From an uncultured Nitrospiraceae bacterium (lineage in GTDB: Bacteria; Nitrospirota; Thermodesulfovibrionia; Thermodesulfovibrionales; UBA6898), in NCBI GenBank assembly GCA_963811165.1, contig CAWEQH010000010.1, forward strand, positions 1,056,001 through 1,120,000: DNA of 64,000 bases, read 5' to 3'. This document shows positions 1 through 64,000 of the stretch, piece by piece. How positions within the stretch are numbered: position 1 is the stretch's first letter; each line of letters starts with the position of its first letter. The position numbers and the translations under genes are program-made. The notes beneath the pieces are model-generated. The model made no database searches and was not told the DNA's origin. It worked only from the letters and a program-made list of their open reading frames with translations.

Positions 1-627
1 TGCCCGGTGCAACGCATAAAGACGAGCGAAGTCCATATATGCCCGATCCATGATGTAGAACGCCCCAGGTTCCGCAATAAGCAGGTCGAGAATATTGATG
101 TCGTGCCACTTGCCGTCGGTGATGTGAATGAAACTGGGGATTGCACCCTTGAGATCCAAAAGTGTATGGACTTTGACTGCGGCTTTTGTATCGCGGAACG
201 GAGCCCATGGGAACACCGAAAGACAAAGATCGATGGTTGTGGAGTCCAGCGCATAAACCGTGTTGGAAAGATCGAGTCCCAAATCCTCGTCTGCGTAGAG
301 CCTTCTTGCTTGAGCGATCAGTCTCTGCGCAAAATCGGCGTAGATGCGCCAGTCTCGGGATTCGTTTGCGTCGGCCAGAGTCGACCGAGAAATCGCTCCG
401 TTGAGACCCATATGGTAAAGCTTCGAAGCCTGAGCCGAAAGGCACGCTTCTATATCGCGCAGACTCTCCCGATAGGTCAATTGGGCGAATGCCAAGATGC
501 GAAACTGCTCCGTGCAGCGAAAGGTACGAATACGATGATCGCCTCCATAGCGAGCGACTATACGATGAAATGTGCTCCAAGGGAGAAAATCCATGATTTG
601 CGCAAATAGGGTCTTGCCAGTATACAT
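1..627 (-). CDS. IS4-family transposase (DUF4372 + DDE type), truncated by window edge
   Basis: Manual translation of the minus strand from ATG at 627 (GGAGG RBS upstream): MYTGKTLFAQIMDFLPWSTFHRIVARYGGD...FAQLTYRESLRDIEACL...SRSTLADANESRDWRIY...YALDSTTIDLCLSVFPWA...VKVHTLLDL. The 7..609 + ORF is its antisense shadow. Confidence 0.9.
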   Translation of the reverse strand, partial: MYTGKTLFAQIMDFLPWSTFHRIVARYGGDHRIRTFRCTEQFRILAFAQLTYRESLRDIEACLSAQASKLYHMGLNGAISRSTLADANESRDWRIYADFAQRLIAQARRLYADEDLGLDLSNTVYALDSTTIDLCLSVFPWAPFRDTKAAVKVHTLLDLKGAIPSFIHITDGKWHDINILDLLIAEPGAFYIMDRAYMDFARLYALHRA

Positions 628-768
628 TGGCACCTCCGGGAATTTCAGTTCCAGAAGGATTGCCCATTCGGCGATATCTATTCAAGTCGACACCACCAAA
701 AATATTGCAAATATTCTTATCTGTCATATAGTTTTAAGTATCAGCCGTTTCTTAACCGGACAGCACTG
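1..768 (-). mobile_element. IS4-family insertion sequence (left part only)
   Basis: Transposase plus terminal sequence CAGTGCTGTCCGGTTAAG (reverse complement of 751-768) resembling ends of DUF4372-type IS4 elements. Confidence 0.75.
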
Positions 769-840
769 ATATGACGTATATCATTAAAATCGGCGCTTTT
801 TCCATCGTTCCGCATTTTCAGGACAGATGTACTCGCTACA
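769..840 (-). mobile_element. remnant terminus of a second IS1202/ISNCY-like element
   Basis: 821-840 GGACAGATGTACTCGCTACA closely matches the terminus of the adjacent element (GGACAGTTTATGTGCTCGCTACA, 2161-2183) and abuts the same 16-bp target. Confidence 0.6.
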
Positions 841-856
841 GATTATCAAATATTTG
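841..856. repeat. 16-bp target-site duplication, left copy (GATTATCAAATATTTG)
   Basis: Identical copy at 2184-2199. Confidence 0.9.
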
Positions 857-2183
857 TGTTGTCAACAAATAGAGTTGTCCGGTTTTAGAGCAGATAAACT
901 GTCCGGTCCGTAGCTAGTTGATATCAGGCTGCTTTTTTGTTTAGTTTTGAGACCTCCTTCCCCTTGGAATTAAAGGCTATCAATTTTCTGTGCCCATGGA
1001 ATATTGCTAGGTTGCCGTTTGGATAGCGATGGACACGGACCTTTACTTTGACATAGTGAAAGCGATATTTATCGGCTGGAATCTGAAGGGTTAGGGCATC
1101 GAATTTGACACAGTTGTTGTTGCCGACCGTCCGCTCATATTGTTCGCAGAGGATGTCTTGAAGAGGTGTTCCGGCCGAAGGGACAAACATACTGGCAGGC
1201 TCCTCAGCGGATACGGCAAATTCATCGTTAAAGGCGGGAAGATACACATCACGGATATAGGCATTGGCCTGTTTCATCTCAGTGATGCCGGCTATGGCAA
1301 GTTCCTTTACAAGGCGCTCCTGATGAGTGCGGAAGGCGCGTTCAGAGCGTCCTCGGGCCTCAGGGGAATAGGCCGGGATCATCTCTATCCCTAACTGCCT
1401 CATGGCACGGCCAAATTGTGTCAGATTCTCCTTATCCACTTTCCCCCCAGCCTCTGGGGTATTCCAGTAGTGGCTGCCGCGATCCGTGTACAGTGAGGCA
1501 AATACTCCATGCTCGACGATCACCTCACTGACTCCCTGAAAACTGCTCTGAGTTCCTTCTTCATCGATAAAAAACATCGAGTAATGTCCATTGCTGGCAT
1601 CATCCATTGTTACAATCAGATCCCATAACTTCCCAGGCACCCACTCATGCTGTGGAGCCGTCCTGATGCAGCATCATGCCAATATACGGAGCTCTTGGAC
1701 GCTGTCTCCGGTGGGTTCCCTTTCTCGAATCCTTATGCACAAGTCCCTTGCCCTGAAGAGTATTCTTTACCCAGGTGTAGCTCCTCATGCCCTCATGAGC
1801 CCGCCTGATACCAACTGTAAAAGTGCTTAACCGTCAATCCCTGATACCGGTGGTTGTATAAATCTGCCAGGGCTACTACCTCATCAACAGGCGCACTGCG
1901 GTGTGATATTTGCCCTAAACGCCTATCTATAAGCCCCTCCATCCCCTGCTCCTCATATCGCACCAGATAACGACGGTACGTCCGCTCGCATACTCCAAGC
2001 AACCTCGCCGCCTCCTCCTGCGTCAATCTCCCCCTTTGACATCCCTCATATGCTTCCTCAAATCTCATCTTCCGTACCTCCTGTAGTAGTGCTGTCCTCT
2101 TCATGAATGGCACCTCCGTGCCATCAAATCTTAACCGGACAGTTTATGTGCTACAGATACGGACAGTTTATGTGCTCGCTACA
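857..2183 (-). mobile_element. IS1202-family (ISNCY) insertion sequence
   Basis: TGT...ACA termini, repeated sub-terminal (AAC)TGTCCG motifs at both ends, 16-bp flanking direct repeat, HTH + DDE transposase inside. Confidence 0.88.
924..2104 (-). pseudogene. IS1202/ISNCY transposase with two +1 frameshifts (~1803 and ~1650)
   Basis: MKRTALLQEVRKMRFEEAY...(HTH) / RSYTWVKNTLQ...GMMLHQDGS / HEWVPGKLWDLIVTMDDA...YTDRGSH...SPEARGRSER lie in three successive frames. Confidence 0.85.
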
Positions 2184-2199
2184 GATTATCAAATATTTG
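2184..2199. repeat. 16-bp target-site duplication, right copy
   Basis: Identical to 841-856. Confidence 0.9.
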
Positions 2200-2228
2200 T
2201 TGCCATTTGAATTGGCCGGAGGTAATAT
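2200..2228 (+). promoter_or_regulatory. putative sigma70 promoter of cooS operon
   Basis: TTGCCA-N17-TAATAT upstream of cooS. Confidence 0.55.
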
Positions 2229-2354
2229 TTGAAATATGGATGGCTTCAGCGTTAAGACAATCCTCTCATATCTTGGCATCTCTTATACCTGTATTTTGGA
2301 ATTAAAAGCATTATTCATGTCTTATTATGTCTGATTAACAGTAAGGAGGCCGTT

Positions 2355-4268
2355 ATGTCTATGGAAAAATCCGTTGATAACAAAAGCCTTGATCCTGCTG
2401 TCCAGCAGATGATCGCCAAGGCCGGGGAGAAGGGGATAACTACTGTATGGGACAGGTACGAAGCCATGACCCCTCAATGCGGGTATGGTGATTCCGGACT
2501 TTGCTGCCGTAACTGCCTGCAGGGGCCCTGCAGGATAAACCCTTTCGGCGATGAGCCGAAAAAGGGGATATGCGGCTCATCCGCGGACGTCATGGTTGCC
2601 AGGTGGCTCGACCGGGCCATAGCCGCGGGCACAGCCGCCCACTCCGGCCACGCCAAGCACCTTGCGCATACCATGATGAAGATGGCCAAGGGACTGGCCC
2701 CTGATTACCACATAAAGGACACTGCAAAACTCAAAGCGGTTGCGACTCGTATCGGAATCGCTGTTGAGGGCAGGGCCGATATGGAGATCGCCGGAGATGT
2801 GGCATCTGCCGCCATGGCTGACTTTGCCGAGAAGGATACCCCTGTGCTATGGGCGGCCACGGTGGTGACCGAGGGACGTGTAAAGGCGCTCTCCGCCATA
2901 GGGGCCGTGCCGAAGGGCATAGACTCCGAGGTTTCCGAGATCATGCACCGTACGCTGTACGGGGTGGATGCCGACGCAGTGAACCTGCTTCTTGCGGGCA
3001 TCAGGTGCGGCGTTGCAGACCTGGCCGGATGCTATATGGGAACAGACCTTGCGGATATCCTCTTCGGAACTCCCACCCCCGTGGTATCAAAAGCCAATAT
3101 GGGAACGCTGAAGGCCGACATGGTCAACATCGCCGCCCATGGCCATAACCCGGTCCTCTCGGAGATGATTGTAACTGTTGCCGAAGAGATGAAGCAGGAG
3201 GCTGTGGCTGCCGGGGCCACAGGGATCAATGTAGTGGGCATATGCTGTACGGGGAATGAACTCCTGCAACGACATGGCATTCCTTCCTGTACGCACTCGG
3301 TAAGCCAGGAGATGGCGCTTCTGACAGGCGCCCTTGACGCTGTCGTCGTTGACTACCAATGCATCATGCCCTCGCTCGTGACAGTTGCCGAATGTATGGG
3401 CTCAAAAATAATAACGACCATGGATATATGCAAGATTACCGGCGCAGAGCATATTGAATTTACGGAAGAGGCCGCTGCAACAAAAGCCAAAGAGGTAATC
3501 AGGGTGGCCATCGAGGTCTTCAAAAAGAGGAAGGGCCAGCCGGTAGACATCCCGGACGTTCAAAGCAATGTAGTTGCAGGATTTTCGGCAGAGTCCATAG
3601 TGGCCGCGCTTGCAAAGGTCGATGCAAAAGACCCGCTTAAGCCCCTTGTCGATAATATCAAAAACGGCAACATCAGGGGGGTATGCCTGTTTGCCGGATG
3701 CAATAACGTCAAGGTGCCCCAGGACAGGAACTTCAAGATAATGGCCGAAAAACTGCTTAAGGAAAACGTGCTTGTCGTTGCCACAGGGTGCGGAGCCGGT
3801 GCGCTGATGAGACACGGCTTCATGGACCCGGCCAATGTCGGCACCTTGTGTGGAGATGGACTGAAGGCAGTGCTTACCGCCATTGGTGAGGCCAATGGAC
3901 TTGGCGGCCCGCTTCCTCCGGTGCTGCATCTTGGTTCATGCGTCGACAACTCGCGTGCGGTGGCGATCGTGGTTGCCCTTGCCAATTACCTCGGCGTGGA
4001 TACCGATAAGCTGCCTGTGGTTGCGTCTGCCGCCGAGGCGGTGTCCGAGAAGGCCGTCTCCATCGGTGTCTATGCCGTTGCCGCCGGACTGCCGACACAC
4101 GTAGGGGTAATGCTGCCTGTTCTGGGCAGCCCTGCGGTTACCGAAATCCTTACCGACAAGGTAAAGGGACTTACGGGCGGGTATTTCATTGTGGACCTGG
4201 ACCCTGAATCATCGGCCGATAAACTTTTGGCGGCAATCGATGAGCGCCGAAGGGGTCTTGGACTTTGA
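2355..4268 (+). CDS. cooS: anaerobic Ni-dependent carbon monoxide dehydrogenase catalytic subunit
   Basis: PQCGYGDSGLCCRNCLQGPCRI (D/B clusters); C-cluster motifs GHNP, GICCTG, DYQC, AGCNN, TGCG, GSCVD; SEKA lysine; AAGGAGG RBS. Confidence 0.97.
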   Translation: MSMEKSVDNKSLDPAVQQMIAKAGEKGITTVWDRYEAMTPQCGYGDSGLCCRNCLQGPCRINPFGDEPKKGICGSSADVMVARWLDRAIAAGTAAHSGHAKHLAHTMMKMAKGLAPDYHIKDTAKLKAVATRIGIAVEGRADMEIAGDVASAAMADFAEKDTPVLWAATVVTEGRVKALSAIGAVPKGIDSEVSEIMHRTLYGVDADAVNLLLAGIRCGVADLAGCYMGTDLADILFGTPTPVVSKANMGTLKADMVNIAAHGHNPVLSEMIVTVAEEMKQEAVAAGATGINVVGICCTGNELLQRHGIPSCTHSVSQEMALLTGALDAVVVDYQCIMPSLVTVAECMGSKIITTMDICKITGAEHIEFTEEAAATKAKEVIRVAIEVFKKRKGQPVDIPDVQSNVVAGFSAESIVAALAKVDAKDPLKPLVDNIKNGNIRGVCLFAGCNNVKVPQDRNFKIMAEKLLKENVLVVATGCGAGALMRHGFMDPANVGTLCGDGLKAVLTAIGEANGLGGPLPPVLHLGSCVDNSRAVAIVVALANYLGVDTDKLPVVASAAEAVSEKAVSIGVYAVAAGLPTHVGVMLPVLGSPAVTEILTDKVKGLTGGYFIVDLDPESSADKLLAAIDERRRGLGL

Positions 4269-4325
4269 GGCCGTCTGCGGCCTCAACGCGATGGATTAAT
4301 GCACAACAATAACAAGGAGTATGCC

Positions 4326-4832
4326 ATGCAAGAGCCAAAGGAGATATTTGTAGATACGAGCAGATGTACCGCGTGCAAAACCTGCGAGATCGCATGTGCG
4401 GTCGCACATTCCAGGAGCGGGGACCTTTATGGCGCCTTACTGGAGAAGCCGGCACCCAAACGCAGACTCTATGTGGAATGGGTCAAGCCCGACACGAACG
4501 TCCCCATCCTCTGCAGGCACTGCGAGGACGCGCCCTGCATGCATGCCTGTATAAGCGGGGCGATAAGCCGGAACCGGGAGTCGGTGGTCATAACGGACAC
4601 TGATAAATGCATAGGATGCTGGACCTGTGTAATGGTCTGCCCTTACGGTGTTATCGGCCGGCACCTGGAGACCCATAAGTCCTACCGGTGCGACAGGTGT
4701 CCTGACAGGGAGACTCCGGCCTGTGTCAGTTCCTGTCCGACGAAGGCGCTGATTTACCGGACCGCGGAGTCATTCTCAAGAGATGTCCGAAAAGAGGCTG
4801 CCTCTAAATTGCTTAGCGGCAAGGACAAGTAA
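4326..4832 (+). CDS. cooF: CooF-type 4x[4Fe-4S] electron transfer protein
   Basis: CTACKTCEIAC, CRHCEDAPCMHAC, CIGCWTCVMVCP, CDRC...CVSSCP; directly after cooS. Confidence 0.9.
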   Translation: MQEPKEIFVDTSRCTACKTCEIACAVAHSRSGDLYGALLEKPAPKRRLYVEWVKPDTNVPILCRHCEDAPCMHACISGAISRNRESVVITDTDKCIGCWTCVMVCPYGVIGRHLETHKSYRCDRCPDRETPACVSSCPTKALIYRTAESFSRDVRKEAASKLLSGKDK

Positions 4833-4833
4833 A

Positions 4834-6087
4834 ATGACGGCAGACAGGGCCGATTACCTCATTATAGGCGGCAGTGCTGCCGGGATGGCAGCGGCGCAGG
4901 TCATACGGCAGCAGGACCCCGCAGGCAAAGTCACTGTGCTGTCGGAAGAGCCGGACATGCCCTATTTCAGGCCGATGATCCCCTATATAGTGACCGGCAG
5001 GAAGAAGGCAGAAAACATAGGACTGCAGGGAAATGGGCCGTATACAAATACCGGCATCGATATCCGCATCGGCACACGGGTCGATTCGGTGGATACCGGC
5101 CGGAAGACGATCGGCATAAACGGCAGGGACCGGCTGTCTTATGAAAGGCTGCTCCTGGCAACCGGCAGTCGTCCGAACATTCCTCCCGGTATTGAAGGGA
5201 CAAAAGCAGAAGGTGTTTTCGCGCTTCGGAAATTGACCGATGCCAGGGCCATGGCCCGAAGGGCGGACAACACCGGCCATGCCGTGATGCTCGGGGGCGG
5301 ATTGCTCAATCTCAAGGCCGCCTTCGCCCTTTTGGAAAGGGGCGTCAAGGTCACGCTGATAGTCCAGTCTCCTGAGGTCCTTTCACAGCTTATGGAGCCC
5401 GGCGATGCCGGGTTAATCCGCGATGCCCTTAATCGGGCGGGACTGCAGATAATAACGGGACACAGCGCAAGGGGGATCCTTTCAGACAAGAGCGGGGTTA
5501 GAGGTGTATCCCTTGATGACGGGTCCGAGATCGCCTGTCAGATGGTCTGTATCGGCAAAGGGGTGAGACCGAACGTCGATTTTCTCTCCGGCAGTGAGAT
5601 AGCGATAGACAAGGGTATTGTTGTGGACAGATATACGGCCTGCAATATGCCTCACACTTTTGCCGCCGGTGATGTGGCTGTTACCTTCGATCCTGTGACC
5701 GGTGGCAGGATAATGACCGCCCTTTGGACAAACGCGGTTGAGATGGGCAGATGCGCAGGCTATAACATGGCAGGCAGGAAGACCGCTTATTCCGGTACGT
5801 TCGGGATTATGAATGCTACACAGGTTGCGGACCTGCCTTTTGTCTCGATGGGCGTTGTTCATACGAGGAACACCGCTTATGAAGTACATGTCCACGCCTC
5901 GGGGTCAACCTACAGGAAAGTGGTTTTCAGCCCGGACGGTGAAAGGCTGGTCGGCGTACTCTTTATAGGCAATATTACCGGCGCGGGAATGTACAGGTAT
6001 GTGATAAGAGGGAACATGAATATAAGCAGGATCAAATCCCATATTGTGGATCAGACACTGCATTATGGACATTTTCTAAAAAGCTGA
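4834..6087 (+). CDS. FAD/NAD(P)-dependent oxidoreductase (FNOR; NirB N-terminal/rubredoxin reductase-like)
   Basis: IIGGSAAG, LLATGSRP, GGGLL, FAAGDVA motifs; starts 1 nt after the cooF stop. Confidence 0.9.
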   Translation: MTADRADYLIIGGSAAGMAAAQVIRQQDPAGKVTVLSEEPDMPYFRPMIPYIVTGRKKAENIGLQGNGPYTNTGIDIRIGTRVDSVDTGRKTIGINGRDRLSYERLLLATGSRPNIPPGIEGTKAEGVFALRKLTDARAMARRADNTGHAVMLGGGLLNLKAAFALLERGVKVTLIVQSPEVLSQLMEPGDAGLIRDALNRAGLQIITGHSARGILSDKSGVRGVSLDDGSEIACQMVCIGKGVRPNVDFLSGSEIAIDKGIVVDRYTACNMPHTFAAGDVAVTFDPVTGGRIMTALWTNAVEMGRCAGYNMAGRKTAYSGTFGIMNATQVADLPFVSMGVVHTRNTAYEVHVHASGSTYRKVVFSPDGERLVGVLFIGNITGAGMYRYVIRGNMNISRIKSHIVDQTLHYGHFLKS

Positions 6088-6108
6088 TGCAATTCCCAAA
6101 AAGGTAAA

Positions 6109-6381
6109 TTGGGTCACTCGTTAAAGGCCATCCGATCAAGAGCGAACATCGACTTCCCCGGGTTGGGGAAACGCCTCTCGGTGGCCCACTCGTCCCGTGC
6201 CACATTCGAATACATACTTACCCATCAGGCGAGAACTGACCGAAGACATATCGTGCTTCCGGTGATGCAGGGACTAAGAAAACCGGTGAATGATCTCAGC
6301 CGGAGGGCAACGGTCACGGACATTGTGGATACCGTTGCGATAACCGCAATTCATGCGCAATCGATCGGACCGAAAAAGTGA
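6109..6381 (+). pseudogene. pta: phosphate acetyltransferase relic with large in-frame internal deletion
   Basis: ...[19 protein letters not shown] (start of Pta catalytic domain) joined directly to [33 protein letters not shown] (Pta C-terminus). Confidence 0.75.
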
Positions 6382-6500
6382 AAATTCTTGTCCTCAACTC
6401 AGGCAGTTCTTCGATAAAGTACCGGCTGTTTGACGCACAGGATATTCCTGCTTGCAACCGGACTGCTGGAAAAGATAGGAGAGCCCGGCAGCCGGGTGCG
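6378..6500 (+). pseudogene. ackA: acetate kinase N-terminal fragment
   Basis: GTG start overlapping the pta stop (GTGA): MKILVLNSGSSSIKYRLFD, then frameshift to LLATGLLEKIGEPGSRV, then similarity ends. Confidence 0.8.
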
Positions 6501-6576
6501 AGGTCGAAGAAGGCTTGAACCTTCGACATCGCCTTCACATCGGTCCTGAAGAGGTGAAACGGGAAAGGAGAAATTT

Positions 6577-8013
6577 ATGACACTGCCATCCAGCAAGACC
6601 AGGATCGTCTGCACCATAGGACCGGCCTCCGATTCTCCTGCGGTGTTAAAAGAGATGATCACCGCCGGAATGGATGTTGCGCGCCTCAACTTCTCTCACG
6701 GCGTCTTTGAAGACCATAAGAGAGTGATCGGCGCCATTCGTGCGGCGGCCGCCGAAGCAGGCAGACGGGTCTCGATCCTCGCGGACCTTCCGGGGCCGAA
6801 GATCCGCATAGGCATACTGGCCAGGGAACCGATCACTCTAAGGCCCGGTTCGTTATTTGATCTTGCCACCGAAGAGATCGTGGGAGACGATCATCGCGTC
6901 TGCGTCAGTTTCAGTAAATTGCCTAAGGTGGTAAAGCAGGGCGACATCCTTTTTTTGAGCGACGGCCTGATCCAGCTTGAGGTGATCGGAGTGGAAGGCG
7001 GCGTGGTGAACTGTCGGGTCCTGGTCGGCGGCGAGCTGCGGTCCAGAAAGGGCCTTAATCTGCCGGGTATCGACCTGGGCATCAGCGCTTTCACCACACA
7101 CGATCGCGAGTGCCTGCAATTTGCCCTCGAAGCGGGCGTCGACGCAGTCAGTCAGTCATTTGTCGAAGGCAGCCGGGACATTATGGCAGTCCGGGAGGCA
7201 GCGGCTTCCCTCGGTTATAATCCCTTTGTCATAGCCAAGATCGAGCGGTCGAGGGCACTGGATCATCTTGAGGAGATCATGGAGGCGGCAGACGGCATCA
7301 TGATCGCCCGCGGCGACCTCGGCGTCGAGATACCAATCGAGCGGATCGCGGTTGTACAAAAGCGCCTGATGCGCGAGGCAAACCTGCGGGCCAAGCCCGT
7401 GATTACGGCAACGCAGATGCTCGAATCGATGACCGATAACCGGAGGCCGACGAGGGCCGAGGCGACGGATGTGGCAAACGCCATTTTAGACGGCACCGAC
7501 TGCGTCATGCTCTCGGAAGAGTCGGCCACAGGCAAGTATCCGGTAGAGGCCGTCGCTGTCCTGAGAAGAATTGCCGCGGCCACCGAGCCGTACCGGACTG
7601 CGCTACGGCTGAAAGACGCGGCTCCTGAAAAATGCGGAGGGGGAGGCGAAGGCATCAAGGACCTCATCTCCCTCAGCGTAGAGACGATCTTTGAGCACGC
7701 CGCTCCGGCCGCGGTGTTCGTTCCCACAAGGAGCGGCGCTACGGCAAGGAGCATCGCCAGATTCAGGCTCCCGGTCTGGGTTGTCGCTGTCAGCTCTCAC
7801 GAAGCGACATGTCAGAGGCTTCAGTTCAGCTACGGAGTATATCCGGTGTACGAACCCGTGCATCCTGAGAACTGGCGAGTGTACGCCGGCGATTGGCTCG
7901 CCTCGCACAACGTCGAAGGCAAATTCGTCGTACTGACCCAGGGGCCCTCTTCGAAACACCCCGAAATGAGCCACCGCGTCGAGATCATCGAACTCGAAGA
8001 CCGAGACCGCTGA
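6577..8013 (+). CDS. pyk: pyruvate kinase
   Basis: IVCTIGPAS, ARLNFSHG, DLPGPKIR, IAKIE, MIARGDLGVE, ATQMLESM, PTRAE, DCVMLSEESA. Confidence 0.97.
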   Translation: MTLPSSKTRIVCTIGPASDSPAVLKEMITAGMDVARLNFSHGVFEDHKRVIGAIRAAAAEAGRRVSILADLPGPKIRIGILAREPITLRPGSLFDLATEEIVGDDHRVCVSFSKLPKVVKQGDILFLSDGLIQLEVIGVEGGVVNCRVLVGGELRSRKGLNLPGIDLGISAFTTHDRECLQFALEAGVDAVSQSFVEGSRDIMAVREAAASLGYNPFVIAKIERSRALDHLEEIMEAADGIMIARGDLGVEIPIERIAVVQKRLMREANLRAKPVITATQMLESMTDNRRPTRAEATDVANAILDGTDCVMLSEESATGKYPVEAVAVLRRIAAATEPYRTALRLKDAAPEKCGGGGEGIKDLISLSVETIFEHAAPAAVFVPTRSGATARSIARFRLPVWVVAVSSHEATCQRLQFSYGVYPVYEPVHPENWRVYAGDWLASHNVEGKFVVLTQGPSSKHPEMSHRVEIIELEDRDR

Positions 8014-8028
8014 CTACCCCACTTTTCC

Positions 8029-8055
8029 AAAAAAAAGGCGGGCCCTTTGCCCGCC
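8029..8055 (-). terminator. intrinsic terminator
   Basis: GGCGGGC-N5-GCCCGCC hairpin with A-tract on its left. Confidence 0.6.
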
Positions 8056-8094
8056 CCACGGATACATAGACAGCTTTGCTGCCGCCTCAATGAA

Positions 8095-8799
8095 TTAAGG
8101 GTTCGAAATCGTCACCTGGACGATGACCGTACTCACAGTGTCCGTGACGGTTAAAGTGGCAATTGCTGTGGTGCCACTTGCCGGACATGTGCCGGGTGTT
8201 ACCGAAAATTTCCCGTTTGTCGTAAGAGTGGTTGTTGAAAGCGTAACGAGCCCAGTTGGCGATGCGGCAACGCTGTAGTTACTGAGTGTACCGCCTGTTA
8301 CCGTAAATATCTGGGATGTCGGCACTCCTGTCGTTCCGGAACAACTTAAGGCAGCCGATGTCGGTGACACCGCAAGCGGGGCCGGTGGAAGGTTCTTTGT
8401 TGCACTCCAGTCCCCTGATCCGTCCGAACCTGTGCTTGTATATGTTCCGGACATTGTCTTCCAATCAGGGCCTGCGGTGCCGGCCAAGGTTGTGGTTGTT
8501 CCATCTAGGTTATTAAGAGTAAGAGCAACATCATTGCCGCTTACAGTCCCCGTGATTGTGGCGCCATCCGACTTTGTTCCCGAAATAGTATTGTCCGTTT
8601 GTGTCAGGGTGCAAGGTATTGCTGCGAGTGTGGATGCGCCGGACGGGGTAAGAAATAAATTCCAGCTGCCGCTCACGTCTCCTTCATTGGGAAAGCTGCG
8701 GAATGTGCCCCCACAGCCAAATAGAGATACAGATAAGATTACCACAAAAAGACAGAGTAATAATGCCTTGGGCCAATCCTTTGTGACACACTTTCCCAT
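8095..8799 (-). CDS. Ser/Thr/Gly-rich beta-structured lipoprotein
   Basis: Hydrophobic signal peptide with LFGC lipobox; RBS GGAGGT. Confidence 0.7.
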   Translation of the reverse strand: MGKCVTKDWPKALLLCLFVVILSVSLFGCGGTFRSFPNEGDVSGSWNLFLTPSGASTLAAIPCTLTQTDNTISGTKSDGATITGTVSGNDVALTLNNLDGTTTTLAGTAGPDWKTMSGTYTSTGSDGSGDWSATKNLPPAPLAVSPTSAALSCSGTTGVPTSQIFTVTGGTLSNYSVAASPTGLVTLSTTTLTTNGKFSVTPGTCPASGTTAIATLTVTDTVSTVIVQVTISNP

Positions 8800-8926
8800 G
8801 CTTCCTACCTCCGAAGATTACAGATTACCGCTTCAAATATACCATATCCGGTGAGAGACTGGAAAGCGATGTTTCAGTCAGCCTTTACAAATGGATTTAG
8901 CCCGGCGCTAAAATGTATCATTAAAT

Positions 8927-9142
8927 ATGGGACCGCGATTGTATCTCAAAGTGGGAGATTCGGTGAGACATCTCCGGTATAACTTTTGGGGAAAGGGGCA
9001 GGTGGTCGAAGAAAAACACTCCTCCCTTTCAGGCGGTTTCTGCATGGTCAGGGTCCTCTTCGCCGACGGCAAGGAAAGGTCCTTTATCAACGACCTTGAT
9101 AATGAGTGCTGCTGTTACTATTCCGGCATCAGGCTTCTGTAG
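8927..9142 (+). CDS. small SH3/Tudor-like hypothetical protein (DUF3553-like)
   Basis: LKVGDSVRH...WGKGQV...VRVLF.DG pattern; Cys-rich C-terminus CCCYY. Confidence 0.6.
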   Translation: MGPRLYLKVGDSVRHLRYNFWGKGQVVEEKHSSLSGGFCMVRVLFADGKERSFINDLDNECCCYYSGIRLL

Positions 9143-9252
9143 CATCCTGTTTTGAAGTCGAGGCGGTCCCGCAGAGGTCCCGGTTAATTCGCCTTGGAAA
9201 AAATATCTTCTCTCCTTTTTTCCCGCCGTATGGGCCTTTCCCACCCATATGC

Positions 9253-10140
9253 TTAGATCGATTGAACAGCCTCGGCAATAACATCCCTCACGCCTCTATG
9301 GAAAACAATCGAGGCATGGTTTAAAGGGAAATTAAGGTGTTCGTCTGCATAAGGGAGCACCGAGCTTGAGGCCGATACAAGGCCGTCGCCGTGCCCGTCC
9401 CTCATCTCTTCGGGGAACATCTTCTCCGGTACCACACCGGCAAGCAGTTGCGGCAGCGGCAGTGCAAGTGCCCTGAAAAGGTCCGGGTCCGTACCGCCGA
9501 TAGAAATATACTTAGCCCCTTTCACCTTCTCGTCTTTCAGTCTCCCGTAAAAGTCCGATCCGGGCAGCAGTTCCTTCAGCCCGCTGCTGCCCAGGAACCT
9601 CAGTATCTTGCGGAATGCCGTATCAGCCTCTTTCCTGTCGAAGTTTTTCAAAAGACGGGTCACTGCGTTCGCCAGGGGCGACATAAATACGGCCCATTTT
9701 GCCAATGACGTACCTCCGTGCGGAGTAGAGAGTGTTATCACTGCCCGTGTCGTATCCGCACCGGCCTCGAGATATTTTCTCGCTATGAGCCCCCCTCTGC
9801 TGTGGCAGATAAAAAACACCCCCTCATGCGCTTGTTCCGGGTGTTTTAGGAGGATTTGTCCGAGTTCCCCGACCGCAACCGATATCGGACCTGCCGGTCT
9901 GGACTGAGACCAGGTGAGAACACTGAATCCAAGCCCCTCAAGGTCTTGGTAAGACGTCCGCATTTCAACGTCCTTTCCAAGCAGGACGCTTAAAGGATAC
10001 CTCCCGCCAAGCACCCTCGCCCGGGCAGGGTCTGTCCAGAAGTCCGCATCCATGCCAAGGCCATGAATGAAGACAACAAGAGGTTTATGCTTGTCTCCTT
10101 CGCGGAACCGTATATCGAGTTTCACCAGTTTTTCCTTCAT
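9253..10140 (-). CDS. alpha/beta-fold hydrolase (lipase/esterase, PGAP1-like)
   Basis: VFIHGLG, CHSRGG nucleophile elbow, STPHGG, GDGLV, terminal NH. Confidence 0.8.
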   Translation of the reverse strand: MKEKLVKLDIRFREGDKHKPLVVFIHGLGMDADFWTDPARARVLGGRYPLSVLLGKDVEMRTSYQDLEGLGFSVLTWSQSRPAGPISVAVGELGQILLKHPEQAHEGVFFICHSRGGLIARKYLEAGADTTRAVITLSTPHGGTSLAKWAVFMSPLANAVTRLLKNFDRKEADTAFRKILRFLGSSGLKELLPGSDFYGRLKDEKVKGAKYISIGGTDPDLFRALALPLPQLLAGVVPEKMFPEEMRDGHGDGLVSASSSVLPYADEHLNFPLNHASIVFHRGVRDVIAEAVQSI

Positions 10141-10208
10141 AGAAAGTGTATTGATGAATTATAACAGACTGGAAGAGGGCGCAAAGATTCACCGTCAAAA
10201 AATAAGAA

Positions 10209-10340
10209 CTGGGTAAGGACGGCTTTTTCGCTCATTCTCGTCCCGAAAAGTTGGTAGCGGGACTCCGAGGCAATTTCTCGACTCGCCGTATGCGAGTCAA
10301 AACGAGAAATTGAAGCCGCTCAAATGCCGTCCTCACTCAG
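10209..10340 (-). repeat. structured dispersed element, copy A
   Basis: Reverse complement reads stem-TTTGAGCGG-stem-CCTCGGAG-hairpin-CGAGAATGAGCGA-stem, the same core as copies B-E. Confidence 0.8.
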
Positions 10341-10450
10341 TGGTCGCGTATAGGCTGTAAGGACTAGGTTGTTTTGCCTGCTGCATGCTGATACACTTTG
10401 TTCATGGAGCCGATAATCAGACATAGGATTTTTTATCCAAAAGGCTGCTC

Positions 10451-11836
10451 ATGAAAGAGTATGACGTCGTAGTTATCGGTTCCGGAGCTGCGCTTCATAT
10501 TGTCGAAAATGCCATGTCCCATGGGTTTTCTACGGCACTGATCGACCGGGGGCCTCTTGGCGGGACCTGCCTCAATGTGGGCTGCATACCGTCAAAGATG
10601 CTCATCTATCCCGGCGACAGGGTCATGGAGATCATGGATTCGGAGAAACTCGGCGTGACCGCAGAGATAAGGGATATCGACTTCAATGCGATCATGAAGA
10701 GGATGGTAAGGACGGTATCCAGGGGTGAAGCCCATATAAGGGAGGTCATCCGGCTGGCCGAGGAACTTGATTTCTACGAGGGACAGGGACATTTCATCGC
10801 CGAACGCACACTTGAGGTAAACGGCGAGCAGGTCAGGGGGAAGAGGATATTCATCGCCTCCGGGGTCAGACCCCAGGTACCCCCTATCCCGGGAATAGAC
10901 ATGATAGATTTTCTGACCAACGAGAGTCTGCTTCGTCTAAAGACGAGACCGGAAAGCCTTATCATTCTGGGGGGTGGCTACATAGCCGCGGAATATGCCC
11001 ATTTTTTTTCGGCCATGGGCAGCGCAGTTACCATACTTCAGAGAAACAAGAGGATCGTGCCTGACGAAGAGCCCGAGGTATCCGAGCTCCTGAGAAAAAA
11101 GCTCGGAGCGCGAATGAAGGTGTTTACGAATACGGAGGCGGTCTCGATAAGGAAATCGGGGCGGGACTGCGAAGTCACCGCCAGGGAGAGAGGGTCCGGC
11201 AAAGAAAGAAAATTCTCAGCCGAAAAGATCCTCCTTGCCAGCGGAAGGACCTCGAATGCCGATCTTTTGAGGGTCCAGGATACCGGGGTCGAGACAGATA
11301 AACGGAACTTCATAAAGGTAAACGAATATTTCGAGACGAGCACGAAAAATATATGGGCCTTCGGCGACGCGCTCGGGAAAAAGATGTTCAGACATGTTGC
11401 AAACAAAGAGGCGGCCGCCGTCTTTCGCAATGCCTTTCACAATTCGAAGGAAACGGTCGATTACCTCGCTGCGCCGCACGCGGTTTTTACCTGGCCCGAG
11501 ATCGCATCGGTCGGCCTCACCGAAGAAGAAGCGAGACGGCGGTACCATATCCATGATCTTCTTGTGGGCAGGGCAAACTATTCAGACGTTGCACGCGGAG
11601 AAGCGATGATGGAGGAGGAGGGTTTCTGTAAAGCGATCGTAAAAAAAGACGGGGACAAGATACTCGGGTTCCATATCATCGGCCCGCATGCCTCAATCCT
11701 TATCCAGGAGGTAATCATCGCAATGGCAAATAACCTGAACATCTGGGCAATGAATAAAGGTATGCATATCCATCCCTCTTTGTCCGAAGTGATCATGGCC
11801 GCCCTGGGCAACCTCGAAGAAGCCGGAGCAGCATAG
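10451..11836 (+). CDS. class-I pyridine nucleotide-disulfide oxidoreductase (dihydrolipoamide dehydrogenase/mycothione reductase-like)
   Basis: GGTCLNVGCIPSK redox disulfide, GGGYIAAE, HPSLSE. Confidence 0.88.
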   Translation: MKEYDVVVIGSGAALHIVENAMSHGFSTALIDRGPLGGTCLNVGCIPSKMLIYPGDRVMEIMDSEKLGVTAEIRDIDFNAIMKRMVRTVSRGEAHIREVIRLAEELDFYEGQGHFIAERTLEVNGEQVRGKRIFIASGVRPQVPPIPGIDMIDFLTNESLLRLKTRPESLIILGGGYIAAEYAHFFSAMGSAVTILQRNKRIVPDEEPEVSELLRKKLGARMKVFTNTEAVSIRKSGRDCEVTARERGSGKERKFSAEKILLASGRTSNADLLRVQDTGVETDKRNFIKVNEYFETSTKNIWAFGDALGKKMFRHVANKEAAAVFRNAFHNSKETVDYLAAPHAVFTWPEIASVGLTEEEARRRYHIHDLLVGRANYSDVARGEAMMEEEGFCKAIVKKDGDKILGFHIIGPHASILIQEVIIAMANNLNIWAMNKGMHIHPSLSEVIMAALGNLEEAGAA

Positions 11837-12015
11837 GTCTCTTCTTCCTGCCGGCGCTGCCGTTATTGAAAGTATTTTCTCGCCATTTCAAGCTTTTTTT
11901 CTGAAAGACTTCAAGGCTGCTCCCCCCTTCGAGGGCATGATGTCGAGGCCGTAAAATCGGACTTTTTCGGTTTTAATAGTTGCTTTAATTCATAATTATA
12001 TAGTTTCGAAATATC

Positions 12016-12044
12016 TTGACATTTGTTTTCCTTTTGCTTATCCT
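12016..12044 (+). promoter_or_regulatory. putative sigma70 promoter of the octaheme cytochrome operon
   Basis: TTGACA-N17-TATCCT. Confidence 0.5.
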
Positions 12045-12237
12045 ATGAAAAATAATTCTCAATTTCGGTGACAGGGGTTGATAATGCTCATAAGACATTT
12101 GTCCCAGTTTGCCAACAGTAGGCCTTCCACCAGGCTCAGCAGCCCGATGCAATCCGTAATTACCTTTCCCCATTTCTTAAGGAAATCCAGTTCATGAACT
12201 TTTGATCAAAAGTAAAAATAACTTTTAGGGGGTACCG

Positions 12238-13703
12238 ATGAAGGTATTAAAAGTGTCATTTCAGTTCGTTGCAGCAGTCATTTTGTCGTTGTTTCCTTTA
12301 GGCGCTTCGTCGAATGCGACTACCGACCATACAACACTGATAAAAGGGCCTTTCAAAAACGGGGAAGAAGTGACAAAGGCATGCCTTCAGTGTCACGAGA
12401 AACAGGCGGATGAAGTCATGCAGACCCCCCATTACAAATGGAAAGGAGTTCCGCGAACGGTAAAAGGCCTCGAAAACAGTAAGGAGGAATACGGCAAGGC
12501 AAATCTGGTCAATAACTTCTGCACCGACGTCGAGGGCGGCAGCAGGCCCTTCTGCATCAAATGTCATGCGGGCTACGGTTGGACGGAAAATGGCTCCCTG
12601 CCTGCGGAAAAGTCCAAGGTCGACTGTCTTGTGTGTCATGCGAAAGAAGGCAGATACAGAAAGGGCATCGGCGGAGAGGTAGACCAGGAGTTGTTCTCAA
12701 GGGGGAAAATGGACCTCGTAAAGGCGGCCCAGAGTGTAAGCCTGCCCAACCGGGACAACTGCGGGGTCTGCCATTTCTTCGGTGGGGGGGAGACGCGGTC
12801 AAGCATGGCGACCTGGATTCTACACTTAGTAAACCCAAGAAGGCGCATGACGTCCACATGGGCGGGCCGGCCGACATGAACTGTCAGGCATGTCATGTCT
12901 CTAAGGATCACAGGATCGCAGGGGCCTCTACCTTTTTGGCCACGAACGACGGAAGGGTCTCCTGCGAGGACTGCCACAGAGACCCGCACAAGGACTCTTC
13001 GGAGCATAAACTTCTCTTAAGACATTCAAAAACCGTCGCATGTCAGACATGCCACATCCCGGTCTTTGCAAAAGGACAGGCCACAAAGATGAGCTGGGAC
13101 TGGTCAGACGTCGGAAAGGACCTTGAGCCGACTGAGACATTCGGCAAAGAGACGTTTGCCAAACACAAAGGGACCTTTGTATGGGCCATGAATGTAACGC
13201 CGAGTTACGCATGGTATAACGGTAAAATCGAGAGATATCTTAAGGGAGATAAGATAAAAAACCCGAGCCAGACAGTCTATCTCTCACGGCCGGTCGGAAA
13301 CATAAAAGACGAAGACTCCAAAATCTATCCCTTCAAGATCCACAGGGGCAAACAGCCCATGGATTCACAGTATAAATATCTTTCGATTTTCCAGAATTAC
13401 GGCGGATTGTGGTCCCATTATAACTGGCAAAAGGCGCTGACGGACGGCGCAAAGGCCTCGGGTCTTCCCTATAGCGGCAAGTTCGAGTTCGTCTCCACCG
13501 CCTTCTACGGAAGTATAAACCATGAAGTCGTTCCCAAGGAACAGGCCCTGAAATGCGGGGACTGCCATTTTGGCAAAGACACGCGGCTTGACTGGAAGGC
13601 CCTCGGCTATGCCGGCGACCCAATGAGGGTAGGAGGAAGGTTTGAAAAAACATCGAAAGAAACTGCAGTCAGAAAGGTTTTAAAAAAAGCAGCCGTTAAA
13701 TAA
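12238..13703 (+). CDS. octaheme tetrathionate reductase (OTR)-family c-type cytochrome; -1 frameshift in the G-run at 12784-12790
   Basis: Signal peptide; 8 CxxCH across two frames (CLQCH, CIKCH, CLVCH, CGVCH | CQACH, CEDCH, CQTCH, CGDCH); GKANLVNNFC; GGGGDAVKHGDLD restored by one extra G. Confidence 0.88.
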
Positions 13704-13754
13704 AACAACAAAAGAGCGGCCTTAATTGCCGCTTCGGAAAAAAAGGAGGAAGGT

Positions 13755-14075
13755 ATGAAAAGAGTTTCAAGTGCAGCTACGGTCCTGGCCCTGATGATTT
13801 TCTGTCTGTCCATAGTCGCCGCTGTTGCGGTGGCGGAGGACAAAATCAGCGTAAAAGGCAAGATCAAGGACTATGACCTTGACGCCAAAACCGTGTTGGT
13901 CACGACCGACGACGGCAAAGACATGACGTTCGTTATAGAAAACGAAAAGGCCCTTCAAAAACTCGATGACAGACTCTTTAAGGGGGACGAGGTAAAGGTC
14001 AAATACACCGTTAAGGACGGCAAAAACTGCGTCAGGGAAAACAGCGACTTCAAAGGCACAAAACCAGGCTGCTGA
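13755..14075 (+). CDS. small secreted OB-fold-like protein with C-terminal GC (ExtJ-like)
   Basis: Signal peptide, beta-rich ...GDEVKVKY..., ends KPGC; GGAGG RBS. Confidence 0.65.
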   Translation: MKRVSSAATVLALMIFCLSIVAAVAVAEDKISVKGKIKDYDLDAKTVLVTTDDGKDMTFVIENEKALQKLDDRLFKGDEVKVKYTVKDGKNCVRENSDFKGTKPGC

Positions 14076-14104
14076 GCGGCCGAACGTTCCAAGGAGGTGT
14101 TCGA

Positions 14105-15695
14105 ATGAAAGTATTCCTTGCGGTACTGCTCTCTCTTTCTCTTTTTGTCCCGGTCTCTGCCTTTGCGGCCGATCAGGCAGAACTGATGAAAAAGATAGAC
14201 GACATGTCAAGGCAGCTACAGGAGCTGAAGCAGCAGATGCAGGACATGCAGAAAAAAGAGACCGCAGCAACGGAGAAGATCAAGAAGGTCGAAAAAAAGG
14301 TCGAAGACGGCCTCAAAGCCGTCGTGGCTTGAAATCGGCGGCGATTACAGGGGCAGGTATGACTACCTCAAAGGCACGGTCCACGACTACTACAGCTTTA
14401 CCCAGGTCCTGCCGTTTTTCCTCGGCATGCCCGGCGCACAGGCGCCGCAGCTGATTCAGGCCCACGACGTAAAGAACGATGCTCTTTTGACAAACCGTTT
14501 CGGGCTTAACCTCAAGGCAAGGGCGACTGAAGACATCACGGTAAAGGCAAGATTGCTGATGTACAAGGTTTGGGGACATGAGACGGACGAGCCTGTCGCA
14601 GGCCCCACGAGCGCATTTTTTGCCGACAAGTTTTTTGTCTTCGACGGCAATGTTTCTCATATCCCTGAAGACAATGTCCTCAGGGTAGACCAGGCATTTG
14701 CAACATGGTCAAATATTGGAAAACTCCCCGTATGGTTTTCTGTCGGCAGACGGCCCTCAACAGGAGGCGTCCCGACCAATTTAAGACAAAACGTCGAAAA
14801 AAGCGGAAGCTCGGGGGTGCCGGGGCTTCTTGTAGACTACGCATTCGACGGCGCGACGCTGGGCGTTGCCCCGGACATAGACGCCCTGCCCGGCGCATAT
14901 GCAAAAATCTGTTATGGAAGGGGCTTTGACGCGGGGTTCAAGTCCTCGGATAAGGGCCTCAATAATGTGGACTTCATGGGCGTAAATGTGGTCCCCTACG
15001 ACACCGACAATCTCCATGTCGAGCTTCAGTGGGACCGCGGGTTCCAGTTTTTCGCTTTTCCGGAGAACACGTTTAGTCCCTTATTCAACGCCAGCAATAC
15101 AAATCTCGGTGACATAGACCAGTACGGCGCACTCGTTATGGGGAAGATTAAAGACATCGGGATCGGCGACCTCAATCTTTTCGTAAACGGCGCCGTAAGC
15201 CGGTCACATCCCAACGATAACCTCTTTTCCATCGACACGCCTTCGGGACCCGTTCCCGTTGCCGGTCTCCTTTATGACGCACCGAATTTCGGCGGGGTAA
15301 AGGAAGGCCACACCGGCACGGCCCTTTATCTGGGCACGAGATATGATATTACGTCTACGGGCACCAAAATTGGTCTGGAATATAATTACGGCTCCAAGTA
15401 CTGGGTGGCCTTCACACCGGCCTCGGACGATATGTGGACAAGCAAGCTCGGGGCCCACGGAAATGTCTATGAGGCATATGTCATCCAGGAGATCAAAAGC
15501 AAGCCGATATCAAAGTACGGCAAGGCCTTCTTCAGGCTGGGGTATCAGTATTACGATTTCAACTACACAGGAAGCAACAACTGGGTGGGAGCGCCGAAAA
15601 GCATGTCGGATTTGAACAACCCAATGAACGCCCAGATGTTTGCACCTCTTGAGAAGGCCCATGACGTATATCTGACCTTTGAGGTAACGTTCTAA
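14105..15695 (+). CDS. DUF3373-family outer-membrane beta-barrel protein; +1 frameshift near 14310
   Basis: Signal peptide + coiled coil (14105-14310) continues in the next frame as KPSWLEIGGDYRGRYD...LLTNRFGLNL...SVGRRPST...; ends YLTFEVTF (C-terminal Phe). Confidence 0.8.
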
Positions 15696-15706
15696 CGTGC
15701 CGTTAC

Positions 15707-15738
15707 ACGCGCCGTGCGGCTGATGCCGCACGGCGCGT
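15707..15738. terminator. GC-rich hairpin terminator
   Basis: ACGCGCCGTGCGGC-TGAT-GCCGCACGGCGCGT, 14-bp perfect stem after the operon. Confidence 0.65.
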
Positions 15739-15864
15739 CATTTTGAACATATATGGCCCTTGAAATGTCTCTCCCTGCCCTGCCCTCTTCGCGGCCCCGC
15801 CTGCCATGGTCACATCCACCTATCGAACTAAAATCCAAATTATTTTTCCTGAATTTTCCCATCC

Positions 15865-18192
15865 TTACCACTTCAAAAAGAGCCTTCTGAGATTCCTCCA
15901 TTCAGCGGCAGGGCCGTCGGCCTTTTCGAGCACAAAATCACTATAGGTCTTTATAACGAGGCCGTCGTCCTTTTCGGTTATCTTGACCGCGCCGTCCCTG
16001 TCGGTCCTGAAAACCTTGACACCTGATAGTCTTTCAAGGACATCAGGACTCGGATGACCGAAGGAATTGTCCCTGCCCACCGAAATGACAGCGACAGAGG
16101 GAGAGACACTCGAAATAAACTCAGGACCGGCGGACGTCCTGCTGCCGTGATGGGGAACCTTAATTACATCTGCGCGAAGCCATTTCGTAAGATGGGAGAT
16201 GTCCCGCTCCGCTTCTCCCCCTGTGTCCCCTGCGAAAAGGAATGTCTTCTTTCGTCCCTTTATACTAAGCACAAGAGACGAGTTGTTTTCTTCTTCATAG
16301 TCATTGCCGTCGCGGGTGTAGAATTCCCTGTAGGGATGGAGCACGGTTATGCTGCAATCTCCGGCATCGATCATGTCTCCCCTTTCGAGCGTCCTCCGCT
16401 TTGCCTTCAGCCCCATCTCCTCAGGATACACGATCCGGCCATTGTCCCAGATTTCCCTTGTTTGGAACTTCTCCATAAGATAGCCGAGCCCGCCTGAGTG
16501 GTCGGGATGGACATGGCTTATGACGAGGGCATCTATCGACCGCATACCTTCGTAGGCAAGATATGCAGCCGTCTCCTTCCCGGTCCTTCCCGTATCGATG
16601 ACGATTACCCTTTTGTCGGGCAGCCGGACAACAGCGGAATCACCCTGCCCGACGTCAAGAAAAGTTACGCTCAATGCCCCCTTTTCAAAAGCGACCAGTG
16701 CGGCAAAAACGGCCAGCGGCAAAAACGGCAGAAGAAGCCATTTCTTCTTCCTGCCGAAAAAGAAATATGGGATAAAACCGAGGTAGAACACTATGCAAAG
16801 GACCGGAGGGAATGCGGGAAGTTTGACGTCCGCAAAAGGTACTTTCGCCAGGAGCTTGACAAGAGCGACCGAGGCATCTGCCGTCCACGACACAAAAGGG
16901 GCGAAGAGGTAGTGTCCTGTGAGCAGAAATGTAAAGGAGGATACCACCGCCAGCCCCACAAGGACAAAACCTATAAGCGGCGAGGCGATAAGGTTTGAAA
17001 GAGGCGAAATGAGGGAGAAGTAGTGGAAGTAAAAGGCCACAAGAGGGGCCGTGCCCAGTGACGCCGCCAGTGTAAGTGAAACGGATTGCTTCACGTGATG
17101 AACCAGTCTGTTTCCCTTATCTTCTTCTTCATCATCCCCCTTCTCCAGTGCAACGCCTATGAAGAACACTGCTATGAAGGACAGCCGAAAGGAAATGCTC
17201 TGGAGCACTTCGGGATTCCATAGCACCAAAAGACAGGCAGCTAAAAGGAGGGAATTCAGCCAAAACCCTTTTCTGCCCAGAAGGAGAGCAAGAAGGAAAA
17301 GGGTTATCATAACAAACGACCTGACCGCAGGAGGACTGGAACCCGAGATGCCCAGGTACAGGACCATTACCGGCATCGTAAGGACCGCAGCGGCCTGAGA
17401 CGGCGTTACGTAGATCGTCATCCTCTGCAACATTCCGTAAGGCAGTCTTTTTATCAAAAAGACGAACGTTCCGAACATCATAACGGAAAAAAGACCGAAG
17501 TGTGTACCGGAGATGCTGAGGATGTGCGCAAGCCCCGTCACGTTGAACGCCTCTTTCAGGTCATCTCCAAGGTAGGACGTCTCGCCGGTCGTCACCGACG
17601 CGATGAGGGCCGCCGAGTCCTTCCGGAACCTGCCCAAGACATACTCATTGATGCGTTTTCTCAATTTGTTGAAGTAATTCGTAATGGACGGGGAAGCGCG
17701 GCCTGCAACCCTCAGCTCCGCTGCCTCACCGTACAGCTTCACCTGCCCCCAGCCTCCCGGGTTTCTGCGCGACCTGTCCTTACCGGTCTTCAAAAGGACT
17801 TCGTACTCTTCGTCTGAGTCGGCCTCGAAGTCTGTAAAGACGGTTGCATCCTTATCCTGGAGGTCTTCGATCTCCGAGTCGGATTCATCTTCTAAGGCAG
17901 TGTCTATCGAGAAGGTTTTCGCATCGCTACCGGGAAACGGAGCATTACTGCTAGGCAGGAACCTCCCCGTCAGTATCAGTTTTTTGTTCCAGAGATCAAG
18001 TGTTTCCACCCCGGGCGAAAATCTTACATAGGCATAAGAAATACCTAGGACGACAATCAGGAGCAACACATATCTTTTCCTCCTCACGATGAGGACCGCG
18101 GCGGCCGCAAGGAGTATGGCGGATGTGATCGGGAAAAAACGGAACAAAGAAAAAAGCGCCGTCCCGTAGATAAAAGAAATAAAACCCATCAT
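15865..18192 (-). CDS. comEC: DNA uptake competence protein ComEC/Rec2
   Basis: GLAHILSISGTH, FLDVGQGDS, SHVHPDHSGG, KVPHHGS, NSFGHP. Confidence 0.95.
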   Translation of the reverse strand: MMGFISFIYGTALFSLFRFFPITSAILLAAAAVLIVRRKRYVLLLIVVLGISYAYVRFSPGVETLDLWNKKLILTGRFLPSSNAPFPGSDAKTFSIDTALEDESDSEIEDLQDKDATVFTDFEADSDEEYEVLLKTGKDRSRRNPGGWGQVKLYGEAAELRVAGRASPSITNYFNKLRKRINEYVLGRFRKDSAALIASVTTGETSYLGDDLKEAFNVTGLAHILSISGTHFGLFSVMMFGTFVFLIKRLPYGMLQRMTIYVTPSQAAAVLTMPVMVLYLGISGSSPPAVRSFVMITLFLLALLLGRKGFWLNSLLLAACLLVLWNPEVLQSISFRLSFIAVFFIGVALEKGDDEEEDKGNRLVHHVKQSVSLTLAASLGTAPLVAFYFHYFSLISPLSNLIASPLIGFVLVGLAVVSSFTFLLTGHYLFAPFVSWTADASVALVKLLAKVPFADVKLPAFPPVLCIVFYLGFIPYFFFGRKKKWLLLPFLPLAVFAALVAFEKGALSVTFLDVGQGDSAVVRLPDKRVIVIDTGRTGKETAAYLAYEGMRSIDALVISHVHPDHSGGLGYLMEKFQTREIWDNGRIVYPEEMGLKAKRRTLERGDMIDAGDCSITVLHPYREFYTRDGNDYEEENNSSLVLSIKGRKKTFLFAGDTGGEAERDISHLTKWLRADVIKVPHHGSRTSAGPEFISSVSPSVAVISVGRDNSFGHPSPDVLERLSGVKVFRTDRDGAVKITEKDDGLVIKTYSDFVLEKADGPAAEWRNLRRLFLKW

Positions 18193-18220
18193 CGCCGGAA
18201 CAAAACCCCTGACTCACATG

Positions 18221-18347
18221 ATAAGGCGGGATATGGTATTTGAGCGGTTTTTTTTGCCGATATTCCGAAAGTCTGTTTATTTGCGATGAAGAGGCAAAAG
18301 CCTCGGAGCGAAGCGAGAATGAGCGAAAATACTATATCCCGCCTTAT
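18221..18347 (+). repeat. structured dispersed element, copy B
   Basis: 21-bp terminal stem ATAAGGCGGGATATGGTATTT/AAATACTATATCCCGCCTTAT; core TGAGCGG...GCCTCGGAG-CGAAG-CGAGAATGAGCGA. Confidence 0.85.
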
Positions 18348-18443
18348 ATTTTGCACAGGTCCGCTGCGTCCCCCCATAAGACGATCCCCCGATCTACACA
18401 ATTTATTTCATCAGCCCAAAGCCATCGCAAAGGATTCAATCCA

Positions 18444-18557
18444 AGGGCAGGCATGGTATTGGAGCGACTTCTTTTATCCCGATGAATATCGGGAGAAAAG
18501 CCCTCGGAGATCCGCTTCCTGCGGATCGAGAATGAGCTACGATACTATGTCTGCCCT
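18444..18557 (+). repeat. structured dispersed element, copy C
   Basis: Terminal stem AGGGCAGGCATGGTAT/ATACTATGTCTGCCCT; core GGAGCGAC...CCCTCGGAG-ATCCGC/GCGGAT-CGAGAATGAGC. Confidence 0.85.
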
Positions 18558-18598
18558 ATTCCCATATTATCTCAACATTACCATCCCAATACCAAAGG

Positions 18599-19948
18599 TT
18601 ACTGCATCTTCTCCCGTATCACCTTCGAGATGTCCCGCCCCAGTTTCGTGATAAGCTTCTCGTCCTCCCCTTCAAGCATGACCCTTATCTTAGGCTCCGT
18701 ACCGGATGCCCTGACGAGCACCCTACCCCTGCTGCCGAGCTTTTTCTCAGCCGTTTCCACCGCGCTTTCGATATCGGGGACCGAACGGATATCCTGTTTT
18801 TTCTCGACCTCGACGTTCATAAGGACCTGGGGAAAAAGCTTGATCCTCGATGCCAGTTTAGAAAGCGGCGCATTACTGATTTTCATAAGACTTAGGACCT
18901 GGGCCGCCGTGATGGGTCCATCACCGGTTGTATTGTAATCCAGAAATATTATGTGGCCCGACTGTTCTCCGCCCATGTTAAAGCCGCCGTCGAGCATCTT
19001 TTCGACCACGTACCTGTCTCCCACCTGGGTCCTCAAGAGCCGGACGCCATGTTTTTCGAGGAACCTTTCAAGCCCTAGGTTGCTCATCACCGTTGCCACG
19101 ACCGTCTTCCCTTTCAAGCTGCCGGACCTGACCATGTCGGCTGCACACATGCCCATGATCCTGTCGCCGTCAACGGGCCTGCCCTTCTCGTCGCAAAGCA
19201 ACGTCCGGTCCCCGTCGCCGTCATGCGCGATCCCTATATCCGCCGTGTGTTCGATCACCGCCTTCTGCAGACCCGCCATATTTAGAGAACCGCAATCAAG
19301 ATTAATGTTGGTGCCGTCAGGCCTGTCGTTGAGCGAAATCACCTCGGCCCCTAGTTCACGCAATAGCCATGGCGTTGTCTTGTATGCCGCACCGTTTGCG
19401 CAGTCGACAACGATCTTCATCCCTTCAAGCGTAGTGCCCTTCGGGAGCGTTGACTTTATATATTCGATATACCTGCCGGTGGCGTCGTCGAGCCTGAAGG
19501 CCTTTCCGACCTCTTCACCTTTAGGCCTGAACTTTTCCAGGTGATCGTCCATCACAAGGTCCTCTATCCTCTTTTCGACCGAATCAGGAAGTTTGAAGCC
19601 GTCGTAAGAGAAGAACTTTATCCCGTTGTCCTGGAAAGGGTTGTGCGACGCAGAAATCACGATCCCGGCATCGATCCTCAGGGTCCTTGTGAGAAATGCG
19701 ATTCCGGGGGTCGGAAGCGGGCCTACCAGGGTCACATCCATGCCCATGGAGCAGATCCCCGACGTAAGGGCGCTTTCTATCATATATCCCGACAGCCGCG
19801 TGTCCTTGCCTATGAGCACCATATTCCTGCCGTGGAGTTCCTTACGGAGCACCGTTGCGGCCGCCATGCCTATCCTTAAGACGTTTTCAGGCTTCATCGG
19901 ATATTTATTGATCCGGCCCCTTATGCCGTCCGTGCCGAAGAGTCTCAT
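18599..19948 (-). CDS. glmM: phosphoglucosamine mutase
   Basis: LFGTDGIRG, ISASHNP, DGDGDR, GGEQSGH, RASGTEP. Confidence 0.97.
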   Translation of the reverse strand: MRLFGTDGIRGRINKYPMKPENVLRIGMAAATVLRKELHGRNMVLIGKDTRLSGYMIESALTSGICSMGMDVTLVGPLPTPGIAFLTRTLRIDAGIVISASHNPFQDNGIKFFSYDGFKLPDSVEKRIEDLVMDDHLEKFRPKGEEVGKAFRLDDATGRYIEYIKSTLPKGTTLEGMKIVVDCANGAAYKTTPWLLRELGAEVISLNDRPDGTNINLDCGSLNMAGLQKAVIEHTADIGIAHDGDGDRTLLCDEKGRPVDGDRIMGMCAADMVRSGSLKGKTVVATVMSNLGLERFLEKHGVRLLRTQVGDRYVVEKMLDGGFNMGGEQSGHIIFLDYNTTGDGPITAAQVLSLMKISNAPLSKLASRIKLFPQVLMNVEVEKKQDIRSVPDIESAVETAEKKLGSRGRVLVRASGTEPKIRVMLEGEDEKLITKLGRDISKVIREKMQ

Positions 19949-20592
19949 TTCCTTCCTCCTGCTATTACGACCGTGACCCTGACCTTCTCCCTTTCAGGCT
20001 TGACATTGGCGCCGGCCGCGTCTATATTCAGCTCCTGGGTCTGCGTAGAGTTTATTCCGGATATATCCATCTGGTCCGTCCCGATCTCGCTGATCTTCCT
20101 CACCTCGGTCTTGAGGCCCTGGATAACAATATTCTTCGGCTCCACATCGACAGTTTTCACATAATATCCGGGTGCCGGCGAGCCGGTTATCGAGGCCCTC
20201 ACCGGGACCGCCTTTGTGACCGTTTCGTCGAGCCTTACCCGGATGGTTGAAGGATCGATACTCGTTACCGACATCGCGTAGGGAAGTTTCACGTCGTCTT
20301 TGTTGATATGATAACTCCCCTCGCCCTTTCTGGCCTTACTCATATCGACCAATACCCTTATGTCGGAGGGTCTCAGACTCTTCATGATCCTGTCCTGCCC
20401 CTTCACCGTCACGTTCGCGGACTTCGCACTTGAGTTGACGATACCGAGACCGATCGGCACGTCCTTGAATTCGATCGGGACTTCGAAAGACACCTCCGAC
20501 TGTCCCTTCCATGTCACAAAGAGCCAAAGCAAAACCGCAATAAGGACCGCCGAAACCTTGAGCCCTAAATTTTCGAACAACAGCTTTCTCAT
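19945..20592 (-). CDS. cdaR: YbbR-domain diadenylate cyclase regulator
   Basis: MRKLLFENLGLKVSAVLIAVLLWLFV TM helix then YbbR repeats; between cdaA and glmM. Confidence 0.85.
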   Translation of the reverse strand: MRKLLFENLGLKVSAVLIAVLLWLFVTWKGQSEVSFEVPIEFKDVPIGLGIVNSSAKSANVTVKGQDRIMKSLRPSDIRVLVDMSKARKGEGSYHINKDDVKLPYAMSVTSIDPSTIRVRLDETVTKAVPVRASITGSPAPGYYVKTVDVEPKNIVIQGLKTEVRKISEIGTDQMDISGINSTQTQELNIDAAGANVKPEREKVRVTVVIAGGRK

Positions 20593-21356
20593 TTTTTCCC
20601 CTTCTGAGAAGAAAATACATCTGTTAGGAGGTCCCTCATCGTCCCCATATCGAGCTTGGTCTCTAACTTGCCATCCATGGCCATCGAGATAAAGCCCGTC
20701 TCCTCGGAAACGATGATCGCGATCGCGTCCGTTTCTTCGGTCAGTCCTATGCCCGCCCTGTGGCGCGTGCCCAGGGACTTGCTCAGCTCCGAACTGAGCG
20801 TGATCGGCAAAAAGCATCCGGCGGCGGCTATCCTGTTGCCCTTAATAATGACCGCCCCGTCGTGAATAGGAGACGTAGGATGAAAGATGCTGGCCAGCAA
20901 TTCCCTGGACACTTTTGCGTCTAAAGGCGTGCCGACCTCGATAAAGTCCTTGAGGCTCGTGTCCCGCTCGATGACGATGAGGGCGCCGATCTTTCTGTTG
21001 GCGAGCGATATTGAGGCCCTTACGATCTCTTCTAAGGACTTCAGTTCTTCGGCCTTCGTAAAGGTAAGAAACTGCGCCTCCCCTATATGGGCGAGAGCCC
21101 TCCGGATCTCGGGCTGAAACAGGACAATGATCGCGATAACGATCTGCGCCCAGAAACTCTGCACCAGCCAATCAATCGTATAGAGTTCAAGGTACCGTGA
21201 GGCCACCGAAGCCAGCAAAAGGATGCCAAGCCCTATCAGCATCTGCACGGCCTTCGTCCCCTTCAGGATAAGGAGCAGCCGGTAGAGGACCACCGACATC
21301 AGCGCGATATCGAGAAAATTAAGTATCCATCTGTGTTGTCTTAGAAGCTCTACCAT
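20589..21356 (-). CDS. cdaA: diadenylate cyclase (c-di-AMP synthase)
   Basis: Three N-terminal TMs, FQPEIRRAL, HDGA, GTRHRA motifs. Confidence 0.95.
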   Translation of the reverse strand: MVELLRQHRWILNFLDIALMSVVLYRLLLILKGTKAVQMLIGLGILLLASVASRYLELYTIDWLVQSFWAQIVIAIIVLFQPEIRRALAHIGEAQFLTFTKAEELKSLEEIVRASISLANRKIGALIVIERDTSLKDFIEVGTPLDAKVSRELLASIFHPTSPIHDGAVIIKGNRIAAAGCFLPITLSSELSKSLGTRHRAGIGLTEETDAIAIIVSEETGFISMAMDGKLETKLDMGTMRDLLTDVFSSQKGKK

Positions 21357-21490
21357 TTTCTACACGGGTCCCCCGGATATTGTTAAGTATCTAATTATAT
21401 ATCATGCAATATTAATTTTCCCGCGATATGAGGTAATGACCTCACTTTGTCGTATACTATTGTTATAATTTCCCCAGAGGAGCGGACTGA

Positions 21491-22255
21491 ATGAACGCCG
21501 TTGAGCTCTATAAGAAACTGCCGAAGAAAAACTGCGGTAAATGCAGCCTAAAGACATGCATGCCCTTTGCGCTTGCGGTGATCAAAGGTGATGCGGAGCT
21601 TGCCGAATGTCCCCTTCTCACCGGAGATGCGATAATTGAGATAGAGGGCTCCCTCAAGCGGTCGGACTGGCGTGAAGAATTGATCCTTAAACTGAGGGAA
21701 GAAATTAAGGGCATCGATTTCAGCGAAGTCGCGGAAGGGATCGGCGCCACCGTAAGAGACGGCGTACTCGTCCTCGACTGTTTCGGAAGGGAATTCAGGA
21801 TATCGCCTGACGGAGAAATAGCAGCCCAGGGGCGCATGACGCCCTGGATAAGAATCCTCGTTCTGCACTATGTCCGCACGGCAGGCAAAGGCGGCCTGAC
21901 GGGCAAGTACGTCTCTTACAGCGAGGTAAAGGGCGGAATGGTGAAGGCGTCCTCGTTTCAGAGGGATTGCGAGGAACCGCTCACGGAATTGTTCAAGAGA
22001 GATTTTGAAAAAACCGCGCTCATGTTGTCGAGGATGGGCACGAAGAAAAAAAAGGGTTTTCCGACAGAGCACGCATGGGAACTATACCTGCTCCCCAAGC
22101 TGCCCGTCACCGTCCTTTATTGGCCTCAGGAGGAAGAATTCCCGTCCAGGGTAAAGATACTCTTCGATTCTTCGGCTGACAGGTATCTTGACGCGGAGTC
22201 GCTCATATTCTTAGTCGAAGGGCTCGTCAAGAATATCGAGATGTCGCTGCACTGA
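21491..22255 (+). CDS. Fe-S domain + DUF3786 protein
   Basis: N-terminal LPKKNCGKC...TC...CP (AcsC-like Fe-S domain) followed by DUF3786-like region (LPKLPVTVLYW..EEEFP). Confidence 0.8.
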   Translation: MNAVELYKKLPKKNCGKCSLKTCMPFALAVIKGDAELAECPLLTGDAIIEIEGSLKRSDWREELILKLREEIKGIDFSEVAEGIGATVRDGVLVLDCFGREFRISPDGEIAAQGRMTPWIRILVLHYVRTAGKGGLTGKYVSYSEVKGGMVKASSFQRDCEEPLTELFKRDFEKTALMLSRMGTKKKKGFPTEHAWELYLLPKLPVTVLYWPQEEEFPSRVKILFDSSADRYLDAESLIFLVEGLVKNIEMSLH

Positions 22256-22274
22256 TTTCGTTTGTTGCGAGGCA

Positions 22275-22377
22275 GGGGGTGGTACTCGAACGGCTTCTCT
22301 TAACCCGATGAATATTGGGGGAAAAGCCCTCGGAGGGCTGACTTCGTCGGCCCGGCAATGATGAGAATACCGTCCCC
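22275..22377 (+). repeat. structured dispersed element, copy D (more diverged)
   Basis: GGGGGTGGTACTC/GAATACCGTCCCC stem; CCCGATGAATATTGGG hairpin as in copy C; CCCTCGGAG-GGCTGAC/GTCGGCC-CGGCAATGATGA. Confidence 0.75.
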
Positions 22378-22488
22378 ACGCACACCTCATAATCTTCTGA
22401 TGGCAGCTTATCTCGGAAGCTCCTAAATTGCTTTTATCACGGATTTCCGTTACATTTTATATGAGGCTGATCGGATGCCTCCCACCCT

Positions 22489-24109
22489 ATGGCCGGAATT
22501 CATTACAGGAAGAGATTTTTAAAAGGACTTTTAATAGCCCTCAGGATAGCAATCTCCTACAGGGTCGCGCATTTCTTGGCTCTCTTTCTACCGGCCGAAC
22601 GGAAGGCCGCCCGCCTCAAAAAACTCCACAGGAAAAACGCGGCGCTCATAAGAAAAAAAGCGCTTGAGATGAAGGGCGTGATGATCAAGGTCGGCCAGTT
22701 CCTGAGTTCGAGGATCGACTTCCTTCCGGACGAATACATAAGCGAGCTTTCCGAGCTTCAGGACCAGGTCCCGCCCCATGACTTTGATGAAATAAGGCAG
22801 CGGATAATCGATGAACTGGGTTCCGCACCCGAGGAGATCTTCTCCGAGTTCGAAAGGGAACCGCTTGCCGCGGCATCTCTTGGACAGGTGCACCGTGCCG
22901 TCCTCAAAGACGGGCGGGAGGCGGCCGTCAAGGTCCAGTACCCAGGGATAGAAAAAATTATCGAGACAGACATAAGGATGTTCGAGGTCCTGATAAATGT
23001 GATGCACGGCAGGATGGGCTGGATCGATCTGAGGGTATTGCATGAAGAGTTCTCGAGGGTTGTGCGCGCCGAGCTCGATTACGCCCAGGAGGGGAGGAAC
23101 GCCGAGAGGTTCAGGCAGAATTTCCTCGGGGACGAACGGGTTGTCATCCCCCGGGTATACTGGGAATTTTCGAGAGGCAAGGTCCTCACTCTCGAGTTTG
23201 TCGGGGGAATCAAGATATCTGAATGTGCAGTGATCAAGGCGTCGGGGACAGACTGCGGAGCACTGGTCAACCTCCTTGCAGAAACCTATGCCAAGATGAT
23301 CTTCGTCCACGGATTTTTCCATAGCGACCCCCACCCCGGAAATATCTTCGTCAGCAAGGGGCCGACGCTCGTCTTCGTCGACTTCGGGATGGTGCAGACG
23401 ATACCCGAGTCGACGAGGAGAAACCTGCGTCGGTACGCCAATGCCATCGTCGAAAACGATACGTCCGGCATCGTTGAGGCCCTTGAGAGCCTGGGGTTTC
23501 TTATCGAAGGCGCCGACTATAAAGCGATAGCGGACGTCACCCAGGACCTGATCGACAAGTACCGGTACAGCACCCCGGGGGAGCTGAAGTCCCTCACCAT
23601 AGACGATATAGGGGACGAGATCCATAACGTTCGCGGCGTCATCGATAACTTCCAGGTGCCGAACTATTTCATACTCCTTGGCAGGACGATCGGAATGCTA
23701 AACGGTATGGCGTTCAGGCTCAATCCCGAGGTAAACATCATAGAGATCGGCAAGCCCTACATTAAGGAGTTCTTCGCAGGCAGCCGCGAGGAGCAAATAA
23801 AGCGGGCATTCACTTCGGTCGAAGAAGAGATTTTGGGAACTCGTCGATCTCCCTTCACAGGCACAGGCGTTCCTCAAGAAGGCAAACAGGGGCGAGCTCT
23901 CCTTCAAGCTCGCAAAGTCCGAGATGCAGGGTATTACGGGCCAGCTCTCGTCCCTGGCCGACGTGATGCTCCTGGTGATCCTGACGGTGACCGCCTCTTC
24001 AGCAGGGCTCTTCTTCGCCCTCCTGGGGAACAAGGCGCCCTCGATCTTTGCCGCCGGCATGTCCCTTTTCCTCGGGCTTCTCTCCGTATTCAGACTAATG
24101 AGGCGATAG
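22489..24109 (+). CDS. ABC1/UbiB/AarF-family atypical kinase; +1 frameshift near 23830
   Basis: IKVGQFLS, LQDQVPP, AASLGQVH, AVKVQYP, HSDPHPGN, DFGM; the C-terminal two-TM tail lies in the 23924..24109 frame. Confidence 0.85.
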
Positions 24110-24283
24110 CCACAAAATTAGGACACAGCAACCCAATAGCAAAGGGTTCCAAAAAAAAATTCCACATTTGGAAAAACCAACAGACATAAAGAAAAAGATT
24201 CCGGACAGGTTACCCGGCCGCTTTTGAAGATTTCCTGCCGCTGGGTATATACTTGAATATAATAAACCGGTACGGTTGGTGCG

Positions 24284-24847
24284 ATGAAGACTAAAGAAAA
24301 AGATATCATACATACTGAAGGAAAAGATATCTGCAAAAAGATTACCCTTACCGGTAACAATCCGGAAAACATAAAGAAGCTCATTGAATGCTATAAAAAC
24401 GTCCTCGTCTGCGGGGTCAAGGGCGTCGGCAAGATCACCAATACCGTCCAGGCGGTCAGGAAAAATACGAACGTCTATTACATCGGCAACCGGGTTGATT
24501 ACGAGGGAAAGACAAGGCCGGGCAGTTTCGAAAAGTATCTCGCCTACATCCTCGCCTTGAAGAAAGACCTACACATCGCCGCCAACCTTGACGAACTCGC
24601 CGCACTGAAGGACGATATCATCCTCATTATCGATGAAATTTATGGCAGGAGCGAAGCGCAGCTGGCCCAGATCAGCGTACTGCTCGACATGAAAAACATC
24701 CGGATAATCCAGATCGTAGGCTGCATGAAATACATGGGCGCCCTCATCGATAAGATAGACGCCATCGTCGAACTTCACCTCGACGGCGCCTTCATGATCG
24801 ATAAGGAACTCGGCAAGGCGATCTGCGAGATCCTGGGCAAGAAGTAA
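24284..24847 (+). CDS. hypothetical protein with P-loop NTPase-like motifs
   Basis: VLVCGVKGVGK (Walker A-like) and ILIIDE (Walker B-like). Confidence 0.6.
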   Translation: MKTKEKDIIHTEGKDICKKITLTGNNPENIKKLIECYKNVLVCGVKGVGKITNTVQAVRKNTNVYYIGNRVDYEGKTRPGSFEKYLAYILALKKDLHIAANLDELAALKDDIILIIDEIYGRSEAQLAQISVLLDMKNIRIIQIVGCMKYMGALIDKIDAIVELHLDGAFMIDKELGKAICEILGKK

Positions 24848-24872
24848 TTACAAGGGGCGATGCATGAGATCT

Positions 24873-25373
24873 TTATCGCGTCCATGTCGCCGTCCCACCG
24901 ATGAACGATATGCCGATGAACCCTCTTACATTTAATTGATTGGGTGAAACGAGTGTCAGCTTGCCGCTGTATGTCTTACCGTTTTCAGAGTTGTATATTG
25001 TTCCGTTTTTCCACGAATTATCGCCTGCAAACACGAAGTCAAGAAGAATGGGCAGCCCAATAAGTGGGGTTTTTCTGAGGTTCGGGTCCGGGTTATTATG
25101 ATCGAGCATCGGCGTGTCCGGCGTCCCTTCTTTTGAACCGGCAGGATAATTCGGTTCCTTCAACCAAGCAATCTTGCCGCAGTACTTTATGCCGCATGTG
25201 TAGATCTCTATCTTTGCGTCTCTCTCTTGGGTATTCCACACCCCGATAATATCGTCCGGGCCCGCGGCATAAGCAGGTCCCGCGGCCAGCAGTATGCCTG
25301 TGAAAACCATAACGATGAATTGCCTCATATTGTCCCAACTAACGCGCTTCTGATGTCCGTCCCGCATGCCCAT
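24873..25373 (-). CDS. DUF2147-family secreted protein
   Basis: Signal peptide; GVW...YCGKIAW...DHNNPD...GTIY...GKTY...VRGFIG...TWTR. Confidence 0.85.
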   Translation of the reverse strand: MGMRDGHQKRVSWDNMRQFIVMVFTGILLAAGPAYAAGPDDIIGVWNTQERDAKIEIYTCGIKYCGKIAWLKEPNYPAGSKEGTPDTPMLDHNNPDPNLRKTPLIGLPILLDFVFAGDNSWKNGTIYNSENGKTYSGKLTLVSPNQLNVRGFIGISFIGGTATWTR

Positions 25374-25590
25374 ATATCATCTTCAATCCGCCAAAGTATA
25401 TCATACCCCGGCTTCCCTGTGATGCCCCATTGAGAGGGCAAATACAACAATGCAAAGCCGACCCTCACATGGTTGAAATCAAGGCGGCCAATGATATTCA
25501 TTACTTTCTTGACACCTTTGAAACCTGATATAATGGTGCATAGTCAACTGGAAGATAATGCCATAGCGGGCTTGCTTTAAAGGGAGGACA

Positions 25591-27084
25591 ATGGAAAACC
25601 TGAACGTCCAGGATTTGCTGAGCATGATCGGGGCCGGGACCAGCTTATTTTATGTAGTTACCGATAACGAGCAGTCCACGGAAAGAATTGTGACACAGGC
25701 CGCCCAGCAGGTGGAAGGGGCGGGAAGTATCTACGCATGGACCTGCACCGAAGGCTTCGTCCGGGAGGGAGCGTCATTCAAAGAGACGGTAGAACCTCTG
25801 CCGGCGCTTGATTTCGCCATCGCGCAACCCGGACCCGCCATTTTTCTTTTCAAGGACCTCTACAGATTTTGGTCGAATAGCCCGTTTATTATCAGAAAGC
25901 TGAAGGAGTTTGCCGTGCGGGCACGGTCAAAGATACTGATTGTCATTGGGGAAGAGGAGGCTGTGCCGGAACCGTTACGGGAAGACCTCGTTATTCTTTA
26001 TCAGGGCATTCCTGTCGTAGCCGAGATCAAGGCGCACCTGGAGTCCCTGAAAGAACGTGTCCCGTTACTGGCGCGGGTCTGTGCCGCTGATCCCGAGCTA
26101 ATGGGGAGGTTGGTGGTTGCGGCCCAGGGGCTTTATCTTGAGAACATCGAACGCAGCATCGGCGCTTTCAATCAGGCCCAGGTCGGCGGCGGAAGCGAAA
26201 TCGTCCGGAGGTTCTTCGAGACTAAACAGCAGATCATCAGAAAAAGCGGAATTATGGAGTTTGTCGTCAATGACGTCGATCTGGACCATCTGGGGGGGAT
26301 GGAAAACCTGAAAAAATGGCTTGAACGTCGTGAAACGGCATTCGGCCTGGATAACATTTCTACCGGTGCCAACATGCCGAAAGGGGTGTTGATCATGGGG
26401 GTATCCGGCTGCGGCAAATCGCTGTTTGTCAAGGTGATCGCGACACGGTGGCGCGTCCCCCTTATCCGTCTGGATATGGCGGTTGTGTATGGGGGGGCGT
26501 TCGGCAGCCCGGAGTCAAGCCTGCGCAAGGCGTTCAGGATTGCAGAGGCGATTGCGCCCTGCGTCCTCTGGATAGACGAGATCGAGGCCGGCGTTTCATC
26601 GCAGGGGTTCAAGGTTGAAGGGGGCTCCGCTTCACGGGTCCTCGGGTCTTTTCTGACGTGGATGCAGGAAAAAAGTGCGCCTGTTTTTGTCGCTGCTACC
26701 GCCAATGCCATCGAGATGCTTCCCGCGGAAGTGCTGCGCAAAGGACGCTTCGATGAGATATTTTATATGGGTCTTCCCAATGAAACGGCGCGGGAAGAAA
26801 TATTCCGCATTCATATGAAGAAGCAGAATATCGATCCTTCCGGGATTAATGTCCCGCTACTGGCGCGGTTGGCCAACCGTTTTTCCGGAGCTGAAATCGA
26901 GCAGGTGGTCAAATCAGCGGCTTTCGAGGCCCTTGCCGATAAGCGTCCTATAGTCGAAGAGGATTTCAAGTCAGTTCTGAGAGGGACCGTTCCTCTTTCG
27001 GTGACCATGGATGAACAGATAAAGAGCATCGAAGGCTGGGCATTTAAACGCGCAGTGCCGGCCTCAGGGGAATTAAGGCGTTAG
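25591..27084 (+). CDS. AAA+ ATPase, Ycf46/SpoVK-like
   Basis: [38 protein letters not shown]. Confidence 0.9.
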
Positions 27085-27205
27085 CGGAAATCACTGGCTG
27101 ATGAATCTTTGCGCGGTCAGTGACCCTTGCATTCTTTACCTAAATCCATTAGATTTTATCTAAAGGGATGGCATCAGTAAAAACCTCGTGGAAGGGAGAG
27201 TCGAT

Positions 27206-27415
27206 ATGAAATGCTGGGAATTTACGCAATGCGGACGCGGGCAAAAGGGGGGATGTCCTGCATGGCCTGACAAGGGAGACATATGCGCTGAAGTTGTGGG
27301 GACGTTCTGTGTAGATAAGGACCGCATACTGGGCATAAATGCGATTAAGCTCAAAGACTGCACCAAATGCGCGTTCTTTAACAGTATCCATTACAAGGGT
27401 AAAAAAGGGCTTTAA
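27206..27415 (+). CDS. small Cys-rich protein (two-CW-domain-like)
   Basis: MKCWEFTQC...CPA...C..V.GTFC...CTKC.FF; GGAG RBS. Confidence 0.7.
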   Translation: MKCWEFTQCGRGQKGGCPAWPDKGDICAEVVGTFCVDKDRILGINAIKLKDCTKCAFFNSIHYKGKKGL

Positions 27416-27709
27416 TCGACACCCCGAATATTTTCCCCCTACTCGAAATTTTCCAGTCATTTGTGACGGGTGTCACATCCAGTGGCGCAGGGGGCAGTAG
27501 ATCCCTGCAATTAAACAATTGCTGTTAATAAGCTGTTAGCAAGGCCAATAAGTTCTTTACAGGAATATTACAGAAAGCGACAAATGACTTTTTGCCCAAA
27601 AATTAGACACCTCGCAAAATGAATAATACCAGGATGTTACGATAAACTATTAGGCTTTTTTCCGTCGATGCCTATAAAGAGTGTCTTTTCCCCCGAAAAT
27701 TAAAGGGTT

Positions 27710-27975
27710 TTAATTAGAACGCGGCCGCGACGGGATAGACGGCATCGGGTGGGAAGCAGGCGCAGATCTGTAAGCTCGCGCAGCGTGACCACTTCCACTG
27801 GTTGGACGATGGTCGCCTTGATGGCGATGGTCACCGCCGCGAAACGGCGCCACATAGTAGCCGGGTCCCCAGCCACCGTATTCGACACCAGAGGGTTCAT
27901 AGTAGTCCCCTCTCCGTCGTAGTATCCGTTTTCGCCAACAGTTGCGACGCAGCCGGGCAACAGAATTTGGGTGCC
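27710..27975 (-). pseudogene. fragment of a small Gly/Tyr/His-rich lipoprotein
   Basis: LLPGCVATVGENGYYDGEG frameshifts into DYYEPSGVEYGGWGPGYYVAPFRGG...; no intact start. Confidence 0.4.
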
Positions 27976-28021
27976 AAATCCATTTTGAAATGCAGTATGC
28001 TAATATAGAGACGCAAATTTT

Positions 28022-28540
28022 ATGCGAAATCTCCGTTTCATTTTGATTATTGTTTTGGTATTCTTCGTTCGCACAGACGGAGGGGCGTCCGCAGCGTATT
28101 ATGCTCCTGAGCCTGGAAATCATGCGCCCCTCTTTACTCTGAAGGACACCCAGGGGACAAACGTCTCGTTCTCGGATTTCAAAGGCAAGGTTGTCCTCAT
28201 TAATTTCTGGGCGACATGGTGCGGTCCGTGCAAGGCCGAGATGCCTTCCCTGAACAACCTCTATAAGGCACTCAAAGATAAAGGGTTCGCAGTTCTTGCA
28301 ATATCAACCGATTCCTCAGAAAAACCTGTAAGGTCTTTTGTTGCAGAAAGGGGGATTTCTTTTCCCGTTCTCATGGATAAAGACAAAACGGTCTATTCCG
28401 ATAAATATGCGGTCTTCGGCCTCCCCATGTCTTTTTTGATCGATAGGGATGGAGTCGTGGTTGGCAGAGTCGTGGGCGAAGTGAAGTGGGATTCACCTGA
28501 GATGAAGAATAAGATTACGGGAGTCCTGAACAGAAAATAG
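28022..28540 (+). CDS. TlpA/ResA-like thiol:disulfide oxidoreductase
   Basis: GKVVLINFWATWCGPCKAEMP, GLPMSFLIDRDG. Confidence 0.92.
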   Translation: MRNLRFILIIVLVFFVRTDGGASAAYYAPEPGNHAPLFTLKDTQGTNVSFSDFKGKVVLINFWATWCGPCKAEMPSLNNLYKALKDKGFAVLAISTDSSEKPVRSFVAERGISFPVLMDKDKTVYSDKYAVFGLPMSFLIDRDGVVVGRVVGEVKWDSPEMKNKITGVLNRK

Positions 28541-28648
28541 GGAGATTTTCCGTCATTTCTCTCATCAGTGAGATCCCGTTGAGCAATTGCCGGGCCTTTT
28601 GATCGTCAGTCGGCGCTGAAAGTTTCAAGCAGAAATAAACTGGGGTTC

Positions 28649-28752
28649 AAGAATTGTTTCAAATGCCATGGGCAGGGATGGAAAAATCCCCCGAAGGGAA
28701 GAAGGCCCAGATGACAAGCGACCAGCGCTGCACACCCTGTCACAAAAAATAA
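28649..28752 (+). pseudogene. C-terminal relic of a small multiheme c-type cytochrome
   Basis: KNCFKCH then, in a shifted frame, RCTPCHKK-stop. Confidence 0.45.
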
Positions 28753-28793
28753 TCAGCCAAGTCCCGACTTTCAGACACAAGGAAAGATAAAAC

Positions 28794-28820
28794 AAAAAAG
28801 CGCGGTCGCGTTGACCGCCC
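28794..28820 (-). terminator. intrinsic terminator of the glutamate synthase operon
   Basis: GCGGTC/GACCGC hairpin with A-tract on its left. Confidence 0.5.
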
Positions 28821-28849
28821 TCAGGTTTTCTTATTGAGGAGAGAACCCC

Positions 28850-31192
28850 CTATATGTTTTCGGTCATCTCCCATACGCCGCAGGGGCATATGCCGGCGCA
28901 GAAGCCGCAGCCGATGCACTTGTCGTCGTCGACCACGTACTCGTACGACCCGTCTTTGTGCTCCACCCTGCTTATCGCCCCCCAGTAACAGGTCACCTCG
29001 CACATATGACAGTCCCTGCAGGTAGCGCAGGACATACAGACGCCGGCCTCTTTTTTGGCATCGAAGCCTTCGAACCGGCAGACGTCGTAGTATTCGGTCT
29101 TGATCTTTTCATAGGGGACGACCTGTCTCACCTCGGGCAGGTAATCGTAATGCATAAGCTGGGAATGGATCACGTCGGCAGCGATACGGCCCTGGCCGAT
29201 TGCGTGGGTCACGAGTCCCGGCTTGGTCGCATCCCCTATCGCAAAGACCTTCACGTCGGAGGTCTGGCCGAGCTCGTTCACCTTAAGCCATCCCCTCTCG
29301 GCGATGATATCGGGGGGGAGGAAATCAAGTATCGGCACCTCGCCTACCGACATGACCACAAGGTCCGCGAATAGGGAAGTGCCGTCTTTGAAGTATATCG
29401 TCTTTTCCTTTTTGTCGTATCTTTCGGTCGCCTTCGGCCAAAGGATCTCCGTCCCCTTCTCCTTGGCCATATCCATCTCCTTACCAAAAGCGGCCGGTTT
29501 CTGGATATCGACGGCCGTGACTGAGGTAGCGCCGCAGTTAAACGCCTGTGAGGCCACGTCCATCCCTACGTTCCCCGCACCTATGACTACCACCCGTTTG
29601 TTCTTAAGTGCAATGTTCTTTCCGAAATTTACCCCTTTGAGGAAGTCTATCGCGGCCATCACATCCTCCGACCCCGGGAATTTGATCTCCCTCGGCCTGT
29701 GCGCGCCGCAGGCGACTACTACCACGTCGTGGTTTTTGTATATCCTGTCGAACTCCTTCCGGTTTACCGCTTTGCCCAGATGAGTCTCGACACCGACCTC
29801 TCCAAACCTGGAGAGTTCCTTAAGGAGGATCTTCTGGGGCAGCCTCTCCCTTGGGATACAGAGTTCTATCTTGCCGCCCAGCTTGTCCGCAGACTCGTAG
29901 AGGTCAATGCTATGGCCTTTAAGGCCCAGCTGCCATGCTGCCGACAGCCCGGCGGGTCCGCCGCCGATCACGGCGATCTTGTGCCCGGTTTTCTTGGCGG
30001 GCTTAGGCGCCGGTTGCTTTAATGCAAGGCTCCCCATCTCCTTGATATTAAGGGGCCTGTCCACCCTGCCTCTGCTACAGCTTTGCATGCAGAGGTTCGG
30101 ACAAATCTGTCCGCAGACCGTGGCCGGAAGCGGGCTATATTTAAGTACGAGGTCAATCGCCTCTTTCATCTTCCCCTGACGTATGAGCGTCGCACGCTTA
30201 TGGGAAGGGATACGTGAAGGACAACTGTATGCGCACGGCGGCAGGTATTTTTCATTGTTCCATACCGGCCTGTTCCTGCGGTCCGCACCTGTGGTGATGT
30301 AAGGCAATATCGTAAGATCGTGGGTGATAAATTCGGCGAATATGCCGCCCTCTCCTACTCCCTTCTCCCAGGAATTCTTCCGGAAGTCCGTCGTAGAGAG
30401 TTTCTTCCTCGCACGGGCCGCCTTTTCCGCAGGCGTATAGGCCACAAATTTTTTCCATTCGGACATATCGCGGGTAAGCTCTCCGTAATATGACTCGCGG
30501 TCTATGGCCTTTAGGAACTCCTTCATCCCGCCTGTGAGCCATTCCCAGTCCTGGGGGCTCAAATCGAGGAGTTGCACGTCCCGGTCGCTGTAGCCGCCTA
30601 TCTTCCCCCGGAAGTAGATCGCCCCGCCGACCATGCCGACGCAGGGCCGGTACCCAAGTATGTTTTCCGGGTCCCTCGGGTCAACGCCGCAGACGACAGC
30701 GATGCCTCCTGCCTTGAATTCGGCAAAAGAATCTCCCACGTTCCGGAAGTACCACGACTGGGGGGGATCGAAACGCGGGTTGCGCTTCGTCATCGTGTCG
30801 CACCGTGCGCCGCCGCTTCCCTGCACATAGAGGATCCCCTGTGCGGCAGCATTATGGGCCCCGTTCGTCACATCGCCCAAGACAGTGATCTTGGCACCGC
30901 AGTTGATCCACCCCGTATCGTCGGAGGAGCTTCCTTTCAAAACGATATCCGTGCCGAACATGCCCATGCTGCCCAGGCGCTGTCCAACAGGACCTTCAAC
31001 GGTTATCTTTATGGTTTCGCCCCTCGGCCAGATGCGTCCGCCTATCCCATGCTGGCCTTCAGCCGCCACGCGGACCTCGCGGGCACCGTCTTTGACGGCC
31101 TCCTGGATCTGCTCTTCGAGTATCCTCGAAGGGACGCGATGACCGTCGACGTTCCCGTAAATTACCTTTTTATCTTTTCGCTCCTTGCTCAT
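28850..31192 (-). CDS. glutamate synthase subunit: GXGXG (GltB C-terminal) domain fused to GltD-like FAD/NAD(P) oxidoreductase and ferredoxin
   Basis: GQRLGSMG...GDSFAEF...CVGMVGG; PCAYSCP, VCGQICPNLCMQSC, IGGGPAG, IGAGNVG; C-terminal CxxCxxCxxC motifs. Confidence 0.88.
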   Translation of the reverse strand: MSKERKDKKVIYGNVDGHRVPSRILEEQIQEAVKDGAREVRVAAEGQHGIGGRIWPRGETIKITVEGPVGQRLGSMGMFGTDIVLKGSSSDDTGWINCGAKITVLGDVTNGAHNAAAQGILYVQGSGGARCDTMTKRNPRFDPPQSWYFRNVGDSFAEFKAGGIAVVCGVDPRDPENILGYRPCVGMVGGAIYFRGKIGGYSDRDVQLLDLSPQDWEWLTGGMKEFLKAIDRESYYGELTRDMSEWKKFVAYTPAEKAARARKKLSTTDFRKNSWEKGVGEGGIFAEFITHDLTILPYITTGADRRNRPVWNNEKYLPPCAYSCPSRIPSHKRATLIRQGKMKEAIDLVLKYSPLPATVCGQICPNLCMQSCSRGRVDRPLNIKEMGSLALKQPAPKPAKKTGHKIAVIGGGPAGLSAAWQLGLKGHSIDLYESADKLGGKIELCIPRERLPQKILLKELSRFGEVGVETHLGKAVNRKEFDRIYKNHDVVVVACGAHRPREIKFPGSEDVMAAIDFLKGVNFGKNIALKNKRVVVIGAGNVGMDVASQAFNCGATSVTAVDIQKPAAFGKEMDMAKEKGTEILWPKATERYDKKEKTIYFKDGTSLFADLVVMSVGEVPILDFLPPDIIAERGWLKVNELGQTSDVKVFAIGDATKPGLVTHAIGQGRIAADVIHSQLMHYDYLPEVRQVVPYEKIKTEYYDVCRFEGFDAKKEAGVCMSCATCRDCHMCEVTCYWGAISRVEHKDGSYEYVVDDDKCIGCGFCAGICPCGVWEMTENI

Positions 31193-31213
31193 AGCTCTCT
31201 GCCTGTCTGTTTG

Positions 31214-32872
31214 TTAGCATGCATAGTCTATCTGTAACCTCTCCGCCATCGCCTTATCGTCAATGCTTAAGCCGTCGGACATACCGATGGGCAACTCGGT
31301 GCTTCGACCCATGGGCGCAAAAACTTTCCTTAATTCCACGTCCGCGGTCTTAAAGACGTCCACTACGCGTTCTGCTACCTTGTCGGCATCCAGCCTCCGG
31401 TAAAGTTTGGGGTCCTGGGTAGTTATTCCCCGCGGACACCGGCCGGTATTACAGAGGTTGCACCTGTTAAATTCGTCCCCGAAACACTGGGCCGCGGCCT
31501 GCATGATATATTTGCCGATCGAAACAGCCGATGCCCCAAGCATGATAAGCGCCGCGGCATTCGCAGCGAGGTTCCCTTTCTTGCCCACGCCGCCGGCAGC
31601 GATCAAGGGGAGTTCGTTTTGCTTGCCTTGCTTTACGAGGTCCAAGTAACAGTCCCTGATATTTGAGGCTATCGGATGTCCCATCTTGTCCATCGATACG
31701 TTATATGCAGCTCCGGTACCGCCGTCTTCCCCGTCTATGCTAAGCGCAGCGGCATAGGGGTTTCTGGCCAGGTTGTTAAGGACCGCCCTCGCCGTCTTCG
31801 TCCCTGAGATCTTAGGGTACACAGGCACCCTGAAACCCCAGGCCATCGACATCGACTGGATCATCTTGGCGACCGCCTCTTCGATAGAGTATTTCGTCTG
31901 GTGCGTAGGAGGCGACGCGAGGTCGACCATCATCGGCACACCCCTGATCTGGGCGATAAGCTTTAGTACCTTGTAGGCCATAAGAAGTCCACCATCGCCG
32001 GGCTTTGCGCCCTGTCCGTACTTGATCTCTATGGCACAGGGGTCTTCCACCATATCGGGAAGCGCATGGATGATCTCGTCCCATCCGAAATACCCGGAGG
32101 CGATCTGGAGTATGAAGTATTTGAGGAACTTCGACTTAAGGAGCCTTGGCGGCAACCCGCCCTCCCCCGAGCACATTACCACAGGCATGCCCTCGACTTC
32201 GTTAAGGTACGTGACACCCATCGCCAGGCCCTCCCACATCGGAGGGGAAAGCGCACCCACGGACATGCTGCCGATCATGATCGGGTATATCTCCCGAACC
32301 GGGGGAATGAAAATCCCGTCCCTGTCGATAACGAGTTTTCCGCCTATGTTTTTAAGGGGAAGCTGTTCAGGCGGGAGGTTCCTTCCCAAAAAAGTCCTGA
32401 TCCGAAATTCGTGCCTTCCCGCGTCGAGCGCAGGGTCCGTAAGCATCGATATCCTCGTGAATTTAAGCCTGTCCAAAGTAGAGACGGTCGGATCGTTTCT
32501 CCTGCCGCCCCTTTTATAGGCATCGCCGCCTTTATTTTTGAAATGGAGCAACTTGTTCTGGGGGTTTAGTTCCGGCTCAATCGCCTCGTTGGGGCATACG
32601 AGCGTACAACTCCCGCAACCTGTGCAATACCGGTTGATGTCCTTCACCTGCTCGACCATGTAGGTCACCTTTTTCGAGGCGGACGGCTCAGGCACCGGGC
32701 CTTCGGATGTGACGGACCTGAGGATCTTCACGGTAGGCTCAATCGCCTTGACCGGGCATACCGCCGTGCATCTGCCGCAGCGTTTACACCTGTCGTCGCG
32801 CCATCTGATGATATAGGGAAACTCTCTAAGGGAGAGCTGGTGGTTATGGTCTAATTGTGAAGCTGGTTCCAT
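31214..32872 (-). CDS. glutamate synthase FMN-binding subunit with N-terminal 2x[4Fe-4S]
   Basis: CKRCGRCTAVCP, CTGCGSCTLVCP, MSVGALS, SGEGG, QIASG, EIKYGQGAKPGDGG, CNTGRCPRGITTQ. Confidence 0.92.
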   Translation of the reverse strand: MEPASQLDHNHQLSLREFPYIIRWRDDRCKRCGRCTAVCPVKAIEPTVKILRSVTSEGPVPEPSASKKVTYMVEQVKDINRYCTGCGSCTLVCPNEAIEPELNPQNKLLHFKNKGGDAYKRGGRRNDPTVSTLDRLKFTRISMLTDPALDAGRHEFRIRTFLGRNLPPEQLPLKNIGGKLVIDRDGIFIPPVREIYPIMIGSMSVGALSPPMWEGLAMGVTYLNEVEGMPVVMCSGEGGLPPRLLKSKFLKYFILQIASGYFGWDEIIHALPDMVEDPCAIEIKYGQGAKPGDGGLLMAYKVLKLIAQIRGVPMMVDLASPPTHQTKYSIEEAVAKMIQSMSMAWGFRVPVYPKISGTKTARAVLNNLARNPYAAALSIDGEDGGTGAAYNVSMDKMGHPIASNIRDCYLDLVKQGKQNELPLIAAGGVGKKGNLAANAAALIMLGASAVSIGKYIMQAAAQCFGDEFNRCNLCNTGRCPRGITTQDPKLYRRLDADKVAERVVDVFKTADVELRKVFAPMGRSTELPIGMSDGLSIDDKAMAERLQIDYAC

Positions 32873-33960
32873 ACCTTTACCTCCTGCGCACCCGGGGAAA
32901 TGATTACCATATCGTACTTCATCGGGAAGATGTCCTTCGACCGGTCTCTTTGGGGAACGGCCCTGTCCACCCCGCATTCTTCGGACATAAGGGCATACTT
33001 TCCTTTTACTCCGCCCACCATGCCGGGCCGCAATTTCTTCGAATCCTGGACCATCAGGCAGGTGCCGTCGGGAGTAAAGCCGATGACACAGTTGGGGCCG
33101 TCTATGCAGAGCATCCTGAGGGACTTCCTGAGAAGGTCGAGCACCTCACGGTCGGGCCGCTTTGCAATCTCAGACGCATTAAGCGGGGTGATCACATGTT
33201 TATAATACTCTAGCGGATAGCCGAGCTCTCTGGTGAGAAAATGAAGAATATGGGTAAATACCTCGCTGTCGCTGTTATACCCCACATACCCCGGGAAGCC
33301 CCTGGACATGAGGTATTCCCGGATGGGCACGAAAGCGGTATTCTCCCCGTTCGTCATCGTAGAAAAGCCCTGGATAAAGAAGGGGTGACAGGCGTAGAGA
33401 TTAATCGCATAGTTGGTGTTTTGGCGGCCCTGGGCAAGGATTATCTTCGCCTTGATCGACGAACGGTCGAGGCCGAAAAATTCGGACACCTCAAGGGGGT
33501 CGCCGACCTCTTTTAAGACCATGATGTCGGGATAAAACGCAAAGACGATGATCGATTCATCCGCCTGCCCCATCTTACGGAGAGTCAGGCGCGTCCTAAG
33601 GAGGAGGTCTTCTTTCTCACGGAGGGTCTTGTCCCGATAGGAAGCAGGGTATTCGTAAGCACGGGCGAAGTAGTGGTCCCTTCTTTGGACTCCCTTTACC
33701 TCTCTTATATCCGGTGTCCAGGAATGCTTCACCTCGAACCCCTGTTTTTCCATATATTCATCGAGTATGACGAGCCCCGGGCCGGAGCATATCGCCGAAA
33801 GGACCGGATACCCCTTGAGTCTCTCGAACTCACCGCCAAGGTCCTTCATCATGATACCCAGGCCTGAGCCGTCATGCCCCTCTTTCATCGTCTCAAGGGC
33901 GAGCACGGACTCCATCGGAGAAATATATTCAGCAGACGTTATTGCAGCTAACCGGCACAT
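32851..33960 (-). CDS. class-II glutamine amidotransferase subunit of glutamate synthase
   Basis: N-terminal MC (Ntn nucleophile), QGRQNTN, CHPF, NGE, SDSE, KLRP. Confidence 0.88.
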   Translation of the reverse strand: MCRLAAITSAEYISPMESVLALETMKEGHDGSGLGIMMKDLGGEFERLKGYPVLSAICSGPGLVILDEYMEKQGFEVKHSWTPDIREVKGVQRRDHYFARAYEYPASYRDKTLREKEDLLLRTRLTLRKMGQADESIIVFAFYPDIMVLKEVGDPLEVSEFFGLDRSSIKAKIILAQGRQNTNYAINLYACHPFFIQGFSTMTNGENTAFVPIREYLMSRGFPGYVGYNSDSEVFTHILHFLTRELGYPLEYYKHVITPLNASEIAKRPDREVLDLLRKSLRMLCIDGPNCVIGFTPDGTCLMVQDSKKLRPGMVGGVKGKYALMSEECGVDRAVPQRDRSKDIFPMKYDMVIISPGAQEVKVWNQLHN

Positions 33961-34004
33961 CCTGACCTCATCATTAAATATTTTCCGTTGCGTATTTCAG
34001 CGCT

Positions 34005-34053
34005 AAAAAAACGCCTAGCAGCCAGGACAGCTGTTTTAGGCGTCTTAGGCGTT
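34005..34053 (-). promoter_or_regulatory. leader terminator/attenuator upstream of the glutamate synthase operon
   Basis: Minus strand: AACGCCTA and GACGCCTA both complementary to TAGGCGTT, followed by a T-run, between promoter and start codon. Confidence 0.55.
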
Positions 34054-34080
34054 CCTAAATATACGTCAATCGGCTGGTTT

Positions 34081-34110
34081 ATAATAAAATTTATTTCCCG
34101 CCGATGTCAA
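34081..34110 (-). promoter_or_regulatory. putative sigma70 promoter of the glutamate synthase operon
   Basis: TTGACA-N18-TATTAT on the minus strand. Confidence 0.5.
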
Positions 34111-34244
34111 TTCGACAACTGCTCCGAAAAAGAAAGTCGGGCACCCACTCTCTGATGACATCGATGAACTCGCCCTGCTCTCTGCTTGCTTTTTGGCCGG
34201 TTTTTCACTTATTCTAAATCATCAACTTAAAATGGAGGTATATC

Positions 34245-34577
34245 GTGTTAAAAGTATCCGATACAGCCGCTGAGAAAGCGAAAGAGATTTTGAAGGCTGA
34301 GGGCAAGGAAGGCTGGGGTCTGAGGATTTTTGTCCACGGCTCCGGCTGCTGCGGTCCGAGCTACGGCATGGACATAGATGAAAAGGCTTCTGACGGAGAT
34401 GAGACCGTCGAGAAAAACGGACTTAAGGTATTTATCGACAAAGAAGCGTCTGCCAGCCTGGGAGAAAAAGAGATCGACTATGTCAAGACGGAACAGGGCG
34501 AGGGGTTCGTCATAAACGGCGGAGAAGCGCCTTCCTGCAGCTCCGGCTGCAGTTCCGGCTGCAGTTCCTGCGGATAA
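34245..34577 (+). CDS. IscA/HesB-family Fe-S cluster assembly accessory protein
   Basis: GLRIFV.GSGCCGPSYG, IDYV...GF, Cys-rich tail. Confidence 0.88.
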   Translation: MLKVSDTAAEKAKEILKAEGKEGWGLRIFVHGSGCCGPSYGMDIDEKASDGDETVEKNGLKVFIDKEASASLGEKEIDYVKTEQGEGFVINGGEAPSCSSGCSSGCSSCG

Positions 34578-34589
34578 TCCCACCCTGAA

Positions 34590-35561
34590 ATGTTTCCCTA
34601 TCTGAGACCCAGGAGACTGAGGAAGAACGAGGCCATCAGGAGGATGGTGAGGGAGACCTCGCTGTCCCCTGATGATCTTATCTACCCCCTGTTTGTGACC
34701 TTCGGGAAAAACGTCCGCAAAGAAATAAAATCAATGCCCGGATGTTTCCAGGAGTCGGTCGACATGATCGTCAGGCATGCAAAAGAGGTCTATTCATTAG
34801 GCATACCGGCGGTACTGCTCTTTGGTATCCCGGAGCACAAGGACGAGATCGGCTCAGGGGCGTATGACCCAAAGGGGGTCGTACAGAAGGCCATTACCGC
34901 GATCAAGAATAAGGTCCCGGGACTCTATGTGGTCACGGATGTCTGCATGTGCGAATACACAAGCCACGGCCACTGCGGCATTATTGAAGGCGGCGAGGTG
35001 AGAAATGATCCCACGCTGGAGCTTCTTGCGAAAGAGGCCGTGTCTCATGCAAAGGCGGGTGCGGACATGGTTGCTCCTTCCGACATGATGGACGGAAGGG
35101 TCGGGGCGATACGGGCGGCCCTCGATGAAGAGGGGTTTTCGGAGACTCCGATCATGAGCTATGCAGCGAAATACGCATCGTCCTTTTACGGGCCGTTCCG
35201 AGAGGCGGGCGAATGTGCGCCACAGTTCGGCGACAGAAGTTCCTACCAGATGGACCCGTCTAACAGACGCGAGGCGCTCAAGGAGGTTGCTCTCGATGTC
35301 GAAGAGGGCGCCGATATCGTGATGGTAAAGCCGGCGATGACCTACCTCGATATCATCTCCGACGTAAGGGCGAGCTTCGACCTTCCGGTAGCGGCATACA
35401 ATGTAAGCGGCGAATATGCCGTCATCAAGGCGGCGGCGAAGCTTGGCTGGATCGATGAAAAGCGGGCCATGATGGAAGTACTGACATCGATTAAACGGGC
35501 CGGCGCCGACCTGATACTCACCTACTTCGCAAAAGAAGCGGCGAAGGTCCTCCACAAGTAA
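34590..35561 (+). CDS. hemB: porphobilinogen synthase
   Basis: [43 protein letters not shown]. Confidence 0.97.
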
Positions 35562-35619
35562 TCCCCCTTCCCTTTTTCCCTATACTAGCCAATCGCGTAA
35601 TTTCCGCTATACTGGAAAA

Positions 35620-36195
35620 ATGGACGATATCCAGAAGATGCGCGCATGCGTGATGGTCTTTTTTTTGATCTTCCTCTTTCCCCTTTCGTCGCGGGGGGCA
35701 GAGAAGAATAACTACATCGTCCTTAGGGGCGGGACTTACACCTTTATGGACTCCCTCAAAGACGCAAATCTGGCGACCGGGTTCGACGGGGAGTTGGCTT
35801 ACGGTCGATACATCCTGCCCAATCTTATCCTGGAGGGCGCAGCAGGCTATTTCCACGACGGCGTCAACAAAGGATATGGGAATGATGTGAAGGGGATACC
35901 GGTGACGCTGACGGCAAAAGGGATATACCCCGTCAGAAGGTTCGATCTCTTTGCGGGGGCCGGTGTCGGCGTCTATTTCGCTAAATTACACGCAAAGCTC
36001 GGCGAGACCGTCGCTAACGCAAACAAAACAATCCCGGGGGGCCATGCGGTGATCGGTTCTTATTATAATTTCACTTCTTCTTTGTTTGCGGGAGTGGAAG
36101 GGAAATACATCTTCACGGAAAAGGCGGATTTCGGCACATTGCGCAGCAGCCTCAACGGTTTTACCGCGGCAGCCAGTTTAGGCTACAGGTTTTAA
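35620..36195 (+). CDS. outer-membrane 8-stranded beta-barrel protein
   Basis: Signal peptide, alternating beta strands, ends LGYRF. Confidence 0.8.
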   Translation: MDDIQKMRACVMVFFLIFLFPLSSRGAEKNNYIVLRGGTYTFMDSLKDANLATGFDGELAYGRYILPNLILEGAAGYFHDGVNKGYGNDVKGIPVTLTAKGIYPVRRFDLFAGAGVGVYFAKLHAKLGETVANANKTIPGGHAVIGSYYNFTSSLFAGVEGKYIFTEKADFGTLRSSLNGFTAAASLGYRF

Positions 36196-36224
36196 TTAAA
36201 GATCGTAGTCACACAGGGGGATCT

Positions 36225-36400
36225 GCTTGCGCTGCTTTAGACGGGGGAGTAATCTTCCTGTACTCCTCAAGGACGTGCCTCAGAAACCAGTCCCTGAGAA
36301 ACCCCACGGCATTTTCCAAAGACTCTCTTTTGCCCTGAAGGTGCTCTGACTCTAAATCCGAAACGAGATGCGGCCGCGTAGGTCATAAAGTTCCGTGGGG
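36225..36400 (-). pseudogene. bacteriohemerythrin C-terminal relic
   Basis: Minus strand encodes GFLRDWFLRHVLEEYRK, resembling the hemerythrin W..HI..D.K motif, with frameshifts around it. Confidence 0.4.
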
Positions 36401-36456
36401 ATCAATGGCCGGATCGGATAAGCCGCGTGTCCACATTGGATGAGTTATAATAAAAA

Positions 36457-36714
36457 ATGGGAGAGGAACTCCTCAAAGAGGAGGAAAAGAAGATGAGGCG
36501 GCTTAGGTTCATCGTCGACTTGGCCGAGGCGGTCTTGATGCAGTCCGACCTCACGCTTCAGGAGTCTCTGGAGCTAATCGAAAATACAAAGAAGGCTGCG
36601 CTCAGCCTATTCCCGGACAAGGAATTCGTCTATGACCTGGTGTATACCCCGAGATTCCTCAGGATCCTAAACGCCAGATTCACCATCCCCGGCAGCCTAT
36701 CGGGGAGAAACTAA
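36457..36714 (+). CDS. conserved hypothetical helical protein
   Basis: Clean 85-aa ORF with protein-like composition (RRLRFIVDL...LFPDKE.VYDLVY.PRF.RI). Confidence 0.7.
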   Translation: MGEELLKEEEKKMRRLRFIVDLAEAVLMQSDLTLQESLELIENTKKAALSLFPDKEFVYDLVYTPRFLRILNARFTIPGSLSGRN

Positions 36715-36834
36715 GCATCACGATCTCTTTTAGCCGCGGTCTTGTCTGATCGGGAAAGGTTGTGCCCCCGGGTCAACGGTGGTAGATTTAAATCAAGACT
36801 TGCCCGACTACTTTTTTGGTATTGGAGTGCGCAA

Positions 36835-37884
36835 ATGTCCAAGATTCAGTTTGAGAGCACCGACTCACCATTAACGATTCTGGAACCTTCGAAAGGGTTC
36901 GCCGAAGGTCTGCATACCGTAGTGGTCCGGAGGGACCCTCTCCTTGGCGATACGAGTGTTTACAACCCTTTTCTTAAGGACAAGGCCAAACTTTTTTTCG
37001 GTGAAAACGATCCCGATCTCCTCCGGCAGTTGATCGAGAGCAGCAGGAAAGCCTGCTTTTTCTGCGGGGAAAGCGTAGCAAATAGTACGCCCAAATACCC
37101 TTCGGCCCTTGTCCCGGAAGGACGGATACGGTCAGGCGAGGCGATCCTCTTCCCGAATCTCTTCTCCATAGCCAAATATCATGCTATTACCGCTTTGAGC
37201 AGGGCACATTTCCTCGCACTTTCGGAGTTCACGCCGGCCGTCGTTGCGGACGGTCTGTCTGTCAATCAGGAATTTCTTAACGCGGTATACCGGTACGATA
37301 CCTCTGTGCCGTTTACCATTGTCTGCGCCAATTACCTCTTTCCTGCCGGAGCCAGCCTGGTCCATCCCCACATGCAGACGCTCGTCTCTCCCCTCCCATA
37401 TTCTTATCATAACCGGCTGGTAACTGCGTGCAGGGTCTACTATCGGGAAGAGGGCTCCGCATACCATACGGACCTGATCGCAGCTGAAAAAGAGATCGGT
37501 CTCAGATATATAGCGCAGATGGGACGATGGCACTGGATTACCTCATTCTCTCCCATGGGGAGCAATGAAGTGCTGGCCGTTCATGAGCAGGAAAGCGATT
37601 TCGCACGACTCACAAAAGAAGATATCAAAGATCTCAGCTGCGGCATTTCGAATATCCTGGCCTTTTACGAGAGTCTCGGCCATCTGAGCTTCAACTATGC
37701 GCTCTATTCGGTGAAAGAGTCGGCCGGGAAAGAAGGCCTTCGATGTCTTATAAAGATGATAACCAGGCAGAACCTTTATACGAATTACCGTAACGACGAT
37801 TACTTCCTGCAAAAACTTCTTCATTCGGAACTTATCATCACCCTGCCGGAAGAATTAACGCTCAAAATAAAGGAATTTTTTTAA
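36835..37884 (+). CDS. galactose-1-phosphate uridylyltransferase-like HIT nucleotidyltransferase
   Basis: RRDPLLG, CFFC, FPNLF, GASLVHPHMQ. Confidence 0.8.
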   Translation: MSKIQFESTDSPLTILEPSKGFAEGLHTVVVRRDPLLGDTSVYNPFLKDKAKLFFGENDPDLLRQLIESSRKACFFCGESVANSTPKYPSALVPEGRIRSGEAILFPNLFSIAKYHAITALSRAHFLALSEFTPAVVADGLSVNQEFLNAVYRYDTSVPFTIVCANYLFPAGASLVHPHMQTLVSPLPYSYHNRLVTACRVYYREEGSAYHTDLIAAEKEIGLRYIAQMGRWHWITSFSPMGSNEVLAVHEQESDFARLTKEDIKDLSCGISNILAFYESLGHLSFNYALYSVKESAGKEGLRCLIKMITRQNLYTNYRNDDYFLQKLLHSELIITLPEELTLKIKEFF

Positions 37885-38005
37885 GACTCCCTGTCCGGAA
37901 TTCCCTTATCTTACCCCTTCCAAGCCACAGAAAACGGTTGCCAGCTTCCATGAGGGGGTGTAAGATGATATATATTTATCTCTGAGCGTATCTTCCGGAG
38001 GAATT

Positions 38006-39346
38006 ATGATCGCACTTAATTTCGCAAACATGATGAGAAAGGTGATAGGCGCCAACGGCCTGGACGAAAAAGTCGTCGACGATCTCAGAGACAGAGTGCG
38101 CGAGGAACATAGGGAGATCGCAGGCAGGAAATGGAAGGAACTTGAATTTATGGACCTTCCCGACCGGGATACCTCAGAGATTAAAAGGATCGCCGCCGAA
38201 GTCAGGCAGGATTCCGATACGTTCCTCATCCTTGGAATCGGGGGTTCGGCGCTCGGGCCGAGGGCGGTGATTGAAGGGCTGCGTCCGTTTCATATCCTAA
38301 GGGAAAAGCCGAGGGTATTCATCTACGACAACGTGGACCCGCGCACGCTCACACACATACTCTCTCTGGTGGATCTCAAAAAAACAACGATCAATGTCAT
38401 CTCGAAATCAGGCAGTACCGCCGAGACCGCGGCCTCCTTCATGATCCTATGGGACGAGATGAAAAAGGCAGCCGGCAACGATGCGGCAAAGAGGTTTATC
38501 GCAACGACCGACCCTGCCTCGGGGAACCTCAGGAAGATAGCATCCGATCACGGGATGAGGACTCTGCCGATAGAAAAAGGCATCGGCGGAAGGTATTCGG
38601 TACTGAGCCCGGTCGGGTTGCTTCCCGCCGAGGTCGTGGGAATTGATTCCCGGGAATTGCTCAAGGGAGCGGCTGATCTGCGCCAGAGGTGCTCCTCCGA
38701 TGAGATACGGCAAAACCCGGCATATATGTTCGGTGCGCTCCTCTATCTCATGAATACAAACGCCAGAAGAAACATAAATGCGCTGATCCCTTATGCAGAC
38801 AGTCTCAAGTTCCTCTCCGAATGGTTCTGCCAGCTCTGGGCCGAAAGCCTCGGCAAGGAGGAAAGAGGGATGACGCCATATCCCTCGGTCGGTACTACTG
38901 ACCAGCACTCCCAGCTCCAGCTCTGGATGGAAGGGCCTGAAGACAAGGTCGTCACCTTCATACGGGTCGATGATTACGGTGTCGATTTTACGGTCCCCCG
39001 GGTATTCGAAGAGATCGAGGGAACAAGCTATCTTTCCGGCCACACCCTCTCTGAACTGATCAAGGCGGAGGAGGAATCCTCTGAACTCGCCCTCGCAAAA
39101 AGGGGACACCCGAATATGACCATCACCATCCCGGCCATAGACGCGTACCATCTCGGACAGCTCTTCATGTTCTTCGAGATCGCTACCGCCATCACGGGAC
39201 TTCTGCTGGGGATAAATCCCTTTAACCAGCCGGGCGTCGAAGAAGGCAAGAGTTACACCTACGGCATGATGGGCAAAAAGGGGTTCGAGCCGAAGAAGGC
39301 CGAAGTGGAAAAGGCAAGGGAAGACAAGTCCCGCTGGCAGATGTGA
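38006..39346 (+). CDS. pgi: glucose-6-phosphate isomerase
   Basis: GIGGSALG, SKSGSTAE, GGRYS, QLWAESLGK, DQHSQLQ, NPFNQPGVE. Confidence 0.96.
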   Translation: MIALNFANMMRKVIGANGLDEKVVDDLRDRVREEHREIAGRKWKELEFMDLPDRDTSEIKRIAAEVRQDSDTFLILGIGGSALGPRAVIEGLRPFHILREKPRVFIYDNVDPRTLTHILSLVDLKKTTINVISKSGSTAETAASFMILWDEMKKAAGNDAAKRFIATTDPASGNLRKIASDHGMRTLPIEKGIGGRYSVLSPVGLLPAEVVGIDSRELLKGAADLRQRCSSDEIRQNPAYMFGALLYLMNTNARRNINALIPYADSLKFLSEWFCQLWAESLGKEERGMTPYPSVGTTDQHSQLQLWMEGPEDKVVTFIRVDDYGVDFTVPRVFEEIEGTSYLSGHTLSELIKAEEESSELALAKRGHPNMTITIPAIDAYHLGQLFMFFEIATAITGLLLGINPFNQPGVEEGKSYTYGMMGKKGFEPKKAEVEKAREDKSRWQM

Positions 39347-40644
39347 AGCTCCGCATCTTACTGGTAAACCCCTGGATATACGACTTTGCAGCGGCAAACC
39401 TCTGGTCGAGGCCGCTCGGACTCCTAACGGTTGCCGAGTGCCTGAGCTGCTACGATGTCGAACTCCCGCTCATCGACTGCACTGATGTCTTACTCAAAAC
39501 AGACCCGGGCAGAGGAAAATATCCCAAGGAGAGGGTCGAAAAACCTGAGTGTCTGAAGCGGATGCCAAGGACATTCGGGAGATACGGTATTTCTCCCGAT
39601 GAATTCAGCCTGAGACTGTCGAAGGCCGCACCCTTCGATCTTGTTTTCGTCACCTCGATCATGTCCTGGTGGTATCCAGGGGTCCGGAAGGTCATAGAGA
39701 TTATCAGGGAAGGATATAAGGGCGTGCCTATCGTCCTTGGGGGCATATACGCTACGCTCTGGCATAGTCACGCTTCCGGCACATCAGGGGCCGATTTCAT
39801 TCATAAGGGTCCCATCGGAGAAGAGATAAGGGCAGTCTTCAATACCTTCGGATTCAGACTGAAAAAAAAAGCGGATATCGCATCTCCCTATTACAAACTG
39901 GGTCTTTATTCAGGGTATCCGTTCGCCCCTGTCCTAAGCAGCGCGGGGTGCCCTTTTTCATGCGCTTACTGCGCCTCCGGAATCCTCCGAAAGGGCTTTT
40001 CCCGGCGAGCGCCGCATGAAGTCGTAAATGAAATAAAGGAGCTTTCTCAAGAAGGGGTACGGGACTTTGCCTTTTACGACGACGCCCTTTTGGCCGACGC
40101 CGACAGACATATCGGGCCCATCCTCGAAAAGATCAAGGCGTTAGAGATACATGCACGGTTCCACTGCCCAAACGGGCTGCACGCAAGGTTTATCGATGAC
40201 GGACTCGCCGGTCTCATGAGGGATTCCGGGTTCAAAACAATCAGACTGGGGTTCGAGACAGTTTACGGAGAAAGACAGAAAGAGACCGGAGGCAAGGTCA
40301 CATGCGAAGACCTCGTTTCTGCGGTAGAGCGCCTGAAAAGACACGGCTTCACGAAAAAAGAGATCGGCGTTTATCTTATGTACGGTCTGCCCGGACAGCC
40401 ACTCGAGGAGGTAAAAGAAGGAGTGGCTTTCCTGATATCACTCGGCGTAAATGTACACCTCGCCGAGTTCTCGCCGATACCTGGCACCAGGAGCTGGAAG
40501 GAACTTGAGTATACGGGCGTCGTGAAAGAAGGTATGGATCCGCTTCTTACAAACAATACCGTCTTTTCGTATCTCTTCTCCGGCTATGATCCGCATAAAG
40601 TCGACGAGCTCAAACTCAAAGTGAAAAACCACAATATGTCCTGA
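39343..40644 (+). CDS. B12-binding-domain radical SAM protein
   Basis: N-terminal PLGLL..A / LGGIYA region, GCPFSCAYC, FYDD. Confidence 0.85.
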   Translation: MKLRILLVNPWIYDFAAANLWSRPLGLLTVAECLSCYDVELPLIDCTDVLLKTDPGRGKYPKERVEKPECLKRMPRTFGRYGISPDEFSLRLSKAAPFDLVFVTSIMSWWYPGVRKVIEIIREGYKGVPIVLGGIYATLWHSHASGTSGADFIHKGPIGEEIRAVFNTFGFRLKKKADIASPYYKLGLYSGYPFAPVLSSAGCPFSCAYCASGILRKGFSRRAPHEVVNEIKELSQEGVRDFAFYDDALLADADRHIGPILEKIKALEIHARFHCPNGLHARFIDDGLAGLMRDSGFKTIRLGFETVYGERQKETGGKVTCEDLVSAVERLKRHGFTKKEIGVYLMYGLPGQPLEEVKEGVAFLISLGVNVHLAEFSPIPGTRSWKELEYTGVVKEGMDPLLTNNTVFSYLFSGYDPHKVDELKLKVKNHNMS

Positions 40645-40819
40645 CAGCGGCGGCCCCCCCTTCGGAATTATAACTGTCCTTAACCCGCTCTTATCTTAGG
40701 GGTCGATTACCGCTCAATCCCGAAAGCCCCTCACCCTATCCCCCCCTTGACACGGGCGGGTTCTATGGCCGACACTATCTAAGGATGGAGTTTTTGAAGA
40801 CAGGGAAAGGACGCGGGGA

Positions 40820-42106
40820 TTGAACGCACCGGATCTGATAAATCGTTTCAGCATGCCTTTTGCCGGAGAGCCTGGTATGAATATCCCTTCCTCCGGGGGC
40901 GATGCAAAAACAGGGTTGACGTGGTTATTTTTCATCATCGCCGTCCCCATAATCATTCTGCTTCTTGCGCTGCTCAGGTTCATTTATAAAAACACCATCG
41001 GAAAAAAAATGCAGACCACGCTCCTCGAAGACTATAAGAAAGAGGCTGAGGATTACGAAAAGAAAGGAAAATTCATATCGGCCGCGGACGTATACGAAAA
41101 CAGGCTGAAGAACCCTGGGAAGGCGGCCGCCCTTTTAGAAAAGGGCGGCGCGCACCGTAAGGCTGCACTCCTTTACGAATCCCTTGGAATGTCCCAAAAA
41201 GCAAAAGAGATGTATGAAAAACAGGGTGACATGGAAAGTTCAGCCGAGGTCTCTGTCGGAGATGGGGAATATGAAGAGGCCGCGAAGCTCTATGATAAGG
41301 CCGGAAAAAAGATCGACGCCGCGATGATGTTTGAACGGGCCGGGAGGAACCTTGCCGCAATGAGGGCTTACAGGGAGGCCGGAGAGTACAGAAGGGCATC
41401 GGTCCTCCTTGAGAAGGAAGGCATGGGAAAAGAGGCCGTCGAGATGTTCGGGCTTTCCCTTGCCGGCAGGGCGGCGGAGGCCTCGAACATTGCAGATTAT
41501 TATCTCTATGCCCACAAGCTCGAGGGGATCGGCGAAACAGAAAAGGCGCTCGGAGTGCTGAAGGAAATAGACAAGGTTGATCCGTCTTACAAAGACGTAA
41601 GAGAAAAAATCCATCTTCTTTCCCCTTCCGCCCAGAAGGAAGAGGCCCCTGAGGGAACGACCAGGCTCAGAAGTCTCATCAGAAGCGGCAGGATAGAACC
41701 TAAATACAGTCTGAAGCTCTGGGTCCAGATACTCAGAAAATTGCAGGAGGCATATAAAGGCGGACGCGGCTTCGGCCTGATGAGTCCGGATACTATTGCA
41801 ATAGACCCGCAAAACAATGTCTCCTTCCTCAGCGGCTTTGTCTCTTCGGGCTATCGTGCCCCGGAGGTCTCAAAGGGAGAGCAGCCGGATGTAAGGGCGG
41901 ACATATACTCCTCGGGCGTCATGCTTTACGAAATGCTCACAGGGGGCCTCGACGGCCTCGGCACCAGGCGGGTCAGCGATATCACCGACGTGCCCGATTG
42001 GCTCGATGAGATCGTGATCAAATGCATCCGGAAAGTAAAGGAAGACAGGTACCAGAGCCTGGAAGAAATATTCATCGACCTCAAGAACCTCTCGAAGAGC
42101 AAATAG
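40820..42106 (+). CDS. membrane-anchored TPR-like repeat protein with degenerate Ser/Thr kinase C-lobe
   Basis: TM helix, AA.LYEK.G repeats, YRAPE, ADIYSSGVMLYEMLTG, KC.....DRY; start codon uncertain. Confidence 0.75.
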   Translation: MNAPDLINRFSMPFAGEPGMNIPSSGGDAKTGLTWLFFIIAVPIIILLLALLRFIYKNTIGKKMQTTLLEDYKKEAEDYEKKGKFISAADVYENRLKNPGKAAALLEKGGAHRKAALLYESLGMSQKAKEMYEKQGDMESSAEVSVGDGEYEEAAKLYDKAGKKIDAAMMFERAGRNLAAMRAYREAGEYRRASVLLEKEGMGKEAVEMFGLSLAGRAAEASNIADYYLYAHKLEGIGETEKALGVLKEIDKVDPSYKDVREKIHLLSPSAQKEEAPEGTTRLRSLIRSGRIEPKYSLKLWVQILRKLQEAYKGGRGFGLMSPDTIAIDPQNNVSFLSGFVSSGYRAPEVSKGEQPDVRADIYSSGVMLYEMLTGGLDGLGTRRVSDITDVPDWLDEIVIKCIRKVKEDRYQSLEEIFIDLKNLSKSK

Positions 42107-42136
42107 GGTTGTATACTACATGTTCTCCCAAGAGAG

Positions 42137-42469
42137 ATGATAATGAAAAAATGCCCCTTCTGCGCTGAAGATATTCAAGACGCCGCGATAAAGTGTAAAC
42201 ACTGCGGGGAGTTTCTGGATGGCGCCACTCCCCCACGCTCTCACGAAGAAAAGCTTCCATGGTATTTCCGAAAAGCCTTCATCATAATCGCAGTATGCAC
42301 TGTGGGGCCTCTGGCGTTACCCCTTATTTGGTGGCGTCCTAAAACGACTCGGGCATGGAAGATCGGACTCACCATAGGGATCCTCGTTCTCAGTTGGTTC
42401 TTGATCAAAACCACGATAGAATCCATTCGTACACTCAGGGAGTATTACAAGCTGATTGAAGGGCTGTGA
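42137..42469 (+). CDS. zinc-ribbon membrane protein
   Basis: KKCPFCAE.I...A.KCKHCGE followed by two hydrophobic segments. Confidence 0.8.
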   Translation: MIMKKCPFCAEDIQDAAIKCKHCGEFLDGATPPRSHEEKLPWYFRKAFIIIAVCTVGPLALPLIWWRPKTTRAWKIGLTIGILVLSWFLIKTTIESIRTLREYYKLIEGL

Positions 42470-42583
42470 AATGATCTGCGGGGAGAACAAGTTTGCAAAA
42501 AAGTTCTTATGCTTTTGAAGCCCAAGGTCTGGTAAAATTAGTTGCCGTAGAAGAATGGAATCTTTTATAAAAGGACGCCTATT

Positions 42584-43399
42584 GTGAACGTATTGGACAA
42601 GCTGGAAAGAAGGTTCCGACGATATGCGATAAGGGAATTGATAGTATATATCATCGGGCTCAATGCCCTTATCTATTTCCTCCGTTATGCCTACCCGCAA
42701 AGCGGGGCGATAGGCAAGCTCGTTCTCGACCCCTATCTCGTTATGCAGGGCGAAGTCTGGAGACTGGTCACCTTCGTATTTATACCTCCTGCGACCTCGA
42801 TCCTCTGGATTTTTTTCATCCTGTACTTCTACTACATCGTAGGCATCGGCCTCGAACGCGAATGGGGGAGTTTCAGATTCAACGTCTACTATTTCACCGG
42901 GATGCTCGCCACCGGCCTTGCGGCATTCATCACGGGACAGGGCGCAACAGCGCTCTACCTGAACCTTTCGTTGTTTCTGGCGTTTGCATACGTATACCCC
43001 GACTATCAGATACTGCTGTTTTTCATACTCCCCGTGAAGGTAAAGTATCTGGCCTGGCTCAACTGGGCCTTTATCGGGTTCACCGTCCTGACCGCGCCGC
43101 TTTCGAGCAAGGTAGCGGCACTTGTTTCCGTAGGAAATTATTTCCTTTTTTTCGGCGGCGACATCCTCTCAACTATTCGGAACAGGAGTTCGTCCTATCA
43201 GAGAAGAAAACCTTTCAGGGCGCTTGCACAGCAAAGGCCCTCCACCATTCACCGATGCACAGTCTGCAATAAGACCGAAAAGGACGACCCGCAGATGGAT
43301 TTCAGGTATTGTTCCACCTGCGAAGGCGATTATGAATATTGCATGGAGCATTTAAAGACTCACGAGCACGTAAAGTCTGAAAAAACAGGCAACGGATAA
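42584..43399 (+). CDS. rhomboid-like membrane protein with C-terminal Cys/His finger
   Basis: GEVWRLVTF, LEREWGSFRFN, HRCTVC...FRYCSTC...YCMEHL. Confidence 0.75.
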   Translation: MNVLDKLERRFRRYAIRELIVYIIGLNALIYFLRYAYPQSGAIGKLVLDPYLVMQGEVWRLVTFVFIPPATSILWIFFILYFYYIVGIGLEREWGSFRFNVYYFTGMLATGLAAFITGQGATALYLNLSLFLAFAYVYPDYQILLFFILPVKVKYLAWLNWAFIGFTVLTAPLSSKVAALVSVGNYFLFFGGDILSTIRNRSSSYQRRKPFRALAQQRPSTIHRCTVCNKTEKDDPQMDFRYCSTCEGDYEYCMEHLKTHEHVKSEKTGNG

Positions 43400-43441
43400 G
43401 AAAGAAACCTGGAAAAATGCTCAATCGTGCGTCCTTTGCGA

Positions 43442-43681
43442 TTATTTCTTTTCCGACAAAGGCTTTTTCTTTCGGGTGATTTTTTTTTGAGCTACCTTTT
43501 TTATTGTTTTCTTTGTTATTTGTTTTTTGGGTTTCGTTTGTTTTCTCCCACCAGAAGTCATCTCTGTCACCTCGACGCCGCAACAGTAAATGGGACTTAA
43601 CTGGACTTCCCCGGTGGCTGTTACAACGACTTCTGAACCACACTCTGTACACACAAAGTTAACTATTCTTGTTGTTGCCAT
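43442..43681 (-). CDS. desulforedoxin-like metal-binding domain with Lys-rich tail
   Basis: FVCTECGSEV...IYCCG, then KQTKPKKQITKKTIKKVAQKKITRKKK; GGGGAAG RBS. Confidence 0.7.
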   Translation of the reverse strand: MATTRIVNFVCTECGSEVVVTATGEVQLSPIYCCGVEVTEMTSGGRKQTKPKKQITKKTIKKVAQKKITRKKKPLSEKK

Positions 43682-43870
43682 GATTCTTCCCCCTTTTATT
43701 GCAGCTTTTATGGTAATTATATGATCTTTTATGCGCCCTTGCAAATGGTAAGAGAATATCCGGACAACATACCGTGGAATCCGACCGCTTGACAAATGTT
43801 GTTTCTCTGATACATTTATATTAAGTTCCTTGGAACGGACTATATAACCCTGATGAACGGAGGTAGACAC

Positions 43871-44167
43871 ATGAAAGTGAAAGGGGCAATTACGCTTCTT
43901 CTTATCGCCTTTGCAGTGTTAGCTTTTGTTGGAACGGCCCTTGCAAAACAGATGTCCGGAGAAGTGATTGCTGTCGATGCCGCGAAGGGCACTCTTACAC
44001 TAAAGAGCGGAACGGTTGAGACGGGCTACGACTGTGAGGAAGGTTCCCTGATCAAGGATGTTAAGGTTGGGGACAAAGTAACTGTGCAATACAAGGAGAA
44101 AGACGGCAAGAAGATAGCCACAAAGGTTACGCAGAAGAAGAAAAAGAAAGCAGCCGACGGGATGTAA
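43871..44167 (+). CDS. small secreted OB-fold-like protein
   Basis: Signal peptide; GEVIAVD...VKVGDKVTVQY; similar style to 13755..14075. Confidence 0.7.
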   Translation: MKVKGAITLLLIAFAVLAFVGTALAKQMSGEVIAVDAAKGTLTLKSGTVETGYDCEEGSLIKDVKVGDKVTVQYKEKDGKKIATKVTQKKKKKAADGM

Positions 44168-44178
44168 GGTTCTTCGCG

Positions 44179-44210
44179 GAAAAGTCGGGCGGGTATCTGC
44201 CCGACTTTTC
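44179..44210. terminator. intrinsic (possibly bidirectional) terminator
   Basis: GAAAAGTCGGGC-N8-GCCCGACTTTTC. Confidence 0.7.
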
Positions 44211-44319
44211 TGTTTTATGGTTTTCTGTTGAACGGTACACAATAATTACATTCTGAAACGCCAAACAAGGCGAGGCAAAGATAATCCCTTGATTGCATGG
44301 TAAAAAAAAGAGGAAAGAA

Positions 44320-44658
44320 ATGAAGAAAGTTATTTTTATGGCAGTGTTAATAGTTTTAGGATTAGGCCTGTTTTGGGGCTGCGCCACAATGCGAACAGGG
44401 TCAGATCCCCGGTCTACAAGAATTGAAGGACCAATTATTGAGGACAGGATTGCCGCACTTCAAAGAAGAATTGATGATGGAAAAATCAACGGGCGATATC
44501 CCGGGACGGAAGGGAAAGCGTTGCAATTCAGACTGGACGCCATTCGGGGCGATTATTTACGGATGACAGAAGGAGGCAGATACATCACGCACGAGGAGAG
44601 AAGAGACATTTCGAGCCGGCTTGATTTGTTGGAAAAAGATCTACATCGGTCCCGGTAG
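44320..44658 (+). CDS. hypothetical lipoprotein
   Basis: MKKVIF...FWGC lipobox; helical body. Confidence 0.7.
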   Translation: MKKVIFMAVLIVLGLGLFWGCATMRTGSDPRSTRIEGPIIEDRIAALQRRIDDGKINGRYPGTEGKALQFRLDAIRGDYLRMTEGGRYITHEERRDISSRLDLLEKDLHRSR

Positions 44659-44800
44659 ACTTAATGGCAATCTTGTGGTGCTGATCAGAGTCATTCGGGG
44701 CCGCAAACCGTTCCGACGGATTAGACTGTTTTATAAATAAAAAATCAAAAGTCAAAAATCAGGGATGATCCAAGCGCAGGATAATTAAATCGCGCAGATG

Positions 44801-45850
44801 TTAAGACGCTGATCTTGCCTCTGCGGGGGTGACTTCCACTTCAATCTTTTCCCGGACCCTGATGAGCGTGAGCTTCACCGGCCGGCCTATGGGCCACTCG
44901 GCAAGAAATCGGTGTATATGATCGACGCTGGTTACCGGCTGCCCGTTGACGGCAACAATGATGTCTCCCCCCCGTACGTTGCCCTGCCACGCCGGACCAT
45001 TGGGCTCTACCGAGAAGACCTCCACAGCCGAGTCGGCCTGAAGATTATAGAAACGCACCAAGCGGCGGTCCAGGGGGCGCTGTTGCGCGGCTATCCCCAA
45101 ATAGCCCCGAAGTACGCGGCCGTGTGTAAGAAGCTGCGAGACCACCCACTTGGCCGTATCTGACGGAATGGAAAATCCGATGCCCTGCGCCATTATGATA
45201 ATGGCCGTATTGATAGCAACTATATGTCCGCGCGAATCAAGAAGCGGCCCGCCTGAGTTGCCAGGATTGAGCGGGGCCGTGTGCTGGATGACGTTTTCTA
45301 TCAGCCGGCCTTCACGGCTTCTAAGTGCCCTGCCTGTTGCGCTTGCTACGCCTGTCGATACGGTTGACTGGAACCCAAAGGGGTTACCGATAGCTATTAC
45401 CAGCTGGCCTACGCGCAGGGCCGACGAATTTCCCAATGTGGCATAGGGAAGGCTGGAACCGCCGGCGCGGATAACGGCAAGGTCGGTGGCCGGGTCTGTG
45501 CCCACAACCCCGGCTTCCAGGGTTGCTCCGCTGGTCATCGTGACGGCAAGCTCCTGCGCGCCGTGCACAACGTGGTCGTTGGTGAGGATATATCCATCGG
45601 GGGCGATGATAACGCCCGAGCCCGCACCTACCTGTTCGGGCTCTCCTCGATGCAACTGCTTGCCGATTGCGATGCCCACCACCGCCGGTCCCACCGCATC
45701 CACAACGGCTATAACGGCCCTGGAGTATGCATCCAGGAGCTCGGTATCGTATTTTTCCGCTTCTTTAACCTCGCAAGGGGCTTCGGAGGCCTTTATGGCC
45801 TCTTCGCCGTTGACGAACCTCAACGCGCGCTGCCGGATGTCTTCGTTCAT
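44801..45850 (-). CDS. HtrA/DegP-family S1C serine protease with one PDZ domain
   Basis: GSGVII, TNDHV, DLAV, NPGNSGGPL, GYLGI; no obvious signal peptide. Confidence 0.92.
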   Translation of the reverse strand: MNEDIRQRALRFVNGEEAIKASEAPCEVKEAEKYDTELLDAYSRAVIAVVDAVGPAVVGIAIGKQLHRGEPEQVGAGSGVIIAPDGYILTNDHVVHGAQELAVTMTSGATLEAGVVGTDPATDLAVIRAGGSSLPYATLGNSSALRVGQLVIAIGNPFGFQSTVSTGVASATGRALRSREGRLIENVIQHTAPLNPGNSGGPLLDSRGHIVAINTAIIIMAQGIGFSIPSDTAKWVVSQLLTHGRVLRGYLGIAAQQRPLDRRLVRFYNLQADSAVEVFSVEPNGPAWQGNVRGGDIIVAVNGQPVTSVDHIHRFLAEWPIGRPVKLTLIRVREKIEVEVTPAEARSAS

Positions 45851-45908
45851 TTTTTTCTCTGATACAAGATGTTTTATTTATAGCTTATCATATTCCACTG
45901 CCGGCCTC

Positions 45909-48110
45909 TCACTGATCCAATACCTCTCGTATCCTTCTCAAGATTGCATCCGGCGAGGCGGCCTTTGATATGAAATTGATTCCTCCCTCACTTACTCCGA
46001 GAGAGTCAATAATATCCGCAGTGTAACCACTGACAAAAAGAAATTTAGTCTGCGGGTGTATCTTCCTGATCTCTTCATACACTACTCTGCCGTTTTTTTT
46101 CGGCATCCTTACATCAAGAAATACAAGCTGAATTCTGTCTTTGTTCTCCATAAACACCTTGATCGCTTCCTCCCCATCCCGCGCCTCCAAAACAGTATAC
46201 CCGATCATCCTCACCATCTCGCTCATTGTCGCCCTTGCATCTTCGTCGTCCTCTGCCAAAAGGATCGTCTCCGTCCCTCCTGCGGCCAGGCGTCTGTCCC
46301 GTCCTATCGGTTGGATGACTTCCGCTTCCACTGTCGGAAAGTAGATCCTGAAGGTTGTCCCTTCTCCGGTAACAGACTCCACGTCAATGAATCCATTATG
46401 CTTTTTTACTATCCCGTAGGTAACCGCAAGTCCCAGCCCCGACCCCTTCCCCACTGCCTTCGTCGTAAAGAACGGCTCGAATATCTTCCCCCTTATGGCA
46501 TCTTCTATCCCGGCACCGTTGTCGGAAATGGTCAAAACGACATATTCCCCCGGGACACCGTACCCATGCTGCTTTTTAAATTCCTCATCCATCTTCATTA
46601 CGTCAGTGCCTATAGTCAGCCTTCCTCCGTCGGGCATCGCATCCCTTGCATTGGTAGCAAGATTGACCAAAACCTGCTCTATCTGGTTAATGTCCGCCAT
46701 CACCGTCGGGTTCTTGTCACTGAGCATCATTGCCAACTCTATGTCTTCACCAATAAGCTGGACCAGCATTTTTCCCACATTGCCGATAATTTCATTGAAA
46801 TGCACAGGTCTCAGGGAAATCTTCTGTTTTCTGCTGAAGGTAAGAAGATCCTGACTCAGAATGTTCGCCTTGTTAATCGAAGCGAGGACCTGCCGGACAT
46901 ATTTCATGACCGGGATGTCTTCCGGCAGTTTTTTTTGTATCAGGTACACAGATCCCTTCATGGTCGCTAAAATATTGCTGAACTCATGGGCGATCCCCCC
47001 GGCCAGGATCCCGACCGCCTCAAGTTTTTGGGACTGCCGCAACTGATCATTCAGAAGTGACAACTCCTTGGTACGCTGCTCAACCAATTTCTCAAGCTGG
47101 GTACGGTACTTTTCCAGTTCCATCTCTGCATGCTTGCGCTCGGAGATGTCAGTGATCACGCCGATCACGCCGAGTTCGTTGCCCTGAGCGTCATGGAAGC
47201 GTCTGCAGGCAAGATGGCCCCAGAACTCGGTGCCGTCCTTCCTTACGTAGTGGCGCTCGAGGTTCACCGAAGGTATCGTACTTGCCAGCAAGGCACGCAT
47301 ATTGAGCCTGCTGGTCTCCCGCTCGGAGGGATGAACATGATCTGCATATTCACTCTCGATAAGTTCCTCCATCGCGCAGCCGAACATCTCGGCCATGCAT
47401 CTGTTGGCATGGGTGATTCGACCACGTTTGTCCACGAGGCCGATCCCCACACTCGCCGTATCCATGATCTGCTGCACCATGACCCCGTGCTCCGCGATCT
47501 CCCTCGCTGCCCGCTTCCGCTCGCTGATGTCACGAACGATCGCCTGCACGTTCATCTTGCCGCCCAGTTCGAGCCTGCTTAGCGTAATCTCCACGTCAAA
47601 GGGGCTCCCGTCCGCACGCACCGGCTGCCACTCAAAGACCTGGGGGACGCCGTTCAACGCGGCCCGGATCTTCTCGCCGGCCACTTCCGACGAAAGCCGT
47701 CCATCGGGCTGCAGCTTTGGAGCGAACTCGCCGGGCGAACGGCCGATGATCTCCGCCTTCGTGAGCCCGTACATCTCGGCGCCTTTTTGGTTGCAGTCGA
47801 TAAAGCCGGTCTCATCATGGATGAAGATCCCGTCATTCGCAGATTCAAAGAGCAATCGGTATTTTCCCTCGTTTTCACGAAGTGAAATTTCAGACTGGGT
47901 CCTCTGCCTTGAATACAAACTGATAAGCCCATACAAAAAAGCCGCTGTCACCGATATGAACAGCCACCCTTTCACGATGCTGATTTTGGTAAGTATTTCA
48001 GGGTCTTTAGTTATTTGGGATACGAGGACATCAGAAGAGATTATCCACAAAAAACCGAAGACGATATAATATATGACAATTTTAAGAGGGGAAAGGTTCC
48101 GATCCATCAT
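45909..48110 (-). CDS. hybrid sensor histidine kinase (TM-PAS-PAS-HisKA-HATPase-REC)
   Basis: QSQKLEAVGILAGGIAHE, NARDAMP, DNGAG, FEPFFTTK, GLGL, receiver with LDVRMP. Confidence 0.93.
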   Translation of the reverse strand: MMDRNLSPLKIVIYYIVFGFLWIISSDVLVSQITKDPEILTKISIVKGWLFISVTAAFLYGLISLYSRQRTQSEISLRENEGKYRLLFESANDGIFIHDETGFIDCNQKGAEMYGLTKAEIIGRSPGEFAPKLQPDGRLSSEVAGEKIRAALNGVPQVFEWQPVRADGSPFDVEITLSRLELGGKMNVQAIVRDISERKRAAREIAEHGVMVQQIMDTASVGIGLVDKRGRITHANRCMAEMFGCAMEELIESEYADHVHPSERETSRLNMRALLASTIPSVNLERHYVRKDGTEFWGHLACRRFHDAQGNELGVIGVITDISERKHAEMELEKYRTQLEKLVEQRTKELSLLNDQLRQSQKLEAVGILAGGIAHEFSNILATMKGSVYLIQKKLPEDIPVMKYVRQVLASINKANILSQDLLTFSRKQKISLRPVHFNEIIGNVGKMLVQLIGEDIELAMMLSDKNPTVMADINQIEQVLVNLATNARDAMPDGGRLTIGTDVMKMDEEFKKQHGYGVPGEYVVLTISDNGAGIEDAIRGKIFEPFFTTKAVGKGSGLGLAVTYGIVKKHNGFIDVESVTGEGTTFRIYFPTVEAEVIQPIGRDRRLAAGGTETILLAEDDEDARATMSEMVRMIGYTVLEARDGEEAIKVFMENKDRIQLVFLDVRMPKKNGRVVYEEIRKIHPQTKFLFVSGYTADIIDSLGVSEGGINFISKAASPDAILRRIREVLDQ

Positions 48111-48297
48111 TAAAAAATCCTATCACATATGGATGGGTCATGACAAATACCCGGTCTCCCTTTAATGCTTCAAGCCGGCATATAGTGAATACATAGCAAT
48201 GCGTTTCTGCAATTATCAGCTCGACCGACCGAGCCAGATGAGACTGACAAAAGGGAGGAATTTCGAGGCGGACTTTATACCCGGAAAATAAACGGGG

Positions 48298-49545
48298 TTA
48301 ACCGACTATACCGTCGAGGACGTTCTTCTGGAGCGGCCCCAGGGCGGTCACCGCAAACGCGTCCCCGCTAATCAGCCGCCCGGAGAGCTCCCTGATCTGC
48401 TTCATATTGACCATGTCCACTGACTTCAGGATTTCCTCGGGAGAAATGTACCTGCCGAAATAGATCTCCTGTCTCGCGAGGTTGTTCATCCTGCTGTTTG
48501 TCGACTCAAGACCGAGTATCAGGTTCCCTTTCAGGTGGTTCTTCGCCCTCTGCAGTTCGACCTCGGTGAGAGTATGGCTGAAGTCCCGCATCTCGGCGAT
48601 GATGACCTCGGCCACTTCCCTTATCCTTTTTTTGGACACGCCGGCGTATACGCCCCACAACCCTGAATCCAGATATGAGGACGTGAACGAATACACTGAA
48701 TACGCAAGTCCCCTTTTCTCTCTTATCTCCTGGAAAAGACGCGAACTCACGCCTGCGCCGAGTATCGTGTTTAAGACGAAAAACGCGTACCGTTCCTCGC
48801 TCACCTGGGAGACACCGGGCACCCCTATGCAGACATGCGCCTCGGACATCTCCTTTGAGTAGACCTTGATGCTCCGATGAAATTCCGGTCCTACACCTTT
48901 CTTCGGGGTCGAACCCTGTCTGAGCCCCCCGAAGCGCCGGTTCAGGGTCGTGATCATCTCTTCCGGCTGAAAATTCCCGGCACAGGAGATAACGATGTCC
49001 TTTGTCCCGTAATATTTCTTGATATGAGACATCACATGGTCCCTCGTAAAAGACGCGACCGTCTCGCGCCGACCCAGGATCGGCTGGCCTATCCCCTCCT
49101 GTCCCCACACGGCCAGGCTGAAAAGGTCATGGATATAATCGTCCGGAGTGTCTTCGACCATCTTTATCTCTTCTTTGATGATCTTCTTTTCTTTCTCGAG
49201 CTCGTCTTCAGGGAATACCGAGTTAACGAAAATATCTGAGAGCAGGTCGATGCCTTTATCTATGTGTTCGTCAAGGACCTTGATGTAAAAGGCGGTATTT
49301 TCCCTCGACGTAAAGGCATTAAGGTCGCCGCCCAAAGAATCTATGTCAACGGAGATGTCCTTCGTCGTCCTTTTCTTGGTGCCCTTAAAAAACATGTGTT
49401 CCAGGAAGTGGGATATGCCGTTTTCCTCGCGTGACTCGTATCTCGAGCCGACCTTTACCCACACACCCACCGCCACGGAGCGCACGCTTCTGATCGGCTC
49501 CATGACCACCGGTATCCCGTTTTCGAGGTGTTCTTTTTTAAACAT
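48298..49545 (-). CDS. M16-family zinc peptidase
   Basis: HFLEHMFFKGT, NAFTS, SRLFQEIREKRGLAY; downstream of pnp. Confidence 0.93.
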   Translation of the reverse strand: MFKKEHLENGIPVVMEPIRSVRSVAVGVWVKVGSRYESREENGISHFLEHMFFKGTKKRTTKDISVDIDSLGGDLNAFTSRENTAFYIKVLDEHIDKGIDLLSDIFVNSVFPEDELEKEKKIIKEEIKMVEDTPDDYIHDLFSLAVWGQEGIGQPILGRRETVASFTRDHVMSHIKKYYGTKDIVISCAGNFQPEEMITTLNRRFGGLRQGSTPKKGVGPEFHRSIKVYSKEMSEAHVCIGVPGVSQVSEERYAFFVLNTILGAGVSSRLFQEIREKRGLAYSVYSFTSSYLDSGLWGVYAGVSKKRIREVAEVIIAEMRDFSHTLTEVELQRAKNHLKGNLILGLESTNSRMNNLARQEIYFGRYISPEEILKSVDMVNMKQIRELSGRLISGDAFAVTALGPLQKNVLDGIVG

Positions 49546-49600
49546 TTCGTTTCCCTTCTATCCCCAGCTTCGCAAAAGCATTAGTCGAAGTCAAGACACT

Positions 49601-49631
49601 AAAAATAAAAAGGGGATATACCTATCCCCTT
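49601..49631 (-). terminator. hairpin/terminator downstream of pnp
   Basis: AAGGGGATA-N4-TATCCCCTT with A-tract on its left. Confidence 0.55.
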
Positions 49632-49658
49632 CGACCTATCGATAAAGCGGAAATTAAA

Positions 49659-51755
49659 CTATTCCGCCGCTGAACCTTTCTCCTTCATCGCCTCTTTCCT
49701 GCTCAGGCGGATCCTGCCCATCTTGTCTATCTCTATTACCTTCACGAGGACCTCGTCTCCTTCTTTGACCACGTCGGTGACCTGCGCCACCCTCTTGTCA
49801 TCGAGCTGAGAAATATGGACGAGCCCCTCAGTCCCGGGAATGATCTCTACGAAGGCCCCGAAATCCATGATCCTCTTGACCTTGCCATGGTAGATCTTCC
49901 CGATCTCCGCCTCGGCGGTAATATTGTTGATGATGTCTATCGCCTTCTGGGCGGCTTCGCCGTCCGCGGCGGCGATATTGATAAGGCCGCTGTCGTCTAT
50001 GTCTATCTTTACGCCCGTCTGCTCGATGATGCCGCGGATGACCTTTCCACCGGTGCCGATGACGTCGCGTATCTTCTCTGTTTTGATATGCATGGTGTAG
50101 ATCCTCGGTGCGTGCATCGAGAGGTCGGACCTGGGCCCTTCGAGTGTCTCCTTCATCTTGCCGAGTATGAATACCCTACCCTGCCTCGCCTGCTCAAGCG
50201 CCTTTTCCATGACTCCCCTGGGAATACCACCGATCTTAGTGTCCATCTGGAAGGCACAGATGCCGTTTTCCGTACCTGTGACTTTAAAGTCCATATCGCC
50301 CAGGTGGTCTTCAAGTCCGAGGATATCGGTCAGTACCACAAACCTGTCCCCTTCCTTGATAAGTCCCATGGCGATGCCCGCTACAGGAGATTTGATAGGT
50401 ACGCCGGCATCCATCAGGGCCAGTGTGCCGCCGCAGACCGTCGCCATCGAAGAAGAGCCGTTTGACTCCAGGATGTCCGAGACGATACGCACCGTATAGG
50501 GAAACTCGGTCTTTTGCGGCATGACGGCCTTAAGCGACCTCTCCGCAAGTATCCCGTGACCGATCTCCCTTCTGCCCGGTGACCTAAGGGGCTTCACTTC
50601 CCCCACGCTGAAGGGTGGGAAATTATAATGGAGCATGAAGGTCTTCGACGTCTCCCCTTCAAGCGAATCGATCCTCTGTTCATCATCCGAGGTGCCGAGT
50701 GTAACTACTGCAAGGCACTGCGTCTCACCTCTTATGAACAAAGCGGAACCGTGCGTCCTGGGCAGGATCCCGACTTCGGCAGTGATCTGCCTGATCTGTT
50801 CCGGCGACCTCCCATCGGCCCTGATGTTGTCGTTTAGGATCATGTTCCTTACAAGCTGCTTTTCGATATCGTGAAACACGGCGGAGACCTCCGCCGAGAT
50901 GTTTTTCTCTTCGGTATTGAGCTGCTCGATTATTCCCTTTCTGATCTCGTCGAGGGCCGACTGCCTCAGCATCTTGTCGGGAATAACGATTGCCTCTTTT
51001 ATCTTTCCAAGGGCCATATCCCTGACGGTCTTTTCGAGCGCCACGTCGGTGACCGGCGCAACCACGGTCCTCTTCGGTTTTCCGGCCTTCGCCCTAAACT
51101 CATTTTGGGCCTGGCAGAGACGCTTGATCTCCCTATGGGCGATATCTATCGCCTCGAGGAGGTCCGTCTCGCTCATCTCCTGGGCGCTGCCCTCGACCAT
51201 CGCCACGGCCTCTTCGGTCCCGGCAACAACGAGATTAATATCGCACTCTTCAGCTTCCCTCAAGTCCGGGTTGATCACAAAAGAACCTGATATCCTTCCG
51301 ATCCTTACCGCGCCCACCGGACCGTCAAAGGGTATGTCTGATATATGAAGGGCAGCGGACATCGCGGTGATCCCGAGAAGGTCGGCTATGTTTTCGTCCC
51401 CGTAGGAAAGGACGCTTACGATGCCCTGGGTCTCGCAGGCAAACCCTTTTGGGAAAAGCGGCCGCACCGGCCTGTCGATAAGCCGTGAGGTAAGGACCTC
51501 TTTTTCAGTGGGCCTTCCCTCTCTCTTAAAAAAACCACCGGGGATCTTCCCGGCTGAATAAGTCTTTTCCTGATAATCTATCGTCAGAGGGAAAAAATCG
51601 ATCCCTTCCCTCGGAGTTTTACTGCTGACCGCCGTTGCAAGTATGACCGTATCGCCGTACTGGGCGACCACGGACCCGTCCGCCTGCCTCGCCATCTTGC
51701 CGGTCTCAAAACTCAGCCCTTTTTCGCGGACTTCAATCTCAATTCTATTTACCAT
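49659..51755 (-). CDS. pnp: polyribonucleotide nucleotidyltransferase
   Basis: GGFFKREG, HGSALF.RGETQ, RREIGHG, ESNGSSSMA, GDMDFKV, KH and S1 domains. Confidence 0.98.
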   Translation of the reverse strand: MVNRIEIEVREKGLSFETGKMARQADGSVVAQYGDTVILATAVSSKTPREGIDFFPLTIDYQEKTYSAGKIPGGFFKREGRPTEKEVLTSRLIDRPVRPLFPKGFACETQGIVSVLSYGDENIADLLGITAMSAALHISDIPFDGPVGAVRIGRISGSFVINPDLREAEECDINLVVAGTEEAVAMVEGSAQEMSETDLLEAIDIAHREIKRLCQAQNEFRAKAGKPKRTVVAPVTDVALEKTVRDMALGKIKEAIVIPDKMLRQSALDEIRKGIIEQLNTEEKNISAEVSAVFHDIEKQLVRNMILNDNIRADGRSPEQIRQITAEVGILPRTHGSALFIRGETQCLAVVTLGTSDDEQRIDSLEGETSKTFMLHYNFPPFSVGEVKPLRSPGRREIGHGILAERSLKAVMPQKTEFPYTVRIVSDILESNGSSSMATVCGGTLALMDAGVPIKSPVAGIAMGLIKEGDRFVVLTDILGLEDHLGDMDFKVTGTENGICAFQMDTKIGGIPRGVMEKALEQARQGRVFILGKMKETLEGPRSDLSMHAPRIYTMHIKTEKIRDVIGTGGKVIRGIIEQTGVKIDIDDSGLINIAAADGEAAQKAIDIINNITAEAEIGKIYHGKVKRIMDFGAFVEIIPGTEGLVHISQLDDKRVAQVTDVVKEGDEVLVKVIEIDKMGRIRLSRKEAMKEKGSAAE

Positions 51756-51761
51756 TTTTTC

Positions 51762-52028
51762 CTATTTCCTGATTCCAAGCCGACTGATAATAGTATCGTA
51801 TCGCTCTTTGTTTGATGTTTTCAGATAGTCTAGCAACTTTCTCCTCTGGCCGACAAGCTTAAGCAGCCCCCTCCTGGAATGGTGATCCTTTGTATGAATC
51901 CTGAAGTGCTCGGTGAGATATCCTATCCTTTCACTCAGTATCGCGATCTGTACCTCCGGTGAACCGGTATCCTTTTCGTGGATCTTGAAATCACTAATGA
52001 TCTTCTGCTTGTTTTTTTCGATTCCCAT
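51762..52028 (-). CDS. rpsO: 30S ribosomal protein S15
   Basis: [19 protein letters not shown]. Confidence 0.97.
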
Positions 52029-52117
52029 CGAATCACCACCTTTCAATTATAAATTTTCGTGTCGTTAAGATTACCACAGGCCGCGCAGTTCTGTAAAGGT
52101 TACGGGCCGGGGCCGGC

Positions 52118-53770
52118 CTATTTCATTATCGCTCCCTCATTGGCCGAGCTGACGTACCTCGCATATCTTGCGAGATACCCCTTAGTGATCTTCGGCGCCG
52201 GCTTTTTCCATGTTTTCAGTCTCCTGCCGATTTCATCTTCCGTCAAGAGGACATCGAGGCCCCTGCGGGGAATATCGATGCGTATCAGGTCACCGTCTTT
52301 GACCACGGCAAGCGGCCCGCCTTCCATCGCCTCAGGTGAAATGTGCCCTATACAGGGCCCCCTCGTACCGCCTGAGAACCTCCCGTCGGTGATAAGCGCT
52401 ACCGATTCGCTAAGCCCCATGCCGGCTATCGCCGAGGTGGGCGACAGCATCTCCCGCATGCCCGGGCCGCCCTTGGGGCCTTCATACCGTATCACCACCA
52501 CATGGCCGGATTTTACCTTCCCCGCAAGTATCGACTTCATCGCCTCCTCTTCGGAATTGAATACTATGGCGGTGCCCTTGAACTTCATCATGTTTTTGCT
52601 GACCGCAGACTGTTTCACGACCGCCCCTCCCGGAGCAAGGTTGCCCTTAAGGACGACGATCCCGCCCTCTGCATGATGGGCGCGTTCCAGAGGCCTGATC
52701 ACGTCCTCATCGAATATCTCCGCTGCATCTGCTATCTCATATATGCTTCTGCCGCCGACCGTTATATTGTCGTGGAGCTTCTTTCTCAGCCTTTTGAGCA
52801 CCGCCGGGATGCCCCCGGCATAATCCAGGTCCTCCAGATAGTTCTTCCCGCCCGGCAGCATATCGGCGATGTGGGGTGTCTGAAGCGCAAGTCTGTCAAA
52901 TGCCTCAAGCGGAAGATCGATCCCTGCATCGTGGGCGATCGCGGGAATATGCAGGGTCGTGTTAGTGGAGCCGCCTAGGGCGAGATCGACCATGATGGCG
53001 TTTTCGAAAGCCCTCATGTTCATGATCTTCCTTGGCGTCACGTTCTTTTTCACAAGTTGCGTAATGAGACGCCCGCTTTCGAAGGCTATCCTCCTTTTCT
53101 TCGAAGATACCGCCAGTGCAGTAGCGCAGCCCTCTATACTCATGCCCAGCGCCTCGGTGACGCAGGCCATCGTGTTGGCGGTATACATACCCTGGCAGGA
53201 ACCTGCGCCGGGACAGGCGCACATCTCCAGTGCCTCCAGTTCCTCACTCCTGATGAGCCCCTTTTTGAACTTGCCGACCGCCTCGAAGGTGTCGCTCGTC
53301 AGGTTCAGCCTCCTGCCCTTATAATGCCCCGAAATCATCGGCCCCGCGGTCACCACAATCGAAGGGATATTCACCCTTCCCGCAGCCATGAGCATGCCGG
53401 GTGTGATCTTGTCGCAATTGGTAAGAAGTACGAGCCCGTCGAGCTTGTGTGCCTCGGCGACCGTCTCTACCATGTCGGCGATAAGTTCCCTTGAGGCAAG
53501 AGAATAATGCATCCCGCCGTGGCCCATGGCGATCCCGTCGCAAATGCCCGGGATACCGAAAAAAAACGGATACCCTCCCCCGGTATGCACTCCCTTTTCA
53601 ATGAACCTCTCGAGGTCCCTCATCCCGGAATGACCCGGTATCAGGTCGGTAAAACTCGTGGCAACACCGATAAAGGGTTTCCCGATTTCGCTCTTGGGAA
53701 GCCCCGTTGCGTAAAGCAATGCCCGGTGGGGCATGCGTTCAATGCCTTCTTTTATTATCTTGCTTCTCAT
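52118..53770 (-). CDS. ilvD: dihydroxy-acid dehydratase
   Basis: [50 protein letters not shown]. Confidence 0.97.
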
Positions 53771-53863
53771 ACCATAATCCTCCTAGATAGGCCATGTGAT
53801 GTTGACAACGTTACCTGAACCAGGTGTAAATAGTGTCTGTTTATATACTAAGATTTCATAATT

Positions 53864-53937
53864 CGTCATTCCACGACTTGATCGGGGAATCCAGTCTTCA
53901 GGGCCTCTGGATTGTCCGGTCAAGCCGGACAATGACA
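53864..53937. repeat. CGTC-type REP doublet (palindromic repeat)
   Basis: CGTCATTCC...GGAATCCAG...CTGGATTGTCCGGTCAAGCCGGACAATGAC; possible imperfect outer IR at 53831 and 53963. Confidence 0.7.
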
Positions 53938-53966
53938 AAATTGGACTTTATGCGTAGTCTCTAAAT

Positions 53967-53998
53967 AATCAGGGACGATGCCATGATCGTCCCTGATT
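53967..53998. terminator. hairpin downstream of DUF465 gene
   Basis: AATCAGGGACGAT-N6-ATCGTCCCTGATT. Confidence 0.55.
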
Positions 53999-54037
53999 CA
54001 CTGTGTTATGTATGTCGCTACGGCGGCCCTTTTTCCC

Positions 54038-54268
54038 TCAGCCTACCGGGTGGGCCTTTCTGAAGTCCCTGATGAACTCAGCCATCTTGTCTTTCTTCGC
54101 AAGCTTTTGCTTTTGGAGTTTCTTCCTCTCAACCTCTTCCTCAGGGGTAAGATAGACCTTCCTGTCCATCTCGGCAAGCGTCACGTCGAGGCCATGATGT
54201 TCCTCCAAAACCTTCTTGAACTCGCCGTTCTCTTTTTTCAGGTGTTCGATGATCTCCTGCTCTTTCAA
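54038..54268 (-). CDS. DUF465 (YdcH-like) coiled-coil protein
   Basis: EFKK..EEH..LD...LTPEEE.ERKKLQKQKL..KD; TTG start with GGAGGAG RBS. Confidence 0.85.
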   Translation of the reverse strand: MKEQEIIEHLKKENGEFKKVLEEHHGLDVTLAEMDRKVYLTPEEEVERKKLQKQKLAKKDKMAEFIRDFRKAHPVG

Positions 54269-54495
54269 ATTGTTCTCCTCCCTAAAAAAAATTTATTAGA
54301 ACCCTGGGCGTCGGCCGCCCCAAAGACTGTCTTCGGTTGAGAGGTTTTAAAAAAGAAAGGACTCGTGTCTTTCGGTAAGGGTGAAAGTATTTCTGAGAAC
54401 GTTGTTGTCTTTCTCTGCATGCCGTTATTTTAAGAATATACCTTTTCGGCAAAATTATCAATTCTCAAATCAGTCTGTAATCCGCGGTCGATTGC

Positions 54496-54619
54496 ATGAG
54501 AACGGCATCTGAGCGGCCACAGCCGCGCGTGTCGCATCACCGGGAAGGTGATGCGCGCCGGTGCCCCCGGAGGTCCGGCGCTTCGACGTACCGAGAATGA
54601 GCGATGATGCCGCTCCCAT
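54496..54619 (+). repeat. structured dispersed element, copy E
   Basis: ATGAGAACGGCATC/GATGCCGCTCCCAT stem; core TGAGCGG...CCCCGGAG...CGAGAATGAGCGA. Confidence 0.8.
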
Positions 54620-54645
54620 ACATATATTTTGGATGGTAAAATCGC

Positions 54646-55239
54646 TTACTTTTTCTCTACGATCTTGACCTTCATCTCAATCCGCTCGTTTGGGTTGTCC
54701 CTTGGGTCCCGGGGCTGGCTGACAATCTTGTCGACCACGTCCATTCCTGAAACAACCTCTCCGAAGACCGTATATTGCTTATCCAAAAAGGGCGCCTCCT
54801 TAACGCATATAAAAAACTGCGAGCCCGCGCTGTTGGGGTCAGCGGCCCGCGCCATCGAAAGTGTGCCGCGTTTATGGGGCTTATCGCTAAACTCGGCTTT
54901 TACCGTATAGCCTGGTCCGCCGGTGCCGTGGGTGGCCTTATTGGCGTTCCTGGAATTCGGGTCGCCGCCCTGGATCATGAACCCCGGTATTACCCGATGG
55001 AATATGGTGCCGTCGTAAAAACCTTTTTTTGCCAGCTCAATAAAATTATTGACATGGTTCGGCGCGACCTCGGGGAAAAACTTCAGTTCGATGTTCCCGA
55101 ATTTTGTCTCTATTACCGCTTTCGTATCCGCCATCTTCTTGATCTCCTCCTGCGTGAATTTTTTCGATTTCATCTCTGCCGAAGCCATAGAGGTCAAAAA
55201 TACAACCGCCATGACCGTACAAAAGACCCTCACACTCAT
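54646..55239 (-). CDS. cyclophilin-type peptidyl-prolyl cis-trans isomerase, secreted
   Basis: FYDGTIFHRVIPGFMIQGGDP, GSQFFI, YTVFG; signal peptide. Confidence 0.95.
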   Translation of the reverse strand: MSVRVFCTVMAVVFLTSMASAEMKSKKFTQEEIKKMADTKAVIETKFGNIELKFFPEVAPNHVNNFIELAKKGFYDGTIFHRVIPGFMIQGGDPNSRNANKATHGTGGPGYTVKAEFSDKPHKRGTLSMARAADPNSAGSQFFICVKEAPFLDKQYTVFGEVVSGMDVVDKIVSQPRDPRDNPNERIEMKVKIVEKK

Positions 55240-55250
55240 GATTATGCCTC

Positions 55251-56441
55251 CTATCTGGATTTTTCCATCAATCTGCCGAACTCCGTCAAAGATCTCGCGA
55301 CACAGTCTTCTATTGCAAGTCCCGAGAAAAAATTACCCGTAATGAAAACCTTTTTGCCCCCGATAAGCCTGTCGATATCACCGACGATTTTTTCGTGTCC
55401 AAGAAGCGGGGAAGGAAGGACAGCTGAATTATCGGAGGATGCCTCGAACTTATCCGTGCCTAAGACTTCGGCAATCCTCATCATTTTCCTCGCACGGTCC
55501 AGACCCGGCCCGAAATGGAACGTGAATCCCCTGTATGCCGGGTCCGAAACAATATCGCGCGACACCGCCGAGAAAAATACGTCGTTCACCGGTATAAGCC
55601 CGGCAAAAGGAGGCAGACCTACGGCCTCTTTTCTGACAACCACCCCAAGCGACTCCACCAGCGCGATTTTTATCTCCGCAAGCCGCGCCGCCGCCTCCGG
55701 AAGGACGTTCTTAAGGAGAGCCGAGGCCACCGAAGGCGGCACGGCAAGCCCCAGGTTATCGGCCAGGAATTCGCCGCAGCCGGCGACAGAGACCTTAAAA
55801 ACCGAATTATCGGTCTCGACCGAAGCCACCTCCGCACGGGTAAGCACCTCGATGTTCCTGGCCGATATCACGGCGTCGGCTATCGTTTGAAGGCCGCCTT
55901 GCACGGTAAACTTCTTTATGATGTCTTTTCGGCGTTTCCTTTTCTTAAAGAGCATCTCCGCCGGGAAATCATCTGCCGGCTGCGACGGCACCGCGCTTAG
56001 GGCAGGACCTATGACCCTCTCGAAATTCCTATGCCCGACTATCTTTGAGTAATAGGTCTTGACGGTCCGTCCGGATTTTGAGAGGGTAAAAATGTGCGGG
56101 GCAGAGCATGCAAATTCAAGAAAGTCGAGTTCCGAAGGGATAGATTTCACCTTGCCTTCTACGTACATCATGAAGGGCACCCTTTCCCGGGCCTGAAGCT
56201 TCTCCCTGAGTCCGCAGTCCTCGATAACTCCGATGAGGTTTCCGTATGAGTTATAACAGGTGTGGGCGCCCAATTCGAGCCAGAAGTCATCGACCTGCCT
56301 CATTGTCCTTAAGCATCCGCCCGCCTCAGGCGCCTTCTCAAGTAAAAGCGTCTTAAGGCCGGCCTTTGAGGCATAATGGGCGAGGCTTAACCCGCTTATC
56401 CCTCCGCCGACCACAATGATGTCATATCGTTTCAGATCCAT
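55251..56441 (-). CDS. hemY: HemY-like (proto/copro)porphyrinogen oxidase
   Basis: VGGGISGL, LELGAH, GGLQTI, GLAIEDC; coupled to hemH. Confidence 0.75.
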   Translation of the reverse strand: MDLKRYDIIVVGGGISGLSLAHYASKAGLKTLLLEKAPEAGGCLRTMRQVDDFWLELGAHTCYNSYGNLIGVIEDCGLREKLQARERVPFMMYVEGKVKSIPSELDFLEFACSAPHIFTLSKSGRTVKTYYSKIVGHRNFERVIGPALSAVPSQPADDFPAEMLFKKRKRRKDIIKKFTVQGGLQTIADAVISARNIEVLTRAEVASVETDNSVFKVSVAGCGEFLADNLGLAVPPSVASALLKNVLPEAAARLAEIKIALVESLGVVVRKEAVGLPPFAGLIPVNDVFFSAVSRDIVSDPAYRGFTFHFGPGLDRARKMMRIAEVLGTDKFEASSDNSAVLPSPLLGHEKIVGDIDRLIGGKKVFITGNFFSGLAIEDCVARSLTEFGRLMEKSR

Positions 56442-57433
56442 CCCGCCTCCTTCACGCCCTTCTTCACTATATCACCGAGTGCAGAAATAAAAAGCGGCGA
56501 GGTATTGAGAGATTCCGTCCGTTCGAGCCTTATGCCAAGTGACTGCGCCATTTTCTTATATAGTATATCGATTTCATAGAGGGTTTCGATATGGTCCGAG
56601 ACAAAACTTATCGGCACGACGAGGAGATTTTTCACGCCGCGCCCTGCAAGCTCCTTTATCATCTCGTCGGTCGACGGTTCAAGCCAGGCTACCGGTCCGC
56701 TCTTTGACTGATAGGAAAGGTCCCACGGTATCTTTACCCTCTTGGTGATCTCATCGATAGTGCCCCTGATATGTGTCACATAGGGATCGCCCTCCTCGAT
56801 GAACTTTTTGGGCAGGCTATGGGCGCTGAAAAGGAGATGGACATCGTCGCCTCCGCCGTCGGGCTGATCAAAGAGGGCGGTACCTTTTCTTATCTTCTCA
56901 ACGAGCGCCTCGATATAGAGAGGATGATCATGCCATGAGGGAATCGTAAACACCTCAAGCGGAAACCGGGAAACGACGTCCTTCATCTTGGAAAAAGACG
57001 AGCCCGTGGTCGCAATCGAATAATGGGGGTATAGACCCAGTGCGATGACCTTTCTGATCCCCTGATGAAAAATTTCGGGGACGGTCGCCTCGATAAGCGG
57101 GTGCCAGTACCTCATGCCTATGAAGACTTTAAAAAACCGTGAATCGTGAACTGTGAATCGTGAATCGTTTATTACTTCTTCAAGCGCCTTTGCCTGAGCC
57201 GTCGTTATATCGAAGATCGGAGATTTCCCGCCGATCAATCGATAGAATCCTTCGGTCTTTCTGTGCCGCAGAGTAGAGATGAGATATGCCAACGGTTTTT
57301 GCATGAAAGAAGGTCCGAGCCTGATGATCTCCCTGTCCGAAAAAAGGTTAAAAAGGAAAGACCTCACCGCCTCGAGGGAGTCAGGCCCCCCGAGGTTCAG
57401 AAGCAAAACCGCAATTGGATCATCGGCTTTCAT
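56432..57433 (-). CDS. hemH: ferrochelatase
   Basis: LLNLGGP, IGGKSP, GMRYWHP, LYPHYS, FSAHSLP, YQS, SFVSDHIETLYE. Confidence 0.96.
   Translation of the reverse strand: MKADDPIAVLLLNLGGPDSLEAVRSFLFNLFSDREIIRLGPSFMQKPLAYLISTLRHRKTEGFYRLIGGKSPIFDITTAQAKALEEVINDSRFTVHDSRFFKVFIGMRYWHPLIEATVPEIFHQGIRKVIALGLYPHYSIATTGSSFSKMKDVVSRFPLEVFTIPSWHDHPLYIEALVEKIRKGTALFDQPDGGGDDVHLLFSAHSLPKKFIEEGDPYVTHIRGTIDEITKRVKIPWDLSYQSKSGPVAWLEPSTDEMIKELAGRGVKNLLVVPISFVSDHIETLYEIDILYKKMAQSLGIRLERTESLNTSPLFISALGDIVKKGVKEAGWI
57139..57168. repeat. heptamer tandem repeat inside hemH
   Basis: GTGAATC-GTGAACT-GTGAATC-GTGAATC-GT encoding NDSRFTVHDSRF. Confidence 0.8.
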
Positions 57434-57500
57434 TTTTAAGGTAGTTCCCCTGCCTCATGTAGTCTATAAAAATTGATGGACCAGATAAGATCATGCACTA

Positions 57501-57692
57501 TTAGCCTGTTTTACTTGTCTTGCTTGTTTTTTGCTTTCCTGGAAATTTCTTAAGCACACGTCCTCCTTCGTATACAACCAATGGAGTATGCGTCTCCTCG
57601 GCAATCTTTTTCGCCCTCGTAGCCGCGCGCCTCAGCGCGATCTCCGCCTTTGCAAGATCGATATCCCGAATTTGCATTTTGACTTTGCTCAT
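57501..57692 (-). CDS. small basic protein, putative partner/antitoxin of the zeta-like ATPase
   Basis: ATGA overlap with the upstream gene; ALRRAA.RAK.IA..T.TPLVV pattern. Confidence 0.65.
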   Translation of the reverse strand: MSKVKMQIRDIDLAKAEIALRRAATRAKKIAEETHTPLVVYEGGRVLKKFPGKQKTSKTSKTG

Positions 57693-58213
57693 TCCTTTTC
57701 TCCTTCGTCAAGAAGTTTCGGTTTCTCTCCTGAATTGTCGAAAAGAACCCAGGCATCTACCATTTTTTTGTAAAGGTGCTGAAAATTGAGCCAGCCTTTT
57801 TCATATCTGCGTCTGATAGTCTGCTCCGGGACGTTGTGGCCGCCCTGCCTAACACGATTCTTTACCCGTTCAATTGCGGTCAGAACATCCGGGAGATAAA
57901 GGAAAATCAATTTTATTTTATAACCCATCCGCTGCCATTCGGGGATCATATGGGCGTAGGTCCTGCCGCTCAAAGTGGTTTCAAAAGCAAAACTTTCGCC
58001 GCTCGAAGCATGCCTTTTGATCTCCTCGATCATAAGTCTGCCTGCATGAAAGGACGCTATCTCGGGGATAAATGGAGAAATGCCTGCTGCGATAAGATCC
58101 GCATTCACAAAGACCGGGCAGCTTGCCTCTTTTGGTAAATACTCAAGAGCAAAAGTGGTCTTGCCCGCACCGTTTGGTCCCGCGATAACTATTATTTTCT
58201 TGTTCTTATTCAT
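57689..58213 (-). CDS. zeta-toxin-family P-loop ATPase (COG4185-like)
   Basis: IAGPNGAGKTT, VNAD.IA, FETTLS, RV..RV.QGGH.VP...I.RRY, DNS. Confidence 0.88.
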   Translation of the reverse strand: MNKNKKIIVIAGPNGAGKTTFALEYLPKEASCPVFVNADLIAAGISPFIPEIASFHAGRLMIEEIKRHASSGESFAFETTLSGRTYAHMIPEWQRMGYKIKLIFLYLPDVLTAIERVKNRVRQGGHNVPEQTIRRRYEKGWLNFQHLYKKMVDAWVLFDNSGEKPKLLDEGEKE

Positions 58214-58249
58214 CCTTCCTCTAACCATATCTTGCCTCATTAAGGTTCA

Positions 58250-58353
58250 TTAGCGCGCTTGAGCCCGACCTAAGTTCAGGAGCAAAACCGCAACCGTCTC
58301 ATTGTCTTTCATATTCAAGGTGGTTCGCCCGCCGTCTGTAGTCTATAAAAATT
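58250..58353 (-). pseudogene. diverged duplicate of the hemH 5' end and upstream region
   Basis: 58250-58312 encodes MKDNETVAVLLLNLGRAQAR* versus HemH MKADDPIAVLLLNLGG; upstream TGTAGTCTATAAAAATT identical in both copies. Confidence 0.8.
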
Positions 58354-58427
58354 AACGGCCCATCGTCAAAAATTCAGGCACCTGTTTTCTCGGCAAATTG
58401 CCCATCCGGAAGTATAATAAGACAGTT

Positions 58428-58595
58428 ATGAAAAAAATTGTCATGACGGGTATGGTGATAGGGTCCTTCATAGGAAGCTTTATTCCCTTGCTTTGGGGCG
58501 ACAGCGCCTTATCCATGTCTTCTTTATTCTTTGGCGCCGTTGGGGGGTTTATCGGCATTTGGGCCGGTTATAAGATAGGGCAAAATTGGGGTTAG
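58428..58595 (+). CDS. small two-TM Gly-rich membrane protein
   Basis: MKKIVMTGMVIGSFIGSFIPLLWG...GGFIGIWAGYK. Confidence 0.65.
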   Translation: MKKIVMTGMVIGSFIGSFIPLLWGDSALSMSSLFFGAVGGFIGIWAGYKIGQNWG

Positions 58596-58606
58596 GAGGA
58601 ATATAT

Positions 58607-59071
58607 ATGCAAAAAATCACACCACATTTATGGTTTGACAAAGAAGCTAAGGATGCAGCCAAATTCTATACCTCCGTCTTCCCAAAATCGAAGATCAAAG
58701 ACACTACGACACTCCATAACACCCCTTCCGGTACTGTGGATATCGTTACCATCGAGCTTTTAGGGCAGGAATTCATGCTGATCTCCGCTGGCCCTCTTTT
58801 TAAGTTTAATGAATCAATCTCGTTCATCATCAACTGCGATACCCAGGAAGAAATAGACTATTACTGGGAGAAACTCTCCGCAGTTCCAGAAGCGGAACAA
58901 TGCGGCTGGCTCAAGGACAAGTACGGCCTTTCATGGCAGATTGTCCCAACATTAATGAGCAAGATGATGAGGGACAAAGACAAGAAGAAACTCGCACGGG
59001 TGACCGAAGCGTTTCTCGAGATGAAGAAGTTTGATATTGCAACCCTCAAGCGGGCATACAAGGGGGTATAG
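58607..59071 (+). CDS. VOC/PhnB-like (3-demethylubiquinone methyltransferase family) protein
   Basis: MQKITPHLWF, FNESISF, CGWLKDKYGLSWQ, MKKFD. Confidence 0.92.
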   Translation: MQKITPHLWFDKEAKDAAKFYTSVFPKSKIKDTTTLHNTPSGTVDIVTIELLGQEFMLISAGPLFKFNESISFIINCDTQEEIDYYWEKLSAVPEAEQCGWLKDKYGLSWQIVPTLMSKMMRDKDKKKLARVTEAFLEMKKFDIATLKRAYKGV

Positions 59072-59072
59072 T

Positions 59073-59741
59073 ATGAGAAAACTTGTTGTTCTGTCTTTCA
59101 TAACCCTTGATGGCGTAATGCAGGCTCCCGGCGGGCCTGAAGAAGACCCCACTAGCGGGTTCACGCAGGGCGGGTGGGTTGCCGGGTACTTTGATGACTT
59201 CCTTGGCAAAGTGATGGTCAAGCAAATGAGCAAACCCTTTGACTTATTGCTTGGCAGGAAGACGTATGAGATATTCGCCGCGCACTGGCCGTACGTGAAG
59301 ACCAATGAGGATCCCATCGCAGCCGGAATTAATAATGCGAAAAAATATGTAGCTTCAAAAACCCTTACAAAGCTTGACTGGTCCAATTCCGAACTCATTA
59401 AGGGAGATGTCGCGAAGGAAGTTAAAATACTGAAAGAGCAAGACGGGCCTGAAATACAAGTTCATGGCAGCGGCAATCTCATTCAAACACTACTGAAACA
59501 TGATCTGGTTGATGAGCTTTGGCTGAAAATATTTCCCATCACTCTCGGCAGGGGCAAGCGCTTATTTGCGGAAGGCACAATCCCGGTTGGATTTAAATTG
59601 TTTGAAAGCGAGAGTTCACCAAGTGGGGTCATCATTGCCTCGTATGTACGCGCGGGAGAGGTCAAGACAGGATCGTTCGCCTTTGAGCCCCCCACTGAGG
59701 CCGAACTTGCCCGTCGCAAACGACTTAAAGAAGGGAAATAA
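59073..59741 (+). CDS. dihydrofolate reductase-like (RibD C-terminal) protein
   Basis: TLDGVMQAPGG, LLGRKTY, GSGNL, DLVDE, GRGKRLF. Confidence 0.92.
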   Translation: MRKLVVLSFITLDGVMQAPGGPEEDPTSGFTQGGWVAGYFDDFLGKVMVKQMSKPFDLLLGRKTYEIFAAHWPYVKTNEDPIAAGINNAKKYVASKTLTKLDWSNSELIKGDVAKEVKILKEQDGPEIQVHGSGNLIQTLLKHDLVDELWLKIFPITLGRGKRLFAEGTIPVGFKLFESESSPSGVIIASYVRAGEVKTGSFAFEPPTEAELARRKRLKEGK

Positions 59742-59793
59742 GATAGGGAAAAATTGGGTTCAGGCGGACTTTAAAAATTCCATCGGAGGTCCA

Positions 59794-60006
59794 ATGGCTC
59801 AGGAACTCATTATTTACGGCAAGGCCGGCTGACCTTACACCGAAAAGGCCAGGTCGGCCCACACCACTGCCAAGTATTTTGATGTGATGAAAGACCCTGT
59901 AAAACTTCAGGAGATGCTAAGGCATTCAAAGGGCGTCAGGAAGGTCCCTGTTGTCGTTGAAGGTGAAAAGGTTTCAATAGGATACGGGGGTTCCTGAGGG
60001 GTCTGA
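59794..60006 (+). CDS. glutaredoxin-like Uxx-star-type selenoprotein with two selenocysteines
   Basis: GGAGG RBS; MAQELIIYGKAG-U-PYTEKARSA...KVPVVVEGEKVSIGYGGS-U-GV*; in-frame TGA at 59830-59832 and 59995-59997, each followed by a hairpin. Confidence 0.85.
59833..59862 (+). promoter_or_regulatory. putative bacterial SECIS element 1
   Basis: GGCC-AGGTC-GGCC hairpin about 14 nt after the first UGA. Confidence 0.55.
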
Positions 60007-60027
60007 TCCCGATAGGTTATCGGGAAT
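59998..60027 (+). promoter_or_regulatory. putative bacterial SECIS element 2
   Basis: TCCCGATA-GGT-TATCGGGA hairpin about 9 nt after the second UGA. Confidence 0.6.
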
Positions 60028-60304
60028 CCATCTAGTCGTGGATGAAGACTCGGGTTGGTTTCTCACAGAAAGCCTCGAAAGTTTCCATTTCCCGAAACAG
60101 CGCAGTATTTCGCGTAACATTACCGACTCAGCTGCATAGGTGGTGTTCGGCTTAACAGTCGGAGAAGCACCTTTTCTGCTTATAAGGAAGGCTGCCCCCT
60201 TCTTTCAACCCTTGCGTTGCTTGACATCTCTTGTGACGCTGATAAACTGACGATAGAGAAGCTAAATGTGTCGGTGAGAAAGAAAAAGGCTGAGGGGGCA
60301 TGAG

Positions 60305-60526
60305 ATGGACTGGTTTTGGTTTCTGATTATCGGTGCTGTGGCGGGCTGGCCTGCGGGAAAGCTTACCCGCGGGCGCGGGTTCGGCCTTGTGTGGGACTTC
60401 GTGGTGGGAATCCTTGGGGCGCTCGTCGGCGGTTTTATTTTTCGACTTATCGGCGTCGTTTCTTTCGGCGAGAGGTTTTGCCTGAGCCGAGCGTGCCCGA
60501 TAGGCGTTTTCGCCCGCGATCTATAA
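60305..60526 (+). pseudogene. GlsB/YeaQ/YmgE-family membrane protein, C-terminally truncated
   Basis: FLIIGAVAGW.AG.L.RG.GFGLV.D.VVGILGALVGG; third TM replaced by unrelated sequence after ~60468. Confidence 0.65.
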
Positions 60527-60572
60527 TAGTCTTTATGCTACCTGCGAGCCGTAAGCCAAGAGGCAACGCATC

Positions 60573-62399
60573 ATGCACCTGAACGTCGCTCAATACATTG
60601 TCTTCGCCACGCTCGCCGCCGCCTTGGTCCTGTTCGTCACCGGATGGCTGCGCTATGACTTGGTCGCCTTGTGCGCTCTGCTGACGCTCGCGCTGACAGG
60701 AGTAGTCAAGCCCGAGGCGATATTCGCAGGCTTTGCGGATGGTGCCGTGATCAGCGTTGCCGCCGTGCTCGTGATGAGCCGCGGCTTGCGCAATTCAGGC
60801 GTGGTCGAAGTACTGGCGGAGCGATTGGCGCTGATCGGCGGCCGACTGGGCGAATCGCCGCGGATCGCGCTCCTAGGGACGGTCGTGAGCTTCCTTTCCG
60901 CCTTTATCAACGATGTGGGCACGCTCGCGCTGTTCATGCCGGTATCAATCAAGCTTTCGCGCAGGCAGAATGCTTCGGCGGGCCCAATCCTGATGCCGCT
61001 CGCGTACGCGACGCTGCTGGGCGGCATGACGACGCTGATCGGCTCCTCCGCCAACCTCGTGGTTTCAGCCTATCGCGCCCGCGTTGCGCATGGCGGTTTT
61101 GGGATGTTCTCATACACGCCGGTCGGCGTCGGCATTGCGATTGTCGGTCTGGTCTACGTTTCGGCGGTCGGATGGCGCCTGCTGCCGAAGCGGAGCCGCA
61201 ATAGCGAACATGGCGAACTATTCAAAATCGACGAATACATGACCGAAGTGCGGGTGCCCGACAAATCCAAAGCCGTTGGCCAGACGATCGGCGACCTCGA
61301 AGAAGCCTCCGACGGCGCCGTAAGCGTGCTTTCGCTGCTGCGCGACGGATGGCGACAGGTCGCGCCCTCGGGTTTCCAGATGGTCAGGCCCAACGATCTG
61401 CTCATCGTGCGGGGCGACCCCGAAAGCCTGCAAGACGCTATATCGAAAGTGGGCCTCGAGCTCGAAGCCCAGAAACAACAGGAAAAAAAAGAGCAGCAAG
61501 AAAATCCACAAAACGGCGAAAAAAAGGGGCCAGACGATGCGGCGCAAATGGTTGAAGCAGTCGTCGTCCCCGGTGCCCGAATCGTCGGCCGCAGCGCGTC
61601 TAGATTGCGCCTGCGCGACCGCTATGCGGTCAATATCCTTGCCGTCGCGCGTCGGGGCGGCGCAATCCGCGTGCGGCTACGCGATGTCCGCTTCGAGGCA
61701 GGCGACGTGCTGCTCGCACAGGGTCAGCCGGAAGCACTGCAGCAGGCCTTTTCAGATCTCGGGCTGCTGCCGCTAGCTGAGCGCGAGATTCGCCTGGGCC
61801 ATCCCCGCCGCGTCCTGCTGGCGATAGCCGTGTTCACCGCTTCGCTGGCGGCCGCCACGCTCAATCTGTTCAGCGTGGCGGTCTGCCTGACGAGTGGGGC
61901 CGTCGCAATGGTACTGCTTGGGCTGGTGTCGCCCGAGGAGATTTACACCAGTCTTGAGTGGCCGGTGCTGGTGCTTATCGCGGCGATGATCTCCGTGGCC
62001 GGTGCCCTGCAAACCAGCGGCGTCAGCGAACTGATCGCACTGCCCTTGCTGGCGCTCGCGCATCATCTGCCAGCAGTGGGAGCGGTCTCGATGATTTACG
62101 TGGTGACGATGCTGCTGGCAAACCTCATCCATCACGTAGCGGCCGCGGTCCTGATGGCGCCGGTCGCGCAAGGCATTGCCGCGGGTCTCGGCATGTCGCT
62201 CGACCCGTTCCTGATGGCGGTCGCATACGGTAGTGTCTCAGCCTTCGTGACTCCGATCGGGCATCCTTCTAACACGCTGGTGATGGGGCCCGGTGGCTAC
62301 AAGTTCAGTGACTACATGCGGATGGGCCTGCCTCTTTCCCTCCTCACCACGCTCACCGCTTCGCTTCTGATTTCGCTTTTTTGGCCATTATACCGCTGA
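60573..62399 (+). CDS. SLC13-family permease with two TrkA-C domains
   Basis: LRYDLVAL, SAFIND, LGGMTTLIGSSANL, TrkA-C region, AFVTPIGH..N.LV.GPGGYKF.DY. Confidence 0.92.
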   Translation: MHLNVAQYIVFATLAAALVLFVTGWLRYDLVALCALLTLALTGVVKPEAIFAGFADGAVISVAAVLVMSRGLRNSGVVEVLAERLALIGGRLGESPRIALLGTVVSFLSAFINDVGTLALFMPVSIKLSRRQNASAGPILMPLAYATLLGGMTTLIGSSANLVVSAYRARVAHGGFGMFSYTPVGVGIAIVGLVYVSAVGWRLLPKRSRNSEHGELFKIDEYMTEVRVPDKSKAVGQTIGDLEEASDGAVSVLSLLRDGWRQVAPSGFQMVRPNDLLIVRGDPESLQDAISKVGLELEAQKQQEKKEQQENPQNGEKKGPDDAAQMVEAVVVPGARIVGRSASRLRLRDRYAVNILAVARRGGAIRVRLRDVRFEAGDVLLAQGQPEALQQAFSDLGLLPLAEREIRLGHPRRVLLAIAVFTASLAAATLNLFSVAVCLTSGAVAMVLLGLVSPEEIYTSLEWPVLVLIAAMISVAGALQTSGVSELIALPLLALAHHLPAVGAVSMIYVVTMLLANLIHHVAAAVLMAPVAQGIAAGLGMSLDPFLMAVAYGSVSAFVTPIGHPSNTLVMGPGGYKFSDYMRMGLPLSLLTTLTASLLISLFWPLYR

Positions 62400-62519
62400 A
62401 CAACCGAGGGGCATCCTTGACGGTCCGTGCGCAGGGAAGTCAGGGACCTCGAAGTAGCCGGCCATCGTGGCGCAGATCCTCGCGCGTCTCGGCCGTGTCC
62501 CCGCGCCCGCTGCCCGGCA

Positions 62520-62706
62520 CCCGGTACCGAAGATTCCTCAAGCGAAGAAACTGCTCGGCCCACACCGTAAAAAACTATCTGAATATCCCGGTCATTTAAA
62601 TGCGTGGCTGCAGATCCCCTTAGAGCAGGCGACCTCCGGGGAAACTAATGCATATATGGAGCACTTGTCGATGGGTAGAAAAAAGCCGAAGACGAATGCT
62701 TGTTGA
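62520..62706 (+). pseudogene. tyrosine recombinase N-terminal (SAM-like) fragment
   Basis: RYRRFLKRRNCSAHTVKNYLNI, then in a shifted frame WLQIPLEQAT..E..AY.EHL...KKPKT. Confidence 0.6.
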
Positions 62707-62899
62707 AGAAAACGTGACCGCGCTGTCGCGTCCCCGCGAACTCAATAAGCTAAGCCTGTAATGGCCCGTCGCATACTTGCATGTTTGGGGGCAAACTCTC
62801 GAAGAGTTTCGACCCGGCATACCTATCAAGTATCAGTCAATCTGCAGGTGACTGAATTTCTGAATCTGAGGGTTGTCAGAAAATAGGGAACTCCGACTT

Positions 62900-63411
62900 C
62901 TATTTCTCCCTCCCGAACCCCTTTATCACCTTCATCTTCTCGGCCGGCGACACCATCAGTTGCCGAATGGCATCAAAGACGACCTTGAACTGAGAGTCAT
63001 ATTTCTTTTCCATGTCGTCGAGCTTCTTTGCAAGGTCTTTGTGCGCCGCCAGCATTTCGCGCAGCTTCACAAAGGCCCTCATTATCGCAATGTTCACCTG
63101 AACGGGCGTTTGCCGCGCAGCACACTCGAAAGCATTGCACCACCTTGTTCAGTAAAGGCATATGGATTGGCCCGGCGAATACCGCCCCAACTTGAAGTCA
63201 CAATTTGTGACTTCAAGTTCATAAGCTCCTGATTTGACAGCATAAACATAAAGTCTTCCGGAAATCGTTCCATGTTCCTTTTTACAGCCTGGATCAGGAC
63301 CTTGGGCTCAACATCGTAAAGTTCCGCGAGGTCCGTACTCAACATGACTTTATGTCGCCGGATCAGATAAATTTTCTTCTCGATTATTTCAACAGGAATG
63401 AACTCTTTCAT
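62900..63411 (-). CDS. ORF6N-domain DNA-binding protein; -1 frameshift near 63105
   Basis: IYLIR..KVML..DLAELY.V....L.QAVKRN..RFP.DFMF...[15 protein letters not shown], continuing as [13 protein letters not shown] in the next frame. Confidence 0.88.
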
Positions 63412-63566
63412 TAACCCTCCTTCCCCTGCGATCAAGTCCCCATGCGACATGTATCTCTTCCGAAATGATAATATTCCGGGCTTACCAAAGACAAGAACTA
63501 TTTGTTTTGATTTGAGGTATGCGATAAGGTGATGGTTAGCTCCGCTTACCGGTCGCGGCTAAGAGG

Positions 63567-64000
63567 TTACCCTTTCAGTATCTCAGGCTCGGTGTGGGGT
63601 ATGAACATCGCGCCCTGAAGCATATTCATCAGGTCCTGGTCCTCGTTCATCTCGCGATAGGTGATCCTGGAGGCGATGTCCTGGACCTCGGCCAAAAGGT
63701 CCCTGTTTAGTAATACCATTTCCGCTCCGCCTAAAGAAGAATTCCCCACAGGGATGAACCTCTCTCTCGGAATGTCCGGAAGCATGCCGATGGTGATCGC
63801 CTTTTCAGGGTCGATCCCGCATCCGAGGGCGCCGGCAATATATACCTTTTTTATGTCTTTAAACGTCAGCCCGACAGACCTCACAAAAACGTAAAGGAAA
63901 GAAAACATGGCGGCCTTCGAAAGAAGGAAATTTTTTATCTCGTTTTCGGTCAGATAAAGTCCGCCTCTTTCGGACCGGTGGAGAAGGTATGCCTTCACCC
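63567..64000 (-). CDS. ASKHA/DUF4445 corrinoid reductive activator (RACo/AcsV-like), C-terminal part
   Basis: LT..EI..F..SKAA, IAGALG..ID...A..IGMLP, GNSSL.GA, FIPHT; 5' part lies outside the window. Confidence 0.85.
   Translation of the reverse strand, partial: VKAYLLHRSERGGLYLTENEIKNFLLSKAAMFSFLYVFVRSVGLTFKDIKKVYIAGALGCGIDPEKAITIGMLPDIPRERFIPVGNSSLGGAEMVLLNRDLLAEVQDIASRITYREMNEDQDLMNMLQGAMFIPHTEPEILKG

Follow-up and report, generated by a model that had tools for sequence, protein, structure and literature searches.

A dispersed family of bacterial three-armed repeats with a near-invariant core and covarying stems

Five elements in a 64,000-nt stretch of DNA, the whole of which is called here the window (uncultured Nitrospiraceae bacterium, assembly GCA_963811165.1, contig CAWEQH010000010.1, positions 1,056,001-1,120,000 of the forward strand), are members of an uncatalogued repeat family of about 130 bases, found between housekeeping genes in several bacterial phyla. 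The near-invariant core of the element, together with a terminal stem (P1) that changes while staying paired, likely marks a folded single-stranded DNA (ssDNA) site recognized by an enzyme. With moderate confidence, we see the family as a gene-less dispersed repeat of REP/ERIC grade, one strand of which would form an ssDNA three-way junction read by a trans-acting DNA-processing protein. New here are the fast divergence of the paired P1, the swapping of interiors between copies, a copy born from reciprocal exchange (copy 4), and carriage inside MITE shells in some lineages.

The preliminary description of this DNA had claimed five stretches of one layout, with P1 enclosing the motif GAGCGG (J1), a variable stem P2, a linker (J2), a variable hairpin P3, and a second linker (J3). 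All five are present. A covariance model of 50 family members, used on the window with filters off, finds exactly these five, at 104 (copy 1), 100 (copy 2), 99 (copy 3), 70 (copy 5), and 69 bits (copy 4); as they were among the training sequences, the informative part of these scores is the gap to background, the next match being at 19 bits. Copy 1 (10208..10341, minus strand; P1 of 20 bp, P2 of 45 nt, P3 of 22 nt) has perfect J1, J2, and J3 motifs and lies in a divergent gap between an alpha/beta-hydrolase-like gene and lpdA. In the sister genome, G002, all but the left half of this copy is gone, with a deletion at a GAAG microhomology. Copy 2 (18221..18347, plus strand; P1 of 21 bp, P2 of 53 nt) lies between comEC and glmM, both on the minus strand, and is antisense to both; it is missing from the orthologous gap of G002 and of G001. 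Its parts, all on the plus strand, are the J1 motif GAGCGG (18242..18247), the J2 motif CCTCGGAG (18301..18308), a minimal P3 with the DNA mini-hairpin sequence GCGAAGC (18308..18314), and the J3 motif CGAGAATGAGCGA (18314..18326), which is the most conserved part. Copy 3 (18444..18557, plus strand; P1 of 18 bp, P2 of 34 nt, P3 of 17 nt) is in tandem with copy 2 and antisense to glmM, its J1 being GAGCGA and its J3 ending in GAGCTA. Copy 4 (22269..22383, plus strand), on the sense strand of a DUF3786 gene and a ubiB-like gene, is degenerate because it is a recombinant: it has GAACGG, an aberrant J3, and a DNA fold z-score of -1.1. Copy 5 (54493..54622, plus strand; P1 of 18 bp, P2 of 48 nt, P3 of 19 nt) has CCCCGGAG as J2, and a peptidyl-prolyl isomerase gene on the opposite strand has its stop codon 24 nt away; the copy's fold is weak on the named strand (z -2.2 as DNA) and better on the other (z -3.7). 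This corrects details of the earlier account: P1, given as 13-21 bp, is 18-21 bp in copies 1, 2, 3, and 5, and GAGCGG is not shared by copies 3 and 4. The search for further copies that it had advised gave 42 model matches in the whole genome, and a motif-plus-pairing scan of the same 3.66 Mb found 34 copies, against 0 in the reversed genome.

The stems differ in sequence and remain paired, as had been proposed, with covariation far above the controls. In 50 sequences and 34 pairs, related sequences not being independent, 87.9% of cells are paired versus 59.8% in shuffles, with 513 double changes versus 168; none of 500 shuffles is as high as the observed value, and slid controls are 39-46% paired. 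A 27-nt core in three pieces and the conserved 3-nt NTT bulge that follows J1 are near-invariant across phyla, while the three stems vary and covary. The linkers are the conserved part, as first described, but their motifs are in part paired. The GC of GAGC pairs with the GC of GCGA (G-C in 48/50 and C-G in 47/49, along with one compensated A-T and two T-G), the GG of J1 pairs with the CC of J2, and the GA of J1 and the final GA are predicted to form tandem sheared G·A pairs. A GAAC/GTGA compensation is found in 6 of 335 copies, and a TCGC/GCGA Watson-Crick replacement in 22. P2 carries subtype-specific 5′ bulges about one turn out, GCATGGT (13) and GTATT (11).

One of the two strands is favored as the folding strand. 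In P1 of 285 unique elements there are 406 G·T wobbles versus 82 A·C, and the asymmetry persists (44 versus 12) where the folding strand is the G-poor one, that is, against the local mutational skew. Along with covariation and the maintenance of pairing in place, this upholds the earlier proposal of a selected, strand-specific fold; the HUH/RAYT substrate offered with it finds no support in the gene search given below. GNA triloops in unique P2 and P3 sequences number 65 on the folding strand versus 12 on the other, with a single UUCG, and the minimal P3 is CGNAG in 41/48, all four N being seen. According to an excerpt of PMC13037366, GCGNAGC forms a very stable mini-hairpin as DNA and a much weaker one as RNA. 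Within J3 is ATGAGCGA, which is also the core of a solved DNA duplex with adjacent G:A pairs (a title cited in PMC10085684). GNA and GNRA together make up a minority of the hairpin tips; 24 are GNRA, which RNA favors too. It is because of these hairpin loop types that ssDNA is favored over RNA, even if sheared G·A pairs and loop types do not separate the two decisively, a point also made in PMC5737381.

The folding strand might instead work as a small structured antisense RNA, be it a self-cleaving ribozyme of a new kind or a kink-junction bound by protein, with sense copies purged from operons because they would cut or stop the mRNA; we find this rather unlikely. Small ribozymes have just such a pattern, in which the junction is invariant across phyla and the stems covary freely; one-strand G·U wobbles, GNRA tips, and an antisense bias (see below) also agree with an RNA role, and the P2 bulges could make tertiary contacts. 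In k-turns and k-junctions, which bind L7Ae-type proteins, a 3-nt bulge is followed by tandem G·A and A·G pairs, and J2 and J3 can be drawn by eye as a k-turn-like C-UCG-GA-G / C-GA-G. However, the triloops are GNA with a free N and UUCG occurs once, and an antisense promoter would be required at every one of up to 100 scattered copies; near copies 2 and 3, the one weak sigma-70-like site is on the wrong strand and at chance level. No reverse transcriptase or ribozyme-linked gene recurs nearby, and the element was not found in the viral contigs or plasmids searched. The core, which the preliminary description could not assign to known ribozymes, has no Rfam match either: there were none in the window at the gathering score, only chance miRNA-hairpin matches (E 2.5-6.5) on copies 2-3 in positions 10000-23000 at E up to 10, and one snoRNA match (E 0.71) at 14 other loci at E up to 1. 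The hammerhead core is CUGANGA ... GAAA, and its pattern occurs in 1/333 elements, on the opposite strand. That opposite strand could itself be a permuted twister-sister-like ribozyme in the 3′ region of mRNAs, which we hold to be extremely unlikely. It is usually the strand present in mRNA, and the reverse complement of J3, GCUCAU, is the long strand of the catalytic loop, G59-U64 (excerpt of PMC5660989). The CCTCGCAG variant (7/335) would even provide the partner strand GCNAG, that of minimal twister-sister-like ribozymes (excerpt of PMC11620745). But the partner is CCGAG in 328/335, where the guanine in contact with the scissile phosphate is missing, the stems on either side are out of register, there is no SL4 loop, the Rfam models do not match, and the wobble and loop asymmetries favor the other strand.

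In being intergenic, downstream of stop codons, and close to 127 bp in length, the family agrees with the ERIC/IRU type. Its orientation, first described as mixed, is so in the window but not family-wide: relative to flanking genes (n=143; crude ORF calls, with related copies not independent), 76 copies are antisense versus 27 sense, 30 being convergent and 10 divergent. In the window's genome, the folding strand is the G-poor strand in 30/40 copies. Under the ssDNA reading, the structure recognized would be the junction, with tandem sheared G·A pairs capping P1 and P3 and GNA mini-hairpins at the tips, whenever the strand becomes exposed or a cruciform is extruded. A nick close to the junction would lead to copying into new gaps just behind stop codons. 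It would also start gene conversion between copies, homogenizing the interior, while each P1 would remain with its own locus and be kept paired. Selection would act against copies that lie on the mRNA-like strand or the template of the lagging strand, resulting in the antisense and lagging-sequence bias. The elements could otherwise be domesticated signals on the leading-strand template (re-priming, replication restart, or SSB-resistant protein-loading hairpins), kept by host selection and not by a selfish enzyme. Pairing maintained at orthologous sites, the G-poor preference, and the lack of a partner gene are all compatible with this, as are mini-hairpins, which in the PMC13037366 excerpt are found at the priming sites of phages and plasmids and are poorly bound by SSB. 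It is nonetheless distinctly unlikely: the element is missing from 2/8 genus genomes and, as the exact pattern, from 25/41 relatives, with fast gain, loss, and overwriting, irregular spacing, and a patchy phylum spread.

Within genomes, the divergence of P1 per base is 0.43-0.64 versus 0.10-0.23 for P2, so that P1 diverges 2-6 times faster than the interior and yet stays paired (76-97%), also at orthologous sites. Seven orthologous pairs show 11 compensated double changes versus 1.1 expected, six of the 11 coming from one pair of doubtful orthology and five from the remaining six pairs, and 14 pair-breaking changes versus 25. At fixed sites, copies trade interiors and whole subtypes with one another. 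Copy 4 arose when two copies recombined reciprocally in a chromosome rearrangement, of which it is one product. Its left flank and left P1 arm come from the ancestral copy G002:C11, its right P1 arm and right flank from G002:C39, and the reciprocal product is found at G000:C4:512678-512809; the recombination maps to the 3′ side of J3, with the crossover at the J3/P1 border. Synteny breaks are not enriched at element sites (3/31 versus 22/127), so rearrangement is not generally concentrated at the copies. Element sites are rapidly gained, lost, and overwritten, also within the genus. Other REP-type palindromes enter the element at fixed steps; in the window's genome, one or more copies besides copy 2 carry such an insertion at CCTC^GGAG. 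At the orthologous sites compared, there was no clean empty site that would reveal the insertion chemistry.

Such behavior could also come from passive MITE cargo moved by DDE transposases, with template-switch correction of quasi-palindromes maintaining the pairing and only recent spread and gene conversion preserving the core. Indeed, in G182 the element is enclosed by a 195-bp shell that has terminal repeats of 12 bp and duplications of 8 bp, a 63-bp empty shell exists, the same shell has other cargo in G181, and further shells are found in G180, G183, G469, and some Nitrospirota; the fast paired change in P1 would fit templated copying. We consider this very unlikely, since an outer exact inverted repeat of at least 12 bases is found in only 19/336 elements (11/1665 in the control) and the shells are mutually unrelated while the core is the same. 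Moreover, template switching would favor neither G·T over A·C on one strand nor identical unpaired bases from Nitrospirota to Patescibacteria.

Relatives of the element occur in Nitrospirota, Desulfobacterota, Planctomycetota, Gemmatimonadota, Latescibacterota, and Patescibacteria, with a patchy spread across phyla (16/141, 6/141). The eight genomes of the genus have 0, 0, 1, 6, 32, 33, 38, and 101 copies, both zero-copy genomes being 98-100% complete; G183 has at least 105, and copies are near-identical in G182-G184. At 437 loci, no nuclease, HUH, or reverse-transcriptase family recurs beside the elements (of 216 neighbors without a homologue in the window's genome, 133 were run through Pfam, as were 7 own genes; clustering and visual inspection decided on the others). 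Among the 33 GIY-YIG loci checked out of 38 fetched, three small GIY-YIG genes have one copy 0.3-0.7 kb away and none is flanked on both sides; in G314, there are element copies and no small GIY-YIG gene. Of 16 element-bearing genomes tested, which are incomplete MAGs, eight gave no Y1 transposase (PF01797), among them the genome of the window (95% complete) and a CPR genome that is nearly whole; the element is at 0/32 Y1 loci checked (33 fetched). At the loci checked, copies flanking a TnpA(REP)/RAYT, GIY-YIG, or reverse transcriptase gene, which the earlier interpretation had advised looking for, are not seen.

To our knowledge, most natural folded-ssDNA signals are simple hairpins (REP, attC, IS200 ends). 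A more complex one would be rare (PMC5737381). A branched core that is near-invariant from Nitrospirota to Patescibacteria, with interchangeable stems, is the reverse of what MITEs display. It is short enough to synthesize, making both the DNA-versus-RNA question and the search for a binding or cutting protein directly testable, and a sequence-specific enzyme for branched ssDNA, if found, would be a new class of tool beside the Ssn nucleases. The result would also bear on the way in which ERIC and other repeats without genes spread. A bolder idea, which we judge distinctly improbable, is that the junction is itself a natural catalytic or guide structure in ssDNA (or RNA), promoting its own nicking and copying via host repair enzymes; gene-less, it would have crossed at least six phyla, rewriting or swapping its stems and seeding chromosome rearrangements. 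If true, it would be the first natural three-way-junction DNA of its kind and might also account for the movement of ERIC-like repeats. Even without any activity, it would stay a repeat family absent from catalogues, one that remodels the DNA between genes and interrupts assemblies of uncultured bacteria from groundwater and sediment.

Several known systems resemble the element in part. RAYT proteins act on REPs as folded ssDNA. Like the element, GTAG-REPs and REPINs are extragenic palindromes after stop codons, patchy between relatives (excerpt of the REP overview PMC3733652), but the element is three-armed and five times longer, and a GTAG tag is found 5′ of 5 and 3′ of 7 of 333 elements (background 1.1% per 10-nt window). 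Small self-cleaving ribozymes (hammerhead, twister-sister, twister-sister-like) share the three-way junction, invariant core, and exchangeable stems, and differ in their catalytic cores, their Rfam models, and the DNA-type loops seen here. As for MITEs (RUP, Correia/NEMIS, IS-derived shells), some Desulfobacterota carry the element inside such shells, which have terminal repeats and target duplications of 8 bp; the element itself has no conserved termini. Target duplications of at least 5 bases are found at 14/333 elements versus 1.6% of shuffled pairs, in keeping with the earlier view that these copies are no classical MITE and have none. The ERIC/IRU repeats of Enterobacteriaceae are also intergenic, often just 3′ of genes, with a long imperfect hairpin and an unknown mover; they are about 127 bp, with TA ends and an RNase E effect (excerpt of PMC3184786). 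One ERIC copy, fetched with a published primer, has GA-GC..GT-GA at the hairpin base and TGAGCGA at the end of its core. Yet ERIC is an unbranched hairpin with conserved terminal repeats, whereas P1 is the most variable part of the element and TA is at both ends in 0/333. The covariance model does not match this one copy at E up to 10, and the ordered motifs align to it with 5 mismatches; 35/1000 shuffles do as well, making ERIC kinship only a lead. Finally, the Ssn motifs (Neisseria NTS/dRS3) are strand-specific folded ssDNA with conserved bases outside the stem, and the reverse strand of the element shares TCATTC with Ssn-related motifs. Their pattern as given in an excerpt of PMC11893778 matches 0/333 elements on either strand, the CGTC tag of CGTC-REPs is at background, and the Ssn-like genes of carriers have CGTC-type repeats of their own on their flanks, not the element. 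In that same excerpt, Ssn is a small GIY-YIG nuclease that cuts at a distance from its folded motif, and by analogy this system is the best working model for how the element might be read.

The five stretches, at window positions 10208..10341 (minus strand) and, on the plus strand, 18221..18347, 18444..18557, 22269..22383 and 54493..54622 (copies 1 to 5), all have the common layout attributed to them in the preliminary description. They belong to a dispersed three-armed repeat of about 130 bases, in a window of otherwise ordinary gene content (lpdA, comEC, glmM, cdaA, ubiB-like, ilvD, pnp). The genome-wide check proposed with that description turns up further copies by two routes. In this genome (G000; 3.66 Mb, 95% complete), a motif-plus-pairing scan finds 34 copies, against none in the reversed genome, and a covariance model built from 50 diverse copies, the five window copies among them, gives 42 matches. 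In the window, the model finds these five only, at 69-104 bits, with the next match at 19 bits. A half-profile search of the genome adds degenerate copies and orphan halves (four left, two right). The stems do covary as claimed: in the 50-copy alignment 87.9% of cells are paired, with 513 double changes, a result equalled in 0 of 500 shuffles, and partners slid out of register pair in 39-46%. The check for an already described family returned no Rfam entry matching the element, and full-text searches of the open literature, main texts only, found no description of it. The family is real, uncatalogued, and of palindromic-repeat type. Elsewhere in the window, the C-terminal part of an ISNCY-family transposase (model positions 147-363 of 368) lies at 924-1640 on the minus strand, and a perfect GC-rich hairpin at 15700-15745, directly after the ORF at 14427-15695, matches Rfam and the covariance model weakly and looks like a separate palindrome or a terminator.

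The element reads 5'-P1a-GAGC-GG-NTT-[P2]-CC-TCGGA-G-[P3]-C-GAGAATGA-GCGA-P1b-3', where P1a and P1b are the arms of the outer stem P1, P2 and P3 are inner arms, and the register at the base of P3 is provisional. Pairing in P1 stays above 0.85 up to position 18 and is at chance by 22. The GC of junction motif J1 pairs with the GC of the final GCGA, a register confirmed by the compensating variants GAAC/GTGA (6/335) and TCGC/GCGA (22/335), and one which leads to the prediction that the flanking GA/GA forms tandem sheared G·A pairs. J3 includes ATGAGCGA; going by a title cited in PMC10085684, this sequence is the core of a DNA duplex whose solved structure has adjacent G:A pairs. The best P2 pairing begins after a three-nucleotide NTT bulge. 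P2 spans 14-92 nt and P3 5-46 nt, and other REP-type palindromes are inserted in both, at sites including CCTC^GGAG and CGA^GAATG. Conservation of J2 and J3, which is partly imposed by the search patterns used, is retained in the CPR-genome copies found by the model. A universal P2 bulge is unconvincing (5' side in 96/364, 3' side in 61/364). Copies from CPR genomes (e.g. loci L512, L515 and L527) have lineage-specific conserved extras: P2 bears a GCATGGT bulge and P3 ends in a CGCTGG tip, unlike the GGATG-type tips of Desulfobacterota and Gemmatimonadota copies. Several kinds of REP-like palindromes are nested within P2 in the CPR genome G320 (L616-L674).

One strand of the element folds, probably as DNA. 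Of the P1 pairs in 285 unique elements, 3551 are Watson-Crick, 406 are G·T and 82 are A·C, and the G·T excess holds in the 25 copies with a G-poor folding strand (44 vs 12). Among unique P2/P3 sequences, GNA triloops number 65 on the folding strand vs 12 on the opposite strand; the other tips include 24 GNRA, 10 GNYA and one UUCG, the majority being of other kinds. The minimal P3 is CGNAG in 41/48 cases, with all four nucleotides represented at N, and GCGNAGC is described in PMC13037366 as a very stable DNA mini-hairpin whose RNA counterparts are much weaker. These loop types and the mini-hairpin favor single-stranded DNA, short of proof, a limit to which PMC5737381 also points. Folding energies alone do not separate DNA from RNA; the folds of copies 4 and 5 are weak. 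A twister-sister-like ribozyme on the opposite strand (compare PMC5660989, PMC11620745) is highly improbable.

The mixed orientation described for the window copies does not extend to the family. Among 143 unique elements with both neighbors called, 76 are antisense and 27 sense, with 30 convergent and 10 divergent, and for most of the 143 the distance to a stop codon is no more than 60 nt. Antisense copies outnumber sense copies by 23 to 8 in G000 and by 8 to 2 in G320. This placement would suit a structured antisense RNA or a new ribozyme, a doubtful candidate given the triloops and mini-hairpin that point to DNA. In G000, 30 of 40 copies are on the G-poor strand, and since the discordant cases split 5:5, effects of transcription and replication are inseparable there. 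A domesticated priming or loading site would accord with such a strand preference and less readily with the turnover of sites between sister genomes described below, and is unlikely.

The exact pattern occurs in 16 of 41 relatives, and the model counts 0, 0, 1, 6, 32, 33, 38 and 101 copies in eight genomes of the genus. A GTDB scan gives at least 130 loci, mainly in Nitrospirota; the further phyla among the matches listed are Desulfobacterota, Planctomycetota, Latescibacterota, Gemmatimonadota, Patescibacteria and Elusimicrobia, some possibly through binning errors. At least 123 loci come from a metagenome scan. With the top candidates per genome scored, the model is positive in 16/141 genomes of a CPR class, in 6/141 genomes of the phylum of the carrier G182, and in 7/31 relatives of the carrier G183, which itself has at least 105 copies. 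The near-whole, 940-kb genome G320 has 15. Searches of viral contigs and plasmids found 0 copies, and a phage or plasmid origin is rejected on that result.

Some copies travel in MITE shells. In G182 the enclosing shell measures 195 bp, its terminal repeats 12 bp and its duplications ~8 bp. The shell also occurs empty, at 63 bp, and in G181 it holds other palindromic cargo. Copies in G180, G183, G469 and a minority of Nitrospirota lie within unrelated shells. An outer exact repeat of at least 12 bases is present in only 19/336 elements, and the reported lack of target duplication stands, with duplication at the P1 ends in 14/333. Transport by MITEs accounts for some of the bursts but does not explain the core, and passive MITE cargo, which the shells would suggest and these counts disfavor, is quite unlikely as a general account. 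The MITE family of G182 and G181 (L472-L501) has the terminal repeat GTAACTATCCAG (194 and 157 ends), lengths of 63-207 bp and ~8-bp duplications, and its members carry several palindromic cargos unrelated to one another; an autonomous IS for it was not identified.

Changes in the copies were followed in the sister genome G002, using 553 kb of its sequence, taken around its copies and as a control, with genes 83.5% identical to those of G000. Synteny is kept at 28/31 element sites vs 105/127 other gaps, an absence of excess breaks that rejects the element as a rearrangement hot spot. Some sites carry an element in just one of the two genomes, that of copy 1 is half-deleted, and others hold a different subtype, or another P2/P3 within the same P1. 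Copy 4 is a recombinant: on the left, its flank and arm match contig G002:C11, and on the right both match G002:C39. The reciprocal product lies at G000:C4:512678-512809. The crossover is at J3/inner P1b, with J3 damaged in both products; the direction of exchange presumes that G002 is ancestral. In the P1 stems of seven orthologous pairs, 11 double changes are compensated, against 1.1 in simulation, 6 of the 11 stemming from one doubtful pair; breaks number 14 against 25. Within six other genomes (3-9 copies each), differences per base reach 0.43-0.64 in P1 and 0.10-0.23 in P2, with P1 76-97% paired; past position 7, P1 identity between copies is near chance, with pairing of ~0.9 up to position 20. 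Coexistence of several P2 subtypes makes the contrast weak in G000/G002 (P1 0.61/0.58 vs P2 0.58/0.41 of pair positions). The simplest reading is that the interior is converted between conserved cores while P1 ages in place. Alternatively, one P1 arm may be rewritten from a template. Empty sites show no P1 arm, the P1 family consensus is kept in G320 and Nitrospirota, and wobbles favor the non-mRNA strand; on these grounds a derivation of P1 from the target or a resident terminator is rejected. Relatives of the CPR carriers and of G339 are too distant to supply empty sites.

Of two back-to-back element pairs, the one at G000:C10:1123046-1123374 has its two subtypes in swapped order in G002 (L440), and the one at G000:C9:36486-36816 has mostly lost one partner there (L455). 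At L355 (G182:C17), an inverted right half plus flank of the element replaces the left half, a fold-back that is either a hairpin-primed duplication or an assembly artefact. Immediately upstream of some element copies is a second structured repeat of ~170 bp (L432 in G002:C1, ileS upstream; L435; L452; G000:C10 about 203300-203460), which shares gain and loss with them; one copy of this repeat has the ends ATGCAGGAACATG / CATGCTCCTGCAT.

No partner gene emerged across 437 loci by neighbor clustering and Pfam, nor in the near-whole G320; Pfam on 140 neighbors gave one IS3 helix-turn-helix, one PIN and Smr domains, none recurrent. Genome-wide family searches covered Y1 (16 carrier genomes) and GIY-YIG (15). 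The suggestion that copies flank TnpA(REP)/RAYT is not borne out: Y1 was not found in 8 of the 16 carriers (G000, G001, G183, G189, G238, G314, G320, G339), and in the other eight it never adjoins the element. The same suggestion for GIY-YIG fails in the carriers searched. Small genes of this type are common there (11 in G320) and never flanked by the element, a single copy lying 0.3-0.7 kb away for three of them. At L029 (G001:C19:504-794), inverted repeats of the CGTC type flank a 96-aa Ssn-like GIY-YIG gene, which lies 0.3 kb from a copy of the element. A search for an autonomous form whose P2 contains a gene gave nothing: the orphan halves bracket no nameable mobile gene, and the sole long GTAACTATCCAG-bounded stretch contained rimO. 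An autonomous locus could be missing because all carriers are MAGs and repeats break assemblies.

From the observed structure, dynamics and exchange we infer a DNA-level function, an enzyme and nicking. There is about an even chance that the element folds as ssDNA into a structure recognized by a trans-acting enzyme, which would read it in the manner of Ssn/NTS (PMC11893778) and whose action would drive element insertion and conversion. Set beside published accounts (PMC3733652, PMC3184786, PMC12306157, PMC13521548), the element departs from the defining features of REP/SRM, with no GTAG/CGTC tag and no SRM match. It also lacks the TA ends of ERIC, on which the covariance model gives no match, and its motif likeness to ERIC is equalled in 35/1000 shuffles. 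It is in their way of working that REP/SRM and ERIC repeats come closest to the element.
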